The notes under the pieces are model-generated. The model did not search any database and was not told the DNA's origin. It was given only the letters and a program-made list of their open reading frames with translations. Shown piece after piece: positions 1 through 64,000 of a stretch of DNA of 64,000 bases. The stretch is taken from IMG/VR virus record IMGVR_UViG_3300042448_001253, positions 65,482 to 129,481 of that record, one strand, 5' to 3'. The position numbers and the translations under genes are program-made. The stretch comes from a virus. Numbering within the stretch: position 1 is the first letter of the stretch; the number at the start of each line of letters is the position of its first letter.

Positions 1-3000
1 CAAACCAGTATTCATCAAGACCACGGGGAACTTCAAATGCAGTAGAGCCCTTAGGTATAGATATTGACCAAAAAGACCCACCAAATTGTCCGGAGTCGCT
101 ATTAAACGAGGTTTCGCTATATGTATCGTCCGAGTATCTGTAAAAACTACTTCCGGCGAAATTTTTTGCCGCTATCTCCGGTTCTGAACTAGTAGATGTG
201 TAAGAAACATTAGAAACTACGCTACCAGGTTCTAAGTTTTCCAACATCTCGTAGTACTTAAGTTTTTTCTCGGTATTCTCCGGAGGGGTCATTCCTCTAT
301 ATACAACCCCATCCTTAGCGTATTTATGTTTTTTAAGAACTTCATTTAATTTACTAATCTCGTTATCTAAAAATTCAGATTTAGGCTCCATGTTATTTAT
401 TAGATATTCATTAATCTTTTTATAGCCCTCGCCGGTATAATATTTTATAGCTGCTTTTTCTTCAGGAGTAAACTCTTTTAAATCGACGTCCGGAGCACTT
501 CTAGGGAGCTTATAGGTATCAAAAATAAATTTAGATAAGGACTTATCAAAAATATCGGACTTGCCTTTAATTCCAATACCGTCTACGATTTCCCAGTTGC
601 CGGCATTAATTTCTTGTAAAGCTTTAGCTGCCTCTCCTCTAGTAGAAGCACTACTAATTGCATCCTTAGCCTTCTGAGATATCCACGGAATTTTAGACTC
701 AGACATTCTTTGAAGTGCTTTTTGTTGGTTTTCAGTTATAGGATTGTTAGGGTCAACAGCAGCCTTGAACTCAGCCATGCGTTCTTCATAACGCTTTTGC
801 ATTGCAGGGAAATCTAGAAGACTTAGGTCTTGATTATCCTCGTTTGCAGCACGGTCAATAATCTTTGAGACAAGGTTGTAGGAGTCTTCTGCGTCGCCAT
901 CAGCTGAGTGCCAGTTAGCAGGTTCGAAACCTAGGAAGTTAGCAACAGGACCGAGGCTAGATGTAGCCTTGATTTCTCCAGTCTTGCGGTCAGGAGCTTT
1001 TGGACCGTCGATGCCCTTCTCTGCGTCATACTTAGGGAGAAGTGAGGCAAGGTCTTTAGAGTCAATGGTTCCAGCAATATCTAGGTCTATGCCTGACTTG
1101 TCGGCCATACGCTTTAGAATCTCAATGTCAAATGGAACGTTCTGACCACCTAGAAGAGCGTTAGGTCCGATAAACTCGATGAAGTCTTTTAGAGCCTGCT
1201 CTTGGCTACTTTGCCTTGATAGCCATTCGGAATCTACAAGCTCCTGCTTAAATTCATCATAGTCATCTAAAATTCTGTTACCTTCGGAATCTAAAACATC
1301 ACGTTTTAAATTATTAGACGACCATTCAGAAAGCCTGCTCTCTGGGTTGATGTAGACATTAAAACGCTTTACAATTTTGCCGTCTTTAACTTGAACTGCA
1401 CCAAGCTGAACTGGGTCGTTAGTGATATCTTGACCGTCGTAATCAGCAATACCAGTTGTCTCAAAGTCGAAGTAAGTTACTGTCTGACCCTTTAGGCGTT
1501 CTTGAACTTCTTTCCAATTCTTAGCACCCTTCATAATGTCTTGGAACTTACCGGTAAAGGCACCTGGAGTAGGTAGGCGAGTACCGCTAGCGTCCATAGT
1601 TGCTGACTGGAAGTCAATGCCTAGGTTGTCTAGAGAGCTAGGTATAGTTTGAGCTTCGGCGTCGGGGGCTGGCTTAGATTGCTCTGTTTGAGGAGCGTCG
1701 TCTAGGACAACTTCGGCCTCAACGTAAATCACATCAGATTTCTCTATGCTATTAATTCTTAGTTTAGAGCCTCTAGGAAGAAGAAACTCTGCCTCATCAA
1801 AAGTACTAGGAGTGTACTTATAAACTCTAATCATTTTAGCCCCAGCAGGCACCGTAATAGTTAGATAGGCCGGTCTGCCTTCTTTAGTAGCAACCGCAAA
1901 ATTATTTGCTGTAGTCAACGAACTAGTAGTAGACATATAGCCAGTCTCTTCATAAATATCGCCTGGGGATAGCCTTGAAAAAATAGATGCTGCCTTACCG
2001 CTTATACCTCTGTTTAAGAATTTAGGAACAGTTGTAGGCTCTTGTTTTTCAAAAGCTGAATCAATATTTGCAATGTCGGATTTAGCTTTTTTAATTCCAG
2101 GTACGCTTACATCAGGTTTACGTAAAACCTCATTTATACTAATGTACCCTTTGCCCTTATATGAAAGCAAAGCTTCTTTTTCTTCGTCTGTTAGCTTATT
2201 TTCTGGCTTATCAAAAAGCTCGTCGGTGCCGTTCATAACAGCAGGAGTAGCCTCAACTTCGGTTAGTCCGTTTTCTTTGAGATAGTTCTCTATATAGTCT
2301 AAACCACGTAAAGCATTTCTTGTATCTTCTAAATACCCTAAAAGCTCTGCCTGAGCCTTCGGAGATTGCTCGAGCTCGTCCTGTAAATCTCTTTCAATGC
2401 TTGAGATATTGTCTTCTTTAATTTTACGTAAGCGAGCAATTCTTTCAAAGGTATAGGTAGATGGTTCATCAACAAAACCAATAGTACCTAGACCCTCATA
2501 CCAAGACTTCTTCTTCTTCTTTTCGGGAATGGCGTCAGCATCGGGGGTCGGCTTGAGCCCCTCTGCCTGAGGAGCATCCGGAGATGACTGAGCGGCTGAT
2601 TGCTTAGAGACGGACTGGACTAATCCGCTATTAGAGAGAATGTTTTTAATGCGGTCAGATGCTTCGCCTGTGGACACAAACCTAGCGACGGACTCTGCAA
2701 AATTCTCGTTGTAGTTGGAATCTCCGTATTCTCCTTTTACCCCGTTGATTTCGTTTCTATAGCTCTTTGACGAGTTGCTATTTATATGGTCATTCATATT
2801 TTGAACTGCATACATGACTTGATGGCCGAGCTCATGCTTAAGTGTTTCGGCTAGTTTGTCTAAGGAATTGTTAATACTTCTCCAGTATCTTCCAAGATTC
2901 CATATCCGATACTCTTTGTCATCAAATTTTCTAATATTAGCAAGATTTAGGTAAAGTCTTCCGTCAACAGAAGTCATACCATTATTTTTATCTATGACCT

Positions 3001-4162
3001 CCGTAATATCATCAGTACCAATTTTTTTCTTGTCCGCTTTTGATATAGGTTGGTGGTTTCCAATAATTATTTTAAGACCACCGGTTCTGTTATATGTACC
3101 TAATAAACTGTCAGTCCTCACCCCTTGCAAATTAGATAGGTTTATAACATCATTGAAGCTATTAAAGGCATTTAGAACAGTTCGCACTTCTTCGGGGGTA
3201 GCAATCAAGGATGTATCCTTTGAGTCCAGCTCAAACATTAAATCGTGTTTATTTAGAGCAGGGTCTGAGTGCTTTACAATAAAGTGTCTTGGTCTGGAGT
3301 CTAGAGCATATGCTTTGTAAGCCGCTCTTCTCTCCATACGGCCAGGAATTTTAGATATCTCATCTAAAGCATTCTCGTAGTCATCAAGAACAGGCTCCCA
3401 TCCCTCAGGTAGGTCTAGTTCCGAGGCAAGTTTTCTAACAGCTGCTTGGTGCTGCCTCATCCTGGCTGGTGTGCGGAAGAAATCTTCCCCTATATTGCCT
3501 AATCCGAATTTTTTATCTATTGCTTTTCGGTAACTTCGCACGAGCGAGGCACTTAATGCAATGCCAATCTCCGGGTCGCTTCGCCCTAGAAATTGTACGT
3601 CAACCGGAACAATCTTGGAGTTTACTTTTGCAATTTCAGCTTTAGAAAGTAGCGGCTCATTTTTTAGTCTATTTTTGAAATAATCTGTTAAGAAACTTGC
3701 ATATTTTTTAGCAAGGAATTCGTGGAAGTTTAGCTGGTTTTTCAGCGCATCCATGTATCGTTCTTTAGCTGATGCTATTGCAAGAGGGTTTTCAGGGTCA
3801 GCTTCTAACGCATCAATTAATTTTTCTCTAGCAAGTAGTGATGCTAACTCTAGGTTAGAAACATGAACAGCTTCAAAGTCAGTAATAGTTGCTAAAAGCT
3901 GGTCATCGATGTCTGAGCTAAGTTGCTTAGCCCCAACTCTCTCATTGTCATCTTTAGATGCTTCAGAGAGCGTATTATCTAACTCTTGACCAGGGTCTAG
4001 GGTAGGCGGAGCACCAGTTACGTCGTCTTCATCCGATTCGTCGTCAAAATCTACCCAAGACAGGTCGATATCTAACGGCTCATTTTTAAGAGAGTTCGGC
4101 AACTCATCCGCGTCAGGTGCAGGTTTCCCGGACGGGGAGTTACCTGCTACGCTTTTGGGGAG
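1..4162 (-). CDS. Large multidomain effector frame (>=1387 codons, runs off window; absent from ORF track): zincin peptidase + VIP2-type ADP-ribosyltransferase + DEDDh 3'-5' exonuclease + second ADP-ribosyltransferase; probably reached by -1 frameshift from 4147..8505
   Basis: I translated the frame by hand and found no stop between TGA at 4163-4165 and position 2; first ATG only at 3752-3754. Motifs: HELGH...NENFAES (~2840-2690); LTDEEKEALLSY..Y..INEVLR / NRGI / GYMSTTSS / DEAEFLLPRGS (~2200-1760); YFDFETTG / QNVPFD / WHSADGDAED (~1480-885); FTPEEKAAIKYYT..Y..INEYL / VYRGM / YTSTSS / IPKGS (~480-1). Confidence 0.85.
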
Positions 4163-4165
4163 TCA
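4111..4165 (-). other. Putative -1 programmed ribosomal frameshift signal
   Basis: In-frame heptamer C CCA AAA (4159-4153), 5-nt spacer, stem GCAGGT(4147-4142)/ACCTGC(4124-4119); loop CGTC can pair with downstream GACG (4114-4111). The 0-frame TAG is at 4149-4147 and the -1-frame TGA at 4165-4163. Confidence 0.7.
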
Positions 4166-7100
4166 GGGCCAATCAGTTTGTCGGGCTTGTAACCAATCCT
4201 CTTAATATCGCCATTAGCATCTTTATACATAACGGCAACAACTGGCTCATCTTCAGCTGTAGTTATCTTGACTTTTACTACTGAACCTAGAGCATTACCC
4301 TTGGTATCATAGATAGTGTCTCCAGCCACTAGCTGAGTGGCCTGTTTAGTTAGCCCGTTAGGGACTACTTCAACAGTCTCTGAGCTATCGTCCTGAGGGA
4401 TGCCATCGGAGCCAAGAAGTCTAATTCTTCTTTTCTCTGTACGACGAGACAAAGCTCGTTGACGTCTGTCGGCAAATTCTTGGCCACCACGCTTAAAGGC
4501 TAGAGGTACGTTTCTATCCCAGCCCGTATATTCACTTACTGGAGTGCTAGGGTCTACTATCCTCATTCTAGTCGCCGCTAGGTCAGAGTTCTCTGTACGT
4601 AGTTTTCCAGTTTTAGGGTCCAGGAACTGCATTCTAACGAAGTCGTCGTTTCCTCTAGGGCCGCTCTGTCTTCTCAGGCCTACAATGATACCGACAACCT
4701 TCTCGCCTGTGTTGGTGGTCCATTCAGCCTTGTCTCCACGCTTTGCAACTACGATACCGCTACCAGAAACGTGAGGGAATCTCATCTCGTTTTCTACTGA
4801 CCACTTCTTGTCAGCATTTTTCACGTAGTTAGTAACAATAGCGGATAGCTTCTGAAGAGCTTTAGTACGCTGAGTACCGGTAATACCGCTCCTGTCCAAA
4901 TCTTCTTTAAGCATTTGACGAAGGAACTTCATTACTATCTTTTTAGCTTCAGCACTGTCTTCGGGTAGTAGGTTCATAAGTTCTTGGAACCTATCTCTAC
5001 CATCCGTGCGGTTAGAGCTCTTCATAGCGTCTATCATTGACTGAACTTTACTACGCTCTATGTTACCGACAACTATATCTGTAGTAGTGTTTTGACGTTC
5101 AGATTCACCGTCTAGGCTAATAGCTATCTTCTCTTCTAGAGTTAGCATACGCATATCCTGTAGAGTGTGAGCAGCGTTCATCTCGGTTAAATCGCCGTTA
5201 TACTTATTCTTTAGTTCGTCCAAGATAGTAGCTTTTTGCTCTTTATTCGTCATCTTGTTGATGTCGTCTAAGGTTCTGCCCGTCTTGTTATACTTTCCAC
5301 GCCAGTATGTCATCTTGCGTTTCCAGTCGCCACCATAGTTGAAGTAGGCCTTGTCTCCAGTAAACTTATCTCCAGGATTTACCTTAGCTCCGCCTCCGGA
5401 AGCAGGTCTTAGAGTTCCAGCAAAGAACTGAGCCATCTTCTCGATACCATTGGTCTTACCATGAATAGCACTGTAAGTATCTCTGTAGTCGTGAGAGATA
5501 AAGTCTTTTACCTCTCCTGTTGCTAAGTCAGTAAATCTGTTTACAACTAAGAACTGGTTTCCAATAGTACGCTTGACGATAATCTCGTGTCTAGCCTTGC
5601 CACCGTCGATTGTTTGACGGTGAGTTATAAATCCTCCGGTAAAATCGTCGTCAGGGTCTGCTATGTAGTGACCATCTGGGTAGTCTTCTTCAAGCTGAGA
5701 CTGGATTCTATCTCCATTGGCTTCGGTGCCTCTAGCTTTATTTCCACTGCCTTTAGTTTCTTGCATTTCAGCTTCGCTACGAATAGCAGGTTTCATGTCT
5801 CTATCGTGAACTTCAGGGAGAGGTTTATCTTCTCTTACAGGGTTCTTAGCTAGGTAGTAGTCATTGACTTCATCGATAAGGTCTTGGATTTCGCCCTCAT
5901 CCTGGAAGTCGCCATCCTGCATAGCATTGTACGCATCCATTAGACGTTCACGCAAATCTTCGTCTTCAATCGGGTCGCCTGAGTCCATAGCATCTAGGTC
6001 TTCTAGAATATCCTTTTGCTCTTCAGAGATAGGGTTTCCAGTAGCATCTGCGTCCGGTCTAGGAGTTACAGGGGTAGTGTTAACGTCAGAGCCTTCTAGG
6101 AATCTCTTGCTCTTAGCTTCGCCGTTGCTATCAGTGTAGTTAACAGTAACCTTACCGTTGTCACTAGAAACACTGTCTACAGTTCCGGAGGTTCCGTTAG
6201 CGTTGTAGATTGTGTCGCCAGGAACTAGAGACTCTGCCTTCTTAGTTGGAGGGGTTAAGTCGTCTGGTCCATCAGGTCCCTGACCTCCAGGTGCAACCTG
6301 AGGGCCATCAGGAGGTCCAGGAGGGCCTGCAGGGGCTCCGGCTGGTTCTGCCTGTGGGGTAGGTACAACAACTGGTTCTGCAATTTCAGCAGGCTGAGTA
6401 GGGGCAACTGGTTCTTTAGGAGCAATTGCTTTTTCAGGCTTCGGAACCTTGCTGTATTCCTTATCTTCCATAAACTTAGTTGTAGAGACTTTTCCGTTAG
6501 AGTCTACAACTTCGGCCTTAGTGTACATTCTAAAACGATTGTCAACGCTTTTTTCTAGAATCTTTCTAACAGTTCCAATCTCGACGCCATCGGCATTCCA
6601 GACTGTGTCTCCAACTTCAATGTTGTCATGGTCAGCTGGCTTTGCGTTCTTCGGAACAGTAGCTTCTTTGGGGACAATAGTATCTGGGGTAGGGATAGAT
6701 ACTGCAGGACCTGCGGTAGGCCCGTCTTCGATAGATTCGTCTCCAGGCTCGCCATGAACGACTCTGCGGACAGAGCTGCCTGGGGATGAGTTAAACTCTC
6801 TAAAAACACCATCTCTATCTTGACCGCTGACTGTGGCAACGCCCTTATCGTTAAACTCGATGTCGTCTACCCTCATAAGTTCATCGGTGTCAGGGTTGGT
6901 TATAAAATCTCCAGGTTCGATTTGTGATACCGGAACAGGGCCCTTTTCAACAATAGGGCGGTCAAAATCTGAAGTATCTACATCAGGACCTAAGTCCTCT
7001 TCGATTGGGTCTAGAGTGACGTCACCTAATAGGTCTTCTTCGTCATCACCATCAGCTATGTCAGTTTGCACAGCATCTAGGTCTGGAGCTGGCTTTCCAG

Positions 7101-8505
7101 CCATAGCATCTTTTACAAGTCTGTCTGCTCTTCTTTTGTAGACGTCATCATTTGAAGTATTGATTCCGGCTTTATATAGAGCTTCCTCTAAAACTCCACG
7201 GGCAGAGATTAGTGTTTCTCTGTTAGAGTTTCCGTCGCTGTAGCTTAGAGGGCTACCGTCAGGGTTAGTGCCTGTTCTAAGTGGAAGAGCGTCCGCAATA
7301 TTCTGTAGTTTCTCTGAACCAGAAGTGCTTGGGTCATTAATAGCGTCTAATGCGGACTTGTAAAAGTCTGGGTTTTTAACAGCAGCTTCATTAAGAATAG
7401 TCTTCATCGCATCTAGACCCTCAGGTGAGGACAGAGCGTCTACATCTCCACTTGCAAGAGCAGGGAATCTTTGTCTCCAAGAATCTCTAGCTGCGGCTGC
7501 CTCATCGCCCATAACATCTAACGCGTCAGCGTCTGGGGTTGGCTTTGCAGCTTTTCTAGAAATAGGCTCTACACCAAAGAATTTGTCCATGACGTCATCT
7601 ACGCTGTTGTAGCCTGGTCCGCTATCAAGCTTTTCAAACATTCCGCGTGAGTTTCGTCTATCTGCAGCGGTGTCGTACTCGTAGTCAGAGTTAGCACCGT
7701 CAGCGTAAAGTTCCCACTTTCCAGCTCTATTCTGCTTTAGGCGATAATTGTTTGAGCCATCTTTGTAATCCCAGATGCCACTTCCAGGGGAAGTTTCTTT
7801 TAGGCCTTTATATTTATTTTGAGGTCGGTCTGTAGCAAGCTGGAACATGCCGCCTTCATCCCTCGTGACGCCATTCTCATCCATATATTCTTGAACGCTC
7901 TTACGGCCTTCAGCAAGGTCAGCTTCAGTTACGTCGTCTAGCTGTGCAACTGCCTTACCTTCAGCTGACTCTTTGTAAGCTGAAAGCTGTCTACCTTCTG
8001 GAGAGTTGATTCCATCATTGACGAGGCGGAGGTCGTCTTCGGTGATTGGGCTAGGGTCTAGGTCTTCGATGTTTGGAAGGTCAGGTGAGGATTCGATTGA
8101 GTTTAGAGAGTCTCCACCAGCATCCGGGTCGATTCCCTTAGAACGTAGATACTCGTCTGGAAGAGTTCCACCAATAAGGTCAACGTGCTTGGTCAGCAGT
8201 TCGTACATGCCATCAGGGATACCCTTGTCCGCCATGCCCTGAATAAGCATACGTACTGTATCTGAGCTTCCGGCAGAACCTAGTGCTCGTCCAATTACTG
8301 AAACAACCTGACCAGAGACTTTTAGGGCAGAGCGAATCTCTGCACCCATCTCAATCCACTGACCAGCACCTCTTCTACGCTTTGGAATACGTGGCTGGAT
8401 ACGCCAGAATCCCTTGTTAGCACCATCATTGAAGCCGATGCCAGCAGTGAGCGGGTTGATGTTCTCGTCGTCGCCGTTGAACAAGTTTTCTAGATAACCA
8501 GACAT
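4147..8505 (-). CDS. 1452-aa putative virion/head-associated protein
   Basis: Long ORF in the head module; N-terminal QPRIPK..GAGQW motif; acidic/Pro-rich linkers; several repeated ~55-aa units with LxPGDxI-like motif. Confidence 0.75.
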   Translation of the reverse strand: MSGYLENLFNGDDENINPLTAGIGFNDGANKGFWRIQPRIPKRRRGAGQWIEMGAEIRSALKVSGQVVSVIGRALGSAGSSDTVRMLIQGMADKGIPDGMYELLTKHVDLIGGTLPDEYLRSKGIDPDAGGDSLNSIESSPDLPNIEDLDPSPITEDDLRLVNDGINSPEGRQLSAYKESAEGKAVAQLDDVTEADLAEGRKSVQEYMDENGVTRDEGGMFQLATDRPQNKYKGLKETSPGSGIWDYKDGSNNYRLKQNRAGKWELYADGANSDYEYDTAADRRNSRGMFEKLDSGPGYNSVDDVMDKFFGVEPISRKAAKPTPDADALDVMGDEAAAARDSWRQRFPALASGDVDALSSPEGLDAMKTILNEAAVKNPDFYKSALDAINDPSTSGSEKLQNIADALPLRTGTNPDGSPLSYSDGNSNRETLISARGVLEEALYKAGINTSNDDVYKRRADRLVKDAMAGKPAPDLDAVQTDIADGDDEEDLLGDVTLDPIEEDLGPDVDTSDFDRPIVEKGPVPVSQIEPGDFITNPDTDELMRVDDIEFNDKGVATVSGQDRDGVFREFNSSPGSSVRRVVHGEPGDESIEDGPTAGPAVSIPTPDTIVPKEATVPKNAKPADHDNIEVGDTVWNADGVEIGTVRKILEKSVDNRFRMYTKAEVVDSNGKVSTTKFMEDKEYSKVPKPEKAIAPKEPVAPTQPAEIAEPVVVPTPQAEPAGAPAGPPGPPDGPQVAPGGQGPDGPDDLTPPTKKAESLVPGDTIYNANGTSGTVDSVSSDNGKVTVNYTDSNGEAKSKRFLEGSDVNTTPVTPRPDADATGNPISEEQKDILEDLDAMDSGDPIEDEDLRERLMDAYNAMQDGDFQDEGEIQDLIDEVNDYYLAKNPVREDKPLPEVHDRDMKPAIRSEAEMQETKGSGNKARGTEANGDRIQSQLEEDYPDGHYIADPDDDFTGGFITHRQTIDGGKARHEIIVKRTIGNQFLVVNRFTDLATGEVKDFISHDYRDTYSAIHGKTNGIEKMAQFFAGTLRPASGGGAKVNPGDKFTGDKAYFNYGGDWKRKMTYWRGKYNKTGRTLDDINKMTNKEQKATILDELKNKYNGDLTEMNAAHTLQDMRMLTLEEKIAISLDGESERQNTTTDIVVGNIERSKVQSMIDAMKSSNRTDGRDRFQELMNLLPEDSAEAKKIVMKFLRQMLKEDLDRSGITGTQRTKALQKLSAIVTNYVKNADKKWSVENEMRFPHVSGSGIVVAKRGDKAEWTTNTGEKVVGIIVGLRRQSGPRGNDDFVRMQFLDPKTGKLRTENSDLAATRMRIVDPSTPVSEYTGWDRNVPLAFKRGGQEFADRRQRALSRRTEKRRIRLLGSDGIPQDDSSETVEVVPNGLTKQATQLVAGDTIYDTKGNALGSVVKVKITTAEDEPVVAVMYKDANGDIKRIGYKPDKLIGPDSPKA

Positions 8506-8599
8506 TGAAATCCTTCTATATTTTTAAAGGCGTGGGAGTGTATCCCAATAATTTTTTACCTAGTAAAAGTGTATAGAAGTTTTGAGGGGGCTATTTGGA

Positions 8600-9718
8600 T
8601 TAGGAAATGATTTCGTTCAGTGGAATGAAACGAGGGTCCTCATCGTCTAGGTCTTTTAGAGTCCAGTAGGTAGCAGAGAACTGAGCCCAGCGGGATGCCA
8701 TCTCTTCGGTTGGGTTAGAGATGTCTTCGCTAGCTTCCCAGTAAGAGAAATCGTTTTCCCACTTGTGGTTGCCTTCTAGAAGCTTTTCGATGTAGGAAGA
8801 TGAAGCACCAGCAAGAATAGCGGTCTGAATAGAACCTTTCTCGTCATCGTACTTTTCCATCGCACTGGCAGCAATTGCACGTAGGTCTACTGGGAACTCA
8901 GGGTCAACTAGGTTTGTAACTGCATCTTGGAATGCAGCAAACTCTGCTCTAGCGTACTCTGTGTATGGGTCTGCCGGGGCACCGCTCTCTAGTAGAGATA
9001 GGCTTCTCTGGTAATCCTCGTTCTTAGCAAGTTCACGTGCGATTCTGTCTCTAGAGTCGCCACGGTAAATCATACGAGCTAGTCTGTTCTGCTCTACGTC
9101 AAACGGGTGTGCACCAGACGCAGTTAGAGACTGCTGCTGAACAACAATGTTGAGTAGGTGGGCACGGCTCTCTTCGTAAATGTTGTCGTGGTCAGGGAGC
9201 TCAGCGTCAGGGGAAATAGCAGCAGTAAGAGGTGTGTTGTATTTGAATACTGTGTCAGCAATTTTGCCAGACGCAGTTAGTGCCATCAAACGAATCTCTG
9301 CGTGAACACGCTCGATTGAACCCTCTGGGTGTAGGTAAGCAGCAGCAACAACTGGGCGTAGCTCTTCTGGAAGTTCAGGGTCAGCTGCAACCCACTTAGC
9401 ACGCTGAGTGCGTAGTTCGTCTGTGCTTAGAACGTGCTCGCCCTCAAAGAACGGGTGGCGTGGTGCTAGTAGGTCGAAGTGGTTTACTCCGGCACTCGCA
9501 ACAACTCCTCTAGTTGCTAGGTCGATATAGTTGTTTACTTCTTTGCGGATAGCAAAGTTGCGAGCTTCAATGTTGCTGCCAGTAGTTGCAGCATACGCAC
9601 GCTTGATTACAGTGTTTAGAGCACCTGCGTCTAATCTACGCTCTGGTAGTAGACCTTCGTTTGTCGAGTTGAAAATCTCGATTATCTCTTGACGGGTTAG
9701 CATTTGGTTTTCGCTCAT
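8600..9718 (-). CDS. 372-aa hypothetical head-module protein
   Basis: ORF coupled (TAATG) to the upstream gene; N-terminal segment resembles the KAVYRRG...DLL..H segment of 9718..11562; several LTA[SA] motifs. Confidence 0.7.
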   Translation of the reverse strand: MSENQMLTRQEIIEIFNSTNEGLLPERRLDAGALNTVIKRAYAATTGSNIEARNFAIRKEVNNYIDLATRGVVASAGVNHFDLLAPRHPFFEGEHVLSTDELRTQRAKWVAADPELPEELRPVVAAAYLHPEGSIERVHAEIRLMALTASGKIADTVFKYNTPLTAAISPDAELPDHDNIYEESRAHLLNIVVQQQSLTASGAHPFDVEQNRLARMIYRGDSRDRIARELAKNEDYQRSLSLLESGAPADPYTEYARAEFAAFQDAVTNLVDPEFPVDLRAIAASAMEKYDDEKGSIQTAILAGASSSYIEKLLEGNHKWENDFSYWEASEDISNPTEEMASRWAQFSATYWTLKDLDDEDPRFIPLNEIIS

Positions 9719-11562
9719 TATAGGGTGCCTTTCTTAGGAAGTAGGTCAGCGTCAGGGCTGTTGTAAAGAGCAGATGCAAGAACGGCTGCACGCTCAAATG
9801 GGTTTTCGTTATTCTTGATTCCACGAATCCAAGCAGCACGAATTGCTGGGATGGTTTCGTATCCGAGACCAGAGTATTCCGCTAGTGCAAATACTGCGTG
9901 CTCTTGAGACTCGTACTCATCCTCAGGGAGAATGGATACAGTCAAAGCTTCTTCATACTTAGTCAAACCAGAGGCAGTCATACCTTCTGAAGACATAGAG
10001 GATTTAGAGTGTGTTGTTGGTAGTAAATCGTTGTCTGCTGTGTAGCTGCTGTTTTTTGGTTCGCCAGCTTTTAGCAAGTGTGAGAAAGCAGCAACACGAG
10101 ACATTGCTAGCTTATCACGCTCTTGGTCCGGTTTGCCAGAGGCAGCAAAGGCTCCAGCACCACGGCGATAAACAGCCTTGAACATGTCTAGGGTTGCTAG
10201 ACAGCTCTCGTCTGCTGTGGCGTTGTGCTCTACGAGCTTTTGACGTAGGGAGAGTTCGGTACTCCTTGAGTAGCGAATCTTTTTAGGGTTTGACATTACG
10301 GTCTCCAAGTTCGGTCCTTTGCTAGGTTTCTTGATGGCTCCCTTTACTAGAACTGGAAGGATGGTTCCGGCTCCTCCAGATGCAACTGCAGCCTCTTCTT
10401 CGGCGTATCTGTAAACTTTAGCTCTAATCGATTCTTTACCTTGAAGTCTGTGAGCAACTGTTCTGTGGTGGCCGTCGATAACTCGAGCCCCATCCTGAGT
10501 CATCCAAACCTTGATTGGTTTGTCAGAGTCATATACGTCTTCAACTCTACGCATGTTTACTGTTCTCTGAGTTGGGGAGAGGTCGCTAAGCTTCATGTCA
10601 TACTCGTCGTATGGCTCGTCTTCTTCGCAACGAGACTTTACTCTAGGGCTCATTTTCTTGTAAGACTTGTTGAAGTAGACGCCAGTGTTGACATCTTTAT
10701 CTTCGCCAATAGGAGCCTTAGATACGTCAACTACGCCATCCGGGATTACAGCAAAACGGCACTTGCCTTCAGACTCAACTTCAAAGTCAATAATAGCACA
10801 TTCGGAGCCGCCGCGGTAGAGAACGCAGTTCCCACACTTGACGCCCATGGAAGCGTATTCGTTTTCTGCAGCTGGCTTGTAGCCTGCCCAGATTCCAGTT
10901 CTGTCTTCGTTGAACTTTCCGTGCTCTTCAGCAATTTCGATAAGAGCATCAGCTAGGTCCCACTCTTCTTCAACGATATATCCTGCAGCAGCGATAGCCT
11001 CTTCTGCTGTCTGGTCTTCGTCTACTACAGGACCGCCGACTGCCCAGGCATTACAGGTTCTAGATGCAGCACACTTGAAGTCAAGAGCGGTGCAATAGCC
11101 AAGCTCAGCTTTGTCAATCGCACCCCAAGCACTGTCGTCTCCTGAACCACCTTCAGCGATTCCAGTTTCGATACACTCTAGGGTCTTCTGACGGATGTCA
11201 AAGAATACGCAGTTACCACAGATGCTCTTTTTAGATTCTTCAGGAGATACAGACCACTTGTCTGCTTTGTCTTGCCAGAACTCAGTGCTAGGCTCTTTTG
11301 GATTTAGAGGCCCGTAGCCAACGTTGTCAATAGCGTTTTGTCTGTTGTTGATGTTTAGAACAATGTCTTGAGTAGCAGGAGGACACTCGTCCCCGTAATC
11401 AGCGTCAGCGGTAAGTGCGGTGTCTGGTACGCAGTTAGGTACCATCTTTCCGTTCTTCTCTTTCATGCCGATTTGCTTATAGCCTTTCCAGCACGGGTCG
11501 TCCGCTGATGCGTTCATTGCATCAGGGCTAATCGGAATGCTCTCTAGAAAGTAGTCAGACAT
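9718..11562 (-). CDS. 614-aa multidomain head-module protein (PCWKGY..GMK..VPNCVP motif, two 4-Cys HiPIP-like motifs, ParB-like IDGHHR domain)
   Basis: Motifs CGNCVFF..C..C..CNAW, CGNCVLY..C..KCRF and VIDGHHRTVA are visible in the translation. Confidence 0.7.
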   Translation of the reverse strand: MSDYFLESIPISPDAMNASADDPCWKGYKQIGMKEKNGKMVPNCVPDTALTADADYGDECPPATQDIVLNINNRQNAIDNVGYGPLNPKEPSTEFWQDKADKWSVSPEESKKSICGNCVFFDIRQKTLECIETGIAEGGSGDDSAWGAIDKAELGYCTALDFKCAASRTCNAWAVGGPVVDEDQTAEEAIAAAGYIVEEEWDLADALIEIAEEHGKFNEDRTGIWAGYKPAAENEYASMGVKCGNCVLYRGGSECAIIDFEVESEGKCRFAVIPDGVVDVSKAPIGEDKDVNTGVYFNKSYKKMSPRVKSRCEEDEPYDEYDMKLSDLSPTQRTVNMRRVEDVYDSDKPIKVWMTQDGARVIDGHHRTVAHRLQGKESIRAKVYRYAEEEAAVASGGAGTILPVLVKGAIKKPSKGPNLETVMSNPKKIRYSRSTELSLRQKLVEHNATADESCLATLDMFKAVYRRGAGAFAASGKPDQERDKLAMSRVAAFSHLLKAGEPKNSSYTADNDLLPTTHSKSSMSSEGMTASGLTKYEEALTVSILPEDEYESQEHAVFALAEYSGLGYETIPAIRAAWIRGIKNNENPFERAAVLASALYNSPDADLLPKKGTL

Positions 11563-11570
11563 GGGGTATC

Positions 11571-12059
11571 TTACATGCCCAACTTAACGCTTGCACCTAG
11601 CTGCCAGTTCCACTTCTGGTGCATGTCAATGCGTCCAGCTAGTGTGTCGGCGATGCCTTGCTCGTTGCAGTTGTTTGCAACATTGAAAGCTTTCTTTAGG
11701 CACTTTAGAATAGATGCGTTTACATCGTATAGAGATAGAAGCATGGCAGCAGAGTCAGAAGAAATTCTGGCTGGCTCACGAACATCTGAAATCTCAACAA
11801 AGTCTGTTAGTAGGTACGGAGCGTCGTAGCCTAGCTTGCGAATGCTTTCGCCTAGCGGGTCAATAGCACTTTCGTAGTCTTCGTAAATCTCTCCAAAGAA
11901 ATCGTGCAACTGAGAAAACTCGATGCCCTTTACATTCCAGTGGTAGCCCTGAGCAATGAACTTAGCAAGTACTGTGCTGCTTAGGCAGATAGCAAGATGC
12001 TTAGCTAAGTCGGTATTACCTTTGTAATCATCGTTTAGTTCTAGGTCTAGATTATTCAT
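11571..12059 (-). CDS. dps: Dps / DNA-binding ferritin-like protein
   Basis: GYHWNVKGIEFSQLHDFFGEIYE...D..GESIRKLG matches the Dps signature; 162 aa. Confidence 0.9.
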   Translation of the reverse strand: MNNLDLELNDDYKGNTDLAKHLAICLSSTVLAKFIAQGYHWNVKGIEFSQLHDFFGEIYEDYESAIDPLGESIRKLGYDAPYLLTDFVEISDVREPARISSDSAAMLLSLYDVNASILKCLKKAFNVANNCNEQGIADTLAGRIDMHQKWNWQLGASVKLGM

Positions 12060-12062
12060 TTA

Positions 12063-13853
12063 TTACTCCTGAAGGATTGGTTCGGCCAGTCCTGGAGGAG
12101 CTGGCGGAGCGGCTACCGGAGCGGCTGGCTGTTCGGTAGGTGGAGTTGTCGCTTCTGTAGCTGTAGGCGTAGGTATATTGCTAGGGGTAGCAGGGTTTAG
12201 TAAGTTCTGAATCTCTGGCGGCACTGGTGCTACGGAGTTCTCCTGAGCCTTTGCACGAGTAGCTTCCATAATAGATGGAGCAACTACACCAAGCATTGCC
12301 TCAGTAAGTTCAGGTGTGATAGCACCCTTGTCGATTACAAGACGAAGTGCAAGCTCTAGTGGGCTAGGTGCGTCTTGGTCTGAGAACCCGTGAGCACGTC
12401 TCCAAGTGTCGTAGCTAACAGCCATCTTGCCAAAGCCGTTGTCAGCGTCTGCTGCACGGTCATTACGAGTTGCAACCTGTGATGGGTCGTACCAAATAAC
12501 AAGGCGGTTTACTTCTGACTCTGGGTAGCCTAGAGAGATTAGGTAAGGGCGTAGGTAGACGACAGTAAACGCATCTGAGATAAGAAGCATCAGCGGTTCG
12601 ATGTGTGCCTTGTATAGGCTCTCGTCAATCTGTAGGGCGTTTGAGTACTTGACGTTAGCTAGACCTGAAACGATATCCTTAGGAACATCTAGACCTTGCA
12701 TGATGCGTTCTAGAACACGCTCTGAACGCTCAGCTAGGGATGGGTCGAATGAACGCTCAAACTTGAACTGCTTGATTTTATCGCCGAGCTCAGCAGGTCC
12801 ACGAATAATAAGTGGCACAACTGCGGACGCTGAATCCTCGTCCTTGATAGGAGTAAGCATTGCGTCAATAAGTTGGTCTTCAAAATCGTCAGCAGCTTCT
12901 TCAGCGTTGTACTGTTCGTTGTAGTTGCCTTCTTCGTCGTAAGGGTAGTCAGGGTCTGGAGCAGATGCAACAGAAAGACCATCTGGTAGATACAAAGCAC
13001 CAGCGTTCAGACGTGAGCGGGCAGTCGCACGGAAAGTGCGGTTTAGAAGTAGTAGTTCAGCACAAAGGTCTAGAAGACCACGGAGGCTTGAATCTGATTC
13101 TTGGCTGTAGCGTGGGTGTGATTTCCAGATACGTCCGATGAAAGCATTGTTCGGTAGGCGGATAACATCAGCACCACCAGTCGACATCATAGATGAACCT
13201 GTAGAGATATCTCTACGAGGGTTGATGATGTAGTTTCCCTTTTGGTCAATCTGAAGTTCGTCAGTTGAGCGGATGTCCCAGCTCTCAGGAAGTCCAGTAC
13301 CGATTCGCTCTGGAACCTGAACTAGGTAGCACTCACCTGTAACCTGTAGGTTTAGGGCACAGTCCTTTAGCAGACCTGCCTGACCTCCGTAGGCTGAGTC
13401 AAGACGCTCTAGTGCACGTTCGGCAGCTGCAGCTAAGTCTTTATCAACAACGTTCGATTTGCGAACAGTGATAGGAGCTTCTGATGGGTCTTCAACAATC
13501 GCAGCGTAAAGACGGATACGAGATACAACTGAGGCAACAAGGTTGAATGCGTACTTGACTTCACCAATAGCGTCATAGTACTCCCACGCTTCAGTTTGCC
13601 AAGCTGTCGATGCTGCTTGACGACGGGACTTGAAATATTGTGCCTCACCCTTGTCGTTCATCTTGATTTGAACAGCGGCGGCAGTTAGAGGACGTGGCTG
13701 GTTGTAGCCAGCAGGTTGTGCGTAAACGATTCCGAAAGAATCTACATAAGGAGCAGGGGATACTGGTCTAGAGCCTGGAGCAGATGCTCTTAGCTGAGGT
13801 CTAGCTTGCGCTTGGCGTGGTTCTTTACCTGGTTCACGCTTGAAAATGCCCAA
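12063..13853 (-). CDS. Portal protein (actinophage type)
   Basis: 596 aa, downstream of TerL; W.YYDAIGEVKYAFN..ASVVSRIRLY N-terminal segment and Pro-rich tail as recalled for actinophage portals. Confidence 0.7.
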   Translation of the reverse strand: MGIFKREPGKEPRQAQARPQLRASAPGSRPVSPAPYVDSFGIVYAQPAGYNQPRPLTAAAVQIKMNDKGEAQYFKSRRQAASTAWQTEAWEYYDAIGEVKYAFNLVASVVSRIRLYAAIVEDPSEAPITVRKSNVVDKDLAAAAERALERLDSAYGGQAGLLKDCALNLQVTGECYLVQVPERIGTGLPESWDIRSTDELQIDQKGNYIINPRRDISTGSSMMSTGGADVIRLPNNAFIGRIWKSHPRYSQESDSSLRGLLDLCAELLLLNRTFRATARSRLNAGALYLPDGLSVASAPDPDYPYDEEGNYNEQYNAEEAADDFEDQLIDAMLTPIKDEDSASAVVPLIIRGPAELGDKIKQFKFERSFDPSLAERSERVLERIMQGLDVPKDIVSGLANVKYSNALQIDESLYKAHIEPLMLLISDAFTVVYLRPYLISLGYPESEVNRLVIWYDPSQVATRNDRAADADNGFGKMAVSYDTWRRAHGFSDQDAPSPLELALRLVIDKGAITPELTEAMLGVVAPSIMEATRAKAQENSVAPVPPEIQNLLNPATPSNIPTPTATEATTPPTEQPAAPVAAPPAPPGLAEPILQE

Positions 13854-13890
13854 AGGGGACTCCCTGTCTTAGTTTAACGGAACGAACTGA

Positions 13891-14178
13891 TTATCTAATT
13901 CGTGCGGCTAAGTAACCAACAATAGTTGATATTGCTAGAACTAATGATACCACAACTGTAGGATACGGAATTAGAAGGTATGAAGAAATAAGTATAGTGG
14001 ACACCCAGATGCTCGTACACCAGTCGCAGGTGATTAGGTAGCCAAGATTTATCTTGTCGGGCGAAAATTTGTTCCAAATCTTTTCTCGCAGAGGAGAGAA
14101 GATAGTGTCCGTTGTGATTAGACGAGTAAGTCGGTGAGCTGCAAGAGCAAGAATGATAAAAGTGAATACGTCTGGCAT
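13891..14178 (-). CDS. DUF1360-like small membrane protein
   Basis: LITCDWCTSIW motif between hydrophobic helices; start reassigned to MPDVF (14178). Confidence 0.6.
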   Translation of the reverse strand: MPDVFTFIILALAAHRLTRLITTDTIFSPLREKIWNKFSPDKINLGYLITCDWCTSIWVSTILISSYLLIPYPTVVVSLVLAISTIVGYLAARIR

Positions 14179-14180
14179 AG

Positions 14181-14540
14181 TTAGTCTCTGTTCGATGCTA
14201 AAGTCTTGTACGGATTCCAAGAACGGAGGCGTGAACCACATCCGCAAGAGGAATCACGCTTGAATGCAACCATCTTACCGGACTTTGTTACGAGTCTGTA
14301 GGTTGGGTCGTTCGGATGGTTAGTCAAAAACATGTCGTAGTCCTCTTGGAACACGATTTTTGGCCCTTCAGGGCTGTCAATGGCAACAATTACGGTGGTT
14401 TCAGTCAAAACTACCCTCGCAGTACCCACGTAGTAGACGTTTTCCTGCTCTGCGTTGGCATAAAGGGTCTCTATGTTGTCAACTACGCCCGGAGCGGCAA
14501 AAGTGGAGTGTGCAGGGAAAATATCCTCAATAATACGCAT
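14181..14540 (-). CDS. Hypothetical protein (CGCGSRLRSW motif)
   Basis: ORF coupled to TerL by TAATG. Confidence 0.7.
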   Translation of the reverse strand: MRIIEDIFPAHSTFAAPGVVDNIETLYANAEQENVYYVGTARVVLTETTVIVAIDSPEGPKIVFQEDYDMFLTNHPNDPTYRLVTKSGKMVAFKRDSSCGCGSRLRSWNPYKTLASNRD

Positions 14541-15928
14541 TATCTGACCCTAAAAGTGCTGCTAGAACCTGGCATACGCCTGTTTGCCATCGATTTTGCC
14601 CTGATTTTGCCTCCTGAGAAGCCTGGTGGTGGCTTAATAAGCAGTGCAGTAAGGGCGTGAACGAGTGCATCGACTCGGTCAGGGGATTTTCCTTCGCCTG
14701 GAATCCATGTAATCATCTGAGTTTCGAGGTCCATCATCGAACGGCCGACGTGGTGGACTCTTTCTTGGTCGTAAGCCATCGTAATTGGCTCTGCACGGAG
14801 TGCTTTACCCTGTTTCGAGTGAACTTCGAGCACTTTGATGGTCGGGTCAATGGTATTGATAGCGTTTCTAACTAGTGCACCACCCTGATTTACCTCGGCA
14901 ACAACAGGACAACCCCATTTACGGGCCATTTCAACGACTTTACGAGCCCAAACTTCAGGAGAACCGTGAATAGAAGCGTCTTCTAGAACCCAAGCGTTGC
15001 GTTTGTAAAGGTCATGTTCTGCTGTAGAGGCTACAACAACGATTCCGCACTCGTCTCTAGGGTTTTCAGCAACGGATGGGTCAACGCCGATTACACGCAA
15101 AGGTGTAGACATAGGGTAGGCAAAGTGTCTAGATGCCTCAATGGACTCTTCTGTCCACATCGCACCATCTCTAGCCTCAAGCATTTCACCGTAAAGCTCT
15201 TGACGAGCAAGGGCAGTACCCTCGTAAACGCCGAGCATGGTGTCGAGGTAGGCTCCGGAGAGGTTTCCTGCGTTGTCCATGGTAGAACCCTTAGTAATGA
15301 CAACCTTGCCATTTTTAGATTCTTCAATAAGTTTGTAGAGTAGTGGGGTTCGCTTAGGGGTAGTTGTAACTAAAATCTTTGGCTGAGCACCAAGACGAGT
15401 TCCAACACGCAAGTTATCAAAAGCAGTCATACCTGCAGCATCCGGAGTTTGACGCCAAGCTGCAATCTCATCGCCCCATGCGTGAGTGAACTGAGGTCCA
15501 CGGAGAGAGTCTGGTTCGTCAGCAGTAAATAGCGAGGCAACGTTTCCGTTCGGCCAGGTTAGGCGTCTCTTAGATGGCTCGTAGAGTGGACGTTCGCTGG
15601 GTGGGGTGACATTCATAATACCAGATTCACCTTCAACGATAACGTCTCGCACGTCTCCAGCAGTACGGGCAACGAGAGCAAAGCGTCGCTGACCAGTTGT
15701 AGTGTATCGAGCCTGTTCACGCACCCATTCGGACGCTAGACGAGTCTTACCAAAACCACGACCTGCTAGTACAAGCCAGACGTTCCACTCACCTTCGGGT
15801 GCTTGCTGCTCAGGACGGCCCCAAACGGACCAGTCCCAGAGGAGTTGGTCTGGGTCCATGCCCGCAAGTATTTCGAAACGCTCTGCGTCTGGAAGTAGAG
15901 CGAGCTGCTCCATTATTGATTTACCCAT
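14540..15928 (-). CDS. terL: Terminase large subunit
   Basis: AGRGFGKT Walker A, LRGPQF, WGDEIAAW Walker B, nuclease GVDPS...KSPDRVDALVHA. Confidence 0.95.
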   Translation of the reverse strand: MGKSIMEQLALLPDAERFEILAGMDPDQLLWDWSVWGRPEQQAPEGEWNVWLVLAGRGFGKTRLASEWVREQARYTTTGQRRFALVARTAGDVRDVIVEGESGIMNVTPPSERPLYEPSKRRLTWPNGNVASLFTADEPDSLRGPQFTHAWGDEIAAWRQTPDAAGMTAFDNLRVGTRLGAQPKILVTTTPKRTPLLYKLIEESKNGKVVITKGSTMDNAGNLSGAYLDTMLGVYEGTALARQELYGEMLEARDGAMWTEESIEASRHFAYPMSTPLRVIGVDPSVAENPRDECGIVVVASTAEHDLYKRNAWVLEDASIHGSPEVWARKVVEMARKWGCPVVAEVNQGGALVRNAINTIDPTIKVLEVHSKQGKALRAEPITMAYDQERVHHVGRSMMDLETQMITWIPGEGKSPDRVDALVHALTALLIKPPPGFSGGKIRAKSMANRRMPGSSSTFRVR

Positions 15929-15937
15929 AAGACTATC

Positions 15938-16228
15938 CTAATCTAGAACTACTTCTCCTAGAGGGCAGTAGTCAACGTTTTTAGATTGTCTGGAGAGAAT
16001 AGCACCGTTGGTGTGATACTGAACAGAGATAGTTAGGTCGTGTTCCCACAACTTAGCGTGTCTTGAATTAGAAACTCTGTCTCCGCAAACAGAACACTTG
16101 CCGAACCAGAGGGCGTTATCTTTTCGGAACCCGTCCTCTGGGTTCATAACATCAAAGTTCAAACCTATTCCTCGTTCTCGAATATCTTGTTGAGGCAGAG
16201 AAAGAAGTTTGGCTGTATTGGTCAGCAT
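15938..16228 (-). CDS. Hypothetical protein (CxxC)
   Basis: 96-aa ORF coupled to the upstream gene. Confidence 0.6.
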   Translation of the reverse strand: MLTNTAKLLSLPQQDIRERGIGLNFDVMNPEDGFRKDNALWFGKCSVCGDRVSNSRHAKLWEHDLTISVQYHTNGAILSRQSKNVDYCPLGEVVLD

Positions 16229-16809
16229 TATCTTAGGCGGTTCTCAGCAAGAATCGGGTTGTAAACCTTAGAGGTTGCGTTGATTGGCTTCTTGTATCCG
16301 TAGCGAACCAAGCGGAAACGTAGAGCACCGTGGGTTACACCTAGACGCTTTGCAAGTCGGTAAAGGGTTACGCCTTCAACAACGTGAGCGTGGTTCAGAA
16401 GGGCTGTGTATTCTTCTGCCTCGGCACGGAACTTCTTACCATTCGAGCGAACCTGCTGAGCAAGTGGCTGTAGTTCTAGAAGGCGGGCTAAAGTCTCTGG
16501 AGTTGGCTCGATGTAGACAGGGCGGACACGCTCTGGCTTTACTGGAGGAGTAGGAATCGTGATTCCTGTGTCTAGAACCGCTGGGGTAATAGGAGTTGCG
16601 TTTGCAATCTGACGCACACGTTCACGAGTCAGGTGGGTTGCAGCTGCAATAGCCTCAAGGGTCCAGTGCTGGTTGCGTAGTTCACGGATTAGTTGGTCTC
16701 TAGTGTCAGAGTCAATAATGTCTTCGAACGCCTCAAAGATGTGCTGCGGCAGCATCTGGTTCTTTTTGATGTAGGCCGGGGTGGTGGCTGGGGTGGTAGT
16801 GATTGTCAT
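16228..16809 (-). CDS. Double-HTH DNA-binding protein
   Basis: WTLEAIAAATHLTRERVRQI (sigma region-4-like HTH) and VTLYRLAKRLGVTHGAL separated by a Pro-rich linker; paralog of 18423..18929. Confidence 0.75.
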   Translation of the reverse strand: MTITTTPATTPAYIKKNQMLPQHIFEAFEDIIDSDTRDQLIRELRNQHWTLEAIAAATHLTRERVRQIANATPITPAVLDTGITIPTPPVKPERVRPVYIEPTPETLARLLELQPLAQQVRSNGKKFRAEAEEYTALLNHAHVVEGVTLYRLAKRLGVTHGALRFRLVRYGYKKPINATSKVYNPILAENRLR

Positions 16810-16883
16810 GTTTTTCTTTCTGTTAGATTATGTAGTTTTGTATTTGTCGCTGTGTCATTTGATACTACTTTATAGGATTTAGT

Positions 16884-17222
16884 TTAGTCTGTCAAATCGG
16901 AGTTTGGCGTGTCTTTGGTTGGCTTCTTTTTAGGGGCTGGAGCCTTACGTGGGAAAGGGCGTTCTGAACGTCTTTCAGCAATGTGAACAGGAACTTCGGT
17001 GATGTCAACCTGAATCATGTTGTATTTGGTTTCGGCGTTCTTTACTGAAACGTCAACAACGTTGATACAAGCCTTGGTAAAGAAACTGATTTCTTCTATC
17101 TCTTTGATTAGGGTGTCTTCGGGGCAGGTAATAGCAATAGAGCAGTCAAACTTGTTGAATATCTCTGTTTCTGGAAGTGCTGACCGGTATTCTTGTGCGT
17201 TTTCAACTAGTAGTCGAATCAT
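16884..17222 (-). CDS. Hypothetical protein
   Basis: 112-aa ORF with AAAGAGAG SD-like sequence upstream. Confidence 0.6.
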   Translation of the reverse strand: MIRLLVENAQEYRSALPETEIFNKFDCSIAITCPEDTLIKEIEEISFFTKACINVVDVSVKNAETKYNMIQVDITEVPVHIAERRSERPFPRKAPAPKKKPTKDTPNSDLTD

Positions 17223-17245
17223 TTGGTGCTCTCTTTCTGTTTAGG

Positions 17246-17422
17246 TTACTTTTTTAGGCGGTAAAACTCTTCTTCGTCTTCTGGATAAAAGTCTTCTTCG
17301 TCATAGGTTCCGCCCTCGGATGCTCCGACAACGATAGCTAGAACAAAGATAGAAATAACTAGCGTAGCAATACCACCTAGAACGGTGAGAATAATGGTGA
17401 AGAACGGGGTCAAGTCAATCAT
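17246..17422 (-). CDS. Small single-TM protein (58 aa, not in track)
   Basis: MIDLTPFFTIILTVLGGIATLVIFLSFVLAIVV...EEFYRLKK; GGAG upstream. Confidence 0.6.
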   Translation of the reverse strand: MIDLTPFFTIILTVLGGIATLVISIFVLAIVVGASEGGTYDEEDFYPEDEEEFYRLKK

Positions 17423-17667
17423 TAGTTGCTCCTAGAAGAAAGGGTGGCAAGGGTCAAGGCGGTTAGGCCGAGGGCAATAGGTGCGGCGACGTTTTCAGGT
17501 GCGAGTACTGCTGACAAGATGGCAGACGCCCCTAAGAGAACGGCGGAGACAGCGGACCAAGAAATGGACCTAAGAGTAATTAGTAGTTTTATCATGTGGA
17601 TATCCTAGCATAAAAGTAGGGGAAGTGTTGTTGGGACAGTTTTCAGTCGTGTCCCAGGACTCTTAGC

Positions 17668-18252
17668 CTAGAGGACGGGTGTGGATTTAGCCTCAGGCTG
17701 TGGAACGACTCTCACAAAACGAATCTGACTATTTTTATAGTTAGACAGTGGTTCGATAACTGTTGTTTTGCGTTGCTGGTGAGCATGAACAATTTTGCCA
17801 TTGCCGATGTAAATAGCCGAGTGGTAGAAACTGGTGCTGCCTTGGTAGGCGAATACAACAATGTCTCCAATCTTAGGCTTAGATACACGCTCTCCTACGT
17901 GGCCTTGTTTGTTAGCGGAGTGTGGGAGTTCCATACCGAAGTGTGTATAGGCCCAGCGGACCATACCCGAGCAATCCCAACCGTAGGGGGATGAACCAGA
18001 GAAGACATAAGACGTGCGATTTACACGAGTCTTCAGGTATTTTACAACCTTGGTCATTTTTACTTTATTACGTTGTAGCTTTTCTTTCAGTATTAGCGTT
18101 TTAGCGTAACTGATTGAAGGTGATGCAGTTTTTGTTACAGGCTTAGTGGCGGCTGCAGATACCCCCTTAGAGGGAGACTCTGCAAACACTGCTGAGGCTG
18201 AACATCCAGCTAGGGTCAGCAGTATTACTGACGCAACAATGGACTTTTTCAT
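17668..18252 (-). CDS. Secreted NlpC/P60 peptidoglycan endopeptidase
   Basis: Signal peptide; WDCSGMV (catalytic Cys), HSAIYIGNGKIVHA (His). Confidence 0.9.
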   Translation of the reverse strand: MKKSIVASVILLTLAGCSASAVFAESPSKGVSAAATKPVTKTASPSISYAKTLILKEKLQRNKVKMTKVVKYLKTRVNRTSYVFSGSSPYGWDCSGMVRWAYTHFGMELPHSANKQGHVGERVSKPKIGDIVVFAYQGSTSFYHSAIYIGNGKIVHAHQQRKTTVIEPLSNYKNSQIRFVRVVPQPEAKSTPVL

Positions 18253-18422
18253 TGGCGACCTTACCTTTCATTTCTTTAGTACTGGGGTCGTTTATTGTCG
18301 AAGTGACATTCTCTATTCAGTTGTGATGGTACTTGGTATAGAAAAGAGCCTATCTAACTTTTAGTGTCAGACAAGCTCTCCACTTAAAATGCTAGCACAC
18401 TTTCTGTGGGGGGTGGTTCGAA

Positions 18423-18929
18423 TTAGCGTTTTACGCGTTTTGACATTGCTCTGTAAGTGACTCCAGCAGCGTTAGCAAGCTCACGTATTGGCACTCCAGA
18501 AGTATAGAGGCGGACGCATATCCCTGTCAAACGGTCGTTGGCGACGGCTGCTGCAGAGGCGTTTGGCATCTTTGAGCGGTACTGGCGGGCAATAGGGGCG
18601 AGCTCCTGAATCAGGGTCAGCTCGTCCGGAAGAATGCCTGGAGATGCAGGACGTCTGGACTGGTAGCCGTCTGGGTGGGTGGCGTAGTTCGGAGATGGGA
18701 GTGGGGCAGGGGCTGGACGCTCAGAAGTTGGCAGTTGGTAGCGTAGGACCCAAGACCGGACGGTGGAGCGAGAGCGTGGAGGGGTAAGAGAGTCGCCGAT
18801 AGATTGGAGAGTCCAGCCTTGGCGGTAGAGTTCGTTGGCTCTTTGAATAAGGGCATCTTGGTCGAGAGAGTTTAGATACTCTACTTCTTGCTGAGGGAGC
18901 GCTTGATTACGGGCGGGTCTTCTATCCAT
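18423..18929 (-). CDS. Double-HTH DNA-binding protein, leaderless
   Basis: GWTLQSIG...RSTVRSW and VPIRELANAAGVTYRAM; TATGAT -10 box 6 nt before ATG. Confidence 0.75.
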   Translation of the reverse strand: MDRRPARNQALPQQEVEYLNSLDQDALIQRANELYRQGWTLQSIGDSLTPPRSRSTVRSWVLRYQLPTSERPAPAPLPSPNYATHPDGYQSRRPASPGILPDELTLIQELAPIARQYRSKMPNASAAAVANDRLTGICVRLYTSGVPIRELANAAGVTYRAMSKRVKR

Positions 18930-19089
18930 GTAACTATCATAGCAGGCCGAGGAATGTGTACTGTACTAAATCTATGATACCTTAGCGACTAAGTGCTTTT
19001 GGCGTGTGAGAGGGTAGCGCATACAATTTGCGTTCCCCCAATTTGTTTCCTGTCGGCATTTTTTAAACCCGTCCCGTCCTACAAAATAC

Positions 19090-19301
19090 TTACCTAGGTA
19101 AATAAAAGTCATTAGGATACGAACGACCAAACCAGACTAACAACTGAAAAAAACCGCACCCCCACAGCAACAAATTAAAAACAGATTACTTACCTAGGTA
19201 AATAAAAATAAAAATAAAAAAAGTTATTGAGATACAAATACTTACCTAGGTAAATAAAAACAATCTACTAAGCAAGTAAAAATAAATACTTACTTAGATA
19301 A
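19090..19301. repeat. Repeated 12-bp palindrome TTACCTAGGTAA in AT-rich context
   Basis: Exact at 19090, 19190, 19242; degenerate TTACTTAGATAA at 19290; each followed by ATAAAA. TCATTAGGA(T/C)AC repeats near 19109, 19322, 19357. Confidence 0.9.
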
Positions 19302-19319
19302 ATAAAAATAATAATTAAT

Positions 19320-19925
19320 AATCATTAGGACACAAACAACTTACACACATACAAAGTCATTAGGATACAAACAATTATTTACCAAGCACACACATACAAG
19401 CACACACAAATTAAAAACACTTACCCGCATACAAACACATAAGCACACACAAACAAAAGAACACATACACACACCTAAGAACCTAAGCACATACACACCC
19501 AGACCAGACCAGACCCAAACAAATTACAAACACATACACACATAGAAACCCAGACCAGACCAAACCCAACTGAACACAAGCACACACATACAAACCCTTA
19601 TCCGCAAACACATACACACATACACACATACCCGCAAACAAAGCACACACCTAAACACATACCCGCACACACCTAGACACTTACACACAAGCACACACAT
19701 AAGCCCCCGCCTATTCTGCCCAAAGCAACCCCATACAGAAACGCCCTAGAACGCCCATACAAGCCATTACCCCCTAGGACATACTTTCATACCAAGCCCC
19801 TTGAGTTAGTCCATTCTCAGCGATTTAGGGTTAAGCGGGAACAAATACCCCCAAACAACTTTACATAACTACACAACAAACAACTAAGCACACAAGCACA
19901 CACAAACAACTAACCCGCACAAAGC
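19320..19925. repeat. A/C-rich, G-poor low-complexity non-coding tract
   Basis: Repeated ACACATAC/GCACACA/CCAGAC units; no ORF in track. Confidence 0.85.
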
Positions 19926-19929
19926 AAAA

Positions 19930-19952
19930 CCCCCTAGCCAATGGCTAAGGGG
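19930..19952 (-). terminator. Intrinsic terminator ending the small-gene array
   Basis: CCCC-TAGCC/GGCTA-AGGGG hairpin with A-tract on + strand, just past the stop of 19973..20554. Confidence 0.7.
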
Positions 19953-19972
19953 ATAAAGCTTAAGGGTTAGGG

Positions 19973-20554
19973 TTAGCCCCAGCAAACCCCCCAGCCCTTA
20001 GACTTAGCGAATTCGGCAATCTCTCTAAGCATTTCCAATCTTTCCTGTAAGTAACCCGCAGGTCTAGCACCCTGCCAGAAAGTAGCAGTTGGCTCGTCAT
20101 TGGCTTCGGCTTCAGCCAGCCCCGCAAGTAGTCCGCCTAATAGTCCGCCCTGCCCAGTGTAGTCAGCCCCAGTTAGTTTATAGGCGGGCATACCTTCATC
20201 GGCAGGGCTAATGGCTAGAGCAATAAGAACACGCCCTAAGAAATCATCGGCAGACATAGAACCGCAAAGGTCATCAGCAACATCAACGCCCAAAGTTTCT
20301 AGCACCATAGAAGCGTTATGGTTAGACAGGTTAACTTCAGGAAAGTAGCCCGCAGGAGCAGGGATAAAGCAATCTCTATCTTCTAGGCAGTAGTCATTTA
20401 CACAGCCAGAGATAACCGCACCTGAACGCCCAGCCCTATACGCTGATAGATAGTCAGGATAAACTTCACTAGAAACCCAGTCCCCGCAAGCACAGGTTAG
20501 GTTGTGAGCAATAGAAACGCTTTCAGGTGTAGCAGGTGAAAAAGTAACAGACAT
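19973..20554 (-). CDS. Hypothetical protein (193 aa)
   Basis: AAAGGGAG SD; TAGGCT -10 at 20598-20603; own terminator. Confidence 0.8.
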   Translation of the reverse strand: MSVTFSPATPESVSIAHNLTCACGDWVSSEVYPDYLSAYRAGRSGAVISGCVNDYCLEDRDCFIPAPAGYFPEVNLSNHNASMVLETLGVDVADDLCGSMSADDFLGRVLIALAISPADEGMPAYKLTGADYTGQGGLLGGLLAGLAEAEANDEPTATFWQGARPAGYLQERLEMLREIAEFAKSKGWGVCWG

Positions 20555-20875
20555 TTTGGAACTCCCTTTCGCCCGAACCTTTCGGGCTTATGTAATAAGC
20601 CTACACTATCCGCAACTAAATACAAGCAAATAAACAAAAATAAATAAATAATTTTTTAGCAATAAACGGGAACAAACTTGCCCCCCCCCTAATCTCAACA
20701 AACAACCGCACAAGCCCAAGCCCAGAACCTACACACAAGCCCGCAGACAAACACACAAGCCCCAGAACCTAAACCCGTAAGCAGACACCCAAACACCCAA
20801 ACACCCCCAAACACCTAAACCCCCAACTTCTCATTAAGCCCGCAAGGGTTAGCGTATTCATTTTTTCACAACTTC

Positions 20876-20979
20876 CAAAAACAAAAACAAAAACAAAAAC
20901 AAAAACAAAAACAAAAACAAAAACAAAAACAAAAACAAAAACAAAAACAAAAACAAAAAACAAAAACAAAAAACAAAAC
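20876..20979. repeat. (CAAAAA)n microsatellite
   Basis: About 17 units directly after the reversed 16-mer at 20854. Confidence 0.9.
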
Positions 20980-21043
20980 TGCCCGCAAACAAAAAAAGTT
21001 CCCCCGCACTTATGCGAGAGAACTTTTTACTTTTACTTAGTTA

Positions 21044-21181
21044 TTACTTTTTGTATTTGCGAACCGCAGACACATAAGCAATTCCGCCAACTACAAAAGT
21101 CAGCAACAAACCGCCACCAAGAATAGCAACGCCAAGCAGAACAAGTTCCGCAATCTTTCCAAGCAATTCAAAAGCAAACAT
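21044..21181 (-). CDS. 45-aa single-TM protein (not in track)
   Basis: MFAFELLGKIAELVLLGVAILGGGLLLTFVVGGIAYVSAVRKYKK; GAAAGGG SD, promoter and terminator. Confidence 0.75.
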   Translation of the reverse strand: MFAFELLGKIAELVLLGVAILGGGLLLTFVVGGIAYVSAVRKYKK

Positions 21182-21226
21182 CTTTAACCCTTTCGTAAAG
21201 TAGCAATCTATTTGATTACTAATGTA

Positions 21227-21297
21227 ATCTTACCAAACTTAAGCCGTAAGTCAATGACCAACATACCCGCAAATAAATCCAGTGAAAAAATGAATAC
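21227..21297 (-). promoter_or_regulatory. Representative cassette promoter: 16-mer, 27 bp, TTGACT, 16 bp, TAAGAT
   Basis: 16-mer 21282-21297; -35 at 21249-21254; -10 at 21227-21232. Same 27-bp gap to TTGACT at 22486, 33161, 40953 and 44267. Confidence 0.8.
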
Positions 21298-21375
21298 CCG
21301 CACAAACACCCGCACAAACACCCGCACAAACACCCGCACAAAATTACGCCCGCACACTTCCCCGCACACTTCCCC
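21296..21375. repeat. 12-bp tandem repeats CCCGCACAAACA / CCCGCACACTTC
   Basis: Directly readable tandem units. Confidence 0.85.
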
Positions 21376-21555
21376 GCAAGCCCCTACACACATAAACGCC
21401 CCCTAATGCCCCTACAAGCCCCTAACCCCCTAAACCCTACATCTACCCGCCCGCACAACTGAACGCCCCTACACGCCCCGCACAAGCCCCCGCACACTTC
21501 CCCCGATTAAAAAGATAACCCCCGCTTGTTAGGCGGGGGAAATCTTTAATGAACC

Positions 21556-21828
21556 CTAAACAATTACGATTGCGGGAACATCATCAGCAAAAGAACTTCG
21601 CTTAATCCAGTCGCCAATTTGAGCAACTTCATCACTAGCATCTTCCGCAACAACTTCACGCCATCTAGCCCCGCAACAATCGCAGTCGCCACTGCCATCA
21701 AAGTAAAGCCCATTACCAAGAGCAATCTTGTTAGCAGTTTCAGCATCATCAGCAGTTACTACAAACTGAATTGCTGGAGCGGTGTAATACCCGCCAGAAT
21801 TATTCTGGATAAAAATAAAGTAAGCCAT
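21556..21828 (-). CDS. Conserved phage hypothetical (QNNSGG...CDCCGARW)
   Basis: SD, promoter, terminator; Cys cluster. Confidence 0.8.
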   Translation of the reverse strand: MAYFIFIQNNSGGYYTAPAIQFVVTADDAETANKIALGNGLYFDGSGDCDCCGARWREVVAEDASDEVAQIGDWIKRSSFADDVPAIVIV

Positions 21829-22049
21829 AATTTCCCCTTTCGGAAATTCGTAATCAGCACTTCTGATTACATAAGAAGTTTACCATTAAATTTTCCAATT
21901 CCGCAAATCGCAATACCCGCATACAAATCTGGTGAAAAAATGAATACACCCGCAAGCCCGCCCGCAAAATAAAATCCTGCCCGCCGTAAGCCCGCCCGCT
22001 TAAATGCTTGACGGGGTTAGGTTGCCCTAACCCCGCAAGCCCGCCCGAC

Positions 22050-22367
22050 TTAGCGGAAGATGTTGATAATCACCTTGTAGGCGGTTGCTCTCTTTGTTGC
22101 TTCGTATGCTTCTGGAAACAACTCCGCAAGTTTCTTGCTGTCGTTTGTGGTGCGTGTTCTCTCGTCAAGGCGAGCAACTTCTAGATTGCGGTGAGTTAGC
22201 AAAGTTGCTTCCCCGAACGCTTCCAAGATGTCTGCCTTAAGTTGTGTTTCTTCTTTCTCTAGGTTCGCAATCAACGCCTTAACTTCTGCGTAACGGGAAA
22301 CCTTGTTAACTGTTTCAGTTGTAGCCTTAGCAGATACTACATCTGCGGTTTTTAAAATGGTAGCCAT
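22050..22367 (-). CDS. Coiled-coil hypothetical, family shared with 36682 and 43815
   Basis: Start reassigned to MATILK after AAAGGGG SD; IANLEKEETQLKADIL...THRNLEVARL...KLAELFPEAYE. Confidence 0.75.
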   Translation of the reverse strand: MATILKTADVVSAKATTETVNKVSRYAEVKALIANLEKEETQLKADILEAFGEATLLTHRNLEVARLDERTRTTNDSKKLAELFPEAYEATKRATAYKVIINIFR

Positions 22368-22705
22368 TTGGCGACCCCTTTCGTTTATCAAGGTTTCGGC
22401 GGTTGCTTCTAACTTCCCTTGATGTAATCAAGTGTATCAAAATCTGGCGGTAAGTCAAATCAAGACACACCCGCCCGCAACGAGTGTGAAAAAATGAATA
22501 CACCCGCAAGCAACGCCCCCGCAACAACTCCAAGCCCCCGCATAAACCCTAAACACCTAAAAGCCCTTGTAAGCCCCTACAAGCCCCCGAAACTGCTCGC
22601 CCTAGTCCATACCCGTTTAGCAACAAAAGCCCGCCTATCCCCCTTACAAGCCCGCATAGAAGAAACGCCCTAACCTTTCGGCTAAGGCGTTCTCCTAGTT
22701 CTTGC

Positions 22706-23074
22706 TTAGTAATCGTAACTCTCTGGCGATAGTGCGAACGCTTGCTCGCTGATTAGTTCGCTTATCTTGTTTAAGTTCTCGGCTAGGGTGCTAATTGCTT
22801 GCTTGGCATTGCTAATTGCTTGCTCTAGTTCTGGAGATAGCCCCAAAACTTCGCTGGCGTTGTCGCTGTCCCCATAGTGAGAGATTGGCAAGTCATTTAC
22901 TAATTCCGCAACTGCTCTAATCTCGTTGTAAATAACATCTAGTGCGTTGTTGTTCTGGCGTTCGCCTGTGTAGCCGTATAGACTTTCGCCCGAAAATAGC
23001 AAGTTAATTCGTGAAGCATACTTCTCTAAAAGAGAAGCGTTAAAACTTGGTGATACTTGGATAATTTCGTTCAT
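22706..23074 (-). CDS. Hypothetical protein
   Basis: Start reassigned to MNEIIQ after AAAGGG SD. Confidence 0.7.
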   Translation of the reverse strand: MNEIIQVSPSFNASLLEKYASRINLLFSGESLYGYTGERQNNNALDVIYNEIRAVAELVNDLPISHYGDSDNASEVLGLSPELEQAISNAKQAISTLAENLNKISELISEQAFALSPESYDY

Positions 23075-23401
23075 AGTTGATAGCCCTTTATTAGTTGGTG
23101 AAACCACGCCCGCAAAAAAAGCAGGCGTGACAAAGCCCGAGACCACTTGGAGGTTTCTGTTTGACTTCATAAGTCAATACTACCACCCGCAAACTAAAAA
23201 GCAAGCATTTATCCAAAGATTTATTTATTAGTTTTTAGGTTGCCCTAAGTCAGCCCAACTTCGCATTAAGCTAGTCGTGTCTTGTATTCATTTTTTCACA
23301 ACCTATCCGCAAACAAAAAAAGCGGGTTGCCCACATAGCAAGCAATCCGCAAGCAAAAAACTCCCCCGCAAGTTGCGAGAGAGTTTGTTTGTTGTTGCGA
23401 A

Positions 23402-23677
23402 TTACTTAGGCAGTTTGTCCGTCAAGGTTATCAAGGCTAGGCGGTATGCTTCACGCTTCACATAGGCTTCGTGCTGACTTAGTGCTAAATAGTTAGCGTG
23501 TGTTTCGCTTCCGTCTGTTGCCCAAGTCTGTCTGTTGCTGGCTTCATCAATCCACTTGGCATACTTGTCCGCAACTCTGGCAATCGCCCTTGCTAAGTTA
23601 TAAGTTGTCTCAACTTTGTAAATCTTCTTAATGACAAGTTCCGCATACTGCTCTGCTGTTAGGTTCATTAGTTCCAC
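23402..23677 (-). CDS. Hypothetical protein
   Basis: Overlaps the stop of the upstream gene; terminator downstream. Confidence 0.7.
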   Translation of the reverse strand: MELMNLTAEQYAELVIKKIYKVETTYNLARAIARVADKYAKWIDEASNRQTWATDGSETHANYLALSQHEAYVKREAYRLALITLTDKLPK

Positions 23678-23844
23678 TCCCTTAGTGCCTTAGTTAGTTT
23701 GGCGTTGCGAGTTCTCGCACGCTTGTCCGCCTTGTTGGCGTGAGTTCCGCTGGCGTTGCTTCTCGCACGCTGGCGAAGCAACTCCGCAAGCACGCTGGCT
23801 TCAGCGTTGCGAACGGCTTGATTGTTTCTGTCTAGTTTTGACAT
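23668..23844 (-). CDS. Basic hypothetical protein (58 aa)
   Basis: MSKLDRN start after GAAAGGG; TAGACT -10. Confidence 0.7.
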   Translation of the reverse strand: MSKLDRNNQAVRNAEASVLAELLRQRARSNASGTHANKADKRARTRNAKLTKALREWN

Positions 23845-24017
23845 CTTGACCCTTTCTTGTCTTAGGACAAGTCTACCAAAATCTAGGGAAAAAGCAAATC
23901 TCGCCCCGTGTCGCCCGTAAGCCTGTGAAAAAATGAATACGCACCCCGAACTCGCAAGCACTCGGCAAGCAAAAAAATAACCCCCTGAAAAATCAGGGGG
24001 ATACTTTTTACTAAGGC

Positions 24018-24176
24018 TTAGTTTGAGTTTCCAACTACTTCCCAAGTGAACGGCTTGTCGCCCATAAGTTCCTTAGTTCTACGAATAATTTCTTCTGCCT
24101 TTTCCCAAGTGTGAACTTCATAAATCGGGTGGACATTAGAAACTTCATCGTGAATAATTAGTGAATAGATGTTCAT
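24018..24176 (-). CDS. 52-aa hypothetical (not in track)
   Basis: MNIYSLIIHDEVSNVHPIYEVHTWEKAEEII...; GAAAAGGA SD. Confidence 0.65.
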   Translation of the reverse strand: MNIYSLIIHDEVSNVHPIYEVHTWEKAEEIIRRTKELMGDKPFTWEVVGNSN

Positions 24177-24201
24177 TTGTTTTTCCTTTTCTTGTTTGTT
24201 T

Positions 24202-24411
24202 TTATTTAGGGTTTTTGATTATCCAGAGAGCAACGGCAAAGGTGTTCACAAGTTCGCCTGTGTTTAGTTCGTTGCCGAACTTCCCACCAGAAACTTCGTA
24301 AGCGAACTTCGGTTCGCACTTGACGCCAACGCCCCAAGATTGAGCCAATGCTAATGCTTCTAGGTTTAGGCGATTAGACTTCTTGCTAACGCCTGTTTTT
24401 CTTCTTGCCAT
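24202..24411 (-). CDS. Hypothetical protein
   Basis: MARRKTG start after GAAAGGGA. Confidence 0.7.
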   Translation of the reverse strand: MARRKTGVSKKSNRLNLEALALAQSWGVGVKCEPKFAYEVSGGKFGNELNTGELVNTFAVALWIIKNPK

Positions 24412-24584
24412 TTTTCGTCCCTTTCGTTTATAGAATAAGTATACCACCACGCACCGACACGCACAACCCAACACACCTAGCCGTGACCTCTTGTGAAAAA
24501 ATGAATACGCAACCCCAACACCACGCACCCGCAAGCAAAAGAAAATCCCCCCACAAAAGCAGGGGGACTTCCCGTAAGAATTAC

Positions 24585-24770
24585 TTATCTATTTCTACGC
24601 CTAATGAACACAGGCAGTTCCGCAATCGCAAGCACCAGAGCAACAGGTATCAGCAAGCCCGCAAGCCCTAGCCCGATTACAAAAGCCATTTCACTTCCGC
24701 CCACAAGCCCGTAATAGAACCCGCAACCAGCAGACCAGACACCTAGCAACGCAAGCACGCCCTTAATCAT
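24585..24770 (-). CDS. Small 2-TM membrane protein
   Basis: Hydrophobic helices; overlaps upstream stop. Confidence 0.7.
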   Translation of the reverse strand: MIKGVLALLGVWSAGCGFYYGLVGGSEMAFVIGLGLAGLLIPVALVLAIAELPVFIRRRNR

Positions 24771-24981
24771 TTAGTCGCCTAACCTCAAACCAAGCACTAA
24801 CCGCAAAAGCCAGCGTTACGCCTACGCCAAAGAATAGACCTAAGTTCCAATAGTAGCCAGCAGTTTCACCGCTACCAGTGGCACTAAATGTAATCACAAA
24901 TAAGCAGACCAGCGTATAAGCCAGAGCAACAGCAGGCACGATTACGATACCCGCAAGCAATCTCCTAAATACATACTTCAT
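24763..24981 (-). CDS. Small 2-TM membrane protein
   Basis: Hydrophobic helices; GAAAGGGA SD. Confidence 0.75.
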   Translation of the reverse strand: MKYVFRRLLAGIVIVPAVALAYTLVCLFVITFSATGSGETAGYYWNLGLFFGVGVTLAFAVSAWFEVRRLND

Positions 24982-25167
24982 TTTTAATCCCTTTCCTAAG
25001 GTTGTAATACAATCTTACACCCTAGACCCCAATTCACGCAATACCCCACCCGTAAGCGTGTTGCGGGTGAAAAAATGAATACTCCCCGTATAAAAATTAC
25101 CGCAAGCAATCTGCCCGCAAGCAAGAAACTAGGCGAGTGTTTCCACCCGCCTAGTCCGCTTACTTAC

Positions 25168-25383
25168 TTAGAAACTCCACGCTCCAAAGTCAATGTCGCT
25201 AGCAATTCTTCTAGCATCACTCCACGCACTTTCTCCGTAAAAGTATCTAACCTTGTTTGTGATTTTGTTTTCTACTTTCCAGTAGTCTTGCTCAAAGACG
25301 GCAGTCCCGTAAGAAACTCTCACTAGTCCGCTGTCGTAAGCAACTTCCCACTCCTGAACTAACTTGACACTTGGCTTAGCCAT
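25168..25383 (-). CDS. Conserved phage hypothetical (YFYGESAWSDARR)
   Basis: MAKPSVK start after GAAAGGG. Confidence 0.75.
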   Translation of the reverse strand: MAKPSVKLVQEWEVAYDSGLVRVSYGTAVFEQDYWKVENKITNKVRYFYGESAWSDARRIASDIDFGAWSF

Positions 25384-25503
25384 TTGTCGCCCTTTCCGTT
25401 TAACTTCATAACCAATTTGATTACATAGTAATCTTACCACCATTACCCGTAATCACCTAATCGCAACGGCAAAGCGATACCCCCTGTGAAAAAATGAATA
25501 CAC

Positions 25504-25568
<65 letters not shown>

Positions 25569-25604
25569 CCCCCCATTGCTGGGGGGAGAGTTTTAATTAA
25601 GGGT

Positions 25605-25952
25605 CTAGCCGAATACTATTTCCCCGAACATCGCAACCTGAACAATTACATCTGCGTCTGTTGCGTCGTAATCAACATCACTAGGGTCTGCGATTAGTTG
25701 CTGGCAAACTGCCTTGGTTGCTGAATTAACTTTTACTTCACCGCTAGCAAGTCTCTTGCTGGCTTCGTATAGGTCTTGGTAAGTAACTGTCTTGTTAACT
25801 ACGCCGGCGGTTTCATCTACGCAATCGTCTAGCAAGGTGATTGAGTAGGTTTGGTTTGCTTCGTCGTGTGTTGCTGTTTCTGCCCAGTAGTCAATAGACA
25901 TACCTGCGTCATCACAGATAAAGCCTAGGACTTCTTTTAGTTCTGCGTTCAT
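25605..25952 (-). CDS. Acidic conserved phage hypothetical (DADVIVQVAMFGEIVFG)
   Basis: SD, promoter, terminator. Confidence 0.8.
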   Translation of the reverse strand: MNAELKEVLGFICDDAGMSIDYWAETATHDEANQTYSITLLDDCVDETAGVVNKTVTYQDLYEASKRLASGEVKVNSATKAVCQQLIADPSDVDYDATDADVIVQVAMFGEIVFG

Positions 25953-26121
25953 TGTTGCTCCCTTATTTGTGTTTCGTAATCATTTGATTACATAAGTAAT
26001 CTTACTCTCTTTATGTCCGCAAGTCAAAACGACACGCCAGAGCCGTAAGGGCTGTGAAAAAATGAATACAGAATACCTAACCGCAAAACAACACCCTTTC
26101 GGGTGTCGCCTTGCTCGGTGG

Positions 26122-26382
26122 CTAGATGTCCTTTGCCAACGCCTTTGCTTCGCATTGGAGTTCGTAAACGCCAGATAGGAATTCGTCTGGGTGAGAGATG
26201 AAGCCCCCGCGAGTTGCTTCCAAGCGAGTTCCCTGTGTGAAGTTGTAGTCTTCGTCCCAGATGAGTTCCTTGCTTACTAGGTAGATAGTCCAGAAACCAT
26301 CTACTTTGTAAAGGCGGTAGAACCCGTCTTCTGTCTTGTTGTAGCACTTGCCCAAGTCGCTTGCGTAAGTGGTGGTGGTCAT
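26122..26382 (-). CDS. Hypothetical protein
   Basis: MTTTTYAS start after GAAAGGGA. Confidence 0.75.
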   Translation of the reverse strand: MTTTTYASDLGKCYNKTEDGFYRLYKVDGFWTIYLVSKELIWDEDYNFTQGTRLEATRGGFISHPDEFLSGVYELQCEAKALAKDI

Positions 26383-26569
26383 TGTGTCCCTTTCGGTTTG
26401 GTGGAGCATTTATTTATTTAGTTATGACTAAATTATAGTCGCTAATTTAAATAAGTCAAATCGTAGAGAGTATTGGCGTGGCGGGGTGAAAAAATGAATA
26501 CCCGCAACCTTTCACGCAAAAAAAAATAACCCCCCCACTTTCGCAGGGGAGTCATCTTTGTATTAGCGA

Positions 26570-26752
26570 CTAAAGGCTAACGCAGTTCTCGGCATCGCAG
26601 TTATCGCAATGGACAATAACTTCATCGCTACCCCTTGACCCAACAGCGTCAACGCCATCGTGTTCGTGTTCGCACTTGTCGCACTCAAAGGACACTGTTA
26701 AAGCAACTTCGTCATCCCAAGGTGTCGCTAGTTTCCAATCATCGTAAGACAT
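26570..26752 (-). CDS. Small acidic Zn-ribbon protein (CxxC...CxxC)
   Basis: MSYDDWKLATP; CDKC, CDNC. Confidence 0.75.
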   Translation of the reverse strand: MSYDDWKLATPWDDEVALTVSFECDKCEHEHDGVDAVGSRGSDEVIVHCDNCDAENCVSL

Positions 26753-26943
26753 CTCTGCCCTTTCCCACAAGAACCTTTCTTGCTTATAGCAAGTATACTA
26801 CTCACCACCGACATACCACAAATCAAACCACTACCCCGTGAGTAGCAGGTGAAAAAATGAATACAGGCGAAAACTCTGTGCGACCTTATAGACACAAATA
26901 AACCCCCTACTTCCGTAAGGGGCTTACCTGCTGTTGCTAACGC

Positions 26944-27225
26944 TTAGTCAGCGTATTCTTCCCAATGCTGTTCGCAGACCCACGGCATAGAGCCGTCAGG
27001 CATAGTTACATACCCGATAAAGTCCTTAGGGCAGAAGCCACAAGTTTCGGCTACCTTAGCCGCCACAGGCTTTACATTGCTAGGTCTTACAGATAGCAAC
27101 GCCCCGTTAGCCTTGCGAACAACCCACCAATCCGTATACCTTACAGGTGAAGACTTGTCTGCCAATGTAAAGATAGTGTTTCCACGACCCTTAACACGAA
27201 CCTTAGTTCCAATCTCTATGTTCAT
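26944..27225 (-). CDS. SH3/KOW-like domain + Cys/His motif
   Basis: IEIGTKVRVKG; CGFC...CEQH. Confidence 0.7.
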   Translation of the reverse strand: MNIEIGTKVRVKGRGNTIFTLADKSSPVRYTDWWVVRKANGALLSVRPSNVKPVAAKVAETCGFCPKDFIGYVTMPDGSMPWVCEQHWEEYAD

Positions 27226-27397
27226 AATTCCCTTTACTAATCAGTAAGGAACTTTTCCTTACATAGCAAGGATACCACACAACCCCCGACAAACCAAACA
27301 CCCCCACGACCAAGCGTGCCTAGGTGAAAAAATGAATACACACAGCGAACGGCAAAAACAAACAGCCAACTTTTCAGCTGGCTGTCTGCTTGTCGTG

Positions 27398-27736
27398 TTA
27401 TCTGCTGAACTGCTCGTATTGCTCTGCTGTTTCTCTTCTGTCGTGAATTGCTACGGCAAAGTGAGAAACGCCTGTTAGGGCTTCTACGGCTCTAGAGAAA
27501 CGGCTGTCGCTGGTAGCCCCGTAAGTTCCGCCCATCATCTGAAAACCATCGGTAAAGTTATCCGCTGGAATAATGATTGCTGTCTTGCCGTAACCACGAA
27601 CTAACTCGGCGGCTGGTGCTTCTGCTGTCGGCTCAAACGGACCTTCAACATTGATAAGTGTAACTTGCTTCTTGCCGTAAAATACGTTCATAGTGCTATC
27701 GTATTCGGCTCTGTAGATGCTAACAATAAGTCCCAT
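27398..27736 (-). CDS. Conserved phage hypothetical (MMGG..TSDSRF..IHDRRE)
   Basis: MGLIVSIY start; promoter and terminator. Confidence 0.75.
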   Translation of the reverse strand: MGLIVSIYRAEYDSTMNVFYGKKQVTLINVEGPFEPTAEAPAAELVRGYGKTAIIIPADNFTDGFQMMGGTYGATSDSRFSRAVEALTGVSHFAVAIHDRRETAEQYEQFSR

Positions 27737-27938
27737 CGGGGAACCCTTGCCCTCTCCTGTAACCCTCAGCCCCCTTGGCTTCCTGATTACAATAGTAATC
27801 TTACTCCTAACCACAGACAAACGCAAATCGTAGCCGAGCTCGGTATGTCGGGGTGAAAAAATGAATACACAATCCAGCCCCTCAACTTAAACACAAACGC
27901 CCCCTAACCTTTCGGCTAAGGGGTGTCGTGTTGCTAGA

Positions 27939-28238
27939 TTACTTAGGGCGACACTCGCTAAGTGGCTTAGGCGTGAACCCTAAATCTCTCTCTATGAGTG
28001 GAAGTTTCCCGCCCATAGCAGTTACGCTTGCCAACTCGGTTAGTGAGAAGTAGCCTAACTCGCTCTCAAAGCCGTTCACTAGCCCGAAGAACTGGTCCTG
28101 TCCGTCAAACTCAATTGCGAACCATTCCCAGTTTCCAGCGATAGAGAAGAACCTAACCTGTGCGATAGGGTCTTCGGTGTTTTCCTGTGAGTAAAGCGGT
28201 GGCAACTTGTCGGCAAGTGCCTTGGTTAGTAGTTTCAT
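27939..28238 (-). CDS. DUF2958-like protein
   Basis: MKLLTK...W.WF..EFDG.D.FFGLV.GFESELGYFSL.EL. Confidence 0.8.
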   Translation of the reverse strand: MKLLTKALADKLPPLYSQENTEDPIAQVRFFSIAGNWEWFAIEFDGQDQFFGLVNGFESELGYFSLTELASVTAMGGKLPLIERDLGFTPKPLSECRPK

Positions 28239-28420
28239 TGTTTCCCTTTCAGCCGAACTTTTCGGCTTACTAGTAAGCATACTCTACACCCCCGACATTT
28301 CACAACTCCCACGCCCAAAGCCGTATGCGAGGTGAAAAAATGAATACACTCGCCCGTAACTTTTGATTAGCGAAATCCCCCCTGACTTTTATCAAGGGGG
28401 ACTTTACTAACTGCTAGGCG

Positions 28421-28855
28421 TTAGACACGCTTGGCACAAACAGGACCAATCCCGTTCGCAACAGACTTAGGGTCTGTTAGCAAGATACCGCATACACAAC
28501 ACAGACCGGTTTCCACGCCAAACAACTTAGCCTGTTCCAAGGTCATTCTGTCGCCAGCGGTGAGTTTGTAGATTGCCCCCTTGTCGTATTCAAACCCGTT
28601 GATAAGGTCTAAACGCTTAGCGTATAGGTTGCCACTCTCTCGGCTCTTCTGGACCCTGTAAATGTCCCCGTTAGCCAACTGATACATACCAACAGACAAG
28701 GTTGCGACCTGCTTAGGTGCGTTGAGCAACTGCCCGATTAAATCACTAGCCCCCTTGCTAGTAAGGTTAGTGAAATCTACAGACCCAGAGAATACTCTGT
28801 CGCCTAGTAGTGAGTTAATAAATGCGACCTGCTTATCGCTTGCGAGAACTGACAT
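28421..28855 (-). CDS. DUF6011-like Zn-binding protein
   Basis: CCVCGILLTDPKSVANGIGPVCAKR at C-terminus. Confidence 0.75.
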   Translation of the reverse strand: MSVLASDKQVAFINSLLGDRVFSGSVDFTNLTSKGASDLIGQLLNAPKQVATLSVGMYQLANGDIYRVQKSRESGNLYAKRLDLINGFEYDKGAIYKLTAGDRMTLEQAKLFGVETGLCCVCGILLTDPKSVANGIGPVCAKRV

Positions 28856-29109
28856 TTGATACCCTTTCAGCCAGCCACCTTGGCTGGTCTAAGACCAGTA
28901 TAGCCCCTGACTAATACAAAGTCAAACACATACACAAACTTTATTTTCCGGAAAGCGACCCGTGTTAAGCTACGGCTCTTAGGTATTCATTTTTTCACCC
29001 AGCGACTCAACGGCACACTAGTTAAAAGTGAAACGCCCTGCTCGGTATGTTCACAAGCAAGGCGTTTCGTATTGACGGGGGAAAGGGGGGAATACCCCGC
29101 CAAATCTAT

Positions 29110-29244
29110 TTAGTTATCTTCTTCACTATCCCCGTTAATGAGTTGCTCTAAGGCGTGTAATGCTTCTTCTGCGTCAGTTGCTCCTGCGTGGAAGTCGCTG
29201 TAAATCGCCTTTACTGCTTTTGCTTCTGTGTCGCTTAGTTCCAT
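29110..29244 (-). CDS. 44-aa acidic hypothetical
   Basis: MELSDTEAK start after AAAGGGA; long structured leader. Confidence 0.65.
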   Translation of the reverse strand: MELSDTEAKAVKAIYSDFHAGATDAEEALHALEQLINGDSEEDN

Positions 29245-29476
29245 TTGTGTCCCTTTACTACTCTGTGGAACTGCTTTGCGGTAGGTGGAGAGCACTCTCC
29301 TCTGGCTACTCTTATCTAGTGCTAGACAGGCAGTATCAAGCGTTTTACTTGATACCTCTACCTTACCACATAACCACCGACAACCCAAACCAACCACGCA
29401 AATCCGTATTTCAGGTGAAAAAATGAATACGCACCAGCGAAACCGCAAATCCCCGCTGGAACGGGGAAGCGTGATT

Positions 29477-29725
29477 TTAAAGTTTGGTGAGTTTGTCGCC
29501 ACTCCGCTTAAACTCTTGACGGCAATCTTCGCAAACGCCTTCATCAGTATCAACTAGGCGAGCAACGGCTTCTTCGCCATTACAGACATCACACTCGCTA
29601 CGGGAGAAATAGTCGTGACCAAACGGAAAACGGGTGTAGCCCCGATAAGTTGTCCCCACTCCGTCAGTATCTACTGACTCAATAATAGTGTTTAGGGTGG
29701 TGGTTGAGCGGAAGAACTTAGACAT
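29477..29725 (-). CDS. Zn-finger hypothetical
   Basis: MSKFFRS start; CDVC, CEDC. Confidence 0.7.
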   Translation of the reverse strand: MSKFFRSTTTLNTIIESVDTDGVGTTYRGYTRFPFGHDYFSRSECDVCNGEEAVARLVDTDEGVCEDCRQEFKRSGDKLTKL

Positions 29726-29904
29726 TTGGTATCCCCTTTCAAGAGATAGAATTAGTGCCAAGTCGAGCCTTGGCTACGCCAAGTCTAACACACTCCAAAT
29801 CTAAAAGCAACATACGCCACGAAGTCGTGTCCTAGGGCGAAAAAATGAATACACAAACCCGTAAAGCAAAACAACCAGCCTTTCGGCTGGCTGTCTGCTG
29901 GTTG

Positions 29905-30228
29905 CTAGGCTACAAGTTTCCAACCAAACTCGCTACACACATACTCTCTGCCGTCTATGGCAACTTTGTCGCCAACGCTTAGGGCTGTGTGTGGTCTGTT
30001 CTCTGGCATAACCGCTTGTAGTGCGTCCCAGAACTTACCCGCATAGTGATTTGTGTTGCTGAAAATAGCGTTACAGATTAGAACGTCGCCCTCTGGAAAA
30101 TCAAACTCCAGCTCGGCTGTTGCGTTGCCCTTTACTTCGTAACCCTTGTTGATTAGGTCAAGGATAATTGTGTCCCTATCCTCGCCTAAGTATCCCTTTG
30201 AAACCCAAGTAATTTTGATGTTAGACAC
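29905..30228 (-). CDS. Hypothetical with YodL-like C-terminal motif
   Basis: HTALSVGDKVAIDGREYVCSEFGW. Confidence 0.55.
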   Translation of the reverse strand: MSNIKITWVSKGYLGEDRDTIILDLINKGYEVKGNATAELEFDFPEGDVLICNAIFSNTNHYAGKFWDALQAVMPENRPHTALSVGDKVAIDGREYVCSEFGWKLVA

Positions 30229-30412
30229 CTAAACCACCCTCTCTGTAATCAGGCACCTTGCCGTTTTGATTACATAGTAATCCTACTACACAACTACGAC
30301 ATTTTCCAAATCGCCACACTTTGCCGTGTAGTCTTGTGAAAAAATGAATACATACATTTACGATACAAACTAACCCCGCAAGTCTAAACTCGCAGGGTCA
30401 GTTCAGGTCAGC

Positions 30413-30697
30413 CTACTCGCAACCGCAGGTCAAGCCCCACTCGGACACAGGTTCCATTTCGCAATCTGAGCAGTAAGGCTCTTCAATCTCAAAGTAGTCC
30501 TTTACGAAGAAGTCTTTAGCCCCGTTAGGATACTCAACCTTACACTCACGGCATAACCAGAAGTCAGCCAGTTCCCGAACTTTTACAGGGTCAGTCAGCC
30601 CGAATAGTTCTGGTGTTCTGGTGAGCAGGTTTAGAGCATCACCGTCATAGAACTCCCCGCAACTGTCGCAGTTAAAGTCGCCTTGGTATTTCGCCAC
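30413..30697 (-). CDS. Cys-rich Zn-finger hypothetical
   Basis: Three CxxC pairs. Confidence 0.7.
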   Translation of the reverse strand: MAKYQGDFNCDSCGEFYDGDALNLLTRTPELFGLTDPVKVRELADFWLCRECKVEYPNGAKDFFVKDYFEIEEPYCSDCEMEPVSEWGLTCGCE

Positions 30698-30858
30698 TTG
30701 TATCTCCCTTTATCTTTTGGTAGCCCCTTTGACTACAAGTCAATCTTACCACTCAACCCCGACAAAACTCAAATCGCAGGGCGAAGCGGTGTGCCAGTGT
30801 GAAAAAATGAATACACTCTCTAGCAAGCAGGGGGGGGCTTTTTGTATCGTGGTGGTGG

Positions 30859-31299
30859 CTATCCCTTGCTGGCTTTTCGTTTCGCCTTGTGAGCAGTTGT
30901 AACGCAGATACGGCAGGTGTAGGTAGTGAAGCCATTAGTTAGTTTGCACAGGTATTTATTGCTCTCGGTCATTTCGTGCCCTTTAGGGCAGGTGTCCTGA
31001 ATAATCTCTTGGTGTTCTGGTGCGACACACAAATCATTTCCGCAGGTGTAGCGTAGTTTTCTATGCTCTGGCAGTTCTGGATAGAGCAGTTCCCAAGCGT
31101 AGCGTGAAGCCGAACGAGTTTGGTTAGTTGGCTTTGACTTTCTAATCACAGGCTTTCTATGAGTAACTTCTTGCTTGAAAGGTCCGTGCCAAACCATACA
31201 CTCGCCTACTGGTTCAATTCTTTTGAGAAAGTATGTATCTGCTCTACGCAGTATAAGTTCATACTCCATACTAAGACTTATGGCTTCTTGCTCAGTCAT
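30859..31299 (-). CDS. HNH endonuclease-family protein
   Basis: ECMVWHG...CGNDLCVAPEH...CPKGHEMTESN...CRIC; the His of the HNH motif looks degenerate. Confidence 0.65.
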   Translation of the reverse strand: MTEQEAISLSMEYELILRRADTYFLKRIEPVGECMVWHGPFKQEVTHRKPVIRKSKPTNQTRSASRYAWELLYPELPEHRKLRYTCGNDLCVAPEHQEIIQDTCPKGHEMTESNKYLCKLTNGFTTYTCRICVTTAHKAKRKASKG

Positions 31300-31439
31300 T
31301 TCTCTCCCTTTCACTTGATACTCAAGTTTAGCATACACCCCTGACAAAACTCAAAATAGCCACGCAGTTAGCGTGGAGCTGTGAAAAAATGAATACAGCC
31401 CCCGTGAAAAAAACTTAGGCATTTCTGCCTAAGCCTTTC

Positions 31440-31595
31440 CTATTCGCCTTGTTCTTCTTCTTCTAGTTGCTTGTAGGCTTCCGTAACTTCTGGGTCAATA
31501 AGCCACGCTAAAAAGCCCTTGATGTCTGGCTTGTCCGTGTTTAGTCCAAAGTTCGGGTTCAGTAGTTCTTCTTTGGTTCTTTTGTTTTCAGTCAT
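31440..31595 (-). CDS. 51-aa hypothetical (not in track), paralog of 38964..39173
   Basis: FGLNTDKPDIKGFLAWLIDPEVTEAY vs FGLNTDTPDIKGFLMWLSDPEVTKAF. Confidence 0.8.
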   Translation of the reverse strand: MTENKRTKEELLNPNFGLNTDKPDIKGFLAWLIDPEVTEAYKQLEEEEQGE

Positions 31596-31627
31596 TTTAT
31601 TTTCCTTTCATTAAATAAAACAATTTG

Positions 31628-31810
31628 TTATCTGGATTTATTCCCGTATTTCCAAAACTTTTTCCTAATCCAAAAAGTCCCGTGTGTTCGGCAGAATACT
31701 TTGTGCTTACAAGGAACTAAGATTAGTGTCCCGTAATCCTTAGGCTCTTTGATTAGCCCCATAGCAAATAGTTCTGCCATTTCAGCGTCGCCCTTTTGTT
31801 CTTTGAACAT
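31628..31810 (-). CDS. Hypothetical protein
   Basis: GAAAGGGA SD. Confidence 0.65.
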   Translation of the reverse strand: MFKEQKGDAEMAELFAMGLIKEPKDYGTLILVPCKHKVFCRTHGTFWIRKKFWKYGNKSR

Positions 31811-31964
31811 TTTGTTTCCCTTTCACTTGATACCTCAAGTGTATCACTCCCCCCCGACAAATACAACAACCCCCGAAAAGTTGTGTCCAGATGTGAAAAA
31901 ATGAATACACATAACCACGACAAAGAAAAGCACCAACTCCTTACGAAGTTGGCACTTGCCTTAT

Positions 31965-32168
31965 TCAGTTCTCAGGGTGATAAGTTTCCCAGTATTCCTT
32001 TAGGGTTGCTGGTGGCTTTATCCCTGCTTCTTCCCAAGAAATTCCGTAGTCGCCGTCTGGTCCGTATGGAAACCAGTCTTGGACATTGATGTCTGGAATG
32101 TCTGGCGAGTAATCGTAATCATCACTCGTGGCAGGTCTTTCTCGTGGGTCATCAATCATAGTAATCAC
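31965..32168 (-). CDS. Acidic hypothetical
   Basis: GGAGGAGG SD. Confidence 0.7.
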   Translation of the reverse strand: MITMIDDPRERPATSDDYDYSPDIPDINVQDWFPYGPDGDYGISWEEAGIKPPATLKEYWETYHPEN

Positions 32169-32340
32169 CTCCTCCTTTTCTTGCTTACAGCAAGTTTACC
32201 ACACTTACCAATAAAAACGCAAAGCCACACAGGAACGGTGTTTACCTGTGAAAAAATGAATACAGCCCCAACCTGGTTAAACTTTCGGGCAAAAAATTAA
32301 CCTGGAAGCCGAAGCAACCAGGTTAACTTTTATTGTCGTG

Positions 32341-32526
32341 TTAGCAGTGTTCGGCAACTAATTCTTCTAGGGTGTCATACCAGATTGAACCCCAGCCGTC
32401 TAGACACCAAGCGAAGCCCTTAGAGCCGTCTTGGTATCTAACAGCGACAGGGACACCCATAGGGCGTCTGCCTTCCATTGCTTCCCAAGTTGCGTAAGTA
32501 ACATTTAGAACCTTTGTCTTTTCCAT
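32341..32526 (-). CDS. Hypothetical protein
   Basis: TAATG coupling. Confidence 0.7.
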   Translation of the reverse strand: MEKTKVLNVTYATWEAMEGRRPMGVPVAVRYQDGSKGFAWCLDGWGSIWYDTLEELVAEHC

Positions 32527-32636
32527 TATTCACTCTCGCAATCGTGTCCGTAGTAAAACTCTTCGGCTTGCTCTTCGTCTAGCAGATTGAATACTCGGCT
32601 ACACTCTGGGCATTTTGCCTTTGTCCTGATTTCCAT
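32526..32636 (-). CDS. 36-aa CxxC peptide (not in track)
   Basis: MEIRTKAKCPECSRVFNLLDEEQAEEFYYGHDCESE; GAAAAGGGA SD. Confidence 0.7.
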   Translation of the reverse strand: MEIRTKAKCPECSRVFNLLDEEQAEEFYYGHDCESE

Positions 32637-32742
32637 TTGTCCCTTTTCCAGTTGGATTTTCCAACTACTAGTAGTTTAGCATTAACTCCCGACAAACGCC
32701 AACATTTCATTAACTCCGTGTTTCAGTGTGAAAAAATGAATA

Positions 32743-32786
<44 letters not shown>

Positions 32787-32830
32787 AAGAGAGAAACCCT
32801 GCCCGAAGGCAGGGCTTCCCCTGAATTAAT

Positions 32831-33064
32831 TTATTCTTGCTCGTATTCCATTTCGCCCGCTTCTTCTTTGGCTATCATTTCGTTTAGCCAATCAAGAGCC
32901 TTCTGGCGACCCTTGACGCCCTTGCCGAAGGTGGCGTAAGCGTCAATCTGGAGTAAGCGACCTAGAGACTTCATTGCTGGTTCTCGTGTTAGTTGGAACT
33001 TGCCTTCACTTTTAATCTCTGCTTCTAGTCCAATGACTATGAGCCTTGCTTGTAATCCGTTCAT
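32831..33064 (-). CDS. Hypothetical protein
   Basis: SD, promoter, terminator. Confidence 0.75.
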   Translation of the reverse strand: MNGLQARLIVIGLEAEIKSEGKFQLTREPAMKSLGRLLQIDAYATFGKGVKGRQKALDWLNEMIAKEEAGEMEYEQE

Positions 33065-33408
33065 TGTTTCCCTTTGCTAAGGTAGCCGTTTTTGACTACA
33101 TAGGTAGTCTACCAGTTTCTAGCGACAAGTCAAATTGAGGCGTGTCGGAAAAAGGCGAGTGTGAAAAAATGAATACAGCAGTCGTGCTGGTCAATCACAT
33201 CTGGCAGGGGTGGAAAACAGGGGGCATACTCTAAATCGGGGCTGTAAGGCTTGTAGGGGGCTTAGGGGTCTAAATAGACATCTATCCCATACCTAGACCT
33301 AAAACTCTCTCTACGGGGCTTACAGGGCTTAAATCTAGAATAGTAAAACTCCCCCTGCCGTGTGTGAGCAAGGGGAGTTTTTTGAGTGTGTCCGACACTC
33401 GGCGGGAT

Positions 33409-33615
33409 TTACTTGGTCTTAACCCACTTGATAGTGGTTTGTAGCAAGTGGTCGTAATCTCCACTCGTGGCTTCTGCGTAGTAAGCGTCTACAACTTCTT
33501 TCGGCAATCCAGCAGTTTTCATTGCTTTCATTACACGCCCAAGAATAGCAAACGCATTTCCATCTTCGCCAATCAACTTGACCTTTTTTACTTCTGGATA
33601 CTTCACTTCCGACAT
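33409..33615 (-). CDS. Conserved phage hypothetical (GEDGNAFAILG...SGDYDHLL)
   Basis: Recognisable widespread motif; SD. Confidence 0.8.
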   Translation of the reverse strand: MSEVKYPEVKKVKLIGEDGNAFAILGRVMKAMKTAGLPKEVVDAYYAEATSGDYDHLLQTTIKWVKTK

Positions 33616-33787
33616 CTCTGCCCTTTCAGTTGATTACTTCTTTTTCACCAACAACATCAGTTTACCACAACTAGCCCTAAAACCAAATTAGCCCCGTGTT
33701 ATCGCGTCGCCCTGTGAAAAAATGAATACACGCAAACTCATCAAAAAATTCGCCTAACTTTTCATTAGGCGAACTTTTATGAAACTT

Positions 33788-34057
33788 TTACAGCGTGAAT
33801 AATTTTGCTGTAATCTCTCCCCAAACTTGGAGATAGACTGCCAGCTTAAATTCTGCTTCTTCTTGTATTCTGGCGTGTAGTTTTCTGCTGAACTCGGTAT
33901 CACCTTTAAACTCAACTTGGGTATCTTTGAACGCTTGGTTAATGTGGCGACCAACTTGGCTATCCAAGAATAGCAACTGCTCTCTGGTGTTTCTCTGCTC
34001 TATGCTCATCTTGCCTAGTAGGTGATTAGCAAGTTCAGTTACTTTTGTGTTGTCCAT
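33788..34057 (-). CDS. Hypothetical protein
   Basis: SD, promoter, terminator. Confidence 0.75.
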   Translation of the reverse strand: MDNTKVTELANHLLGKMSIEQRNTREQLLFLDSQVGRHINQAFKDTQVEFKGDTEFSRKLHARIQEEAEFKLAVYLQVWGEITAKLFTL

Positions 34058-34214
34058 TTAGGAACTCCCTTTTCTTGTTATGTCTTAACTCTACACCATA
34101 GCCCCGACATCTCGCAAAACATACACGACAACGGCGTTAGGGTGTGAAAAAATGAATACGCCCTGCCCTGCCAAGAAACCTAACCCTTTCGGGTTAGGCT
34201 CTCGGTGAGATTGA

Positions 34215-34487
34215 TTAGGCTTTTCTCGCCCTTTGGATTGCTTCTAGGACTTTGGTGAGTTCGTTAATGTGTTGTTGGTGAATACCAATCGTAGCGTCTT
34301 CGGTGCTAGTTCTAGCAATCTCTTCTTCTACTAGGCGTTCTATTTTGATTAGACCTAGAAAAGTTAGACCAGTCATAGATAGAGCAATGGTGTAGTCGTT
34401 CTCGGCTTCGCCTGTGTATGCGTAGCCTTCTGCGAACTCGCCAGACTGGACTATCTCATAGACAGACTTCTTGTTTGTAGTTTCCAT
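34215..34487 (-). CDS. Hypothetical protein
   Basis: SD, promoter, terminator. Confidence 0.75.
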   Translation of the reverse strand: METTNKKSVYEIVQSGEFAEGYAYTGEAENDYTIALSMTGLTFLGLIKIERLVEEEIARTSTEDATIGIHQQHINELTKVLEAIQRARKA

Positions 34488-34671
34488 TTGGAAACCCCTT
34501 TCTGTAATCTAGGCGACTTGCCTTTCTTGATTACATAGTAATCTTACACCCTAGCCCCGACATTACCAAATTGAGCAAAGACTAGGCGTGTTGGTGTGAA
34601 AAAATGAATACACTCAACCCTGCCAAAAACTTTCCCCCTGCCAACTTCGGCAAGGGGAGAGTTCGGGGAGA

Positions 34672-35250
34672 TTACAATCCAAAGTTATTCAGGACATAAT
34701 CTTTATCCAACTTAAAAAACTCTTGGACAACTTCGGTGTAAGCGTAATCTTCATCTTGCTCCCACTTGGTAATTGTTGAGCCGTCATCTGCCGTATAGAC
34801 CTTGGCTCTCTCCACATTGACCAAATAGACTTCGCCCTTGTAGTAAGTATCAACGCTGTTGATTAGGAACTCCAAGTCGCCTAGTGCCATTGAGCCACTC
34901 TCGCCATAGACAACAACTTCGTTCCACTCGCCCTGTGAATAGCCCTTGAGTTCGTGGAATAGGTGTGGAACTCCCTTGCTGTTTAGGTAGTCGCCAATCT
35001 GTTTCTTGGTGTTAGCGAAGTCGCCATAATAAACGCTGTCGCTAACTAGCAATTGGATAGCGTTAGATAGTTCGGTGTTTGACCCGAAGTGTGCCATACC
35101 TCTAGCAGATTGAACTGTGTCTAAGGCAACGCCTAGCAGACTAGCGTAATCACTAGTGGAACTATACTGCCCTGTGTGATACGCCACTACTCTTGTGTTG
35201 CTATCTACTTCATAAATAGAACTGTTTAGTGTTTCTGTTTGAGTTTCCAT
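34672..35250 (-). CDS. Hypothetical protein (GYSQGEW motif)
   Basis: 192 aa; SD, promoter, terminator. Confidence 0.8.
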   Translation of the reverse strand: METQTETLNSSIYEVDSNTRVVAYHTGQYSSTSDYASLLGVALDTVQSARGMAHFGSNTELSNAIQLLVSDSVYYGDFANTKKQIGDYLNSKGVPHLFHELKGYSQGEWNEVVVYGESGSMALGDLEFLINSVDTYYKGEVYLVNVERAKVYTADDGSTITKWEQDEDYAYTEVVQEFFKLDKDYVLNNFGL

Positions 35251-35423
35251 AATTCCCTTTCAGTTAGTATCTCTAACTACTATCCACATTACACCATTGA
35301 GCAGACATTACGCAACATCTCGCAAACTCGGTGTCGTGTCTGTGAAAAAATGAATACATTCCGAAACAAATCTGTTACGGAAAATCCCCCTATTGCTAGG
35401 GGGACTTCTCGTATCAGTTCGGG

Positions 35424-35813
35424 CTAGTAGTCTTCGTCTTCGTCTTCGTCTTCGTCTTCGTCTTCTTCATCGTAATCATTACAAACCCCAGCACAGCCAC
35501 TCTCGCCACAATCATCGCAATCATCTTGGTCAAACTGCCCAATCAAATCTACGAACCCAGCGTTCGGGTCTTCGTGATTAGTTGCTACGCCCTGAATGAA
35601 TTTCAGCCCACAGGACTTATCAAACCAATCTCTTAGCGTGTCCATCATCTCGCTAGGTGTCTGGTCGTCTGTCGTTCTAATCTCTTCGTATTCATACTTA
35701 CGCATTAGAGCAACTTGCTCGGTGTCCATAAGGACATAAATCTTGTGGCAGGTATCAAAGGCAATGCCCTTACAATCTGCCACAGCGTCTTCTACTTTAT
35801 CCCAATCAATCAT
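35424..35813 (-). CDS. Acidic hypothetical with poly-DE tail
   Basis: GIAFDTCHKIY; CDDC..C..C; (DE)n tail. Confidence 0.8.
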   Translation of the reverse strand: MIDWDKVEDAVADCKGIAFDTCHKIYVLMDTEQVALMRKYEYEEIRTTDDQTPSEMMDTLRDWFDKSCGLKFIQGVATNHEDPNAGFVDLIGQFDQDDCDDCGESGCAGVCNDYDEEDEDEDEDEDEDY

Positions 35814-35996
35814 TTCGTTTCCCTTTACTAGTTGATACGCCCCTTGGCATTTCCAAGTGGTAGTACCACTCTACCAGATAACTAGGACAAAGCAAGTTAG
35901 GGTCGTGTTTGTCGTGGCTTATGTGAAAAAATGAATACAGGTCGCCAGCTTAAAAATAATCCCCCCTAGTTTCAGGGGAGATTATTCAGCGTGAGA

Positions 35997-36524
35997 TTAT
36001 GCTCGCCAGAATTCTAAGTCTTGTGCCAGCAACCACGCTACAAAGTGGGGATTGAACAAGACCTTATCGTGTCGCTTCTCTCGCATTAGGTCTATGGCTT
36101 CTTGTGCCGTATAGCCGTCAATCATTAGGACTAGGGCAAAGATTAGGCTAGACCTGTTTAGACCTGCTTGGCAACGCAACAAGACCTTTTCGCCACGCTT
36201 CCAATCAGCGTGAGCCATTAGAGCAATACGCTTAAAGGCTTCTAAGTCAAAGTCGGTATCACCACTATCAAAGTAACCGAACCTAAACTCTTTAACCTGC
36301 CAATACACAGGGTTAGCAGAAGCGTAAAAGGTATAGACACTATCAAAGTGTCGTGTCTTGATAGACCAATCAGGTCTATCTATCTCGTGGTGTTTGTCGC
36401 CAACACAATCATTATCAGCAGTTCCACCTAGCCACAAGTTAGGCAGGACTTCACTCCAGATTGAAATGTCCAACGCACCATTTAAGAATGGCTCGTTGCT
36501 GTAAGACTTCTCGTAGTTGTTCAT
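35997..36524 (-). CDS. Dual-specificity / tyrosine phosphatase family protein
   Basis: P-loop CQAGLNRS (CX5R); LPNLWLGG at N-terminus. Confidence 0.9.
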   Translation of the reverse strand: MNNYEKSYSNEPFLNGALDISIWSEVLPNLWLGGTADNDCVGDKHHEIDRPDWSIKTRHFDSVYTFYASANPVYWQVKEFRFGYFDSGDTDFDLEAFKRIALMAHADWKRGEKVLLRCQAGLNRSSLIFALVLMIDGYTAQEAIDLMREKRHDKVLFNPHFVAWLLAQDLEFWRA

Positions 36525-36681
36525 AGTTTCCCTTTCCATAATCTAAGTATCTCATTAATACAACCTAAACTCAAACTCATTTATTCCCAGCGTGTTTAAG
36601 GTGAAAAAATGAATACAACCCTGTTCCCCCTTAATCCAAAGTTCCCCCCCTGCTCTCGCAAGGGGGACTTCGGCAACCTGT

Positions 36682-37020
36682 TTAGATTGTGGTGTGGATT
36701 ATGTTAATCCTGATTGCTGGACTATCGTATTTCACTGCTTCCCAGATTTCAGGATAGACGGACTTAAGCAACTTGGTATCTGCTCTTGGCGTGATTACTT
36801 CGCTAATCTTGGCAACCTTGATGTTTCGGTGAATAAGGGTAACTGGTGTTTCGCCAACTTCGGCTAATACCTGCTCTCTTAGTGTGCTTGCTAACTTTTC
36901 CAAGTCGGCAATCTGGCTCTTTACCTTAGACAAGTGGTCTAGGGTATCTACCATTGACTTACTAACCTTAAGTAGGTTTTCGGTGGTGGTAGTGGTGGTG
37001 CTTGTAGTTGTAGTTTTGAT
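36682..37020 (-). CDS. Coiled-coil hypothetical (paralog of 22050), possibly starting at ATC
   Basis: AAAGGG SD sits 7 nt before an in-frame ATC at 37020; track start 36954 has no SD. Confidence 0.7.
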   Translation of the reverse strand: MKTTTTSTTTTTTENLLKVSKSMVDTLDHLSKVKSQIADLEKLASTLREQVLAEVGETPVTLIHRNIKVAKISEVITPRADTKLLKSVYPEIWEAVKYDSPAIRINIIHTTI

Positions 37021-37217
37021 GGTGTGTCCCTTTGTTGGTGGTGCTGTTTGGTGGTGCTATCTAATCACCTGAACTAGATACTAGTATCTTACCATTAAGT
37101 TTCCAAAAAAAGCAATACCACGCCAAAATTAAAAAGTCGTGTGAAAAAATGAATACAGATTAAAAGCTTAAAAATAATCCCCGTATTTCTACGGGGAATT
37201 ATCTTGGTGAAGATTAT

Positions 37218-37436
37218 TTACCACTCATCTTCTACTTTTTCGTATTCTTCTTCTTCTTCTTCTTCTTCTTCTTCTTCTTCTGCTTCTTCTACTTCTATGC
37301 TCTCAACGCTTTCGTATTCCAAAACGGCATCTTCGCCATAATACGCTGACCACGCTTTTTCTTCTGCTTCTTTTTCACTATTCGCAACAATAGTTCCCGA
37401 ATAATTAACCTGTATCTTTACTTCGTAACTTGGCAC
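37218..37436 (-). CDS. Very acidic small protein with poly-E tract
   Basis: GTG start after GAAAAGGGA; (GAA)n. Confidence 0.7.
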   Translation of the reverse strand: MPSYEVKIQVNYSGTIVANSEKEAEEKAWSAYYGEDAVLEYESVESIEVEEAEEEEEEEEEEEEYEKVEDEW

Positions 37437-37595
37437 TTTGTCCCTTTTCCCAGTTGGCACTTCCAACTGATAACCCCAGTTTAGCACACAATCGCCAAAT
37501 ACCTAATCAAGACCTCAAAACTAATTTCTTTGTGAAAAAATGAATACAACTTCGGCAGATAGTAAAATCCCCTGCTGGTTAGGCAGGGGGCTTAC

Positions 37596-37754
37596 TTAAT
37601 CTATTGCTGGATAAAACGGGGTCGGGTCATAGCAACCTTCACAAAAACCCGTCTTACTGCTTACTGAATAGCGTTCAGCGTCAATAAGGGGATTGCTCTC
37701 GTCAATGACTTCCGAGCAACTTGGGCATACTTCCTGTTTTGTATTTTCACTCAT
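37596..37754 (-). CDS. 52-aa Zn-finger protein, leaderless (not in track)
   Basis: CPSC...CEGC; TAGTAT 6 nt before ATG. Confidence 0.65.
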   Translation of the reverse strand: MSENTKQEVCPSCSEVIDESNPLIDAERYSVSSKTGFCEGCYDPTPFYPAID

Positions 37755-37951
37755 AGGGCGATACTACCACCCGTCAGCGACATACGCAACTAGCGACCCG
37801 TCAGGTGAAAAAATGAATACACAGCAAGCCGTCAAGTAAAAACGGGTAGCAACCGAAAGGGGATAAGGTTGCTACCCGTCAGGGCGGAAAAGACACGCCC
37901 GTTGCGATTAGGAGAAAGGGGGTAATCCTAATCGCAAGCCGTTACACTCTG

Positions 37952-38296
37952 CTAGCCGAGCCGTCTAAGGTTTGCGAACTCCGTTATCGGCTCGCCGTTA
38001 CCGAGCCAATACTCGCCGTTATCAGCATTAACATAAATGTTGTCGTTGTCGTTTGTGTCCCCGATGTCCGAGCCGAAAGCGTCTATCCCGAACGATAACT
38101 CGCCGTCATAGTTTCCTAGCCGTGCGAACTCGTAGAACAGTTGAGCCGTCAAATAAGACGGGTCGCCAATCCTACCCGTGCGAGCCAGAACTGTCCTGAC
38201 TGCCGTGAGTGCGTGAGAGCCTGCCCAATGCCCGTAAAGGTTTATCGGTGTTAAGAACTGCTCGCTCTGAACCTGTATTACAACTCTGTTTCCCAT
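37952..38296 (-). CDS. Conserved phage hypothetical (MGNR...LYGHWAG)
   Basis: TAATG coupling; recognisable motif. Confidence 0.8.
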   Translation of the reverse strand: MGNRVVIQVQSEQFLTPINLYGHWAGSHALTAVRTVLARTGRIGDPSYLTAQLFYEFARLGNYDGELSFGIDAFGSDIGDTNDNDNIYVNADNGEYWLGNGEPITEFANLRRLG

Positions 38297-38523
38297 TAGC
38301 TTAACTCCTGCTCTTGTAGTTTCTCAAAGTGAGCCTGTCCGTCTGTTGCCGTAGAGATGTCAAAAATCTGCTCTTTGGTAACTCGCCAGTATGCGAAGAC
38401 CTGCTCGGATAGTTGTGCGAACTGCTTTGGTGAAATCTTAACAACTGCGTTCCCTGCGACAATTTGGAAATGGTCGCTTAGGAAGTTATCAATCGTTAAG
38501 TCCTGCTTTATCGTGTTTCCCAT
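38296..38523 (-). CDS. Hypothetical protein
   Basis: MGNTIKQ start after GAAAGGGA. Confidence 0.75.
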   Translation of the reverse strand: MGNTIKQDLTIDNFLSDHFQIVAGNAVVKISPKQFAQLSEQVFAYWRVTKEQIFDISTATDGQAHFEKLQEQELS

Positions 38524-38681
38524 TTGTTTCCCTTTCGTGTTGAGCCTTTCCCAACAACAAGTTAACCTTACCACACATCAGCGACAAACCAAACCAAGCC
38601 AGCCTGTAGTGTCCCTTGTGTGAAAAAATGAATACACTCTCGCTAGCAAATAAGCGAGAGCAGTTTCACTCTCGCCTATTG

Positions 38682-38786
38682 CTACCAAACTTCCATTGGC
38701 TCAGTTTCGTATACAAGTCCAACGCTAGTCAGGCGAGCAACCAAGTCGTTTAGTTGCTCTCCTGTTAGCGTGATTGGCTCACTCAT
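38682..38786 (-). CDS. 34-aa hypothetical (not in track)
   Basis: MSEPITLTGEQLNDLVARLTSVG...; overlaps the upstream stop. Confidence 0.5.
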   Translation of the reverse strand: MSEPITLTGEQLNDLVARLTSVGLVYETEPMEVW

Positions 38787-38967
38787 TTTGCCACTTGCCA
38801 CAACTCTCACAACTAGCATCTCCAATTCCCGTATTCCAAATTAAAGGTTCGTGAGAGCAGAAAGAGCATTTGTGGTATGAAACTCCACTCAACTCCATTT
38901 CCTTTTCGGACATTTCGCCCCAATAGATTTTGTGTGTTTTATTTACGCATTGTTCGCAAGTTGTCAT
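38779..38967 (-). CDS. Small Zn-finger protein
   Basis: Three CxxC pairs; ATGA coupling. Confidence 0.7.
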   Translation of the reverse strand: MTTCEQCVNKTHKIYWGEMSEKEMELSGVSYHKCSFCSHEPLIWNTGIGDASCESCGKWQNE

Positions 38968-39173
38968 TTGTTCGTTTCCTTTTCGCTTTCGCTTTCGCTT
39001 TGCTCTAATCTCTCAAAGGCTTTGGTAACTTCGGGGTCGCTTAGCCACATTAAGAAACCCTTAATGTCTGGTGTATCTGTGTTAAGCCCAAAGGTCTTTT
39101 CTGTTAGTGCCTTGTCGTTTTCGTTGGTGTTGATTTGTCTGCCCTTTCCATTGGCGTTTATTTGTGTGTTCAT
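38964..39173 (-). CDS. Hypothetical, paralog of 31440..31595
   Basis: Shared FGLNTDxPDIKGFL motif. Confidence 0.75.
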   Translation of the reverse strand: MNTQINANGKGRQINTNENDKALTEKTFGLNTDTPDIKGFLMWLSDPEVTKAFERLEQSESESEKETNK

Positions 39174-39197
39174 ACTTAATACAACTAAGTAAGCGTG

Positions 39198-39413
39198 TTA
39201 TTTATTCCCACAATCACAAGATTTATCGTGAGAAATTAATAAAGAGTTTTCAGGTAGTCCCTGAATACGCTCCAATAAGTCCAACGCTGCTCTGTAATCG
39301 TGTGCCCAATAAGGACTGGTGTCGCTAATCATTTGGTGGTAATAGTCTGCTGTTGTTTCAATGATGTTGATAGCGTCTGCCAAGTCCTTAGCAGGTGTAA
39401 TGTGTTCAGTCAT
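39198..39413 (-). CDS. Hypothetical protein
   Basis: GAAAGGGA SD. Confidence 0.75.
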   Translation of the reverse strand: MTEHITPAKDLADAINIIETTADYYHQMISDTSPYWAHDYRAALDLLERIQGLPENSLLISHDKSCDCGNK

Positions 39414-39576
39414 TTATTCCCTTTCGTGCCAAACCTTTTGGCAACATCTCTAACTTACCACTAATACAAAGTTAAGGCAAACTACGCCACGAAGATTTTT
39501 GTCGTGTGAAAAAATGAATACACTTAGTCGTGTTAAAAAAATAATCCCGCATTTCTGCGAGATTACTTTTTAGTTT

Positions 39577-39903
39577 TTAAAGTTCTCTGTCTGCCTTAAA
39601 AAGTTTCTTTAACCAATCTCGGCAATCGTAAGGTCGTGCTGAATACTCAACTAACGCCTGACCTACCAAGTCCAACTCCAACCAAGAAAGTTTAGGCTGG
39701 TAAGGAACAGCGAACTCCCCTAAGTCCTCGCTTGCGAACTCAACCAAAAGCAAGAAAGCACTAAGGGGGTTGCGTTCGTCGTGGTCATAGTTAGTTGCCC
39801 AAGAAACTAAGCCTGTGATTGCCTTAGCGTAATCTGGTGCGTTGTCTAGCAAGTCCCAAAAATCGGGGGTTGTTTCTGTTGCGTTGTTTTCTAAATTGTT
39901 CAT
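39577..39903 (-). CDS. Conserved phage hypothetical (LSWLELDLVGQALVEYSARP)
   Basis: MNNLENN start after GAAAAGGGA. Confidence 0.75.
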   Translation of the reverse strand: MNNLENNATETTPDFWDLLDNAPDYAKAITGLVSWATNYDHDERNPLSAFLLLVEFASEDLGEFAVPYQPKLSWLELDLVGQALVEYSARPYDCRDWLKKLFKADREL

Positions 39904-40064
39904 AGTTCCCTTTTCGGCAATACTTCTTTTTCTTGCCTGTTGTAATACAAAGATACCAAAAAGCAAGAGTAAAAGCAAGTCCATACAGCAACAAATAATT
40001 TCAGGTGAAAAAATGAATACAAACCTGCCAAACCTAAAAGCCGAACAAAAGTTCGGCTCTGGTT

Positions 40065-40307
40065 TTAAAGCGTTCCACGCATTATGCGAAGTCTGGAAAT
40101 CTGCTGGTCAATCTCTACGAGTTCAGCCATAGTCAGTTCGTCCGTTGCGATTGCTCGGGTTATTCCCTTGTCCAAGTCCATAACTCCGTCAGCGACTTTC
40201 CACCCACTCACAACTCCGACAAGGCGTTCATAGCGATTGTAGAGTGCGATAGTTTGTAGTCCGTTGCTCTCGGTTAGTGCGTTCAGTTCTTTTAGTTCCG
40301 TTTCCAT
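40065..40307 (-). CDS. Hypothetical protein
   Basis: METELKEL start after GAGAGGA. Confidence 0.65.
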   Translation of the reverse strand: METELKELNALTESNGLQTIALYNRYERLVGVVSGWKVADGVMDLDKGITRAIATDELTMAELVEIDQQISRLRIMRGTL

Positions 40308-40471
40308 TTGTGTCCTCTCTAAGACGGTTGTTGTGTTCCCAGCATACCCGATAGGCAAGCCGAAGTCAATCCCCCAAGCAAGCCGTTAGGCTCGCCTAAG
40401 CGAGCCGTCAGACCTACCATAAGCAAGCCGATAGACGAGCCGTTAGGCTCGCCTACCTGCCTACCTTGCCG

Positions 40472-40849
40472 TTATTCTGCGTCGGCTTTGTGAACGGTTC
40501 GGGTAAAGGTGCTAGTTCCCCAAGTTAAATCGTGTCCGATACTACTTGCGTCAATCTCAACCGAAGTCCCAGCCCGCTCGCCATTGTCCCAATCACGCAC
40601 ACGCAACACGCCCGATACGATTACTCGGTCGCCCTTGCCCACCGAGCCAGCCGCATTGACAGCCAAGCCACGATAAGAAGTAATGGTGAACCAATTTGTT
40701 TCACTCTCAACATACTTGGCGAGAGTTCGGTCAAACTTGGATACCGCACTCGCCAAGCGAAATGATGTAATCGGCAAGCCGTCTGCTGTTACTAGGTGTC
40801 GTGGTGTTGTTGCTACCAGACCTGTTACTACTATCTGCTGTTCTTTCAT
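40472..40849 (-). CDS. ssb: Single-stranded DNA-binding protein (short actinobacterial SsbB-like)
   Basis: OB fold: ITSFRLAS...TNWFTIT...KGDRVIVSG.LRVRDW...SVEIDA.SIGHDLTWGT; no acidic C-terminal tail. Confidence 0.9.
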   Translation of the reverse strand: MKEQQIVVTGLVATTPRHLVTADGLPITSFRLASAVSKFDRTLAKYVESETNWFTITSYRGLAVNAAGSVGKGDRVIVSGVLRVRDWDNGERAGTSVEIDASSIGHDLTWGTSTFTRTVHKADAE

Positions 40850-41042
40850 TTGTTCCCTTTCAGAACTACTTTTGTTTCGTTCTGTGTTGTAGTTCCAGAT
40901 TACACCAACGCTAATGAGAAGTCAAGTTCATACGCATAAAAGTTTTCGTGGTGTGAAAAAATGAATACAACAAAAGATTAAAAAAGAAACCACCTAACCG
41001 AAAGGGAATAAGGTTAGGTGGCTGGTCTTTATCTGGTGCTGG

Positions 41043-41534
41043 CTACCAAGAACTCTGGTAGTAGAAGTCCCAGTTCAGAAACTTTGGATTACCAAGCAGG
41101 CGTTCCAAGATTACAACTGTGTCCTCTAAGCCTTTAAAATACCACTCGTCATACTCGTCGCCACCAAAGAAGAAACCAGAGTGGCGTGGTAAAAGGCTCT
41201 CTGCTTTGTCGTGGTCGCCAAGAACTTCTTTACAAGTGTTATGTAGGTCTGTGAGTTGGTCAGCAGTTACATAGTAGGACTTACAATCGTCCTCGCCATC
41301 TTGGACATTATCAACGAACCACTTGTGTATCTGGTTGTCTTTACGCCAATAGCCTACTTTGATACTAAGTTCCACACTTGGATAGTTGTCATCAACATCA
41401 TCAGAAGTTAATCCTACCTGCGAAACAATGTTTTCGTATTCTTGGTTCTGTATTCTCACTAGGTCGCCATCTACTTTTTTGTAGTCGCTACCACTAATGT
41501 ATTTCCTTGCGTATAGATACTGGTCTAGTCCCAT
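41043..41534 (-). CDS. Conserved phage hypothetical (MGLDQYL...YWRKDNQIHKWF...GFFFG...YQSSW)
   Basis: Recognisable widespread family motifs. Confidence 0.85.
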   Translation of the reverse strand: MGLDQYLYARKYISGSDYKKVDGDLVRIQNQEYENIVSQVGLTSDDVDDNYPSVELSIKVGYWRKDNQIHKWFVDNVQDGEDDCKSYYVTADQLTDLHNTCKEVLGDHDKAESLLPRHSGFFFGGDEYDEWYFKGLEDTVVILERLLGNPKFLNWDFYYQSSW

Positions 41535-41591
41535 TTGTTTCAGCCCTTTCTGGCTCTTGTTTGTTTGTTGCTATTTGGTTATGGTATCACT

Positions 41592-41861
41592 TTAATCGTC
41601 TAGTGTCAAGTGGAACTCACTAGGCAGATTTTCTTTTGTCCAATCAGATAAAGCCTGTTGTTCTATCTGGATTAGGTCTAGCCTTGCTCTTAGTTCTAAG
41701 AACTCTGCTAGTAAAGCCCCAGCCCTTTCAGGTCGTAGCCCTACTTCTAGTTCTGTCTGAACGCCCTCAAGCCTAGACAGCCACCCTGCTCTGCGTAATA
41801 CTAAGTCGCCCAGCGTTTCTTTCAGGTGGTATAACTTCTCTAATAATTCGTTTTCGTCCAT
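41592..41861 (-). CDS. Coiled-coil hypothetical, leaderless
   Basis: TAACTT 6 nt before ATG. Confidence 0.75.
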   Translation of the reverse strand: MDENELLEKLYHLKETLGDLVLRRAGWLSRLEGVQTELEVGLRPERAGALLAEFLELRARLDLIQIEQQALSDWTKENLPSEFHLTLDD

Positions 41862-42011
41862 AACTCAAAGTTACCACAGCCAGCCCTGAAAACCAAATCC
41901 ATTTGGAAACTATTTTTAACAGGTGAAAAAATGAATACAAAGCCAGAAGTTAAAAAAGTGTGAGCCAGTTTAGAACACTTGGCTCAGGTGTTATCTCTCT
42001 GCGAGATTGGT

Positions 42012-42245
42012 CTAGCGTTTCCACTCGTTTAGAGCAACCAACAATTCCTCTGGCTTAATCTTAAGTGCTATACACACAGCGACCAAAGTATTTGCTGGCA
42101 TTTGTCTTTGCTTGTGAAAGTATCTGCTAAGGCTGGACTTCTGAAAGCCTGTTGCGATAGCGAACTGGTTTAGTGATTTGTAGCCTAGCATTTGGTAGCG
42201 TTCTACAAACCACTCCCAAGTGTCTATCTGTTTTGTTTTTGCCAT
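42012..42245 (-). CDS. XRE-family HTH protein
   Basis: SLNQFAIATGFQKSSLSRYF..QRQMP...ALKI.PEELL. Confidence 0.8.
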   Translation of the reverse strand: MAKTKQIDTWEWFVERYQMLGYKSLNQFAIATGFQKSSLSRYFHKQRQMPANTLVAVCIALKIKPEELLVALNEWKR

Positions 42246-42247
42246 TT

Positions 42248-42514
42248 TTATTCCGTTTCTTTCTCGTCCAAAACCTTTATGATTTGGAAGTTTATGTCGT
42301 CTAGTATTCTCGTCTTTGCTAACTCAAACTGCTCTCGGTTATCAAAGTAAAAATACACTCTCGGGTCATAGTCATAGTTCTCGTCATAGGCTACCGAGCC
42401 GTCCCCGATTACTACCACTACTTCATCTGTGTCCGTCTGCTTGTCGTCCCAAGTAACTAGGACATCTACAAACTCGCCTGTTTCTGTTTCCGTCTGGTTT
42501 TCGTTCATACTCAT
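42248..42514 (-). CDS. Acidic hypothetical
   Basis: Operon position. Confidence 0.7.
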   Translation of the reverse strand: MSMNENQTETETGEFVDVLVTWDDKQTDTDEVVVVIGDGSVAYDENYDYDPRVYFYFDNREQFELAKTRILDDINFQIIKVLDEKETE

Positions 42515-42517
42515 ACC

Positions 42518-42835
42518 TTACACCAAGCCGTCCGTATTGTCAAACTCAACCGAGTAAGTGTCGGGGATTACTTCCAGCAAGCCAGTTGAGAACATACTCT
42601 CTAAACTGTCGTAGCCGTCAAGGTTCTCGTCAAGCCACGCCTCAAAGTCCTCGGTGTATTTGGTGTCCCCGATAAGCCAGTAGCCGTCATACTCGGTAGT
42701 CATCTCTAACCATTGAGCCTTGCCACGCCACGCAAACCAAACTCTCCGTTCGGTTCTGTCGCCCTCAACCTTAGTCATCTTGACATCTGGTATCCAGCCT
42801 GTTTCGTTTTCGTCTTTGTAGAAGTCGTGTTTCAT
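42518..42835 (-). CDS. Acidic hypothetical
   Basis: GAAAAGGA SD. Confidence 0.7.
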   Translation of the reverse strand: MKHDFYKDENETGWIPDVKMTKVEGDRTERRVWFAWRGKAQWLEMTTEYDGYWLIGDTKYTEDFEAWLDENLDGYDSLESMFSTGLLEVIPDTYSVEFDNTDGLV

Positions 42836-42874
42836 TTTGTCCTTTTCCGTTAGTGATTTGTTGCTACTTGGAGA

Positions 42875-43180
42875 TTACACCAAGCCGTCTGCTGTGTCAA
42901 GCATTTCTTCTAGCGTGTCTGGAACGCCACCACCCATAAGTAGTCCAGCACGAATTACTAGTTCAGATGTGCTAACCCCTAGACACACAGCAATTTCAGC
43001 CAACATCTCGCTACTGGCTTCTTTACCACCTTGTTCTAGTTCCCATAGGTAGTTAAATGAAATACGCCCAGAGCCACGATTAACAGTTTGTCTTAGGGTT
43101 AATCCATTGTCGTATCTGTGGTTGTTGATTACTCGTCCTAATGCTTTTCTAAAAAGCAGGTCGTCTTTTCCTGTTGTCAT
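42875..43180 (-). CDS. XRE-family regulator, ClgR-like
   Basis: LFRKALGRVI..R...GLTLR...YLWELEQGGKEASSEMLAEIAVCLGV parallels the actinobacterial ClgR pattern from memory. Confidence 0.7.
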   Translation of the reverse strand: MTTGKDDLLFRKALGRVINNHRYDNGLTLRQTVNRGSGRISFNYLWELEQGGKEASSEMLAEIAVCLGVSTSELVIRAGLLMGGGVPDTLEEMLDTADGLV

Positions 43181-43638
43181 ACTGTAAAGCCTTTCTCTTT
43201 CCCTAACTGTATCGCTGTTGCTATTGCTGTGTCCAACTCAAAGAATACATCACCATACTCCCAAAACTCGTCTTGGTCGTTAAAAATCTCAAACCAAGGA
43301 TTATTTATACACTCTAACTTATTCTTACTAAGAACTTCCTCTAAGTCTTTGTCTGACTTAATGTTGTTCTCAAAGAAGTCGCTGGTGTATTTGATTACTT
43401 CGTAATCATCTTGTTCCTCGTTGTTGTAGAGGTGGTATCTCATCTCGCCATTACGCATTACATAAAAGTTGTTCTTGCTAGGGTCAGCCCAGATTTGTTC
43501 TATCCCAGCCTCATACACATAGAACTCTGGACTTTGCTGGCTGGCACATTGGCACTCTAAATCAAAAGCACCCTCACCTGTGTCTGCCATACCAAAGCCA
43601 CACATCTCGCATAGTTGTTTCTTGTTTTCATTGTCCAT
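43177..43638 (-). CDS. Acidic hypothetical with N-terminal Cys motif, leaderless
   Basis: MDNENKK; TAGGCT 7 nt before ATG. Confidence 0.7.
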   Translation of the reverse strand: MDNENKKQLCEMCGFGMADTGEGAFDLECQCASQQSPEFYVYEAGIEQIWADPSKNNFYVMRNGEMRYHLYNNEEQDDYEVIKYTSDFFENNIKSDKDLEEVLSKNKLECINNPWFEIFNDQDEFWEYGDVFFELDTAIATAIQLGKEKGFTV

Positions 43639-43814
43639 AGGGAACAGCCTAGCATACGCCCCTGACATTTCACAACTCATTTCAGAACTTTTTATTACTA
43701 ATCCAAAGTCGTATTCGCCTTCGCTGTGAAAAAATGAATACAGCCTAGAACTTAAACACAAGAACGCCAGCAGAGAGAAAGGGATAATCTCTGCCAGCGT
43801 TCTCGCTGTGGTCG

Positions 43815-44204
43815 CTAGTTCAGCGTAAGAACCCTAGTTGTTGGCTTGGCGTCCTCTGCCTTAAACATAGCCAAGATTTCTGGCTGTGTCTTAGCAAGGA
43901 ACGCTACCAACTCTGCTGTGTTGTAGCGAGCAGGGTCTTTTGGTTGGACGAGTTGGATTTTAACTAAACGCTGTCCCTTTGCGTTAGTTCCAAACTTGGT
44001 CTGGTCGTTACCAAGTTCATCAAGGATAATCTCACGACTAGCCTTAACTACTTCGGCAACTTGCTTTTCCAAGTTGTGAGCATCTCGGAGTTCCCGAACT
44101 GCCTTTTGCCCCTTTGCCGAGAGTTTGACCTCTGGCTCTGTGGTTGGTGTCAGCACTACTCTTGCTGTTGAGGTGGTCTTTCCCACTGTCTTTGTGTTTG
44201 CCAT
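43815..44204 (-). CDS. Coiled-coil hypothetical (distant relative of 22050/36682), leaderless
   Basis: TTGACT-17-TAAGTT-6-ATG. Confidence 0.75.
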   Translation of the reverse strand: MANTKTVGKTTSTARVVLTPTTEPEVKLSAKGQKAVRELRDAHNLEKQVAEVVKASREIILDELGNDQTKFGTNAKGQRLVKIQLVQPKDPARYNTAELVAFLAKTQPEILAMFKAEDAKPTTRVLTLN

Positions 44205-44770
44205 ACCTAAAACTTACCATTAAGGAATACACAAGTCAAGTCCATTTAGAAACAATTTTTACTTAGGTGAAAAAATGAATACAAGTTTCAGAGGGTAAAG
44301 GAAAAGACAGAGTGCTACTTAGAAGTTTGTGTTTTTCGCAGCGTTGCTCTGGTGGCGTTAACTTCCACCTCTGTTACTTTCAGCCAGTTCTGTATTTCGC
44401 ATTTTGCTCTGTCTTTTGCTTTGGTCTGTTTCTCATTAAGCTAATTTGATTATGCCCTTATGGACAAGTGCTTCTATCTCCACAGACCTAGTTTAGCGAG
44501 TATTCACTCGGTTTCCTTGACATAAAGGGTTCGTCATTACACTAACCCCACGCACCAAAGTTGGTTCGGCGAGTGTCAAGCAAGTCTTTATTTAGTTGTC
44601 AAATCTACTCCGTTAGGCTACCAGAGTATAGCGAGCCTGTCAAATCCGTTTCCGTCTAGCCTGTCTGTCTGCTCTATCCGATAGCGAGCCGACACTATAA
44701 GCGAGCCTGTGTATCCGTCTTGCGAGCCAGAGTAATCCCTTAGAGCAAGCCGAGTAAGTCCGACTTCTCA

Positions 44771-45640
44771 TTAGCCAGCCAGCGTTGGATAGATACGCTT
44801 GCCGTTCTCATCAACGACATACGAGTTCATAGTTCCCTCTACGAACTCCATAAGTTCATCAGGGTCGTTGCCGTTCTCTTGGACTAACGCCCAAGCGTTC
44901 TCAATGGTATCGGTTCGGACTTTGTAGGTCTTGGTAACGACAATCAAAAACTCTTTTTCATCTTTCGGGCAATCGTCATACCAATCACTCTCGTCGTCGT
45001 CCCTAGCACAGATACAGCCGTCCTCGTCGTCCTTAGCAACATAGTCAGCGTGGCTCTGTGGTATGTCCCACTCCTTATCCAGATACAAGTCGCCGTCCTT
45101 GCCAGAGTATTCAGCACCCCAGCCCTGTTCTTCCTCGCAACCGAAAGTAAAGTCAAGTGTCGGGTGTTGCTCTGCCATAGCACGAAATACTTGTTCGGGG
45201 ATAGACCAAGCCGTAGAGAAAGTATAGATAGCCTCGTTCTCGTCCTGCTCTAAGTTAACATCTCTGGCGTCCCACTTAGTTCCCCAGTTAGCAATGTTCC
45301 AGCCATACCAGCCATTAGAGGTGTCTGTGGTTGCCTGTGGTTCTTTTGTGCCATTGGTAAAGCCCACGCCCTCAACGAACCCAACAGTTCCAAAGTATTC
45401 ATCTAGGATTTCCTCTGGTGGCGTTATGAAGTTCCAGAACGATAGGTCGCACTCCCGAGATAACTCAATCTCAATCTTTCTGTCCTTGTCCTCAATCTTG
45501 TTATTAGTTCCGTCCTCGTTCCTAACCCATTGTTCGGATAGCCAGCGAGTTTCGTATTGCTTTCCAGCCTTATCAACGAACGCTTGGACTTCGTGTCTGT
45601 CGCCCTCTACGGACATACGATTATAGACCCAGTTTGGCAT
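44771..45640 (-). CDS. YubB/DUF1281-like (ferredoxin-like domain) protein
   Basis: MPNWVYNRMSV...WYGWNIANWGTKWD...FSTAWSIP. Confidence 0.8.
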   Translation of the reverse strand: MPNWVYNRMSVEGDRHEVQAFVDKAGKQYETRWLSEQWVRNEDGTNNKIEDKDRKIEIELSRECDLSFWNFITPPEEILDEYFGTVGFVEGVGFTNGTKEPQATTDTSNGWYGWNIANWGTKWDARDVNLEQDENEAIYTFSTAWSIPEQVFRAMAEQHPTLDFTFGCEEEQGWGAEYSGKDGDLYLDKEWDIPQSHADYVAKDDEDGCICARDDDESDWYDDCPKDEKEFLIVVTKTYKVRTDTIENAWALVQENGNDPDELMEFVEGTMNSYVVDENGKRIYPTLAG

Positions 45641-45697
45641 TTGTGTTCTCCATTTCTTTTGTTGTTAGTTTCACCTTATAGGAGTTCTGATTATTTG

Positions 45698-46039
45698 TCA
45701 AGATAGGAACGCCTCGTATTTCGGCAGGCTTTCCAACTTTGGTAAGACAATGTGTAGAAACATTGGCAGGTGTGCGAACTCTGTCTCAAACTCTAGGCTA
45801 GTTGTCCAATGGTCATCAACAAAGAAGTCCCACGCTTGGATAGTTGTTTCATCTATCGCAACAAGAGGTATTGGATTGTCGTAGTTGCTAAGGGTTAGTT
45901 CATAGTCGCCCTCGCTATCAGTGCTAAGTTCCCAATCAAGTTGGTAGGCGATAACACGCAATACTTCGCTGTCAGTATCAAACCATAGGTTGATGTCGTA
46001 TTGGTTCGTGTAAGGAAATACCTCTGTGTCAATAATCAT
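45698..46039 (-). CDS. Acidic hypothetical, leaderless
   Basis: TTGACT-17-TATCGT-6-ATG (MIIDTE). Confidence 0.7.
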   Translation of the reverse strand: MIIDTEVFPYTNQYDINLWFDTDSEVLRVIAYQLDWELSTDSEGDYELTLSNYDNPIPLVAIDETTIQAWDFFVDDHWTTSLEFETEFAHLPMFLHIVLPKLESLPKYEAFLS

Positions 46040-46330
46040 ACTCTCACGATACACCAACACTAATGTAAAGTCAAACTCATCTGCGAGTGTGTTTGGTGAA
46101 AAAATGAATACGCTGTAAAAAGTAAAAATCTTCAGCATACAACTTCGCATTAGTTAGTGTAAAGTTCGCCCAGCCTTCGGCAGCTTAAAAATCCAAGTCC
46201 CAGTTAAAAGCGAAACCCCCCGATAGGAAATGGGAATAAACTATCGGGGAGTTTCTAATCCGTCAGCGAGAGCCTTGCTGTGAAAGGGGACAACAAAAAC
46301 AGCGTTGCTCAATCCCTGACGGACTTCTAT

Positions 46331-48190
46331 CTAAGCATTACGCAGACCAACCTGCTCTAATGCTTTCGCACACGCCGAACCAATCAGCGTGGCTATGTCC
46401 TTGCCTGTCGTGCCATTGACGAATACTGCCTCTGTGTTCTCTTTGACGATAACGCCAGCCCCACTATCAGCGTTCATCTGGTCAGGTGAAATCCACATCA
46501 CAGCCACGCCGTTACGCTGGCACTCTTTCATAACTTCTTTGGCTCTCTTGTATTCGGTTGGAGTGTAGTGTCCGTCAGAAACGATTACGAGCAATCTCGC
46601 ACCACGACCAGAAAGCAAATCAAGCGAGCCATTGAGAGCCGACCAGCCCTCGGCAAACTTCTCTGTTCCGTCTGGTGCTGTATAGACATTTACATCTGTC
46701 AATCTCTGCCCGACCTTGAGAGTTGGAAATACGCCAGAGCCATAATAGACCATAGCAGTTTTCGCCTGAACCCTGCGACCTGCCTCTGCCAGAACCCACG
46801 CTGTCGTAGCCATAGGGTTCATAGCAGAACCCATTGAGCCAGATACATCTACCATTACGCCAACAGTTAGAGTTGGCTCGTCTGTGTATTTGCGTGTCTT
46901 GTGTTCCCACGCCTCAACTGGAGTGAGTATGCCCTTGCTCTTGAGAGCCTGACCCTGAACCAAAGTTCTAGTGCGAAGTCTGCCAGCAGGGATTACGCCT
47001 GTTCTGGTAATGACATCTCTCTCACGATACTTTGCTCGTTCCAACATCTGCGATACACGAACGCTTGCTATGCGTTCCTCGCTGGTTGGTTGGCGAGTTT
47101 CTATCAGGCGAGAACTGCTACCTGTTTCACCACCACCAGACGAACGAGAGAATACCTTTTCTGCTGTGTCCTTGTCCTTGCGTTTCTCGTCAGCCTCTTT
47201 TGACTTCTCTGCGACCTGCTCTTTAGTTTCCTCTTGGTCTTGCTGTTCTGCCAAGTCGTCATTAGTAGCAAGTGAAGTGTCGTCAGCAGAGTTTTCTACT
47301 GCCTCAATCATTTCAGAGATAGCCTTACCAATCATCTCTTTCATCTCGTCAGACATCTCACTAGCAGTTCCACCCTCACCCTGCTCACCCTCACCCTGCT
47401 CTGGCTCTTGACCTTGCTCTACTGCTTTGTCCTTGACAAGTTGTGTCCAGAGTTTCGCAAGTTCTACGCCACGATTAAAGTCTGCTGGTCTTGTGTGAGA
47501 TAGAGTTTGGAACTCTGTCCAGATAGAACGAAGTTGGTCTAGTAGGTCGTAGCCAAGAACTTCTGAAACCTTGTCCTCAATCAAGACGACATCATCAGGT
47601 TCTAATACGCCACCTGTAACTCTGGCAAGTGCTAGACCTGCCAACTGGCTCGCAACTGCGACAGCAGACATCTCACCAATCTTTTCGTTGATGTCGCCAA
47701 GTGAAAGTTTGAGAGCAGACGAACGCAAGAACAATCTGTTCTTAGGCATAATGTTCGCACCCAACGCCTCAATACGACTTTCCTCTAGCAGATAGAAACT
47801 GTCGTATTCACGCTTGGTAAGTTCATTAGCCTTAAACAATTCCTCAAAGCGTGAGTGTTCCCAACCAGAGAACCTAGCGTGTAACGCCTCGTGGTAGATA
47901 ACGCCAACTGCCTCTGGAAACTCGTATTGGTTCTTGCGAAGTTTGAGGTCGCCAACCATTTCAGGAGTTGTTACTTCGCCAAATGCGATTGGTAGATTGA
48001 CCTCAATCTCTGCTGTGTCTGGAATAAAGCAAGCAAGAGCCTCACCCATACCTGCGTCCTTACCACCATAAACAGCGAGGTCGCTACGACCTGACCACTC
48101 GTTAGCAAGGTGTCCAATAGTCGCACAAGTTGATAACCACTCTTTAGGAGTTTCGCTGGTGCGTGTTGCTAGTCTTGATAAATGTCCCAT
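46331..48190 (-). CDS. vWA (MIDAS) protein with N-terminal HExxH domain (CobT-like partner of MoxR ATPase)
   Basis: HEALH; VDVSGSM; LLVIVSDG. Confidence 0.85.
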   Translation of the reverse strand: MGHLSRLATRTSETPKEWLSTCATIGHLANEWSGRSDLAVYGGKDAGMGEALACFIPDTAEIEVNLPIAFGEVTTPEMVGDLKLRKNQYEFPEAVGVIYHEALHARFSGWEHSRFEELFKANELTKREYDSFYLLEESRIEALGANIMPKNRLFLRSSALKLSLGDINEKIGEMSAVAVASQLAGLALARVTGGVLEPDDVVLIEDKVSEVLGYDLLDQLRSIWTEFQTLSHTRPADFNRGVELAKLWTQLVKDKAVEQGQEPEQGEGEQGEGGTASEMSDEMKEMIGKAISEMIEAVENSADDTSLATNDDLAEQQDQEETKEQVAEKSKEADEKRKDKDTAEKVFSRSSGGGETGSSSRLIETRQPTSEERIASVRVSQMLERAKYRERDVITRTGVIPAGRLRTRTLVQGQALKSKGILTPVEAWEHKTRKYTDEPTLTVGVMVDVSGSMGSAMNPMATTAWVLAEAGRRVQAKTAMVYYGSGVFPTLKVGQRLTDVNVYTAPDGTEKFAEGWSALNGSLDLLSGRGARLLVIVSDGHYTPTEYKRAKEVMKECQRNGVAVMWISPDQMNADSGAGVIVKENTEAVFVNGTTGKDIATLIGSACAKALEQVGLRNA

Positions 48191-48304
48191 TTATTTTCCT
48201 TTGTTTGATGTTTCGTTCTACTGCGAGTGTAGCAGTTTGGTTTGAGGCTGTCAAGTCCATTTCTCAACTTTCTTGACAGCCCCACTTTAGCAGGAACGGA
48301 ACTG

Positions 48305-49330
48305 CTAAATCTTTGCTGTCCTGACTTCCTCACCAAATACTCTGGTAAAGACATCAGCCACAACTCCCCTGTCGTTTTCAGGCGAGCAAGCGATTAGGTT
48401 GGAAACTGCCCAAGCAGTTCCGAACGCTGTTGATACATCTCGGAACGCAAGCAACTCTCGCATTTGAGGCGACCAAGAGATTTCCCCTGATTGCTGTTTC
48501 TTGCTTAGGTTCTGACTTGCTGTTACTGCTGGAACTGGAACTCCCAACTTCTTAGCAAGTCCCCAATCAGTAGTCATTTCTGCTTGGATTGAGAAACGAG
48601 ATAGTAGAGCCTCTGATAGACGAACGCCAATCGCATTAGGGTTGGTCGCACCAATCACATAGAAACCTGACTTGGCTTTTACAGTTCCTCGTTCTGGGTT
48701 CTGTGTGATTGTGATTTCATCTCGTCCGTCCATAAGACCATAAACAAGTGATAGAACCTTTGGGTCAATCAGACCAATCTCGTCAATCAACAAGACCTTA
48801 CCCTGTTCTACTGCTCTGGTCAGAGGTCCGTCAATCCACTCAAAGCCACCTGACGGAGTTTGGACATAGCCACCAACGAAGTCAGAAACTTCGGTGTCGC
48901 CAGTTCCAATAATGGTTTCTAGTTCCTCTGGGAACGCACCCTCAACGAGTGCTGTCTTTCCTGTTCCTGGACTTCCATAGAGCAAGATGAACTGACTTAG
49001 AGTTCGTGCTTTACGCAGAACCTCAATGTCTGTGTGTGTTCCCCACTTGCGAGCATAGTAGTCGTGTCCATTTGGACGAGCATACTTAACTTCGCCCTCA
49101 AGACTATCTACACTCACTTTGGTTTCCTTTTCTTTAGGTTCTGATTTGCCCTGCTTTGCTCGCAGACTTGCTCGTCCCTCTGCTGGCATTAATGATACTA
49201 GCCCTGCTGGAACTCCACTTGGGTCTAGGTTCTGAACTGCCACTCCAAAGATTAGGCTGGATAGGTCAGGGAACAGAGTGTCAATCTGCTCTGCTGGCAT
49301 TGGTGTTGATGTTGGTGTTATTGTAGTCAT
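48305..49330 (-). CDS. MoxR/CbbQ/CobS-type AAA+ ATPase
   Basis: YGSPGTGKT; LLIDEIG; ATNP; LSEALLSRF. Confidence 0.9.
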   Translation of the reverse strand: MTTITPTSTPMPAEQIDTLFPDLSSLIFGVAVQNLDPSGVPAGLVSLMPAEGRASLRAKQGKSEPKEKETKVSVDSLEGEVKYARPNGHDYYARKWGTHTDIEVLRKARTLSQFILLYGSPGTGKTALVEGAFPEELETIIGTGDTEVSDFVGGYVQTPSGGFEWIDGPLTRAVEQGKVLLIDEIGLIDPKVLSLVYGLMDGRDEITITQNPERGTVKAKSGFYVIGATNPNAIGVRLSEALLSRFSIQAEMTTDWGLAKKLGVPVPAVTASQNLSKKQQSGEISWSPQMRELLAFRDVSTAFGTAWAVSNLIACSPENDRGVVADVFTRVFGEEVRTAKI

Positions 49331-49366
49331 TTTAGATTTTCCGTTCTGATAGTTTGACTAGTTGGA

Positions 49367-49858
49367 TTATACAAGTTTTTCAGGCAGACCACAAGCAACT
49401 CTCGCTTTTTGTAATCTACGCATTAAAGCCTGTGGTGTTGCGTAACTTCCAATCTCGCTAAGGTCAAGTGCTGAAACCTCAACTACAACTGGTCGCTTAC
49501 GAACTACGAACTGGTATGTAATCTGCTTGACCAGAGAACTCTCAAAGCGAGAAGTCATACTAACTGCTAACTCTTGTGCTGTGGTCTTTAGGATTGGCAT
49601 AGCCATTGACACAGCGTTATCTACAAGTTCCTTGTTAGATACATTAGAGAAGTTGATACGCCATTGTTTGCGTGGCGAACTCTCTGATACTGTGCGTGAG
49701 TGTAGAGCCATACGAACAAAGTTTCCCTTGTGGTCATACGCCTCTGGTGTTAGCAGGATTTGAGTAACCCTGTTTAGGTCGCCAACTGTCGGAACTAACT
49801 CTAGGTAGAGTGCTTTCCCAACGATTGTCTTTTCGTCTAGTGGTGCTGTTGTTGTCAT
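49367..49858 (-). CDS. Hypothetical protein
   Basis: 163-aa ORF with GAAAACGA upstream. Confidence 0.7.
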   Translation of the reverse strand: MTTTAPLDEKTIVGKALYLELVPTVGDLNRVTQILLTPEAYDHKGNFVRMALHSRTVSESSPRKQWRINFSNVSNKELVDNAVSMAMPILKTTAQELAVSMTSRFESSLVKQITYQFVVRKRPVVVEVSALDLSEIGSYATPQALMRRLQKARVACGLPEKLV

Positions 49859-49930
49859 TTCGTTTTCCGTTCGTTCGTTTGTTTTGTTGTTACTTGATGA
49901 TTAAACCATTAATGATTTCTTTTGTCAAGT

Positions 49931-50521
49931 CTATTCGCCAAGTTTTTTTAGCGTGGCGTTTATGAAGTCGTAAGCCTCTAATCGTCTGTCCTCTACGAAC
50001 TTCTTAATAGTTGCTTGGTGGTTCTCTACCCAGTAGGCAATAGCGTTAGTTTCATCTAGGTAGGTAGGGTTTCCAAAGTCGTCAGCGTTAAGGCTAGGTG
50101 CGTAACCTATCTCTGTGTATTTGACTATGTTCTCTTTGTCGCCAATCTGTATGCCATTGGCAAATGCCACTAGCGTTATGCCAGCAAATCCCCACCTCTG
50201 CTTTTCGTGTAGGTTTTTCTTGTATCTGTAATAGGTAGCAGACACGCTACTATCCCACTCTTTCTTATACCTAGATAGTTCCTCTTTGGTGTAGCCCTCA
50301 AAGAACTTAGCGTGGTCTGGGTTGTCTAGGTATGGCGAGTTGCCATACAGCCAGTTAATACCAATCAGAACCTCAAGACCCTCAATAGTTCCGAGGGTAT
50401 GTTCTTCGTTTAGAACTGCGTAGTGCTGTGGTGTCCAGCGTGTAACCCTATGGGTGTAAGGGTGTCTGGTAAGCGAGTAGTCGCCAACCTCAAGTGTTGC
50501 TGTCGTTGTTGTCATTGTCAT
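49931..50521 (-). CDS. Hypothetical protein, leaderless
   Basis: TTGACA-18-TAAGTT-7-ATG. Confidence 0.75.
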   Translation of the reverse strand: MTMTTTTATLEVGDYSLTRHPYTHRVTRWTPQHYAVLNEEHTLGTIEGLEVLIGINWLYGNSPYLDNPDHAKFFEGYTKEELSRYKKEWDSSVSATYYRYKKNLHEKQRWGFAGITLVAFANGIQIGDKENIVKYTEIGYAPSLNADDFGNPTYLDETNAIAYWVENHQATIKKFVEDRRLEAYDFINATLKKLGE

Positions 50522-50702
50522 ACCAGAGAACTTAGCACAGGTTTAGAAATCTTGTCAAGCGTGTCGGGAAATCTTTTTGTATTCATTTTTTCACAAAGTT
50601 TGCGTGAGGTTGTTGCTTTTTGGAAACCTGTGTGCTATCTTTGTATTAAGGAGTTAGTGGAAAGTTGGACGGGTCAGAAGCCCCTTCGGACTTAACTTCG
50701 GA

Positions 50703-50996
50703 TTAGTAAAGCAAGAACCCGTCATCATCAAGGTCGTCCTCGTCCTCGTCATCAAGGTCGTAGTCGTCTTCCGTTGCTGTCGGGTCAAACATTGGCAACG
50801 CACACTCGTAGCAGAGTGTCCACTGGTCATCTCCGTTGAGCACAATGGCGAACGGGTGGAAGTGTCCTAGCACTCCGACTTCCTCCGAGCAGTGCTCGCA
50901 GGGGTCAATGGCGAACGGTCCGTCAAGCAGGCCGCACTCTACGGCGGCGTCAATATCGCGGTCGGATTCAATCACGTGGATTTCTATATGTTGCAT
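50703..50996 (-). CDS. Very acidic Zn-finger protein
   Basis: CEHC, CYEC; D-rich tail. Confidence 0.7.
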   Translation of the reverse strand: MQHIEIHVIESDRDIDAAVECGLLDGPFAIDPCEHCSEEVGVLGHFHPFAIVLNGDDQWTLCYECALPMFDPTATEDDYDLDDEDEDDLDDDGFLLY

Positions 50997-51175
50997 GGTT
51001 GTATCTTATCCGTTAGTGAAAATGGTGTGTTGGGCAGGCCGTTTATTTTTTTTTATCATCGACTGTGGAAACTCATCCGTTGACTCTTAATGCAAAGTTA
51101 GTCCGGAAGCTGAGCTCGCAGCTGAGCTCGCCGTTAGTGCAAAGTTAATCCGCTGCCTGGTGCAGCGCTTGCCGG

Positions 51176-52036
51176 TCACTCTTGGACTGTGAACAAGCCC
51201 GTCTCAGAACCTAGCCGTTGAAGGCTAGCCCTATCAGGCACGCCGCTTGCGTCCTTGCCGACGTATCCGTTTGCCCGTTGCCATCTTTGGTAAGCAGACT
51301 CCGTTGATGAGTCCCAGACTCCGCGGGCCGCATCTTTCAAATCCGTCACCAGGGCTAGTGCTAACTGAACGGTTTCTATCTGGCGGTTGCGGTTGCCTGG
51401 CCGAACGGCAGCCAGGTTCACTGTCACATCCGTTGATGCAAAGTTGGGGATGGCGGCTTCGTCCAGGACTTCAGCAGCTCTGAGCTTTTCAATAACCTTA
51501 GTGAGAAGTTGGAAGCGGGCCGCTCCTTCAAACTCCAGGGGCCTGGCGAATGCGAGTACTTCCGTTGTGTGACGTATCCGTTGATAGACCCCGTCCATCT
51601 GAGTCGATGCGAACTTTGGATTACCACCCCGTGTGTTTCCTTCGACGCTCAGGAACTTACCCGTTAGGTGAAACTCACGTACGTCTACTACCACACCAAC
51701 ATGCGGCATCTCAAAAGCGCTTGCCGCGAATTCCTCAGCGGCTGCGAAGAACACGATGTCTCCAGGCAGCGGCTTAGTGCGAAGTTGACCATCCCGGATA
51801 AACTCAGCAAGTGCACTTGCCGTTTGGACGCATCCGGGTAACTTTACACTAGCTTCCCTGGCCGTCACATCAATGAAGGCACCAGCCCAAGGGAGGCCGT
51901 CATATCCAACCATCGCACCAAACTGATTACGCAGGCCGGCGTTTGCCTGGTACCCTACGTAACTCTTCACCGTTGCAACAAATTGTTCCCGCTTAGTGCG
52001 GGCCGGGGTATCCGGCATCTGGCTTCTTTTAAACAT
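51176..52036 (-). CDS. CHAP-fold amidase-like protein + C-terminal peptidoglycan-binding domain; catalytic Cys replaced by Ala
   Basis: LPWAGAF in place of PWC; PGDIVFF...HVGVV...SVEGNT; C-terminal QLAL...GVWD..T..AYQRWQ...G.PD..SL..L. Confidence 0.75.
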   Translation of the reverse strand: MFKRSQMPDTPARTKREQFVATVKSYVGYQANAGLRNQFGAMVGYDGLPWAGAFIDVTAREASVKLPGCVQTASALAEFIRDGQLRTKPLPGDIVFFAAAEEFAASAFEMPHVGVVVDVREFHLTGKFLSVEGNTRGGNPKFASTQMDGVYQRIRHTTEVLAFARPLEFEGAARFQLLTKVIEKLRAAEVLDEAAIPNFASTDVTVNLAAVRPGNRNRQIETVQLALALVTDLKDAARGVWDSSTESAYQRWQRANGYVGKDASGVPDRASLQRLGSETGLFTVQE

Positions 52037-52076
52037 TAATGCAAAGTCTTCCTGGTAGCTGCAGCGCTTCCGTCTT

Positions 52077-52253
52077 CTAGTGCTCTCCGTTGTTGAAAGA
52101 CCTGAGCATATCAAGAACCGTCTTCGCTTCTTCAGCAAGTGCACTAAGGCGAAGATGCTCGATGCGAGTCGAAGCATTCTCAATATCGCTTAGTACATTC
52201 TCGTAATGAAGGCTTGCCGCCTGGAGAATATCTTCGTAGCTGTAGCTTTGCAT
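52077..52253 (-). CDS. 58-aa hypothetical (not in track)
   Basis: MQSYSYEDILQAASLHYE...; TAATG coupling. Confidence 0.65.
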   Translation of the reverse strand: MQSYSYEDILQAASLHYENVLSDIENASTRIEHLRLSALAEEAKTVLDMLRSFNNGEH

Positions 52254-53155
52254 TAGTCCTTAGTCTCTTGTTCAGGGCTGCCGTCTTCAACAACTTCAGC
52301 ATCAATAGTTTCTGGTTCAGGGGAGAGTCTAGCAGATGCTTCCATCGCTGTAGTGGTCAACCGTTGCAAACGCTCAGCAATGATGCTGGCCGCTGGTCTT
52401 ACGTCAATGTTGACCGAGGTATCTACTTCAATACCACCACGTACTCCGGCACGGTCTAGTATCTCCGTTGCTGCTTTTAGCTTCACCGGCTCAGACTCAG
52501 CACTTTCCATTAAGTCTTCCAGGACATCAACGGCGTACGGGGCAGCTTGCATTAGCTTATTGCGAGCACGCTCAATGTCATCCGATGTCTTGTGTTTGGT
52601 GGAACGCAAATGTATACGGCACAGGCCGTCATCCTTTGGACGTCCGCTGGACCATAGCATACATCTGATTTGGTCGTCCTTGATTTGACGGCACCGATGG
52701 GGGAGGGCGAGCGGTTGGCGTTTTTCACTACGCGGGCCGCCTTCTTCTTGTTCCTTAATCCAAAGTCGAGAAGCGTGGATGACCCACGGTGGAACCAGGT
52801 AGTCCGTCTTCTCTTCTGCTATCAAATCCAGGCCCGTTAGGAAATCTGAGTTGCGGTTATCCGGGTCAACCATAATCGGTTTCTTTTCCGCAAGGGACAT
52901 GATGCGACGCTCGATAGTGCTTTGTTTAGAGCGGGCCCGTATTAGTCCAGTAGGGATACCGTTAGTGGAATATACAGGGTCCCAGTTTAACTTAGCCCTG
53001 CGTAAGACTTGCCGGTTCTCAAATGTATCCTCACACACGCCTTTGTCAACTTCTTCGATTCCGATTTCGGAAAGGTCAGGCCTGAGGTCAAGCGGTTCGT
53101 CGATTACGTATTCAGCACGGTCGTCATCGTTATTTTCAAAAAGCTCGATTGACAT
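52253..53155 (-). CDS. Hypothetical, possibly terminase small subunit-like
   Basis: C..IK....RC...GLCRIH followed by ARNKLMQAAPYAVDVL...KLKAATEILDRAG and C-terminal IDAEVVE. Confidence 0.45.
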   Translation of the reverse strand: MSIELFENNDDDRAEYVIDEPLDLRPDLSEIGIEEVDKGVCEDTFENRQVLRRAKLNWDPVYSTNGIPTGLIRARSKQSTIERRIMSLAEKKPIMVDPDNRNSDFLTGLDLIAEEKTDYLVPPWVIHASRLWIKEQEEGGPRSEKRQPLALPHRCRQIKDDQIRCMLWSSGRPKDDGLCRIHLRSTKHKTSDDIERARNKLMQAAPYAVDVLEDLMESAESEPVKLKAATEILDRAGVRGGIEVDTSVNIDVRPAASIIAERLQRLTTTAMEASARLSPEPETIDAEVVEDGSPEQETKD

Positions 53156-53394
53156 TGCATTAATCCTTAATGTAAAGAAGACGACTCCGTTAGCTGGGGA
53201 GAGGTCTGTAACGGAGTCGCCTTCGCTACAAGTTTACCAGACGCCAGTAATGTTATCGGTCTTCGATTTATGGTACAAGTTGTTTACTTAAGTTCGAGGG
53301 AGAGTTTATCTCGGACGAAATTTTTGCGAGTGGAGGGGCTGACGGCAGCCTTTTCACCTCTCATAAACAACAATCAAACTATAACACCGTTTCA

Positions 53395-53659
53395 TTACTT
53401 TGTTTTGAAGATAGTGAATCGTCCGTTTTTATCTCTAAAGATGGTTTTTATGGTAGCACGAGCCGATTCGGACTTGGCTTTCTCTGCCCATTTTTGTGCT
53501 CTAATGACATCGCCAAGCCGAACATAGCCGGGGCTTGCGGTTTCTAAGTATCCGTTCTCTATCCAGTTGTAGATAGTCTTTACGGTTACATCTAGTTGTT
53601 TTGCGGCTACTGCAATCTTTAGTGTTTGCTCGCCGTCTTGGTCTTGCGGTCTCTGCATA
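53395..53659 (-). CDS. MerR/excisionase-like HTH protein
   Basis: IAVAAKQLDVTVKTIYNWIENGYL; start probably MQRPQ (53659). Confidence 0.7.
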
Positions 53660-54011
53660 CGAAGTTTCCTTGTTCGTCTCGTGGTTGAGTTAGGTACGCA
53701 GTTGAACTGAACGCACCCTTGTTCATCCACAGTCTATCACGAACTTCGAATAAATCCTCAAGGTAGACGTATTGGTGTGCCCCCTCGATTCGTGGAACAA
53801 GTCCCCAACTAATCCAGTTATGGATGGTAGATGGGGACCTGCCTACGAGTTTAGAACCAATGCCTACTTTGACTTTGGTTTTTTCGGGGTTGGCTTGGCA
53901 GGTGTAGGTTTTACCGCCTTTGCCTTTGAGACTGCCTTTGTTCCTGATACTGGTGGTTTCTTGGTTGCAGGCTTTATTGGTGCTGTCTTCTTTGTGGTCT
54001 TGCATAAGCAC
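53619..54011 (-). CDS. MerR/excisionase-like HTH protein (start uncertain)
   Basis: GSKLVGRSPSTIHNWISWGLVP...VYLEDL. Confidence 0.55.
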   Translation of the reverse strand: MLMQDHKEDSTNKACNQETTSIRNKGSLKGKGGKTYTCQANPEKTKVKVGIGSKLVGRSPSTIHNWISWGLVPRIEGAHQYVYLEDLFEVRDRLWMNKGAFSSTAYLTQPRDEQGNFVCRDRKTKTASKH

Positions 54012-54304
54012 TGTTTCTTTCCGCAGTTGTGGTCGTATGCCTTATCCTCGTTTAGTTGGATAGTTTGTTTCTTAGGCTTTGGCACTGGGTTGTTGTGAAT
54101 CCTGTTTCCTTCGTCAACCAGTTCTTGAGTTAGTTCAGCAATGAACTTATCAATCGAGGTCTCTGTCTTCTCCAGAATCCATCTGCCCTTGTCGTCCCTC
54201 GAAATCGAGTCCTTCACTAGTGAGACTTTCTTCGCTGGTCCGTGCTGGTTGGTTAGTGGTCTGTTTCTTTTGAATAGCTTCCGCCATACGTTTTTCATTT
54301 TCAT
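53864..54304 (-). CDS. Lys/Pro-rich basic hypothetical
   Basis: RDDKGRW motif; histone-like KP-rich tail. Confidence 0.6.
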   Translation of the reverse strand: MKMKNVWRKLFKRNRPLTNQHGPAKKVSLVKDSISRDDKGRWILEKTETSIDKFIAELTQELVDEGNRIHNNPVPKPKKQTIQLNEDKAYDHNCGKKQCLCKTTKKTAPIKPATKKPPVSGTKAVSKAKAVKPTPAKPTPKKPKSK

Positions 54305-54512
54305 CCTTAGTTTCGTTATTTACTATGACTGCTATTGGGACCCAGTCTGCGTTGCATTCGCAACCACAGACCCAGAGTTTTTCATAGTAGCCAATTTCTC
54401 CTCGACACCCTGAGTGTTGAGACGTGGAACAATATCCACAACTCTCGTATGGTATCACAACTCTTTCCCCAGACCAAGTACTTCCGGGAACTCCTAAACT
54501 ACTTTTCGCCAT
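54150..54512 (-). CDS. Possible small Cys-rich protein
   Basis: CGYC...C...CGCEC; long overlap with the next gene makes boundaries doubtful. Confidence 0.35.
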   Translation of the reverse strand: MAKSSLGVPGSTWSGERVVIPYESCGYCSTSQHSGCRGEIGYYEKLWVCGCECNADWVPIAVIVNNETKDENEKRMAEAIQKKQTTNQPARTSEESLTSEGLDFEGRQGQMDSGEDRDLD

Positions 54513-55011
54513 GCTCTAAAGCGTTCAGGATAAGTTCAGTTCTATCCTCGTGGTCAGTGTGTAGGTATACAAACTTATCAGACAAAGCATCCGCTAACCC
54601 TAAGGTCATGCTGTCAATGTTCACATCCCACATACTTCTTAGAGTCTGCCTAATGTTTACCTTGAAGAATACGTAGTGGTCCTTGTACCCCCTAGTGTCT
54701 CCCAAAGACCAGTTGGATTCTATGACAACGCCATCCAACTTCCCAAAGTAGTTATCTACTCTTGCTCTCATAACCTCAGCCAGAAGTTCAATCTTCTGAA
54801 GATTTACTACATGCTCTCCAGAACCCTCAATGCCGCCTCTGGTCTGTGCTTGCTCGTCTACACAGGCAAACAACAACTCGTAGATAGAACCTGTTGTTGT
54901 ATCTAGTTCTGGGTACACTGGCTCGAAAGTACTTTTCGTATCTTCTATAAAACCATCCCTGATGTCTTTACCTAGGTGTGTGCCACCCGCAAAATCATTT
55001 ACTCTTGACAT
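54499..55011 (-). CDS. Hypothetical protein
   Basis: TAATG coupling. Confidence 0.7.
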   Translation of the reverse strand: MSRVNDFAGGTHLGKDIRDGFIEDTKSTFEPVYPELDTTTGSIYELLFACVDEQAQTRGGIEGSGEHVVNLQKIELLAEVMRARVDNYFGKLDGVVIESNWSLGDTRGYKDHYVFFKVNIRQTLRSMWDVNIDSMTLGLADALSDKFVYLHTDHEDRTELILNALEHGEK

Positions 55012-55469
55012 TACATTTTCCTCCTGCAGTCATCACAGACCAAAGCGTTGTAGGCACTAGGCTCACTCAACTCTGCTCCATCTTCGTTTACTGGTACTGG
55101 ACTTAGTCTCTTCTCTTCAGAGCATACATCACATTTCATTTCAATCAACCACTCCATACCAATACCAGCAGCATGAGCAGCAGCCATCCCCTGACTCAAA
55201 GCATGGAACGGACCACCACCAGTAGTCTTTCTCAAGAATGCTCTAGCGTTATCAACTTTCAACACTAGTCTGATTTCAGAACAAGGGCATCTATGTCTAG
55301 CGGCTTTACACACAGCCCTATCTCGAACATACTCATGTCTCTTGTTTGGATGTCCACATAAACAAATGCGACCATCTCTTGCTTTACCATCCTCAACCTT
55401 AGCCAAGGCTTCATTAGCCTCATCCTCGGAGAAGTTCAAAAATTCAAATGCGTTTTCATTCATAGCCAT
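55011..55469 (-). CDS. Cys-rich Zn-binding hypothetical
   Basis: CLCGH..H...C...CPC; CDVC...CDDC. Confidence 0.75.
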   Translation of the reverse strand: MAMNENAFEFLNFSEDEANEALAKVEDGKARDGRICLCGHPNKRHEYVRDRAVCKAARHRCPCSEIRLVLKVDNARAFLRKTTGGGPFHALSQGMAAAHAAGIGMEWLIEMKCDVCSEEKRLSPVPVNEDGAELSEPSAYNALVCDDCRRKM

Positions 55470-55727
55470 ATCCTTACATTAATCACTCGCAATGTCAAAT
55501 CCGACATGCTCCACCAACTAAACAACTTATTTATCTAAATATCTAAACTCACTGAAAATGCGGGAGGTACGAAAATCATATCACAACTCCAGCACAACTA
55601 AACCAACTTACTTAACTAAAACACACTGAATAACAAAACTCACTAAATATCTGCTAACCCCCACGAGCAACTTTCATACGCGTAGTACAAGTTTAGTTAC
55701 TTTAGTTATTTAGTTAACATTTAAGGA

Positions 55728-55956
55728 CATACTAACACTTTTTGCAATAAAACTATTTACATTTTCCGCTAGTATCTACCCATACATACTAACACTTTTT
55801 GCATCAAAACTCATCACATTTTTCGCTAGTATCTTTTTCTCACCCCCTAAAAGATACTAACACTTCCCAGCAAGTTTTTTATTATTTGCCGCTAGTATCT
55901 AACTGACATACTAACACTTTTCACACACTCAAAACTTTTATTTTCTGCTAGTATCT
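55728..55956. repeat. Four ~60-bp imperfect tandem units ATACTAACACTT...GCTAGTATCT
   Basis: Left motif at 55728, 55785, 55853, 55907; right motif at 55768, 55825, 55891, 55947; in the divergent intergenic region. Confidence 0.9.
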
Positions 55957-56047
55957 TTTCACACAACCCACTCTCAACTTCCAAAAAACGAACTCAAACT
56001 CACCCCAAACACGACTCACTGAACCCCCAACGAAGTATAATTGAGAC

Positions 56048-56266
56048 ATGGAACTAGGCCAAAAAGAGCTTTTAGAAGCACTTATAGAGAGAGTGAATCT
56101 CTGCTCTGAGGTCGTCCAGAACGTCCACAAGCAACTTGAGGAACCAGAAACACCTGACGAAAAGGCTGACCTTCTTATAGCAGTAGAGTATCTCGCTAAA
56201 GATGTGTTCGCCCTATTACTTACAACTAAAGACCTTGTCTGGGGAGAAGAACCGACAGAGGAATAG
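56048..56266 (+). CDS. Acidic hypothetical
   Basis: 72-aa ORF; TATAAT at 56036-56041, 6 nt before ATG (leaderless). Confidence 0.75.
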   Translation: MELGQKELLEALIERVNLCSEVVQNVHKQLEEPETPDEKADLLIAVEYLAKDVFALLLTTKDLVWGEEPTEE

Positions 56267-59103
56267 TGCCAAAGCACAATGCTAACGAGGGAGAGCGTTG
56301 TACTTACAAAGAAACACCTAGAGACAGAAGAAGCAAAAGACCGCTGTTATTTTCCATAACAACGGCCTTTATTTTGCTATCTCCGACAGCAGCGACTAGC
56401 GTCGCCCTCGCTTCTTTGTCTTACGATACTGAACGTATGCAGCCACAAAAATCAGCACTAGGGCTGATAACCAACCAACAGTCAGTCCTACCCAAAAGCT
56501 ATCGAGATTTACTGTTACCTCGTACATCTTTAACTCCTTCCGAGAGTGATATTAACAGGATTGAGTCTAGCATAACCCAAACCCAAAAACAACTAGACAC
56601 ACTCTCTCAACAACTCCCTAAGGACCAAACCCAACTCACAGCCCTACAAGCAGCCATTGAAGTAGTTCAGGCTAGACTCGACCAACTAAACGCCAACCTA
56701 AAGACAGCCAAAGAAAACTACGCCCAATACCTAAAAGCCCAGTCCACCCTATCCTCTGCCCTAGACAAATACAATGCAGCCGTTCTCAACGAGAAGAACC
56801 TTACCCTTGCTCTAACCCAAGCAACCTTTAACTATGACACTGCCCTAGCAGCACTCAACAACCAAATAGCAATAACTGCCTCTGCCAAGGAAGCACTAGA
56901 CACAGCACGCTCAGCCTTCACCCAAGCAACTTCAGAACTAAACCAAGAACGCCAAGCACTCTCGCTTCAGGAACTACTCACTACTAATGCAAAGTCTCAG
57001 CTCGACTCAGCTTCCAGCAACAACCAAACACTAACTCAACTTTACAATAACGCAAGCGAAGCACACTCAGAAGCCCAGGCAGCACTAACCCAGGCAGACT
57101 TCTCACTAAGCCAAGCACAGGCAGCATACAACCAGGCACAGACTAATCTAAACCAGGCACAGTCAAACTACGACAACAACCTTATCCCTGACCCCAACTG
57201 GACAGCACCTACCTACCAAAAAGAGAACACCCGTTTAGTTCCTTACACCGAGATTCAGTTAGTTAGAACACTTGTTCCAAGAACCACATACATAACCACA
57301 GGCGGAATCAAAGCAGAGGTCTTCGACCGCAGAGGGTATAACAATGCCCCACCTCTACCTACTCAGAACGAAGTACCAATCCACACAGAAACAGTTCAGG
57401 AAATTAACTTCAACTGGGGTTCAGGACAGGTTCTAAACTCTGGACGCTCTGAGGATGTCATTGTTCGCTTTACTGGGAACATTATGGTTCCACAGGACGG
57501 CTACTACCAGTTCTACTCCCCAGCAGATGACGGAACCAAACTCAACATCGCAGGCATGGACCTAACCGAAGACTGGTACGACAAAGGCGGAGGCGGAACT
57601 ATCTCTGACCCAGTATTCATTAGAGCAGGAATCCTCTACCCATTCACCCTCCACTACTACGAAAACGGAGGTGGTGCTAATGTCTCCCTCCAGACCTACA
57701 GCCCACAGCAAGGGTTCAACGTTCTACCATCTACTTGGCTAGGTACATCAGTAAGGGAAGAAACAACTTACGAAGAAGTCATTACTTACGAAGAAGTTAC
57801 CAAGTACAGAGAAGAAATCTACTACACCACAGAACCAGTCCTTATCGAAGGCACCCTCCAAGTAAAGATTAACGAAGGCGGCCAAGCAACCTTCACGGCC
57901 CCAGAAGGCTCAACCTTTACAAGAAGCAACCTACGCTACGAGGCAGTTGACCGACCAGAGTGCGGCGTAGACATCAACCCACCAGTAAAGGGCCAAACCC
58001 AAGTAACCATCTCTGCCGACAACTCAGTCTGGGGTGACCCTTGTGGTGGCTGGTACAAGCACATCACAGGAACCATCTCCTACCTTGGACAGCCAACAGC
58101 CCCACTCATCAAGAACCCTGCTCTACTTGCACCTCTACAAGAAGCACAGGTTGCTAAAGACTTAGCACTACTAAACCTCCAGCAAGAACAATCAAAGCAA
58201 GAAGCGTCTCAGGAGAGTTTTAGCACTGCCACCCAACTTCTCACTAACGCACAGGAAGCACTAAACAACTCAGATGCTGCCCTGGAAGAAGCAAATCAGG
58301 CTTATTTAGAAGCTCAAACCCAACTTTCTACTAACAAATCTAAAGTTGCAGAAGCAGAACAAAAAACGAATACAGCACAAGAAGACTTATCTTCTAAAGA
58401 GTCTGCCCACACTTCTAACGAACAAACCCTACTTACTAACCAACAAACAGAGCAGTCAGCCCTAGCAACTAAAACCTCCACCGAAACTCAACTATCTACC
58501 GCTAAGTCCATAACAATAGCAACCTCCACTGAAAAGACCGCAGCCGAAGCACAACTGACTACAACTGAAACAGAAACAGCAACTGCCTACCAGACGCTCG
58601 CAACCATACCTCTACCTGACCTAACACCAGTCCAGCAAATCCTAGACATAGAGCCAACCCCAGAACCAGAACTAGAAGAACAGGGTTCAGCAGAGATTCC
58701 AGCAGTCATTGAGAACCTAATGGACATCAACCTTGAAGCCGTTGACCCTACAGAACTGACCGAAGCACAAGCAGAACAACTAGTAGCAGCAGCCCTAGAA
58801 ACCTTCGAGACAGCCACAGAAGGCTCACCAGAGTACGAACAGGCTCTCGACGCTCTATTCCTTGCAGCCCAGCAAGACGACATAGAGGTTGACCCTGCAC
58901 TAGCAGACATCCCAGGAGTTGGACAAGCAGCCGCTGCAGTAGTTGCAATCTTCAACTTAGTTGGCAACGTTGGTGCCGACATCTCCCCAGAGAAACGCAA
59001 AGAGGCTCAGACCCTCGTTGTAACCACCCTAGTTGTTGGGCAGATAGCCCAAGCTGCTGCAATGGCTTCAGCCACATCAGCAAGTTCATTTAGAAGAAAG
59101 TAG
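56266..59103 (+). CDS. 945-aa exported/membrane coiled-coil protein with PA14 domain
   Basis: N-terminal hydrophobic segment; long heptad regions; INFNWGSG...VRFTG.I..P.DG.YQF....DDG..L...LHYYENGGGA (PA14); C-terminal hydrophobic helices. Confidence 0.8.
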   Translation: MPKHNANEGERCTYKETPRDRRSKRPLLFSITTAFILLSPTAATSVALASLSYDTERMQPQKSALGLITNQQSVLPKSYRDLLLPRTSLTPSESDINRIESSITQTQKQLDTLSQQLPKDQTQLTALQAAIEVVQARLDQLNANLKTAKENYAQYLKAQSTLSSALDKYNAAVLNEKNLTLALTQATFNYDTALAALNNQIAITASAKEALDTARSAFTQATSELNQERQALSLQELLTTNAKSQLDSASSNNQTLTQLYNNASEAHSEAQAALTQADFSLSQAQAAYNQAQTNLNQAQSNYDNNLIPDPNWTAPTYQKENTRLVPYTEIQLVRTLVPRTTYITTGGIKAEVFDRRGYNNAPPLPTQNEVPIHTETVQEINFNWGSGQVLNSGRSEDVIVRFTGNIMVPQDGYYQFYSPADDGTKLNIAGMDLTEDWYDKGGGGTISDPVFIRAGILYPFTLHYYENGGGANVSLQTYSPQQGFNVLPSTWLGTSVREETTYEEVITYEEVTKYREEIYYTTEPVLIEGTLQVKINEGGQATFTAPEGSTFTRSNLRYEAVDRPECGVDINPPVKGQTQVTISADNSVWGDPCGGWYKHITGTISYLGQPTAPLIKNPALLAPLQEAQVAKDLALLNLQQEQSKQEASQESFSTATQLLTNAQEALNNSDAALEEANQAYLEAQTQLSTNKSKVAEAEQKTNTAQEDLSSKESAHTSNEQTLLTNQQTEQSALATKTSTETQLSTAKSITIATSTEKTAAEAQLTTTETETATAYQTLATIPLPDLTPVQQILDIEPTPEPELEEQGSAEIPAVIENLMDINLEAVDPTELTEAQAEQLVAAALETFETATEGSPEYEQALDALFLAAQQDDIEVDPALADIPGVGQAAAAVVAIFNLVGNVGADISPEKRKEAQTLVVTTLVVGQIAQAAAMASATSASSFRRK

Positions 59104-59111
59104 AACAACCC

Positions 59112-59306
59112 ATGAAAAAAGCATTCAAATTCATAGGCGAACTATTCAAAGACATCCTTGACCAAGCATGGACCCTACTCGGTCTTGCTCTTGGTTGGGT
59201 GCTTCTTGAGGGTTCAGCCAGAGAAATTGTAGGGAAACTAATCGGAATCACCCTACTCATTTGGATAATCACATTCCCTATTAGAAGAGAGAAAGAAGAT
59301 GATTAA
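59112..59306 (+). CDS. Small 2-TM protein, holin-like
   Basis: Two TM helices and charged C-terminus; upstream of an M23 peptidase. Confidence 0.55.
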   Translation: MKKAFKFIGELFKDILDQAWTLLGLALGWVLLEGSAREIVGKLIGITLLIWIITFPIRREKEDD

Positions 59307-59499
59307 GTATCTAAAGGCTTACTACTCCCTAAAGCAAGAAGATATAACTCCCCTTGCTCTAGCGTCTTGGCGTGAGTACATCAAGGGCAAGAAGCGTATC
59401 TACAACATGGACGTCTGCACTAGATACCAGCAAGCGTTCACTCACTCCTACCGCCACGAATACGCTAAGTCCCAACTAGCAGTTCTCAAACAGCGGTAA
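59299..59499 (+). CDS. Hypothetical protein
   Basis: Overlaps upstream gene. Confidence 0.55.
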   Translation: MIKYLKAYYSLKQEDITPLALASWREYIKGKKRIYNMDVCTRYQQAFTHSYRHEYAKSQLAVLKQR

Positions 59500-59536
59500 A
59501 ATTAGACGTAACCCTCAAACGTAAGGAGACATAATA

Positions 59537-64000: not shown

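Follow-up and report, generated by a model that had tools for sequence, protein, structure and literature searches.

The window analysed here, a stretch of viral DNA of 64,000 nucleotides, contains on its minus strand a large open reading frame, ORF1 (P0001, 4147..8505), whose translation is a protein of 1452 aa, below called the carrier. ORF1 ends with TCC (4161-4159) CCA (4158-4156) AAA (4155-4153) GCG (4152-4150) TAG (4149-4147), and thus the string C CCA AAA at 4159..4153 is a candidate slippery heptamer X XXY YYZ in frame with ORF1. In the record, the junction region reads CCCCAAAAGCGTAG. The 0-frame stop TAG (4147..4149) lies one codon 3' of the heptamer. The -1 frame is closed by a TGA (4163..4165) one codon (CTC) before CCC, as it is in the homologous locus L001, and therefore a shift is possible only between 4162 and 4147. 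From AGC (4153-4151) to position 2 of the window the -1 frame is open for 1384 codons. This frame, ORF2 (P0002, 2..4153), is cut by the window edge and thus has at least 1384 codons; its homologue in L001 has 1608 codons from stop to stop. The earliest possible start among ATG, GTG and TTG is a TTG at 4102..4100, codon 18 after the heptamer, and the earliest ATG is found about 130 codons in. The first-pass annotation had noted an in-frame heptamer, a -1 frame shut just upstream and then open to the window edge, and the lack of an ATG for some 130 codons; all three are borne out by direct reading of the minus strand.

ORF1 is preceded by genes of the head module, namely the terminase large subunit gene (14540..15928, minus strand; PF03237 and PF17289), the portal protein gene (12063..13853, minus strand; phrog_776, E 3.8e-102) and three more genes. 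The portal protein is 72% identical to that of the lake phage DSL-LC01. The carrier gene has the portal gene on one side and the genes for the protease and the capsid on the other; in L001, a gene for a LysM protein is found downstream.

The carrier contains several small barrels that resemble those of the SH3/Tudor/KOW type. Its N-terminal motif GANKGFW..QPR..WIEMGA is conserved, and so is its C-terminal domain of about 520 aa, which ends with ...GPDSPKA. No match was found among Pfam and PHROG families. Searches with a PDB profile and in ESM Atlas, together with Foldseek and VIA searches using two AlphaFold models (pLDDT 80 and 82), yielded only generic SH3/Tudor/KOW-like barrels, the best match (Z 8.2 over 62 residues) being to domain I of EF-P/eIF5A, and weak matches to phage ADP-ribosyltransferase fusion proteins. 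Neither a MuF-like nor a capsid-targeting fold was observed in the Pfam, PHROG, PDB profile and fold searches, a remote relation being possible. No match to ORF1, ORF2 or two other ORF1 C-terminal domains was found by megablast and tblastn in 50,697 phage records. A scan of genome contigs was negative, and one of metagenomes returned the L001 phage only.

The ORF2 extension is, by its motifs and domain matches, a polyvalent effector. Its first module, homologous to the in-frame tails of the fused relatives described below, carries the zincin motif HELGH (residues 440-444, 2822..2836, minus strand), followed by ENFAE. Further along the minus strand are an ADP-ribosyltransferase domain (residues 645-805, 1739..2221; PF03496, E 1.1e-37; phrog_3895), a DEDD exonuclease of the RNase T/DnaQ type (residues ~891-1138, 740..1483; PF00929, E 1e-8; phrog_192, E 2.5e-15), and an Alt-like ADP-ribosyltransferase region (residues ~1111-1384, 2..823; phrog_802, E 3.4e-20) that runs off the window and also matches phrog_26651 and a second stretch of PF03496.

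Between the heptamer and the TTG lies a bridge of 17 codons of the -1 frame (4103..4153, minus strand; SVAGNSPSGKPAPDADE) that contains no start codon. The linker KPAPDAD occupies residues 10-16 of this frame. Linkers of this type had been said to occur in both ORFs; indeed, the pattern KP[AT]PD[AL][DE] recurs at residues 327 and 477 of P0001 and 534 and 827 of P0002. The -1 frame is conserved as protein from the first codon past the heptamer, with many synonymous changes. Among the 30 codons after the heptamer, the window and L001 share 17 identical residues, nine of them encoded by different codons. The bridges of L024 and L035 are identical at 36 of 37 residues and have 10 synonymous differences, and those of L032 and L036 at 44 of 72 residues with 22 synonymous differences. 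This pattern of changes indicates that the bridge is under selection at the protein level.

The slip signal and the frame arrangement are conserved. At all 18 distinct loci, the window included, ORF2 is in the -1 frame and the heptamer, C CCA AAA at 14 loci (among them the window) or A AAA AAA at four, is situated zero or one codon before the stop. No further in-frame CCCAAAA or AAAAAAA occurs in the 20,596 codons of the 18 homologous ORF1s. For the pair Pro-Lys, 14 of 14 junctions use CCA AAA, as against 5 of 90 such pairs elsewhere in these ORF1s. L001 and L003, which come from two separate assemblies, have an identical junction layout with ORF1 proteins 51-54% identical to that of the window. 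In L004, the -1-frame stop directly adjoins the heptamer and so leaves the heptamer as the place of the shift. In ORF2, an ATG, GTG or TTG first occurs 20-144 codons in, at non-homologous places among the 18 loci; the TTG of the window corresponds to TTA in L001, and the TTG of L001 to CTG in the window. Two checks that had been proposed, conservation of the heptamer and a search for an independent ORF2 start in homologues, came out in the same direction: the heptamer, the adjacent stop and the -1 frame are retained, and there is no conserved start. The closest homologues are P0003 and P0004 (86% identical), and all seven closer homologues of ORF1 end with ...PKA. In a library of 1.84 billion proteins, 59 of the 76 representatives of the family end zero to two residues past PK, PKA, PKKA or LKKA, and the other 17 read on in frame.

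The region downstream of the heptamer may fold in two ways. Hairpin A (4119..4147, minus strand), five nt after the heptamer, belongs to the minimum-free-energy fold; its outer stem GCAGGT (4147-4142)/ACCTGC (4124-4119), already pointed out in the first-pass annotation, encloses an inner CCCC/GGG helix. Hairpin B (4098..4144, minus strand), eight nt after the heptamer, was read from the sequence and consists of GGUAACU and CGUCCG pairing with CGGAUG and AGUUGCC; its outer stem appears in the centroid fold. The two hairpins are mutually exclusive, and B is the counterpart of a strong hairpin in L001 (dG -30.8, z -3.96). The 50 nt 3' of the heptamer fold more stably than 98% of the controls taken from the same genes (z -2.1). 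With 2% of controls as stable, the downstream structure of the window is only moderately exceptional. A stable hairpin 5-8 nt downstream of the heptamer was found at all 18 loci, and the median fraction of same-gene controls as stable as the 50 nt downstream is 0.8% at the frameshift loci. The stems are wholly different between subgroups and cannot be aligned column by column; in the one subgroup analysed with RNAalifold, the outer stem is invariant, with no compensatory pairs. A search of Rfam at the junction gave no match. A putative H-type pseudoknot, formed by pairing of the loop CGTC with GACG at 4114-4111, is geometrically possible. However, it has only 4 bp, competes with the inner helix and has no counterpart in L001. 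We reject the pseudoknot as a necessary element: it is not conserved, whereas every locus has a hairpin.

In some relatives both parts form one in-frame protein. Eight such relatives, with the same two parts fused, serve as natural controls. At the place of the junction, seven of them have the non-slippery CCT AAG or CCT AAA (Pro-Lys) and the eighth has CCT AAT (Pro-Asn); they have neither the heptamer nor any unusual structure downstream, a median of 71% of controls being as stable. The relationship between the two forms is seen in pairs: ORF2 of L010 matches the in-frame tail of L012 (E 2e-23), and ORF2 of L019 that of L039 (E 4e-25). Among fused proteins of more than 2,422 aa, none with the zincin module of the window was found. 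In the tree, the fused forms occupy three separate, well-supported positions, and therefore the two states have been exchanged repeatedly.

We consider it highly probable that a programmed -1 ribosomal frameshift occurs at the last codons of this large head-module gene. The junction combines a heptamer within the frame overlap, a downstream structure and a conserved -1 ORF lacking a start. The original proposal, a frameshift that fuses the 1452-aa protein to the effector frame, is strongly supported by the 18 loci, the selection on the bridge, the fused relatives and the census of protein ends. Readthrough of the stop codon is ruled out, as ORF1 and ORF2 are in different frames. One alternative is that these are two separate genes, ORF2 being translated from an internal start (TTG 4102) or by termination-reinitiation, and that the heptamer arises as a side effect of Pro-Lys being conserved at the C-terminus. 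Indeed, the TTG 17 codons past the heptamer is preceded by a weak purine-rich GGATGAG just 5' of it, and gene callers in public databases present the two frames as distinct proteins. However, this start is TTA in L001 and the first starts of other loci are scattered between codons 20 and 144, while the start-less bridge, right from the codon that follows the heptamer, is conserved as protein and shows synonymous changes. The codon choice also speaks against this alternative, with CCA AAA in 14 of 14 junctions and 5 of 90 other places, the fused relatives using CCT AAG/AAA or CCT AAT; hairpins are confined to loci with a change of frame; and relatives carry the same module as an in-frame fusion. 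We regard separate genes as very improbable.

An artefact or a decayed gene, where a sequencing error or a real mutation of one base has split a single ORF of 2,800+ aa, is the least probable explanation, with hardly any weight. The same -1 break at the heptamer, with the stop zero or one codon later, is repeated at 18 distinct loci, which come from many samples, as well as in 59 representative clusters of proteins, and it is shared by the separate assemblies of L001 and L003; random indels would not preserve the stop, the upstream -1-frame stop and the hairpin. What speaks for an error or decay is that the break falls into a short homopolymer context, CCCC AAAA, and that relatives with a single in-frame ORF do exist. 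For the window's own record, an indel may be taken as excluded by analogy with the relatives only. Slippage could also be due to RNA polymerase rather than the ribosome, producing mRNAs with one A more or less. Bacteria and their elements are known to show transcriptional slippage where A/T runs are long, and four loci have a run of seven A's. On the other hand, the run is just four A's long in the window and at 13 other loci, far shorter than those known for efficient transcriptional slippage. Moreover, the register of X XXY YYZ relative to the ORF1 frame is retained, and the hairpin, which is conserved but missing in the fused relatives, has the 5-8 nt spacing that is usual for -1 shifts of the ribosome. 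We thus consider polymerase slippage very unlikely, on a par with separate genes.

Under a ribosomal frameshift, most ribosomes would read TCC CCA AAA GCG and stop at TAG, yielding the 1452-aa carrier. A fraction would be stalled by the hairpin 5-8 nt downstream, possibly also by the nearby stop codon, and the Pro and Lys tRNAs would slip from CCA AAA to CCC AAA. AGC GTA GCA ... would then be decoded, and the product, at least 2,835 residues long, would be a fusion that reads ...GPDSPK-SVAGNSPSGKPAPDAD... at its junction. Its extension would comprise the linker, the zincin-like peptidase module, and then two ADP-ribosyltransferase domains and the DEDD exonuclease. In this gene, which adjoins the portal gene in an uncultured lake actinophage, a shift of the ribosome very probably adds a string of enzymes of more than 1,380 residues.

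From the gene position and the likeness to T4 Alt and to polyvalent proteins we infer that the fusion product may be packaged and injected. The likeness to injected effectors of the Alt type consists of the gene position and the similarity to Alt-like ADP-ribosyltransferases (phrog_802). Given its place among head genes, the carrier part would bring the fusion into the capsid, and the slip rate would set the number of carrier copies bearing enzymes. The peptidase or the prohead protease would separate the modules by cutting at the repeated KP(A/T)PD linkers, and the enzymes would enter the cell along with the DNA and act on the host. That the shift keeps the dose of the toxic domains low is a reasonable inference. 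However, a low dose of the long form is not obligatory, because some relatives make only the fused form.

A broader interpretation, to which we give even chances, is that an uncultured lineage of actinophages uses a frameshift of the Gag/Gag-Pol kind to load a minority of enzyme-bearing carriers for co-injection, with at least three toggles between the frameshifted and fused states. The cargo on this fixed minority of carriers would be a self-processing peptidase and swappable enzymes of host takeover or anti-defence, and the toggle would proceed by synonymous changes at one Pro-Lys codon pair, a hairpin being gained or lost along with them. Provided that the fusion is made and packaged, this would explain what sets the number of copies per virion of the potentially self-harmful enzymes, namely the ADP-ribosyltransferases, the nuclease and the peptidase. 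It would also provide a simple annotation rule for a family that is now split into two "hypothetical proteins", one of them start-less, and make the frameshifted and fused relatives a natural experiment on the reasons for which dosage is important. As a short and portable signal, it can be tested directly with reporters.

Tail assembly chaperones are the textbook case of programmed -1 frameshifting in tailed phages, and a few capsid proteins are also known to be made in this way. One of the latter is the major head protein of Lactobacillus phage A2 (Garcia et al. 2004), and another is 10A/10B of T7. In both, as proposed here, a -1 slip at the last codons, ahead of a stem-loop, lengthens a protein associated with the head; in A2, the shift is said to occur at C CCA AAA as well. 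However, in A2 and T7 the shift takes place in the gene for the major capsid protein and adds a short structural piece, whereas ORF1 has no capsid-protein signature and its extension is a multi-enzyme polypeptide of 1,400-1,600 aa. Retroviruses and totiviruses follow the same logic: a single mRNA yields Gag and Gag-Pol, a structural carrier and a carrier-enzyme fusion, in proportions determined by a heptamer and a downstream RNA structure, and the enzymes thereby co-assemble into the particle. This is an analogy only, as the proteins, the host translation system and the virus realm are unrelated.

The gpG/gpGT pair of phage lambda (Xu, Hendrix, Duda 2004), as cited in PMC7302621, is similar in that a -1 slip at a heptamer close to the 3' end of the upstream ORF yields a majority of short and a minority of C-terminally extended product, and in that the arrangement is conserved across phages despite sequence divergence. 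Such chaperone ORFs have ~140 aa and lie between the tail tube and tape measure genes, whereas the ORFs considered here belong to the head module by the portal gene, are ten times larger, have an enzyme array instead of a chaperone domain as the extension, and are unrelated in sequence. A tail-chaperone G/GT reading was rejected: it implies the wrong module for a gene that follows the portal gene and encodes 1452 aa. Some phages have fused or separate versions of the tail assembly chaperones instead of the frameshift (PMC10885494). We found no published account of frameshifting that joins a large enzyme cargo to a head-module carrier in phages; the string CCCAAAA in the KS10 paper comes from a table of ribosome-binding sites only.

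Polyvalent proteins of phages (Iyer, Burroughs, Anand, de Souza, Aravind 2017; PMC5512222) contain zincin-type peptidase, ADP-ribosyltransferase and nuclease domains in one polypeptide, are predicted to be packaged and injected, and are proposed to be processed by the peptidase. ORF2 resembles them in having more than one effector domain per polypeptide and in being encoded among portal and terminase head genes. However, their phage carriers are MuF or portal domains (PMC5512222), whereas no MuF domain is detectable here, and frameshifting is mentioned nowhere in that paper. In MuF polymorphic toxins and MuF-VIP2 fusions of actinophages, a C-terminal toxin or ADP-ribosyltransferase is attached to a head protein, either fused or split (PMC5576092; PMC7302621). 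Candidate frameshifts between MuF-like and VIP2 genes were reported by PRFect, where they were counted as "false positives" (PMC10885494); that remark is an untested side result, given without an analysis across the family. No MuF domain was found in ORF1 by the searches above, a remote relation being possible; the two systems share a head-module carrier with a C-terminal enzyme, fused in some genomes and split in others.

The carrier gene of the window, ORF1 (1452 aa, minus strand, 8505..4147), ends in TCC CCA AAA GCG TAG. As the first-pass annotation had noticed, this end contains an in-frame slippery heptamer C CCA AAA (4159..4153) before the TAG (4149..4147). The -1 frame, that of the extension ORF2, is closed by a TGA at 4165..4163, continues as CTC CCC AAA AGC GTA and then has no stop down to window position 2 (1384 codons). 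Therefore the two frames overlap by 16 nt only, with the heptamer at the centre. The -1 frame offers no possible start before TTG at 4102 (codon 18), and its earliest ATG is indeed about 130 codons in. The proposed stem GCAGGU/ACCUGC (4147-4142/4124-4119, minus strand) is present 5 nt past the heptamer as part of the MFE fold, with an inner helix; a longer minus-strand hairpin at 4144..4098, 8 nt past the heptamer, is a mutually exclusive alternative. The linker noted in the bridge, the start-less first codons after the heptamer, has the form KP(A/T)PD(A/L)(D/E) there and between domains elsewhere in both frames. All elements named in the first-pass annotation are thus there except the suggested pseudoknot, which is a geometric possibility only.

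The same junction is found in the homologous locus L001, whose ORF1 protein is 51-54% identical to that of the window. The sequence is GGC CCT GAC GCC CCA AAA GCG TAG with the same -1-frame TGA, the -1 frame has 1608 codons, and a strong hairpin lies 8 nt downstream (dG -30.8, z -3.96). The junction of L003, a separate assembly, is identical to that of L001, and 7/7 database homologues of ORF1 terminate in ...PKA. A profile-guided scan of IMG/VR yielded 53 loci. At 18 distinct loci the heptamer is kept, and the ORF1 homologue stops 0-1 codons past an in-frame C CCA AAA (n=14) or A AAA AAA (n=4). The next long ORF is in the -1 frame in all 18, with a frame overlap of 13-157 nt and 20-144 codons lacking ATG, GTG and TTG. 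In L004 the -1-frame stop lies directly against the heptamer, and this confines the shift to the heptamer itself. Three A AAA AAA loci (L032:11087-11105, L036:10369-10387, L050:10688-10706) have SD-like stretches GGAGG, GAGG or GGAAG 7 nt upstream of the heptamer, resembling dnaX-type sites; these stretches overlap a conserved T-E-V codon run, and coding constraint is not separable from such a role.

No other in-frame CCCAAAA or AAAAAAA was observed in 20,596 codons of ORF1s from these frameshift loci. Pro-Lys pairs outside the junction are encoded by CCT AAG in 47 of 90 cases and by CCA AAA in 5 of 90; at the junction CCA AAA is used in 14 of 14. A hairpin was found 5-8 nt past the heptamer in 18/18 loci. 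The downstream 50 nt are more stable than control segments of the same length, taken every 15 nt along the same genes (median 0.8% of controls equally stable; 2% for the window). The stem sequences are entirely different among subgroups: GGGCUG../..CAGCCC, GCCCCU../..AGGGGC, GGCUUCUG../..CAGAAGCC and GGGCCGA../..GGCCCC. In the one alignable subgroup the outer stem is invariant and thus shows no classical covariation.

Sequence comparison indicates that the start-less bridge is translated, because it is under purifying selection, with conserved residues and synonymous differences. In each pair compared, conservation of the -1-frame residues begins immediately behind the heptamer, at the very first codon, and synonymous changes are numerous: 17/30 residues are identical between the window and L001 (9 via different codons), 36/37 between L024 and L035 (10), and 44/72 between L032 and L036 (22), the latter two having no start for 74 codons. 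The candidate starts are non-homologous: the window TTG is TTA in L001, and the L001 TTG is CTG in the window. Independent initiation of ORF2 is contradicted by this selection, by the non-homologous starts, and by the conserved junction with ORF2 always in the -1 frame behind a long start-less stretch.

It is also contradicted by eight relatives (L012, L023, L015, L027, L028, L039, L030, L046) that have the two parts fused in one frame. Their ORF1 C-terminal domain ends in ...R(A/G)PK, and reading continues in frame for 370-570 residues. The junction codons CCT AAG, CCT AAA or CCT AAT are all non-slippery, and the downstream 50 nt are unremarkable (median 71% of controls equally stable). Thus heptamer and hairpin occur exactly where the frame changes and are missing where it stays the same. 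The in-frame tails are homologous to -1-frame modules of frameshift loci (L010 ORF2 and L012 tail, E 2e-23; L019 ORF2 and L039 tail, E 4e-25; window HELGH region and L015 tail, E 1.9e-10). In the maximum-likelihood tree of the C-terminal domain, fused forms occupy three separate, well-supported positions, one of them sister to frameshift locus L010; the A AAA AAA loci group together in one clade. To judge from these relatives, the joined carrier-extension polypeptide is a genuine, working architecture. The arrangement at the junction recurs unchanged in other loci and protein clusters, which contradicts an assembly error or a pseudogene. Slippage during transcription is improbable on a run of only four A's and would leave the hairpin unexplained.

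The C-terminal-domain profile, compared with 1.84 billion 50%-identity clusters, picked out 154 representatives; for 92 of these E is below 1e-30. In 76 of them the match extends to the last position of the profile, and of these 76, 59 end 0-2 residues past PK, PKA, PKKA or LKKA, and 17 read on in frame. No detectable homologue was found in the 50,697 phage records searched.

ORF1 matched no Pfam or PHROG family, and two good AlphaFold models contain only SH3/Tudor/KOW-like barrels and helical parts. Its N-terminus (7876-8505, minus strand) has a motif GANKGFW..QPR..W(I/M)EMG, nearly invariant in 29 aligned loci and preceding a predicted SH3/Tudor-like barrel; it is a candidate for docking to the capsid or the portal. 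The -1 frame encodes a zincin motif HELGH...ENFAE, an ADP-ribosyltransferase domain (PF03496, E 1.1e-37), a DEDD exonuclease (PF00929, E 1e-8; also phrog_192) and a second, Alt-like ADP-ribosyltransferase region (phrog_802, E 3.4e-20). ORF2 is thus a polyvalent effector as defined by Iyer et al. 2017 (PMC5512222). The cargo is modular (window 2-4153, minus strand, compared with L001:12234-17060 and the L029 -1 frame). L001 lacks a counterpart of the window's first ADP-ribosyltransferase region (extension residues 530-710, approximately); the L029 -1 frame lacks the zincin module and opens directly with the exonuclease module (76% identity, window residues 836-1136).

Upstream of ORF1 on the same strand are genes for the terminase large subunit, the portal protein, a Dps/ferritin-like protein and two unknown proteins; in L001 a LysM protein gene follows the junction genes. 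The Dps/ferritin-like DNA-binding protein (11571-12059, minus strand; PF00210, E 3.8e-12; phrog_3636) is encoded immediately after the portal gene, an unusual location within the head module, and could be another packaged protein. Several PHROGs without an assigned function match a short N-terminal motif of a 614-aa protein encoded between the portal and carrier genes (9718-11562, minus strand; see also L001:18116-21376), which has a weak ParB-like stretch as well; one family, phrog_2859, is hit by this protein and also by the downstream LysM protein of L001. A 945-aa ORF (56266-59103) is the sole long plus-strand ORF, the rest of the window being transcribed leftwards. The portal shares 72% identity with its counterpart in DSL-LC01, a phage assembled from a lake metagenome and predicted to infect Actinomycetia, and 58-65% with Microbacterium phage portals; therefore the window belongs to an uncultured actinophage. 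In DSL-LC01, the closest named record, the corresponding position behind the portal gene is taken by one ORF of 3289 aa, labelled 'hypothetical protein' (L057:20345-30214, OQ999401.1). It retains the GANKGFW motif, which is all it has in common with ORF1, with hardly any similarity otherwise, and it appears to be a positional counterpart.

Frameshifting is not mentioned by Iyer et al. 2017 (PMC5512222) or in the DSL-LC01 paper, and full-text searches yielded no description of it in connection with CCCAAAA, ADP-ribosyltransferases, MuF toxins or polyvalent proteins. What comes closest is a comment in the PRFect paper (PMC10885494), where frameshifts predicted between MuF-like and VIP2 genes were treated as false positives because these genes are fused in some genomes. 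The recoding mechanism is a known one; the biological role proposed for it would be new, and its use is family-wide.

The comparisons establish the signal, the frames, selection on the bridge and equivalence with the fused proteins. Most likely, from established knowledge of -1 frameshifting, tRNA-Pro and tRNA-Lys slip in tandem from CCA AAA to CCC AAA, with the hairpin favouring the slip from its place at the mRNA entrance; the stop, always 0-1 codons downstream, may also contribute. The carrier is probably a head-module protein, and the shift would give a minority of its copies the enzyme extension, these fusions being co-assembled and reaching the host together with the DNA. The zincin, as the first module, may release the enzymes. 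Such a scheme would have parallels in T4 Alt, the polyvalent proteins and Gag/Gag-Pol.

Follow-up and report, generated by a model that had tools for sequence, protein, structure and literature searches.

What does a 16-bp sequence do that recurs, almost letter for letter, between the small genes of one region of a phage genome? The window, by which we mean the whole stretch of 64,000 nucleotides that was analysed, is part of a large actinophage related to DSL-LC01 and to Microbacterium phage Pumpernickel, and the closest matches of its portal and terminase are in actinophages. The phage is an uncultured one of actinobacteria, is probably lytic-type and probably has no sigma factor of its own; the Sigma70_r2 domain was not found in the relatives G001, G003 and G004, where the control worked. 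Among the window proteins scanned there was no integrase, immunity repressor or RNA polymerase family, and the large ORFs at 2-8505 gave no Pfam match. PHROG matches were obtained to HNH endonuclease and RecE-like exonuclease families among 57 scanned proteins, a set that includes four from outside the region of the repeats.

A repeated 16-mer in an early cassette array

The repeats lie in an early cassette array on the minus strand (20854-50594), delimited by box search, gene calls, spacing and a terminator scan. Some 60 small genes on the minus strand are grouped there into about 40 units, each laid out as terminator, 16-mer (hereafter the box), promoter and gene or genes. The initial annotation had reported 43 copies of the box, 42 of them exact, intergenic and confined to 20.8-50.6 kb, and the same set was recovered when we searched the window for GTGAAAAAATGAATAC with up to two mismatches; sequence shuffles, used as background, gave 0.08 matches with a maximum of 2. 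Thirty-nine matches are on the plus strand and four on the minus strand (20854, 23284, 28983 and 50579). The 39 forward copies read GTATTCATTTTTTCAC in the direction of transcription, that is on the minus strand, where the lone non-exact copy (29837-29852), the GCG variant at 29837, has a CGC end in place of CAC. All 43 copies fall within 20854-50594 and are intergenic by the minus-strand gene calls; for the copy at 46096-46111 the sole overlap is with a 5′ stretch that a long ORF leaves unused, translation of that ORF really beginning at a leaderless ATG (46039).

All 16 positions of the box carry 2.0 bits and the flanks about 0, confirming that divergent DNA surrounds an invariant element, and the non-A/T positions (G1, C6 and C14-C16 in the window) are as invariant as the T-tract. 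The box is asymmetric, without dyad symmetry, and 39 of 43 copies are oriented toward a gene. An integron attC site was considered and rejected, as the 16-mer has no internal complementarity and the window yielded no integrase family. A second box, ACACG, is present in 11 of 39 window spacers and 13 of 22 G001 spacers, mostly 5-7 nt after the first; in L155 it stands at a fixed 14-15 nt after it.

Forward copies located by the box search on the minus strand lie at 21282-21297, 21932-21947, 22486-22501, 23925-23940, 24493-24508, 25067-25082, 26486-26501, 26849-26864, 27324-27339, 27853-27868, 28332-28347, 29415-29430, 30336-30351, 30799-30814, 31381-31396, 31893-31908, 32248-32263, 33161-33176, 33714-33729, 34144-34159, 34596-34611, 35342-35357, 35923-35938, 37141-37156, 37532-37547, 38620-38635, 39506-39521, 40005-40020 and 40953-40968. 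Two further forward copies are preceded on the coding strand by a poly-T run, which is long at 25486-25501 and measures 37 nt at 32728-32743. Of the four reversed copies (plus strand), the last of the array (20854-20869) adjoins a (CAAAAA)17 repeat, the next (23284-23299) has the following minus-strand promoter about 100 nt downstream, and the third (28983-28998) has a minus-strand promoter, TTGACT-17-TATACT, whose -10 box is 80 nt downstream. The fourth (50579-50594), at the array head, sits between two divergent promoters: a predicted leftward one, TTGACA-18-TAAGTT (50529-50558, minus strand), with a leaderless ATG at 50521 seven nt past its -10 box, and a rightward promoter-like site, TTGCTT-17-TATCTT (50613-50641, plus strand), 41 nt from the box, which is in forward orientation relative to it.

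Spacing between the box and the next promoter

Of the 39 forward copies, 35 have a TAnnnT that begins 48-50 nt downstream of the box (at 49 nt in 23 copies; background 3.8%), the same counts as those first annotated; TTG begins 25-27 nt after the box in 34 of 39, and the extended -10 TGnTAnnnT is found 46 nt after it in 19 copies. Within 80 nt upstream of the box, at least 28 of 39 copies have a hairpin that resembles a terminator and carries a T-rich tail, the distance from stem end to box being most frequently 17-18 nt, and this bears out the earlier placement of the box after one terminator and before the next promoter. No copy overlaps a -35 or -10, and the cassette promoters are followed by GAAAGGG Shine-Dalgarno (SD) sequences or leaderless ATGs. 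The spacer between box and promoter is unconserved in sequence but constant in length, which indicates that its length is under selection.

One cassette, read along the minus strand, illustrates this arrangement. The hairpin that terminates the upstream gene, GGCGACACCC-GAAA-GGGTGTTGTT with a T-rich tail (26087-26110), is followed by the box (26054-26069), a -35 TTGACT 26 nt past it (26022-26027) and a -10 TAAGAT 49 nt past it (25999-26004), with a predicted start near 25992 on which an inverted repeat, GATTAC-TTAT-GTAATC (25986-26001), is centred; the gene itself (25605-25952) encodes 115 aa and has the Shine-Dalgarno sequence AAGGGAG. Elsewhere the -10 may be GATACT, still at 49 nt (box 36601-36616), or lie at 38 nt, one helical turn closer (box 37805-37820). 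Two forward copies are off-phase, with gaps of 74 nt (43726-43741, an outlier) and 44 nt (46096-46111, preceding the leaderless ATG 46039). Four genes are leaderless, with ATGs at 44204 (box 44267-44282), 41861 (box 41923-41938), 46039 and 50521, each 6-7 nt after the predicted -10 box. Because of these four ATGs we place the box at about -77 to -62, which agrees with the position proposed in the initial annotation. Together, these observations support the box as a promoter-associated cis element near -70 of host-type early promoters, as reckoned from predicted start sites.

Relatives carry lineage-specific versions of the box that conform to a family pattern, GTATYYRYTTTTT, with differences of one to three letters between lineages. 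Of the 32 sequences that the pattern allows, any one genome uses exactly one, invariant throughout that genome, and the T5-6 tract is the sole feature common to every lineage version. The near-zero degeneracy emphasised at first was seen in the window, but it is largely a within-genome property, relatives having other, equally uniform versions. Confinement to the early array was judged on two near-complete genomes, G003 (41 copies, all in 49.9-78.6 kb of 125.8 kb) and G004 (15 copies, all in 131.4-145.1 kb of 153.7 kb).

Across the lineages the gaps from box to -10 cluster at 38-41, 47-52, 59-62, 68-72, 81-83 and 91 nt, with a best period of 10.5-11 bp (lineages other than the window, N = 79, R = 0.55, p = 3e-11), and the gap modulo 10.5 is 7.2-9.4 in eight lineages, i.e. 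in the same phase. Spacing in related genomes, which had been put forward as a test, is thus not random and advances in steps of about 10.5 bp with eight lineages in phase. This quantised spacing, which means that placement of the box depends on the helix face, ties it to the promoter more strongly than the initial annotation could know. Counted from predicted starts, a core of 13 nt is centred near -71 in the window and near -60, -82 or -92 in relatives.

Cassettes move at the box

In comparisons with relatives, alignments end within 7 bp of a box in 11 of 29 cases (G002) and 6 of 18 cases (L076), where about 4% would be expected. The cassette at 43813-44283, which includes the box at 44267-44282, occupies another place in relatives, its two junctions falling in the box; crossover points also lie at the boxes 41923-41938 and 43726-43741. 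In G001, recombination is further suggested by eight consecutive copies that have a C at position 1 in common. Among pairs with an orthologous downstream flank, 8 of 25 have an unrelated upstream flank, and cassette order differs among close relatives with the breakpoints in the box. The box is the only homology common to otherwise unrelated cassettes, and it is the site where cassettes move, are gained and are lost. Recombination that homogenises the copies would account for much of their within-genome invariance: crossing-over confined to the box, while lineages drift apart, would explain both the near-zero degeneracy within a genome and the different versions between genomes. The initial annotation had raised recognition by a recombinase or nuclease, or pairing with a guide RNA, as alternatives to a protein operator; the first is partly borne out as a role in recombination, with breakpoints in the box, although nothing points to a dedicated enzyme, and for guide-RNA pairing we found nothing in support.

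Known systems and candidate explanations

The closest known system is the PeSL (promoter-early stem-loop) cassette of T4-type phages, in which a terminator stem-loop, a sigma-70-type early promoter and an SD are repeated between small ORFans in the hyperplastic region (Arbiol 2010, PMC2839356; Comeau 2014, PMC4122927). Both systems have composite terminator/promoter/SD cassettes between small genes (here at least 28/39 terminators, 34/39 TTG and 35/39 TAnnnT), sequence versions that differ between phage lineages, and repeats at which close relatives differ by insertions, deletions, replacements and displaced ORFs. PeSLs, however, have just a loosely AT-rich stretch upstream of the -35, whereas here the promoter hexamers are degenerate and a separate box of 13-16 nt, about 26 nt upstream of the -35, is invariant and helically phased; the present cassettes also belong to a Gram-positive actinobacterial host and a phage unrelated to T4, and include leaderless genes. 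Membership in the T4-like myoviruses was rejected on the portal and terminase, whose closest matches in actinophages make the relation to PeSLs one of analogy, not descent. A syntenic small-gene array between endolysin and terminase is found in DSL-LC01 (OQ999401), with about 35 copies of one promoter module, but what is conserved there is the promoter sequence, GATTCTAAAGATGTTATAAT, which has an extended -10 and lacks a -35, and there is no -70 box; the genome paper of that phage does not mention the promoter array (PMC10611076). We found no published description of the phased box in the literature, and take it to be a genuine, previously undescribed element with a part in shuffling and, probably, in control.

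Comparable positions are occupied by class I activators, with CRP at -61.5, -71.5, -82.5 and -92.5 and Fis site I at -71 of rrnB P1, and by phi29 p4, which has sites at -71 and -82 and can activate or repress an early phage promoter via the alpha C-terminal domain. The box resembles these sites in being centred near -71 of predicted starts and in having alternative positions, shifted by one or two turns, that stay on the face of RNA polymerase. The known sites, however, have dyad symmetry and are degenerate, with few of them in a genome, whereas the box lacks symmetry and recurs in uniform form about 40 times. We tentatively favour, with the case almost evenly balanced, an upstream promoter element at class-I-like positions of host sigma-A promoters, read by a sequence-specific protein and kept uniform by recombination. 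The box would then be the upstream half of a composite early-promoter module that runs from terminator through 16-mer, about 26 nt, a -35-like TTGACT, about 17 nt and an extended -10 (TGnTAnnnT) to an SD with ATG or a leaderless ATG. It would lie on one helix face, at positions from which class I activators touch the alpha C-terminal domain, and its reader, often assisted by the weaker ACACG(G) box 5-16 nt downstream, may touch host sigma-A RNA polymerase and so control all early cassettes together. Such a protein could be phage-made, virion-carried or host-supplied, and could act by recruitment or by shut-off. It is possible, at a lower probability, that the box is the address label of a specificity factor, perhaps virion-delivered, which would bind host sigma-A RNA polymerase from a position near -71 and evolve in step with the roughly 40 sites that it recognises.

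The array encodes a single HTH protein (42015-42245); the searched parts of two box-bearing relatives, G001 (a 74-kb contig, 44% complete) and G004 (array region only), did not contain it, and it is therefore an unlikely reader. In the regions searched, no candidate occurred in every box-bearing lineage. Among 185,579 bacterial species genomes, none had a counterpart of the bipartite pattern in multiple copies, which lends no support to a host factor with identical sites. The predicted promoters look strong unaided, with a good -35 and an extended -10, so that an activator is not obviously needed, and early promoters have to be active when no phage protein has yet been made, a point that speaks against an activator freshly synthesised by the phage. 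Of the proposal that one factor switches about 40 promoters together, the promoter link, phased and near -70, is supported, while the search for a reader yielded no protein that would be such a factor.

One alternative is a factor-independent element, in which a phased T6 tract and its flanks would bend DNA or bind host alpha-CTD directly and strengthen early promoters, uniformity coming from recombination only. The T-tract common to all versions could give the same phasing by either route, since helical phasing is expected of bends and alpha-CTD sites alike; recombination at the box is shown, the scans yielded no reader, and early promoters must work with the host enzyme alone. The box recalls phased A/T-tracts upstream of strong early or rRNA promoters, whose effect depends on rotational setting; examples are E. 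coli rrnB P1 and the curved DNA at early promoters of Bacillus phage SP82. UP elements, however, occupy -40 to -60 and tolerate much sequence variation, whereas the box lies farther upstream with its G/C positions as invariant as the T-tract, each genome keeps to one exact sequence of the 32, and a G/C-containing second box accompanies it. A UP element proper was rejected, the box being at -77 to -62 and the spacer from -61 to -36 G/C-rich and unconserved. We regard the factor-independent element as doubtful.

Stoperators of the cluster A mycobacteriophages, such as L5 and Bxb1, are also asymmetric actinophage sites, of 13-14 bp in 20-35 copies, intergenic and oriented with transcription as are 39 of 43 boxes, and a repressor-like protein might similarly stop read-through past the terminators just upstream or shut the array off later in infection. 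In temperate phages, however, stoperators are located within transcribed units, where the immunity repressor uses them to block elongation, and they are not promoter-phased, whereas the box lies behind terminators in mostly untranscribed DNA and in a helical register with the next promoter that a roadblock does not need. The stoperator class was itself rejected, no integrase or repressor family having been found in the window and no copy overlapping a promoter; such a roadblock or insulator is unlikely. A site for recombination only, which would exist for cassette shuffling and act either through microhomology or through cleavage or exchange by a nuclease or recombinase of the phage, would fit the breakpoints of rearrangements, insertions and replacements at the box, the concerted evolution of copies, and the HNH and RecE-like matches, but it leaves the 49-nt spacing, the 10.5-bp quantisation and the orientation to the promoter unexplained, and the box lacks the dyad symmetry usual in site-specific recombinase cores, which makes it very unlikely that there is no role in transcription. 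Near-invariant asymmetric 16-23-mers are typical of promoters for single-subunit phage RNA polymerases, the box points toward the gene, and each cassette might have tandem promoters, for a phage enzyme and then the host enzyme. That is highly improbable, since an independent promoter would not need register with a sigma-A promoter, the leaderless ATGs are at predicted sigma-A start sites, and the polymerase family is absent among the window proteins scanned; PF00940 had no match in G001, G003 or G004, a weak point as the control genomes were silent too.

Gene timing in large lytic actinophages without their own polymerase or sigma factor is largely unknown, and such phages infect abundant uncultured freshwater actinobacteria. 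The box offers a precise handle, 13-16 nt long with versions one to three letters apart and spacing variants of whole turns, and these natural variants already form a mutational series with which to find the reader and test for action from one face. Expression constructs for actinobacteria could also use the modules as portable parts. The finding extends promoter-terminator cassettes as gene-shuffling engines from T4-type phages to an unrelated phage group, and it suggests how a regulatory site stays uniform through recombination mediated by that site. If the box is indeed an address label, each phage lineage would have a promoter code of its own, cassettes would be portable and expressed only among phages with a common code, and by recombining at the label the phages would reshuffle their cassettes and preserve the uniformity of the code at the same time.

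Anatomy of the box units

The window is phage DNA and encodes a portal (12063-13853), a large terminase (14540-15928), a CobS-like ATPase (48305-49330), an endolysin (51176-52183) and a DNA methyltransferase (62404-63882); analysis of this genome spans 64 kb. DSL-LC01, an Actinomycetia phage genome from a lake metagenome, has a portal 72% identical to the window's, and that of Microbacterium phage Pumpernickel is 65% identical; 876 of the 876 phage records matched in the portal search were actinophages. When the DNA was searched against published phages, near and distant, DSL-LC01 was the sole match, at 12%. Array genes mostly have no family match, the recognisable ones including genes for an SSB, a dual-specificity phosphatase, DUF2958 and DUF6011 proteins and one Cro-type HTH protein.

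The 16-mer GTGAAAAAATGAATAC, or box, occurs 43 times in the window, as 42 exact copies and one GCG variant at 29837, where 0.08 matches are expected from shuffled sequence. All copies are confined to 20854-50594, 39 of them on the + and 4 on the − strand; since the array genes lie on the minus strand, the box reads GTATTCATTTTTTCAC in the direction of transcription. Alignment of the copies gives 2.0 bits at 16/16 positions and about 0 immediately outside. On the coding strand, a unit runs from the preceding gene's hairpin and T-rich tail through the box, a spacer, the −35, the −10, an inverted repeat and a Shine-Dalgarno sequence to the ATG. Such a hairpin and tail were found ahead of the box for at least 28 of the 39 units, mostly with 17-18 nt from stem end to box, and the 26-nt spacer between box and −35 is rather G/C-rich and unconserved in sequence. 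A typical promoter combines a TTGACT-like −35, about 17 nt and an extended −10 (TGnTAnnnT), followed by a short inverted repeat and then a GAAAGGG Shine-Dalgarno sequence and ATG; the 9-of-12 rule of a generic promoter scan misses array promoters. In 35 of the 39 forward copies TAnnnT starts 48-50 nt past the box (23 at 49; background 3.8%), and in 34 of 39 TTG starts 25-27 nt past it. Both the copy number and the −10 spacing agree with the initial annotation, which had counted 43 copies, one of them a GCG variant, and 35 of 39 at 48-50 nt, mostly 49.

In four genes the predicted −10 is followed by the ATG after only 6 nt (44204, 41861 and 46039) or 7 nt (50521), and none of the four has a Shine-Dalgarno sequence. 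Leaderless mRNAs are common in actinobacteria, and these short distances are, as read from the sequence, a leaderless-mRNA signature that lends independent support to the predicted start sites. On those starts the box spans −77 to −62, the placement originally proposed, which puts the midpoint of its 13-nt core near −71. A well-formed promoter at 40341-40369 (−), TTGACT-17-TATGCT, precedes the gene at 40065-40307 and has no box, so the box is not on every array promoter.

Several further features accompany the units. Perfect inverted repeats of variable sequence, with 5-8 bp arms and 3-5-nt loops, were found at 26 of 35 promoters (shuffles 3, maximum 7), reaching from roughly 3 nt inside the −10 box as far as about +8 (e.g. 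25986-26001). Most begin 2-5 nt inside the −10 and have their midpoint at the predicted start, which would leave only the 3' arm in the transcript. At the array head (50529-50641) a box is flanked by two divergent promoters, of which the leftward drives the leaderless 196-aa gene with its ATG at 50521 and the rightward would run antisense to a 97-aa ORF and the endolysin gene; this arrangement is kept in the close relative G002 and in contig 3300027734_000248. Simple repeats stand beside some boxes, namely (CAAAAA)x17 at 20876-20978, (ACCCGCACAAAC)x4 at 21296-21342, a 62-nt A-rich run at 25507-25568 and a 37-nt poly-A run at 32746-32782, and in relative L136 a long poly-T run immediately precedes a box. 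Between 20 and 22 kb the GC skew is −0.33.

Palindromes of 4 bp are nearly absent from the array (20800-50600), at 13 per kb versus 30-40 per kb elsewhere in the window, and this depletion, which extends to 6-bp palindromes, has sharp edges near 20 and 50 kb. Within these 29.8 kb, ATAT, CATG, GATC, GCGC and GGCC do not occur, GTAC, TCGA and TGCA occur once each, ACGT and CGCG twice, CCGG 3 times and AGCT 12 times, and only AATT, CTAG, TTAA and TATA persist. Outside the array most of the depleted palindromes are present at about 1.5-4 per kb; GATC, GCGC and CGCG are rare there too, with zero occurrences of GATC in the whole 64-kb window. The scarcity looks like restriction-site avoidance in DNA that is expressed first, and perhaps is also first to enter, and such avoidance may explain the asymmetry of the box.

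Lineage versions and helical phasing

A related terminase is present on 436 IMG/VR contigs. The close relatives G002, L076 and L014 (80-88% DNA identity) carry the identical 16-mer. In the 74-kb contig G001, which is about 70% identical, the box takes the form [G/C]TATTCATTTTTTC, its final two positions being free, and is present 23 times. Other lineages have versions of their own: GTATTCGTTTTTTC in G003, L128 and L136; GTATTTATTTTTTCTG in G004 and L143; GTATTTATTTTTTGTC in L201; GTATTCATTTTTTATC in L155; GTATCCACTTTTTGAT in L177 and L179; and TTTTTCATTTTTTC in L137 and L157. Each of these is uniform inside its own genome; versions such as GTATTCA..., GTATTCG..., GTATTTA... and GTATCCAC... distinguish lineages, and the pattern of the family is GTATYYRYTTTTT. 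Searching with this degenerate pattern, we found that 41 of 41 matches in G003 (125.8 kb, 93% complete) are one sequence within 49.9-78.6 kb, as are 15 of 15 in G004 (153.7 kb, complete, terminal repeats) within 131.4-145.1 kb. A tandem box pair, 21 bp or two helical turns apart, lies before the first cassette of the G001 array (38386-38422). The window itself holds a lone G003-type version, GTATTCGTTTTTTGTT, at 58358-58373 (−), antisense in a PA14-domain gene and with no promoter after it, which is probably a chance match.

Other relatives organise their promoters differently. L149, L146 and L176 instead have CGCGCTCGCGG upstream of promoters, in up to 12 copies in 6 kb and often with ATTTTGATCGA and ACACG. 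In DSL-LC01 (OQ999401) the 22.6-43.3 kb region contains a promoter module, GATTCTAAAGATGTTATAATAGAATC, in about 35 copies, behind which come Shine-Dalgarno sequences of the form ACGACGAAAGGACAA; this conserved extended −10 promoter is unlike the window's and has no −70 element. Covarying arms flank its −10 box (GATTCT/AGAATC or AGATCT/AGATCT). The paper on the DSL-LC01 genome says nothing of promoters or repeats (PMC10611076), and no such promoter or box repeat was found in Pumpernickel.

The spacing from box to promoter, almost fixed in the window, varies in jumps among relatives. Promoters were called with a simple consensus score at a threshold of 8.5, and the gaps from non-redundant boxes to the best sigma-70-type promoter fell at 38-41, 47-52, 59-62, 68-72, 81-83 and 91 nt with few between, clusters that are also visible by eye. 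With the main peak excluded, periodicity was strongest at 10.5 bp (N=38, R=0.55, p about 1e-5), and pooling the non-window lineages at 10.5 bp gave N=79, R=0.55 and p=3e-11. The phase (gap modulo 10.5) was 7.2-9.4 in 8 of 8 lineages tested, and phasing was individually significant in G001, G003 and G004. The promoter-linked spacing of the initial annotation extends to relatives, in which gaps are quantised at about 10.5 bp rather than random. Sequence change in the spacer has reached saturation, yet spacer length keeps to whole turns, which indicates selection on the rotational setting of the box with respect to the promoter. Core centres fall near −60, −71, −82 and −92 from predicted starts, and the same series of centres is known for class I CRP sites. 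A companion motif, ACACG, is found in 11 of the 39 spacers of the window and in 13 of the 22 of G001, usually 5-7 nt past the box; in L155 its distance from the box is constant at 14-15 nt, and it recurs in lineages without the main box.

Cassette exchange at the box

The cassettes are ordered differently in the window and in its relatives at 80-88% identity. Array alignments end within 7 bp of a box in 11 of 29 cases against G002 and 6 of 18 against L076, zones that cover about 4% of the array. In the window, the unit at 43813-44283, comprising box, promoter and leaderless gene, lies upstream of the group at 43.7-42.0 kb, but in G002, L014, L076 and 3300027734_000248 it is on the downstream side of that group, with both junctions in the box. 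Of 25 pairs with orthologous downstream flanks (identity of 75% or more), 8 have unrelated upstream flanks. Across 38 window-relative box pairs, one position differs in one copy, the orthologous flanks being 75-95% identical. The box is the sole homology between unrelated cassettes, and an exchange that resolves inside it would therefore leave nothing but the box converted. The copies of one genome would in this way stay uniform, with sharp edges, as genomes drift apart; a block of eight consecutive copies in G001 (51.2-55.4 kb), all with C at position 1, fits conversion confined to the box.

Candidate readers and rival explanations

No sigma-70 region 2 was found in G001, G003 and G004, with a working control; a T7-like polymerase domain was likewise not found in these three, but there the control was also silent. 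These results suggest that the predicted promoters are read by the host sigma-A holoenzyme. Relatives carry two WhiB-like genes outside the array. The Cro-type HTH protein (42015-42245) is an unlikely general reader, being present in G003 but not found in the searched parts of G001 (the 74-kb contig, 44% complete) and G004 (the array region only). A Sigma70_r4/HTH_3 protein (16231-16809) lies outside the array and is also conserved in boxless lineages; from its position just upstream of the terminase gene, it may be a small-terminase-like packaging protein. Reading the box as a CRP-like half-site (TGTGA) or as an NtcA-like GTA-N8-TAC site leaves the second half-site a misfit, and the flank shared after reversed boxes (GCTTAATG.GAAGTTGGG), considered as an RNA, is present at only two neighbouring copies. 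A search of 185,579 species genomes for exact box-N7-9-ACACG gave 12 single matches in unrelated taxa, about the number expected by chance, and 0 of 12 were actinobacterial; the pattern being exact, this is weak evidence against host sites.

Beyond the established anatomy, phasing, lineage-specific versions, array confinement and breakpoints of the box, we infer tentatively, at close to even chances, that a sequence-specific protein binds it. Such a protein would contact RNA polymerase from a class-I-like position, and by being shared would place all early cassettes under one signal. The main rival dispenses with a factor, attributing the effect to a bend or an alpha-CTD contact through the T-tract and uniformity to recombination only. 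It gains from the lack of a candidate reader in our searches and from the need for early promoters to fire on host enzyme alone; the invariance of the G/C positions of the box and the presence of the companion ACACG speak against it, and we judge it rather unlikely. Phage stoperators resemble the box in copy number, asymmetry and orientation but differ in position and context, and a stoperator-like roadblock leaves the helical register unexplained, as do a pure recombination site and a phage-polymerase promoter.

Among described systems the nearest are the PeSL cassettes of T4-type phages (PMC2839356, PMC4122927), which share with the box cassettes a composite layout, a location in hyperplastic regions and a link to shuffling. 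Unlike the box cassettes, they have no separate box that is both invariant and phased, and their carriers are phages unrelated to the window's, with Gram-negative hosts. A literal search for the 16-mer across 8.4 million papers gave no match, and topic searches likewise found no paper describing the element, in keeping with its first description as a candidate new system. Arrays are found in box-bearing and other relatives alike, and the self-contained cassette array is therefore a family trait, within which the box is one lineage-specific solution.
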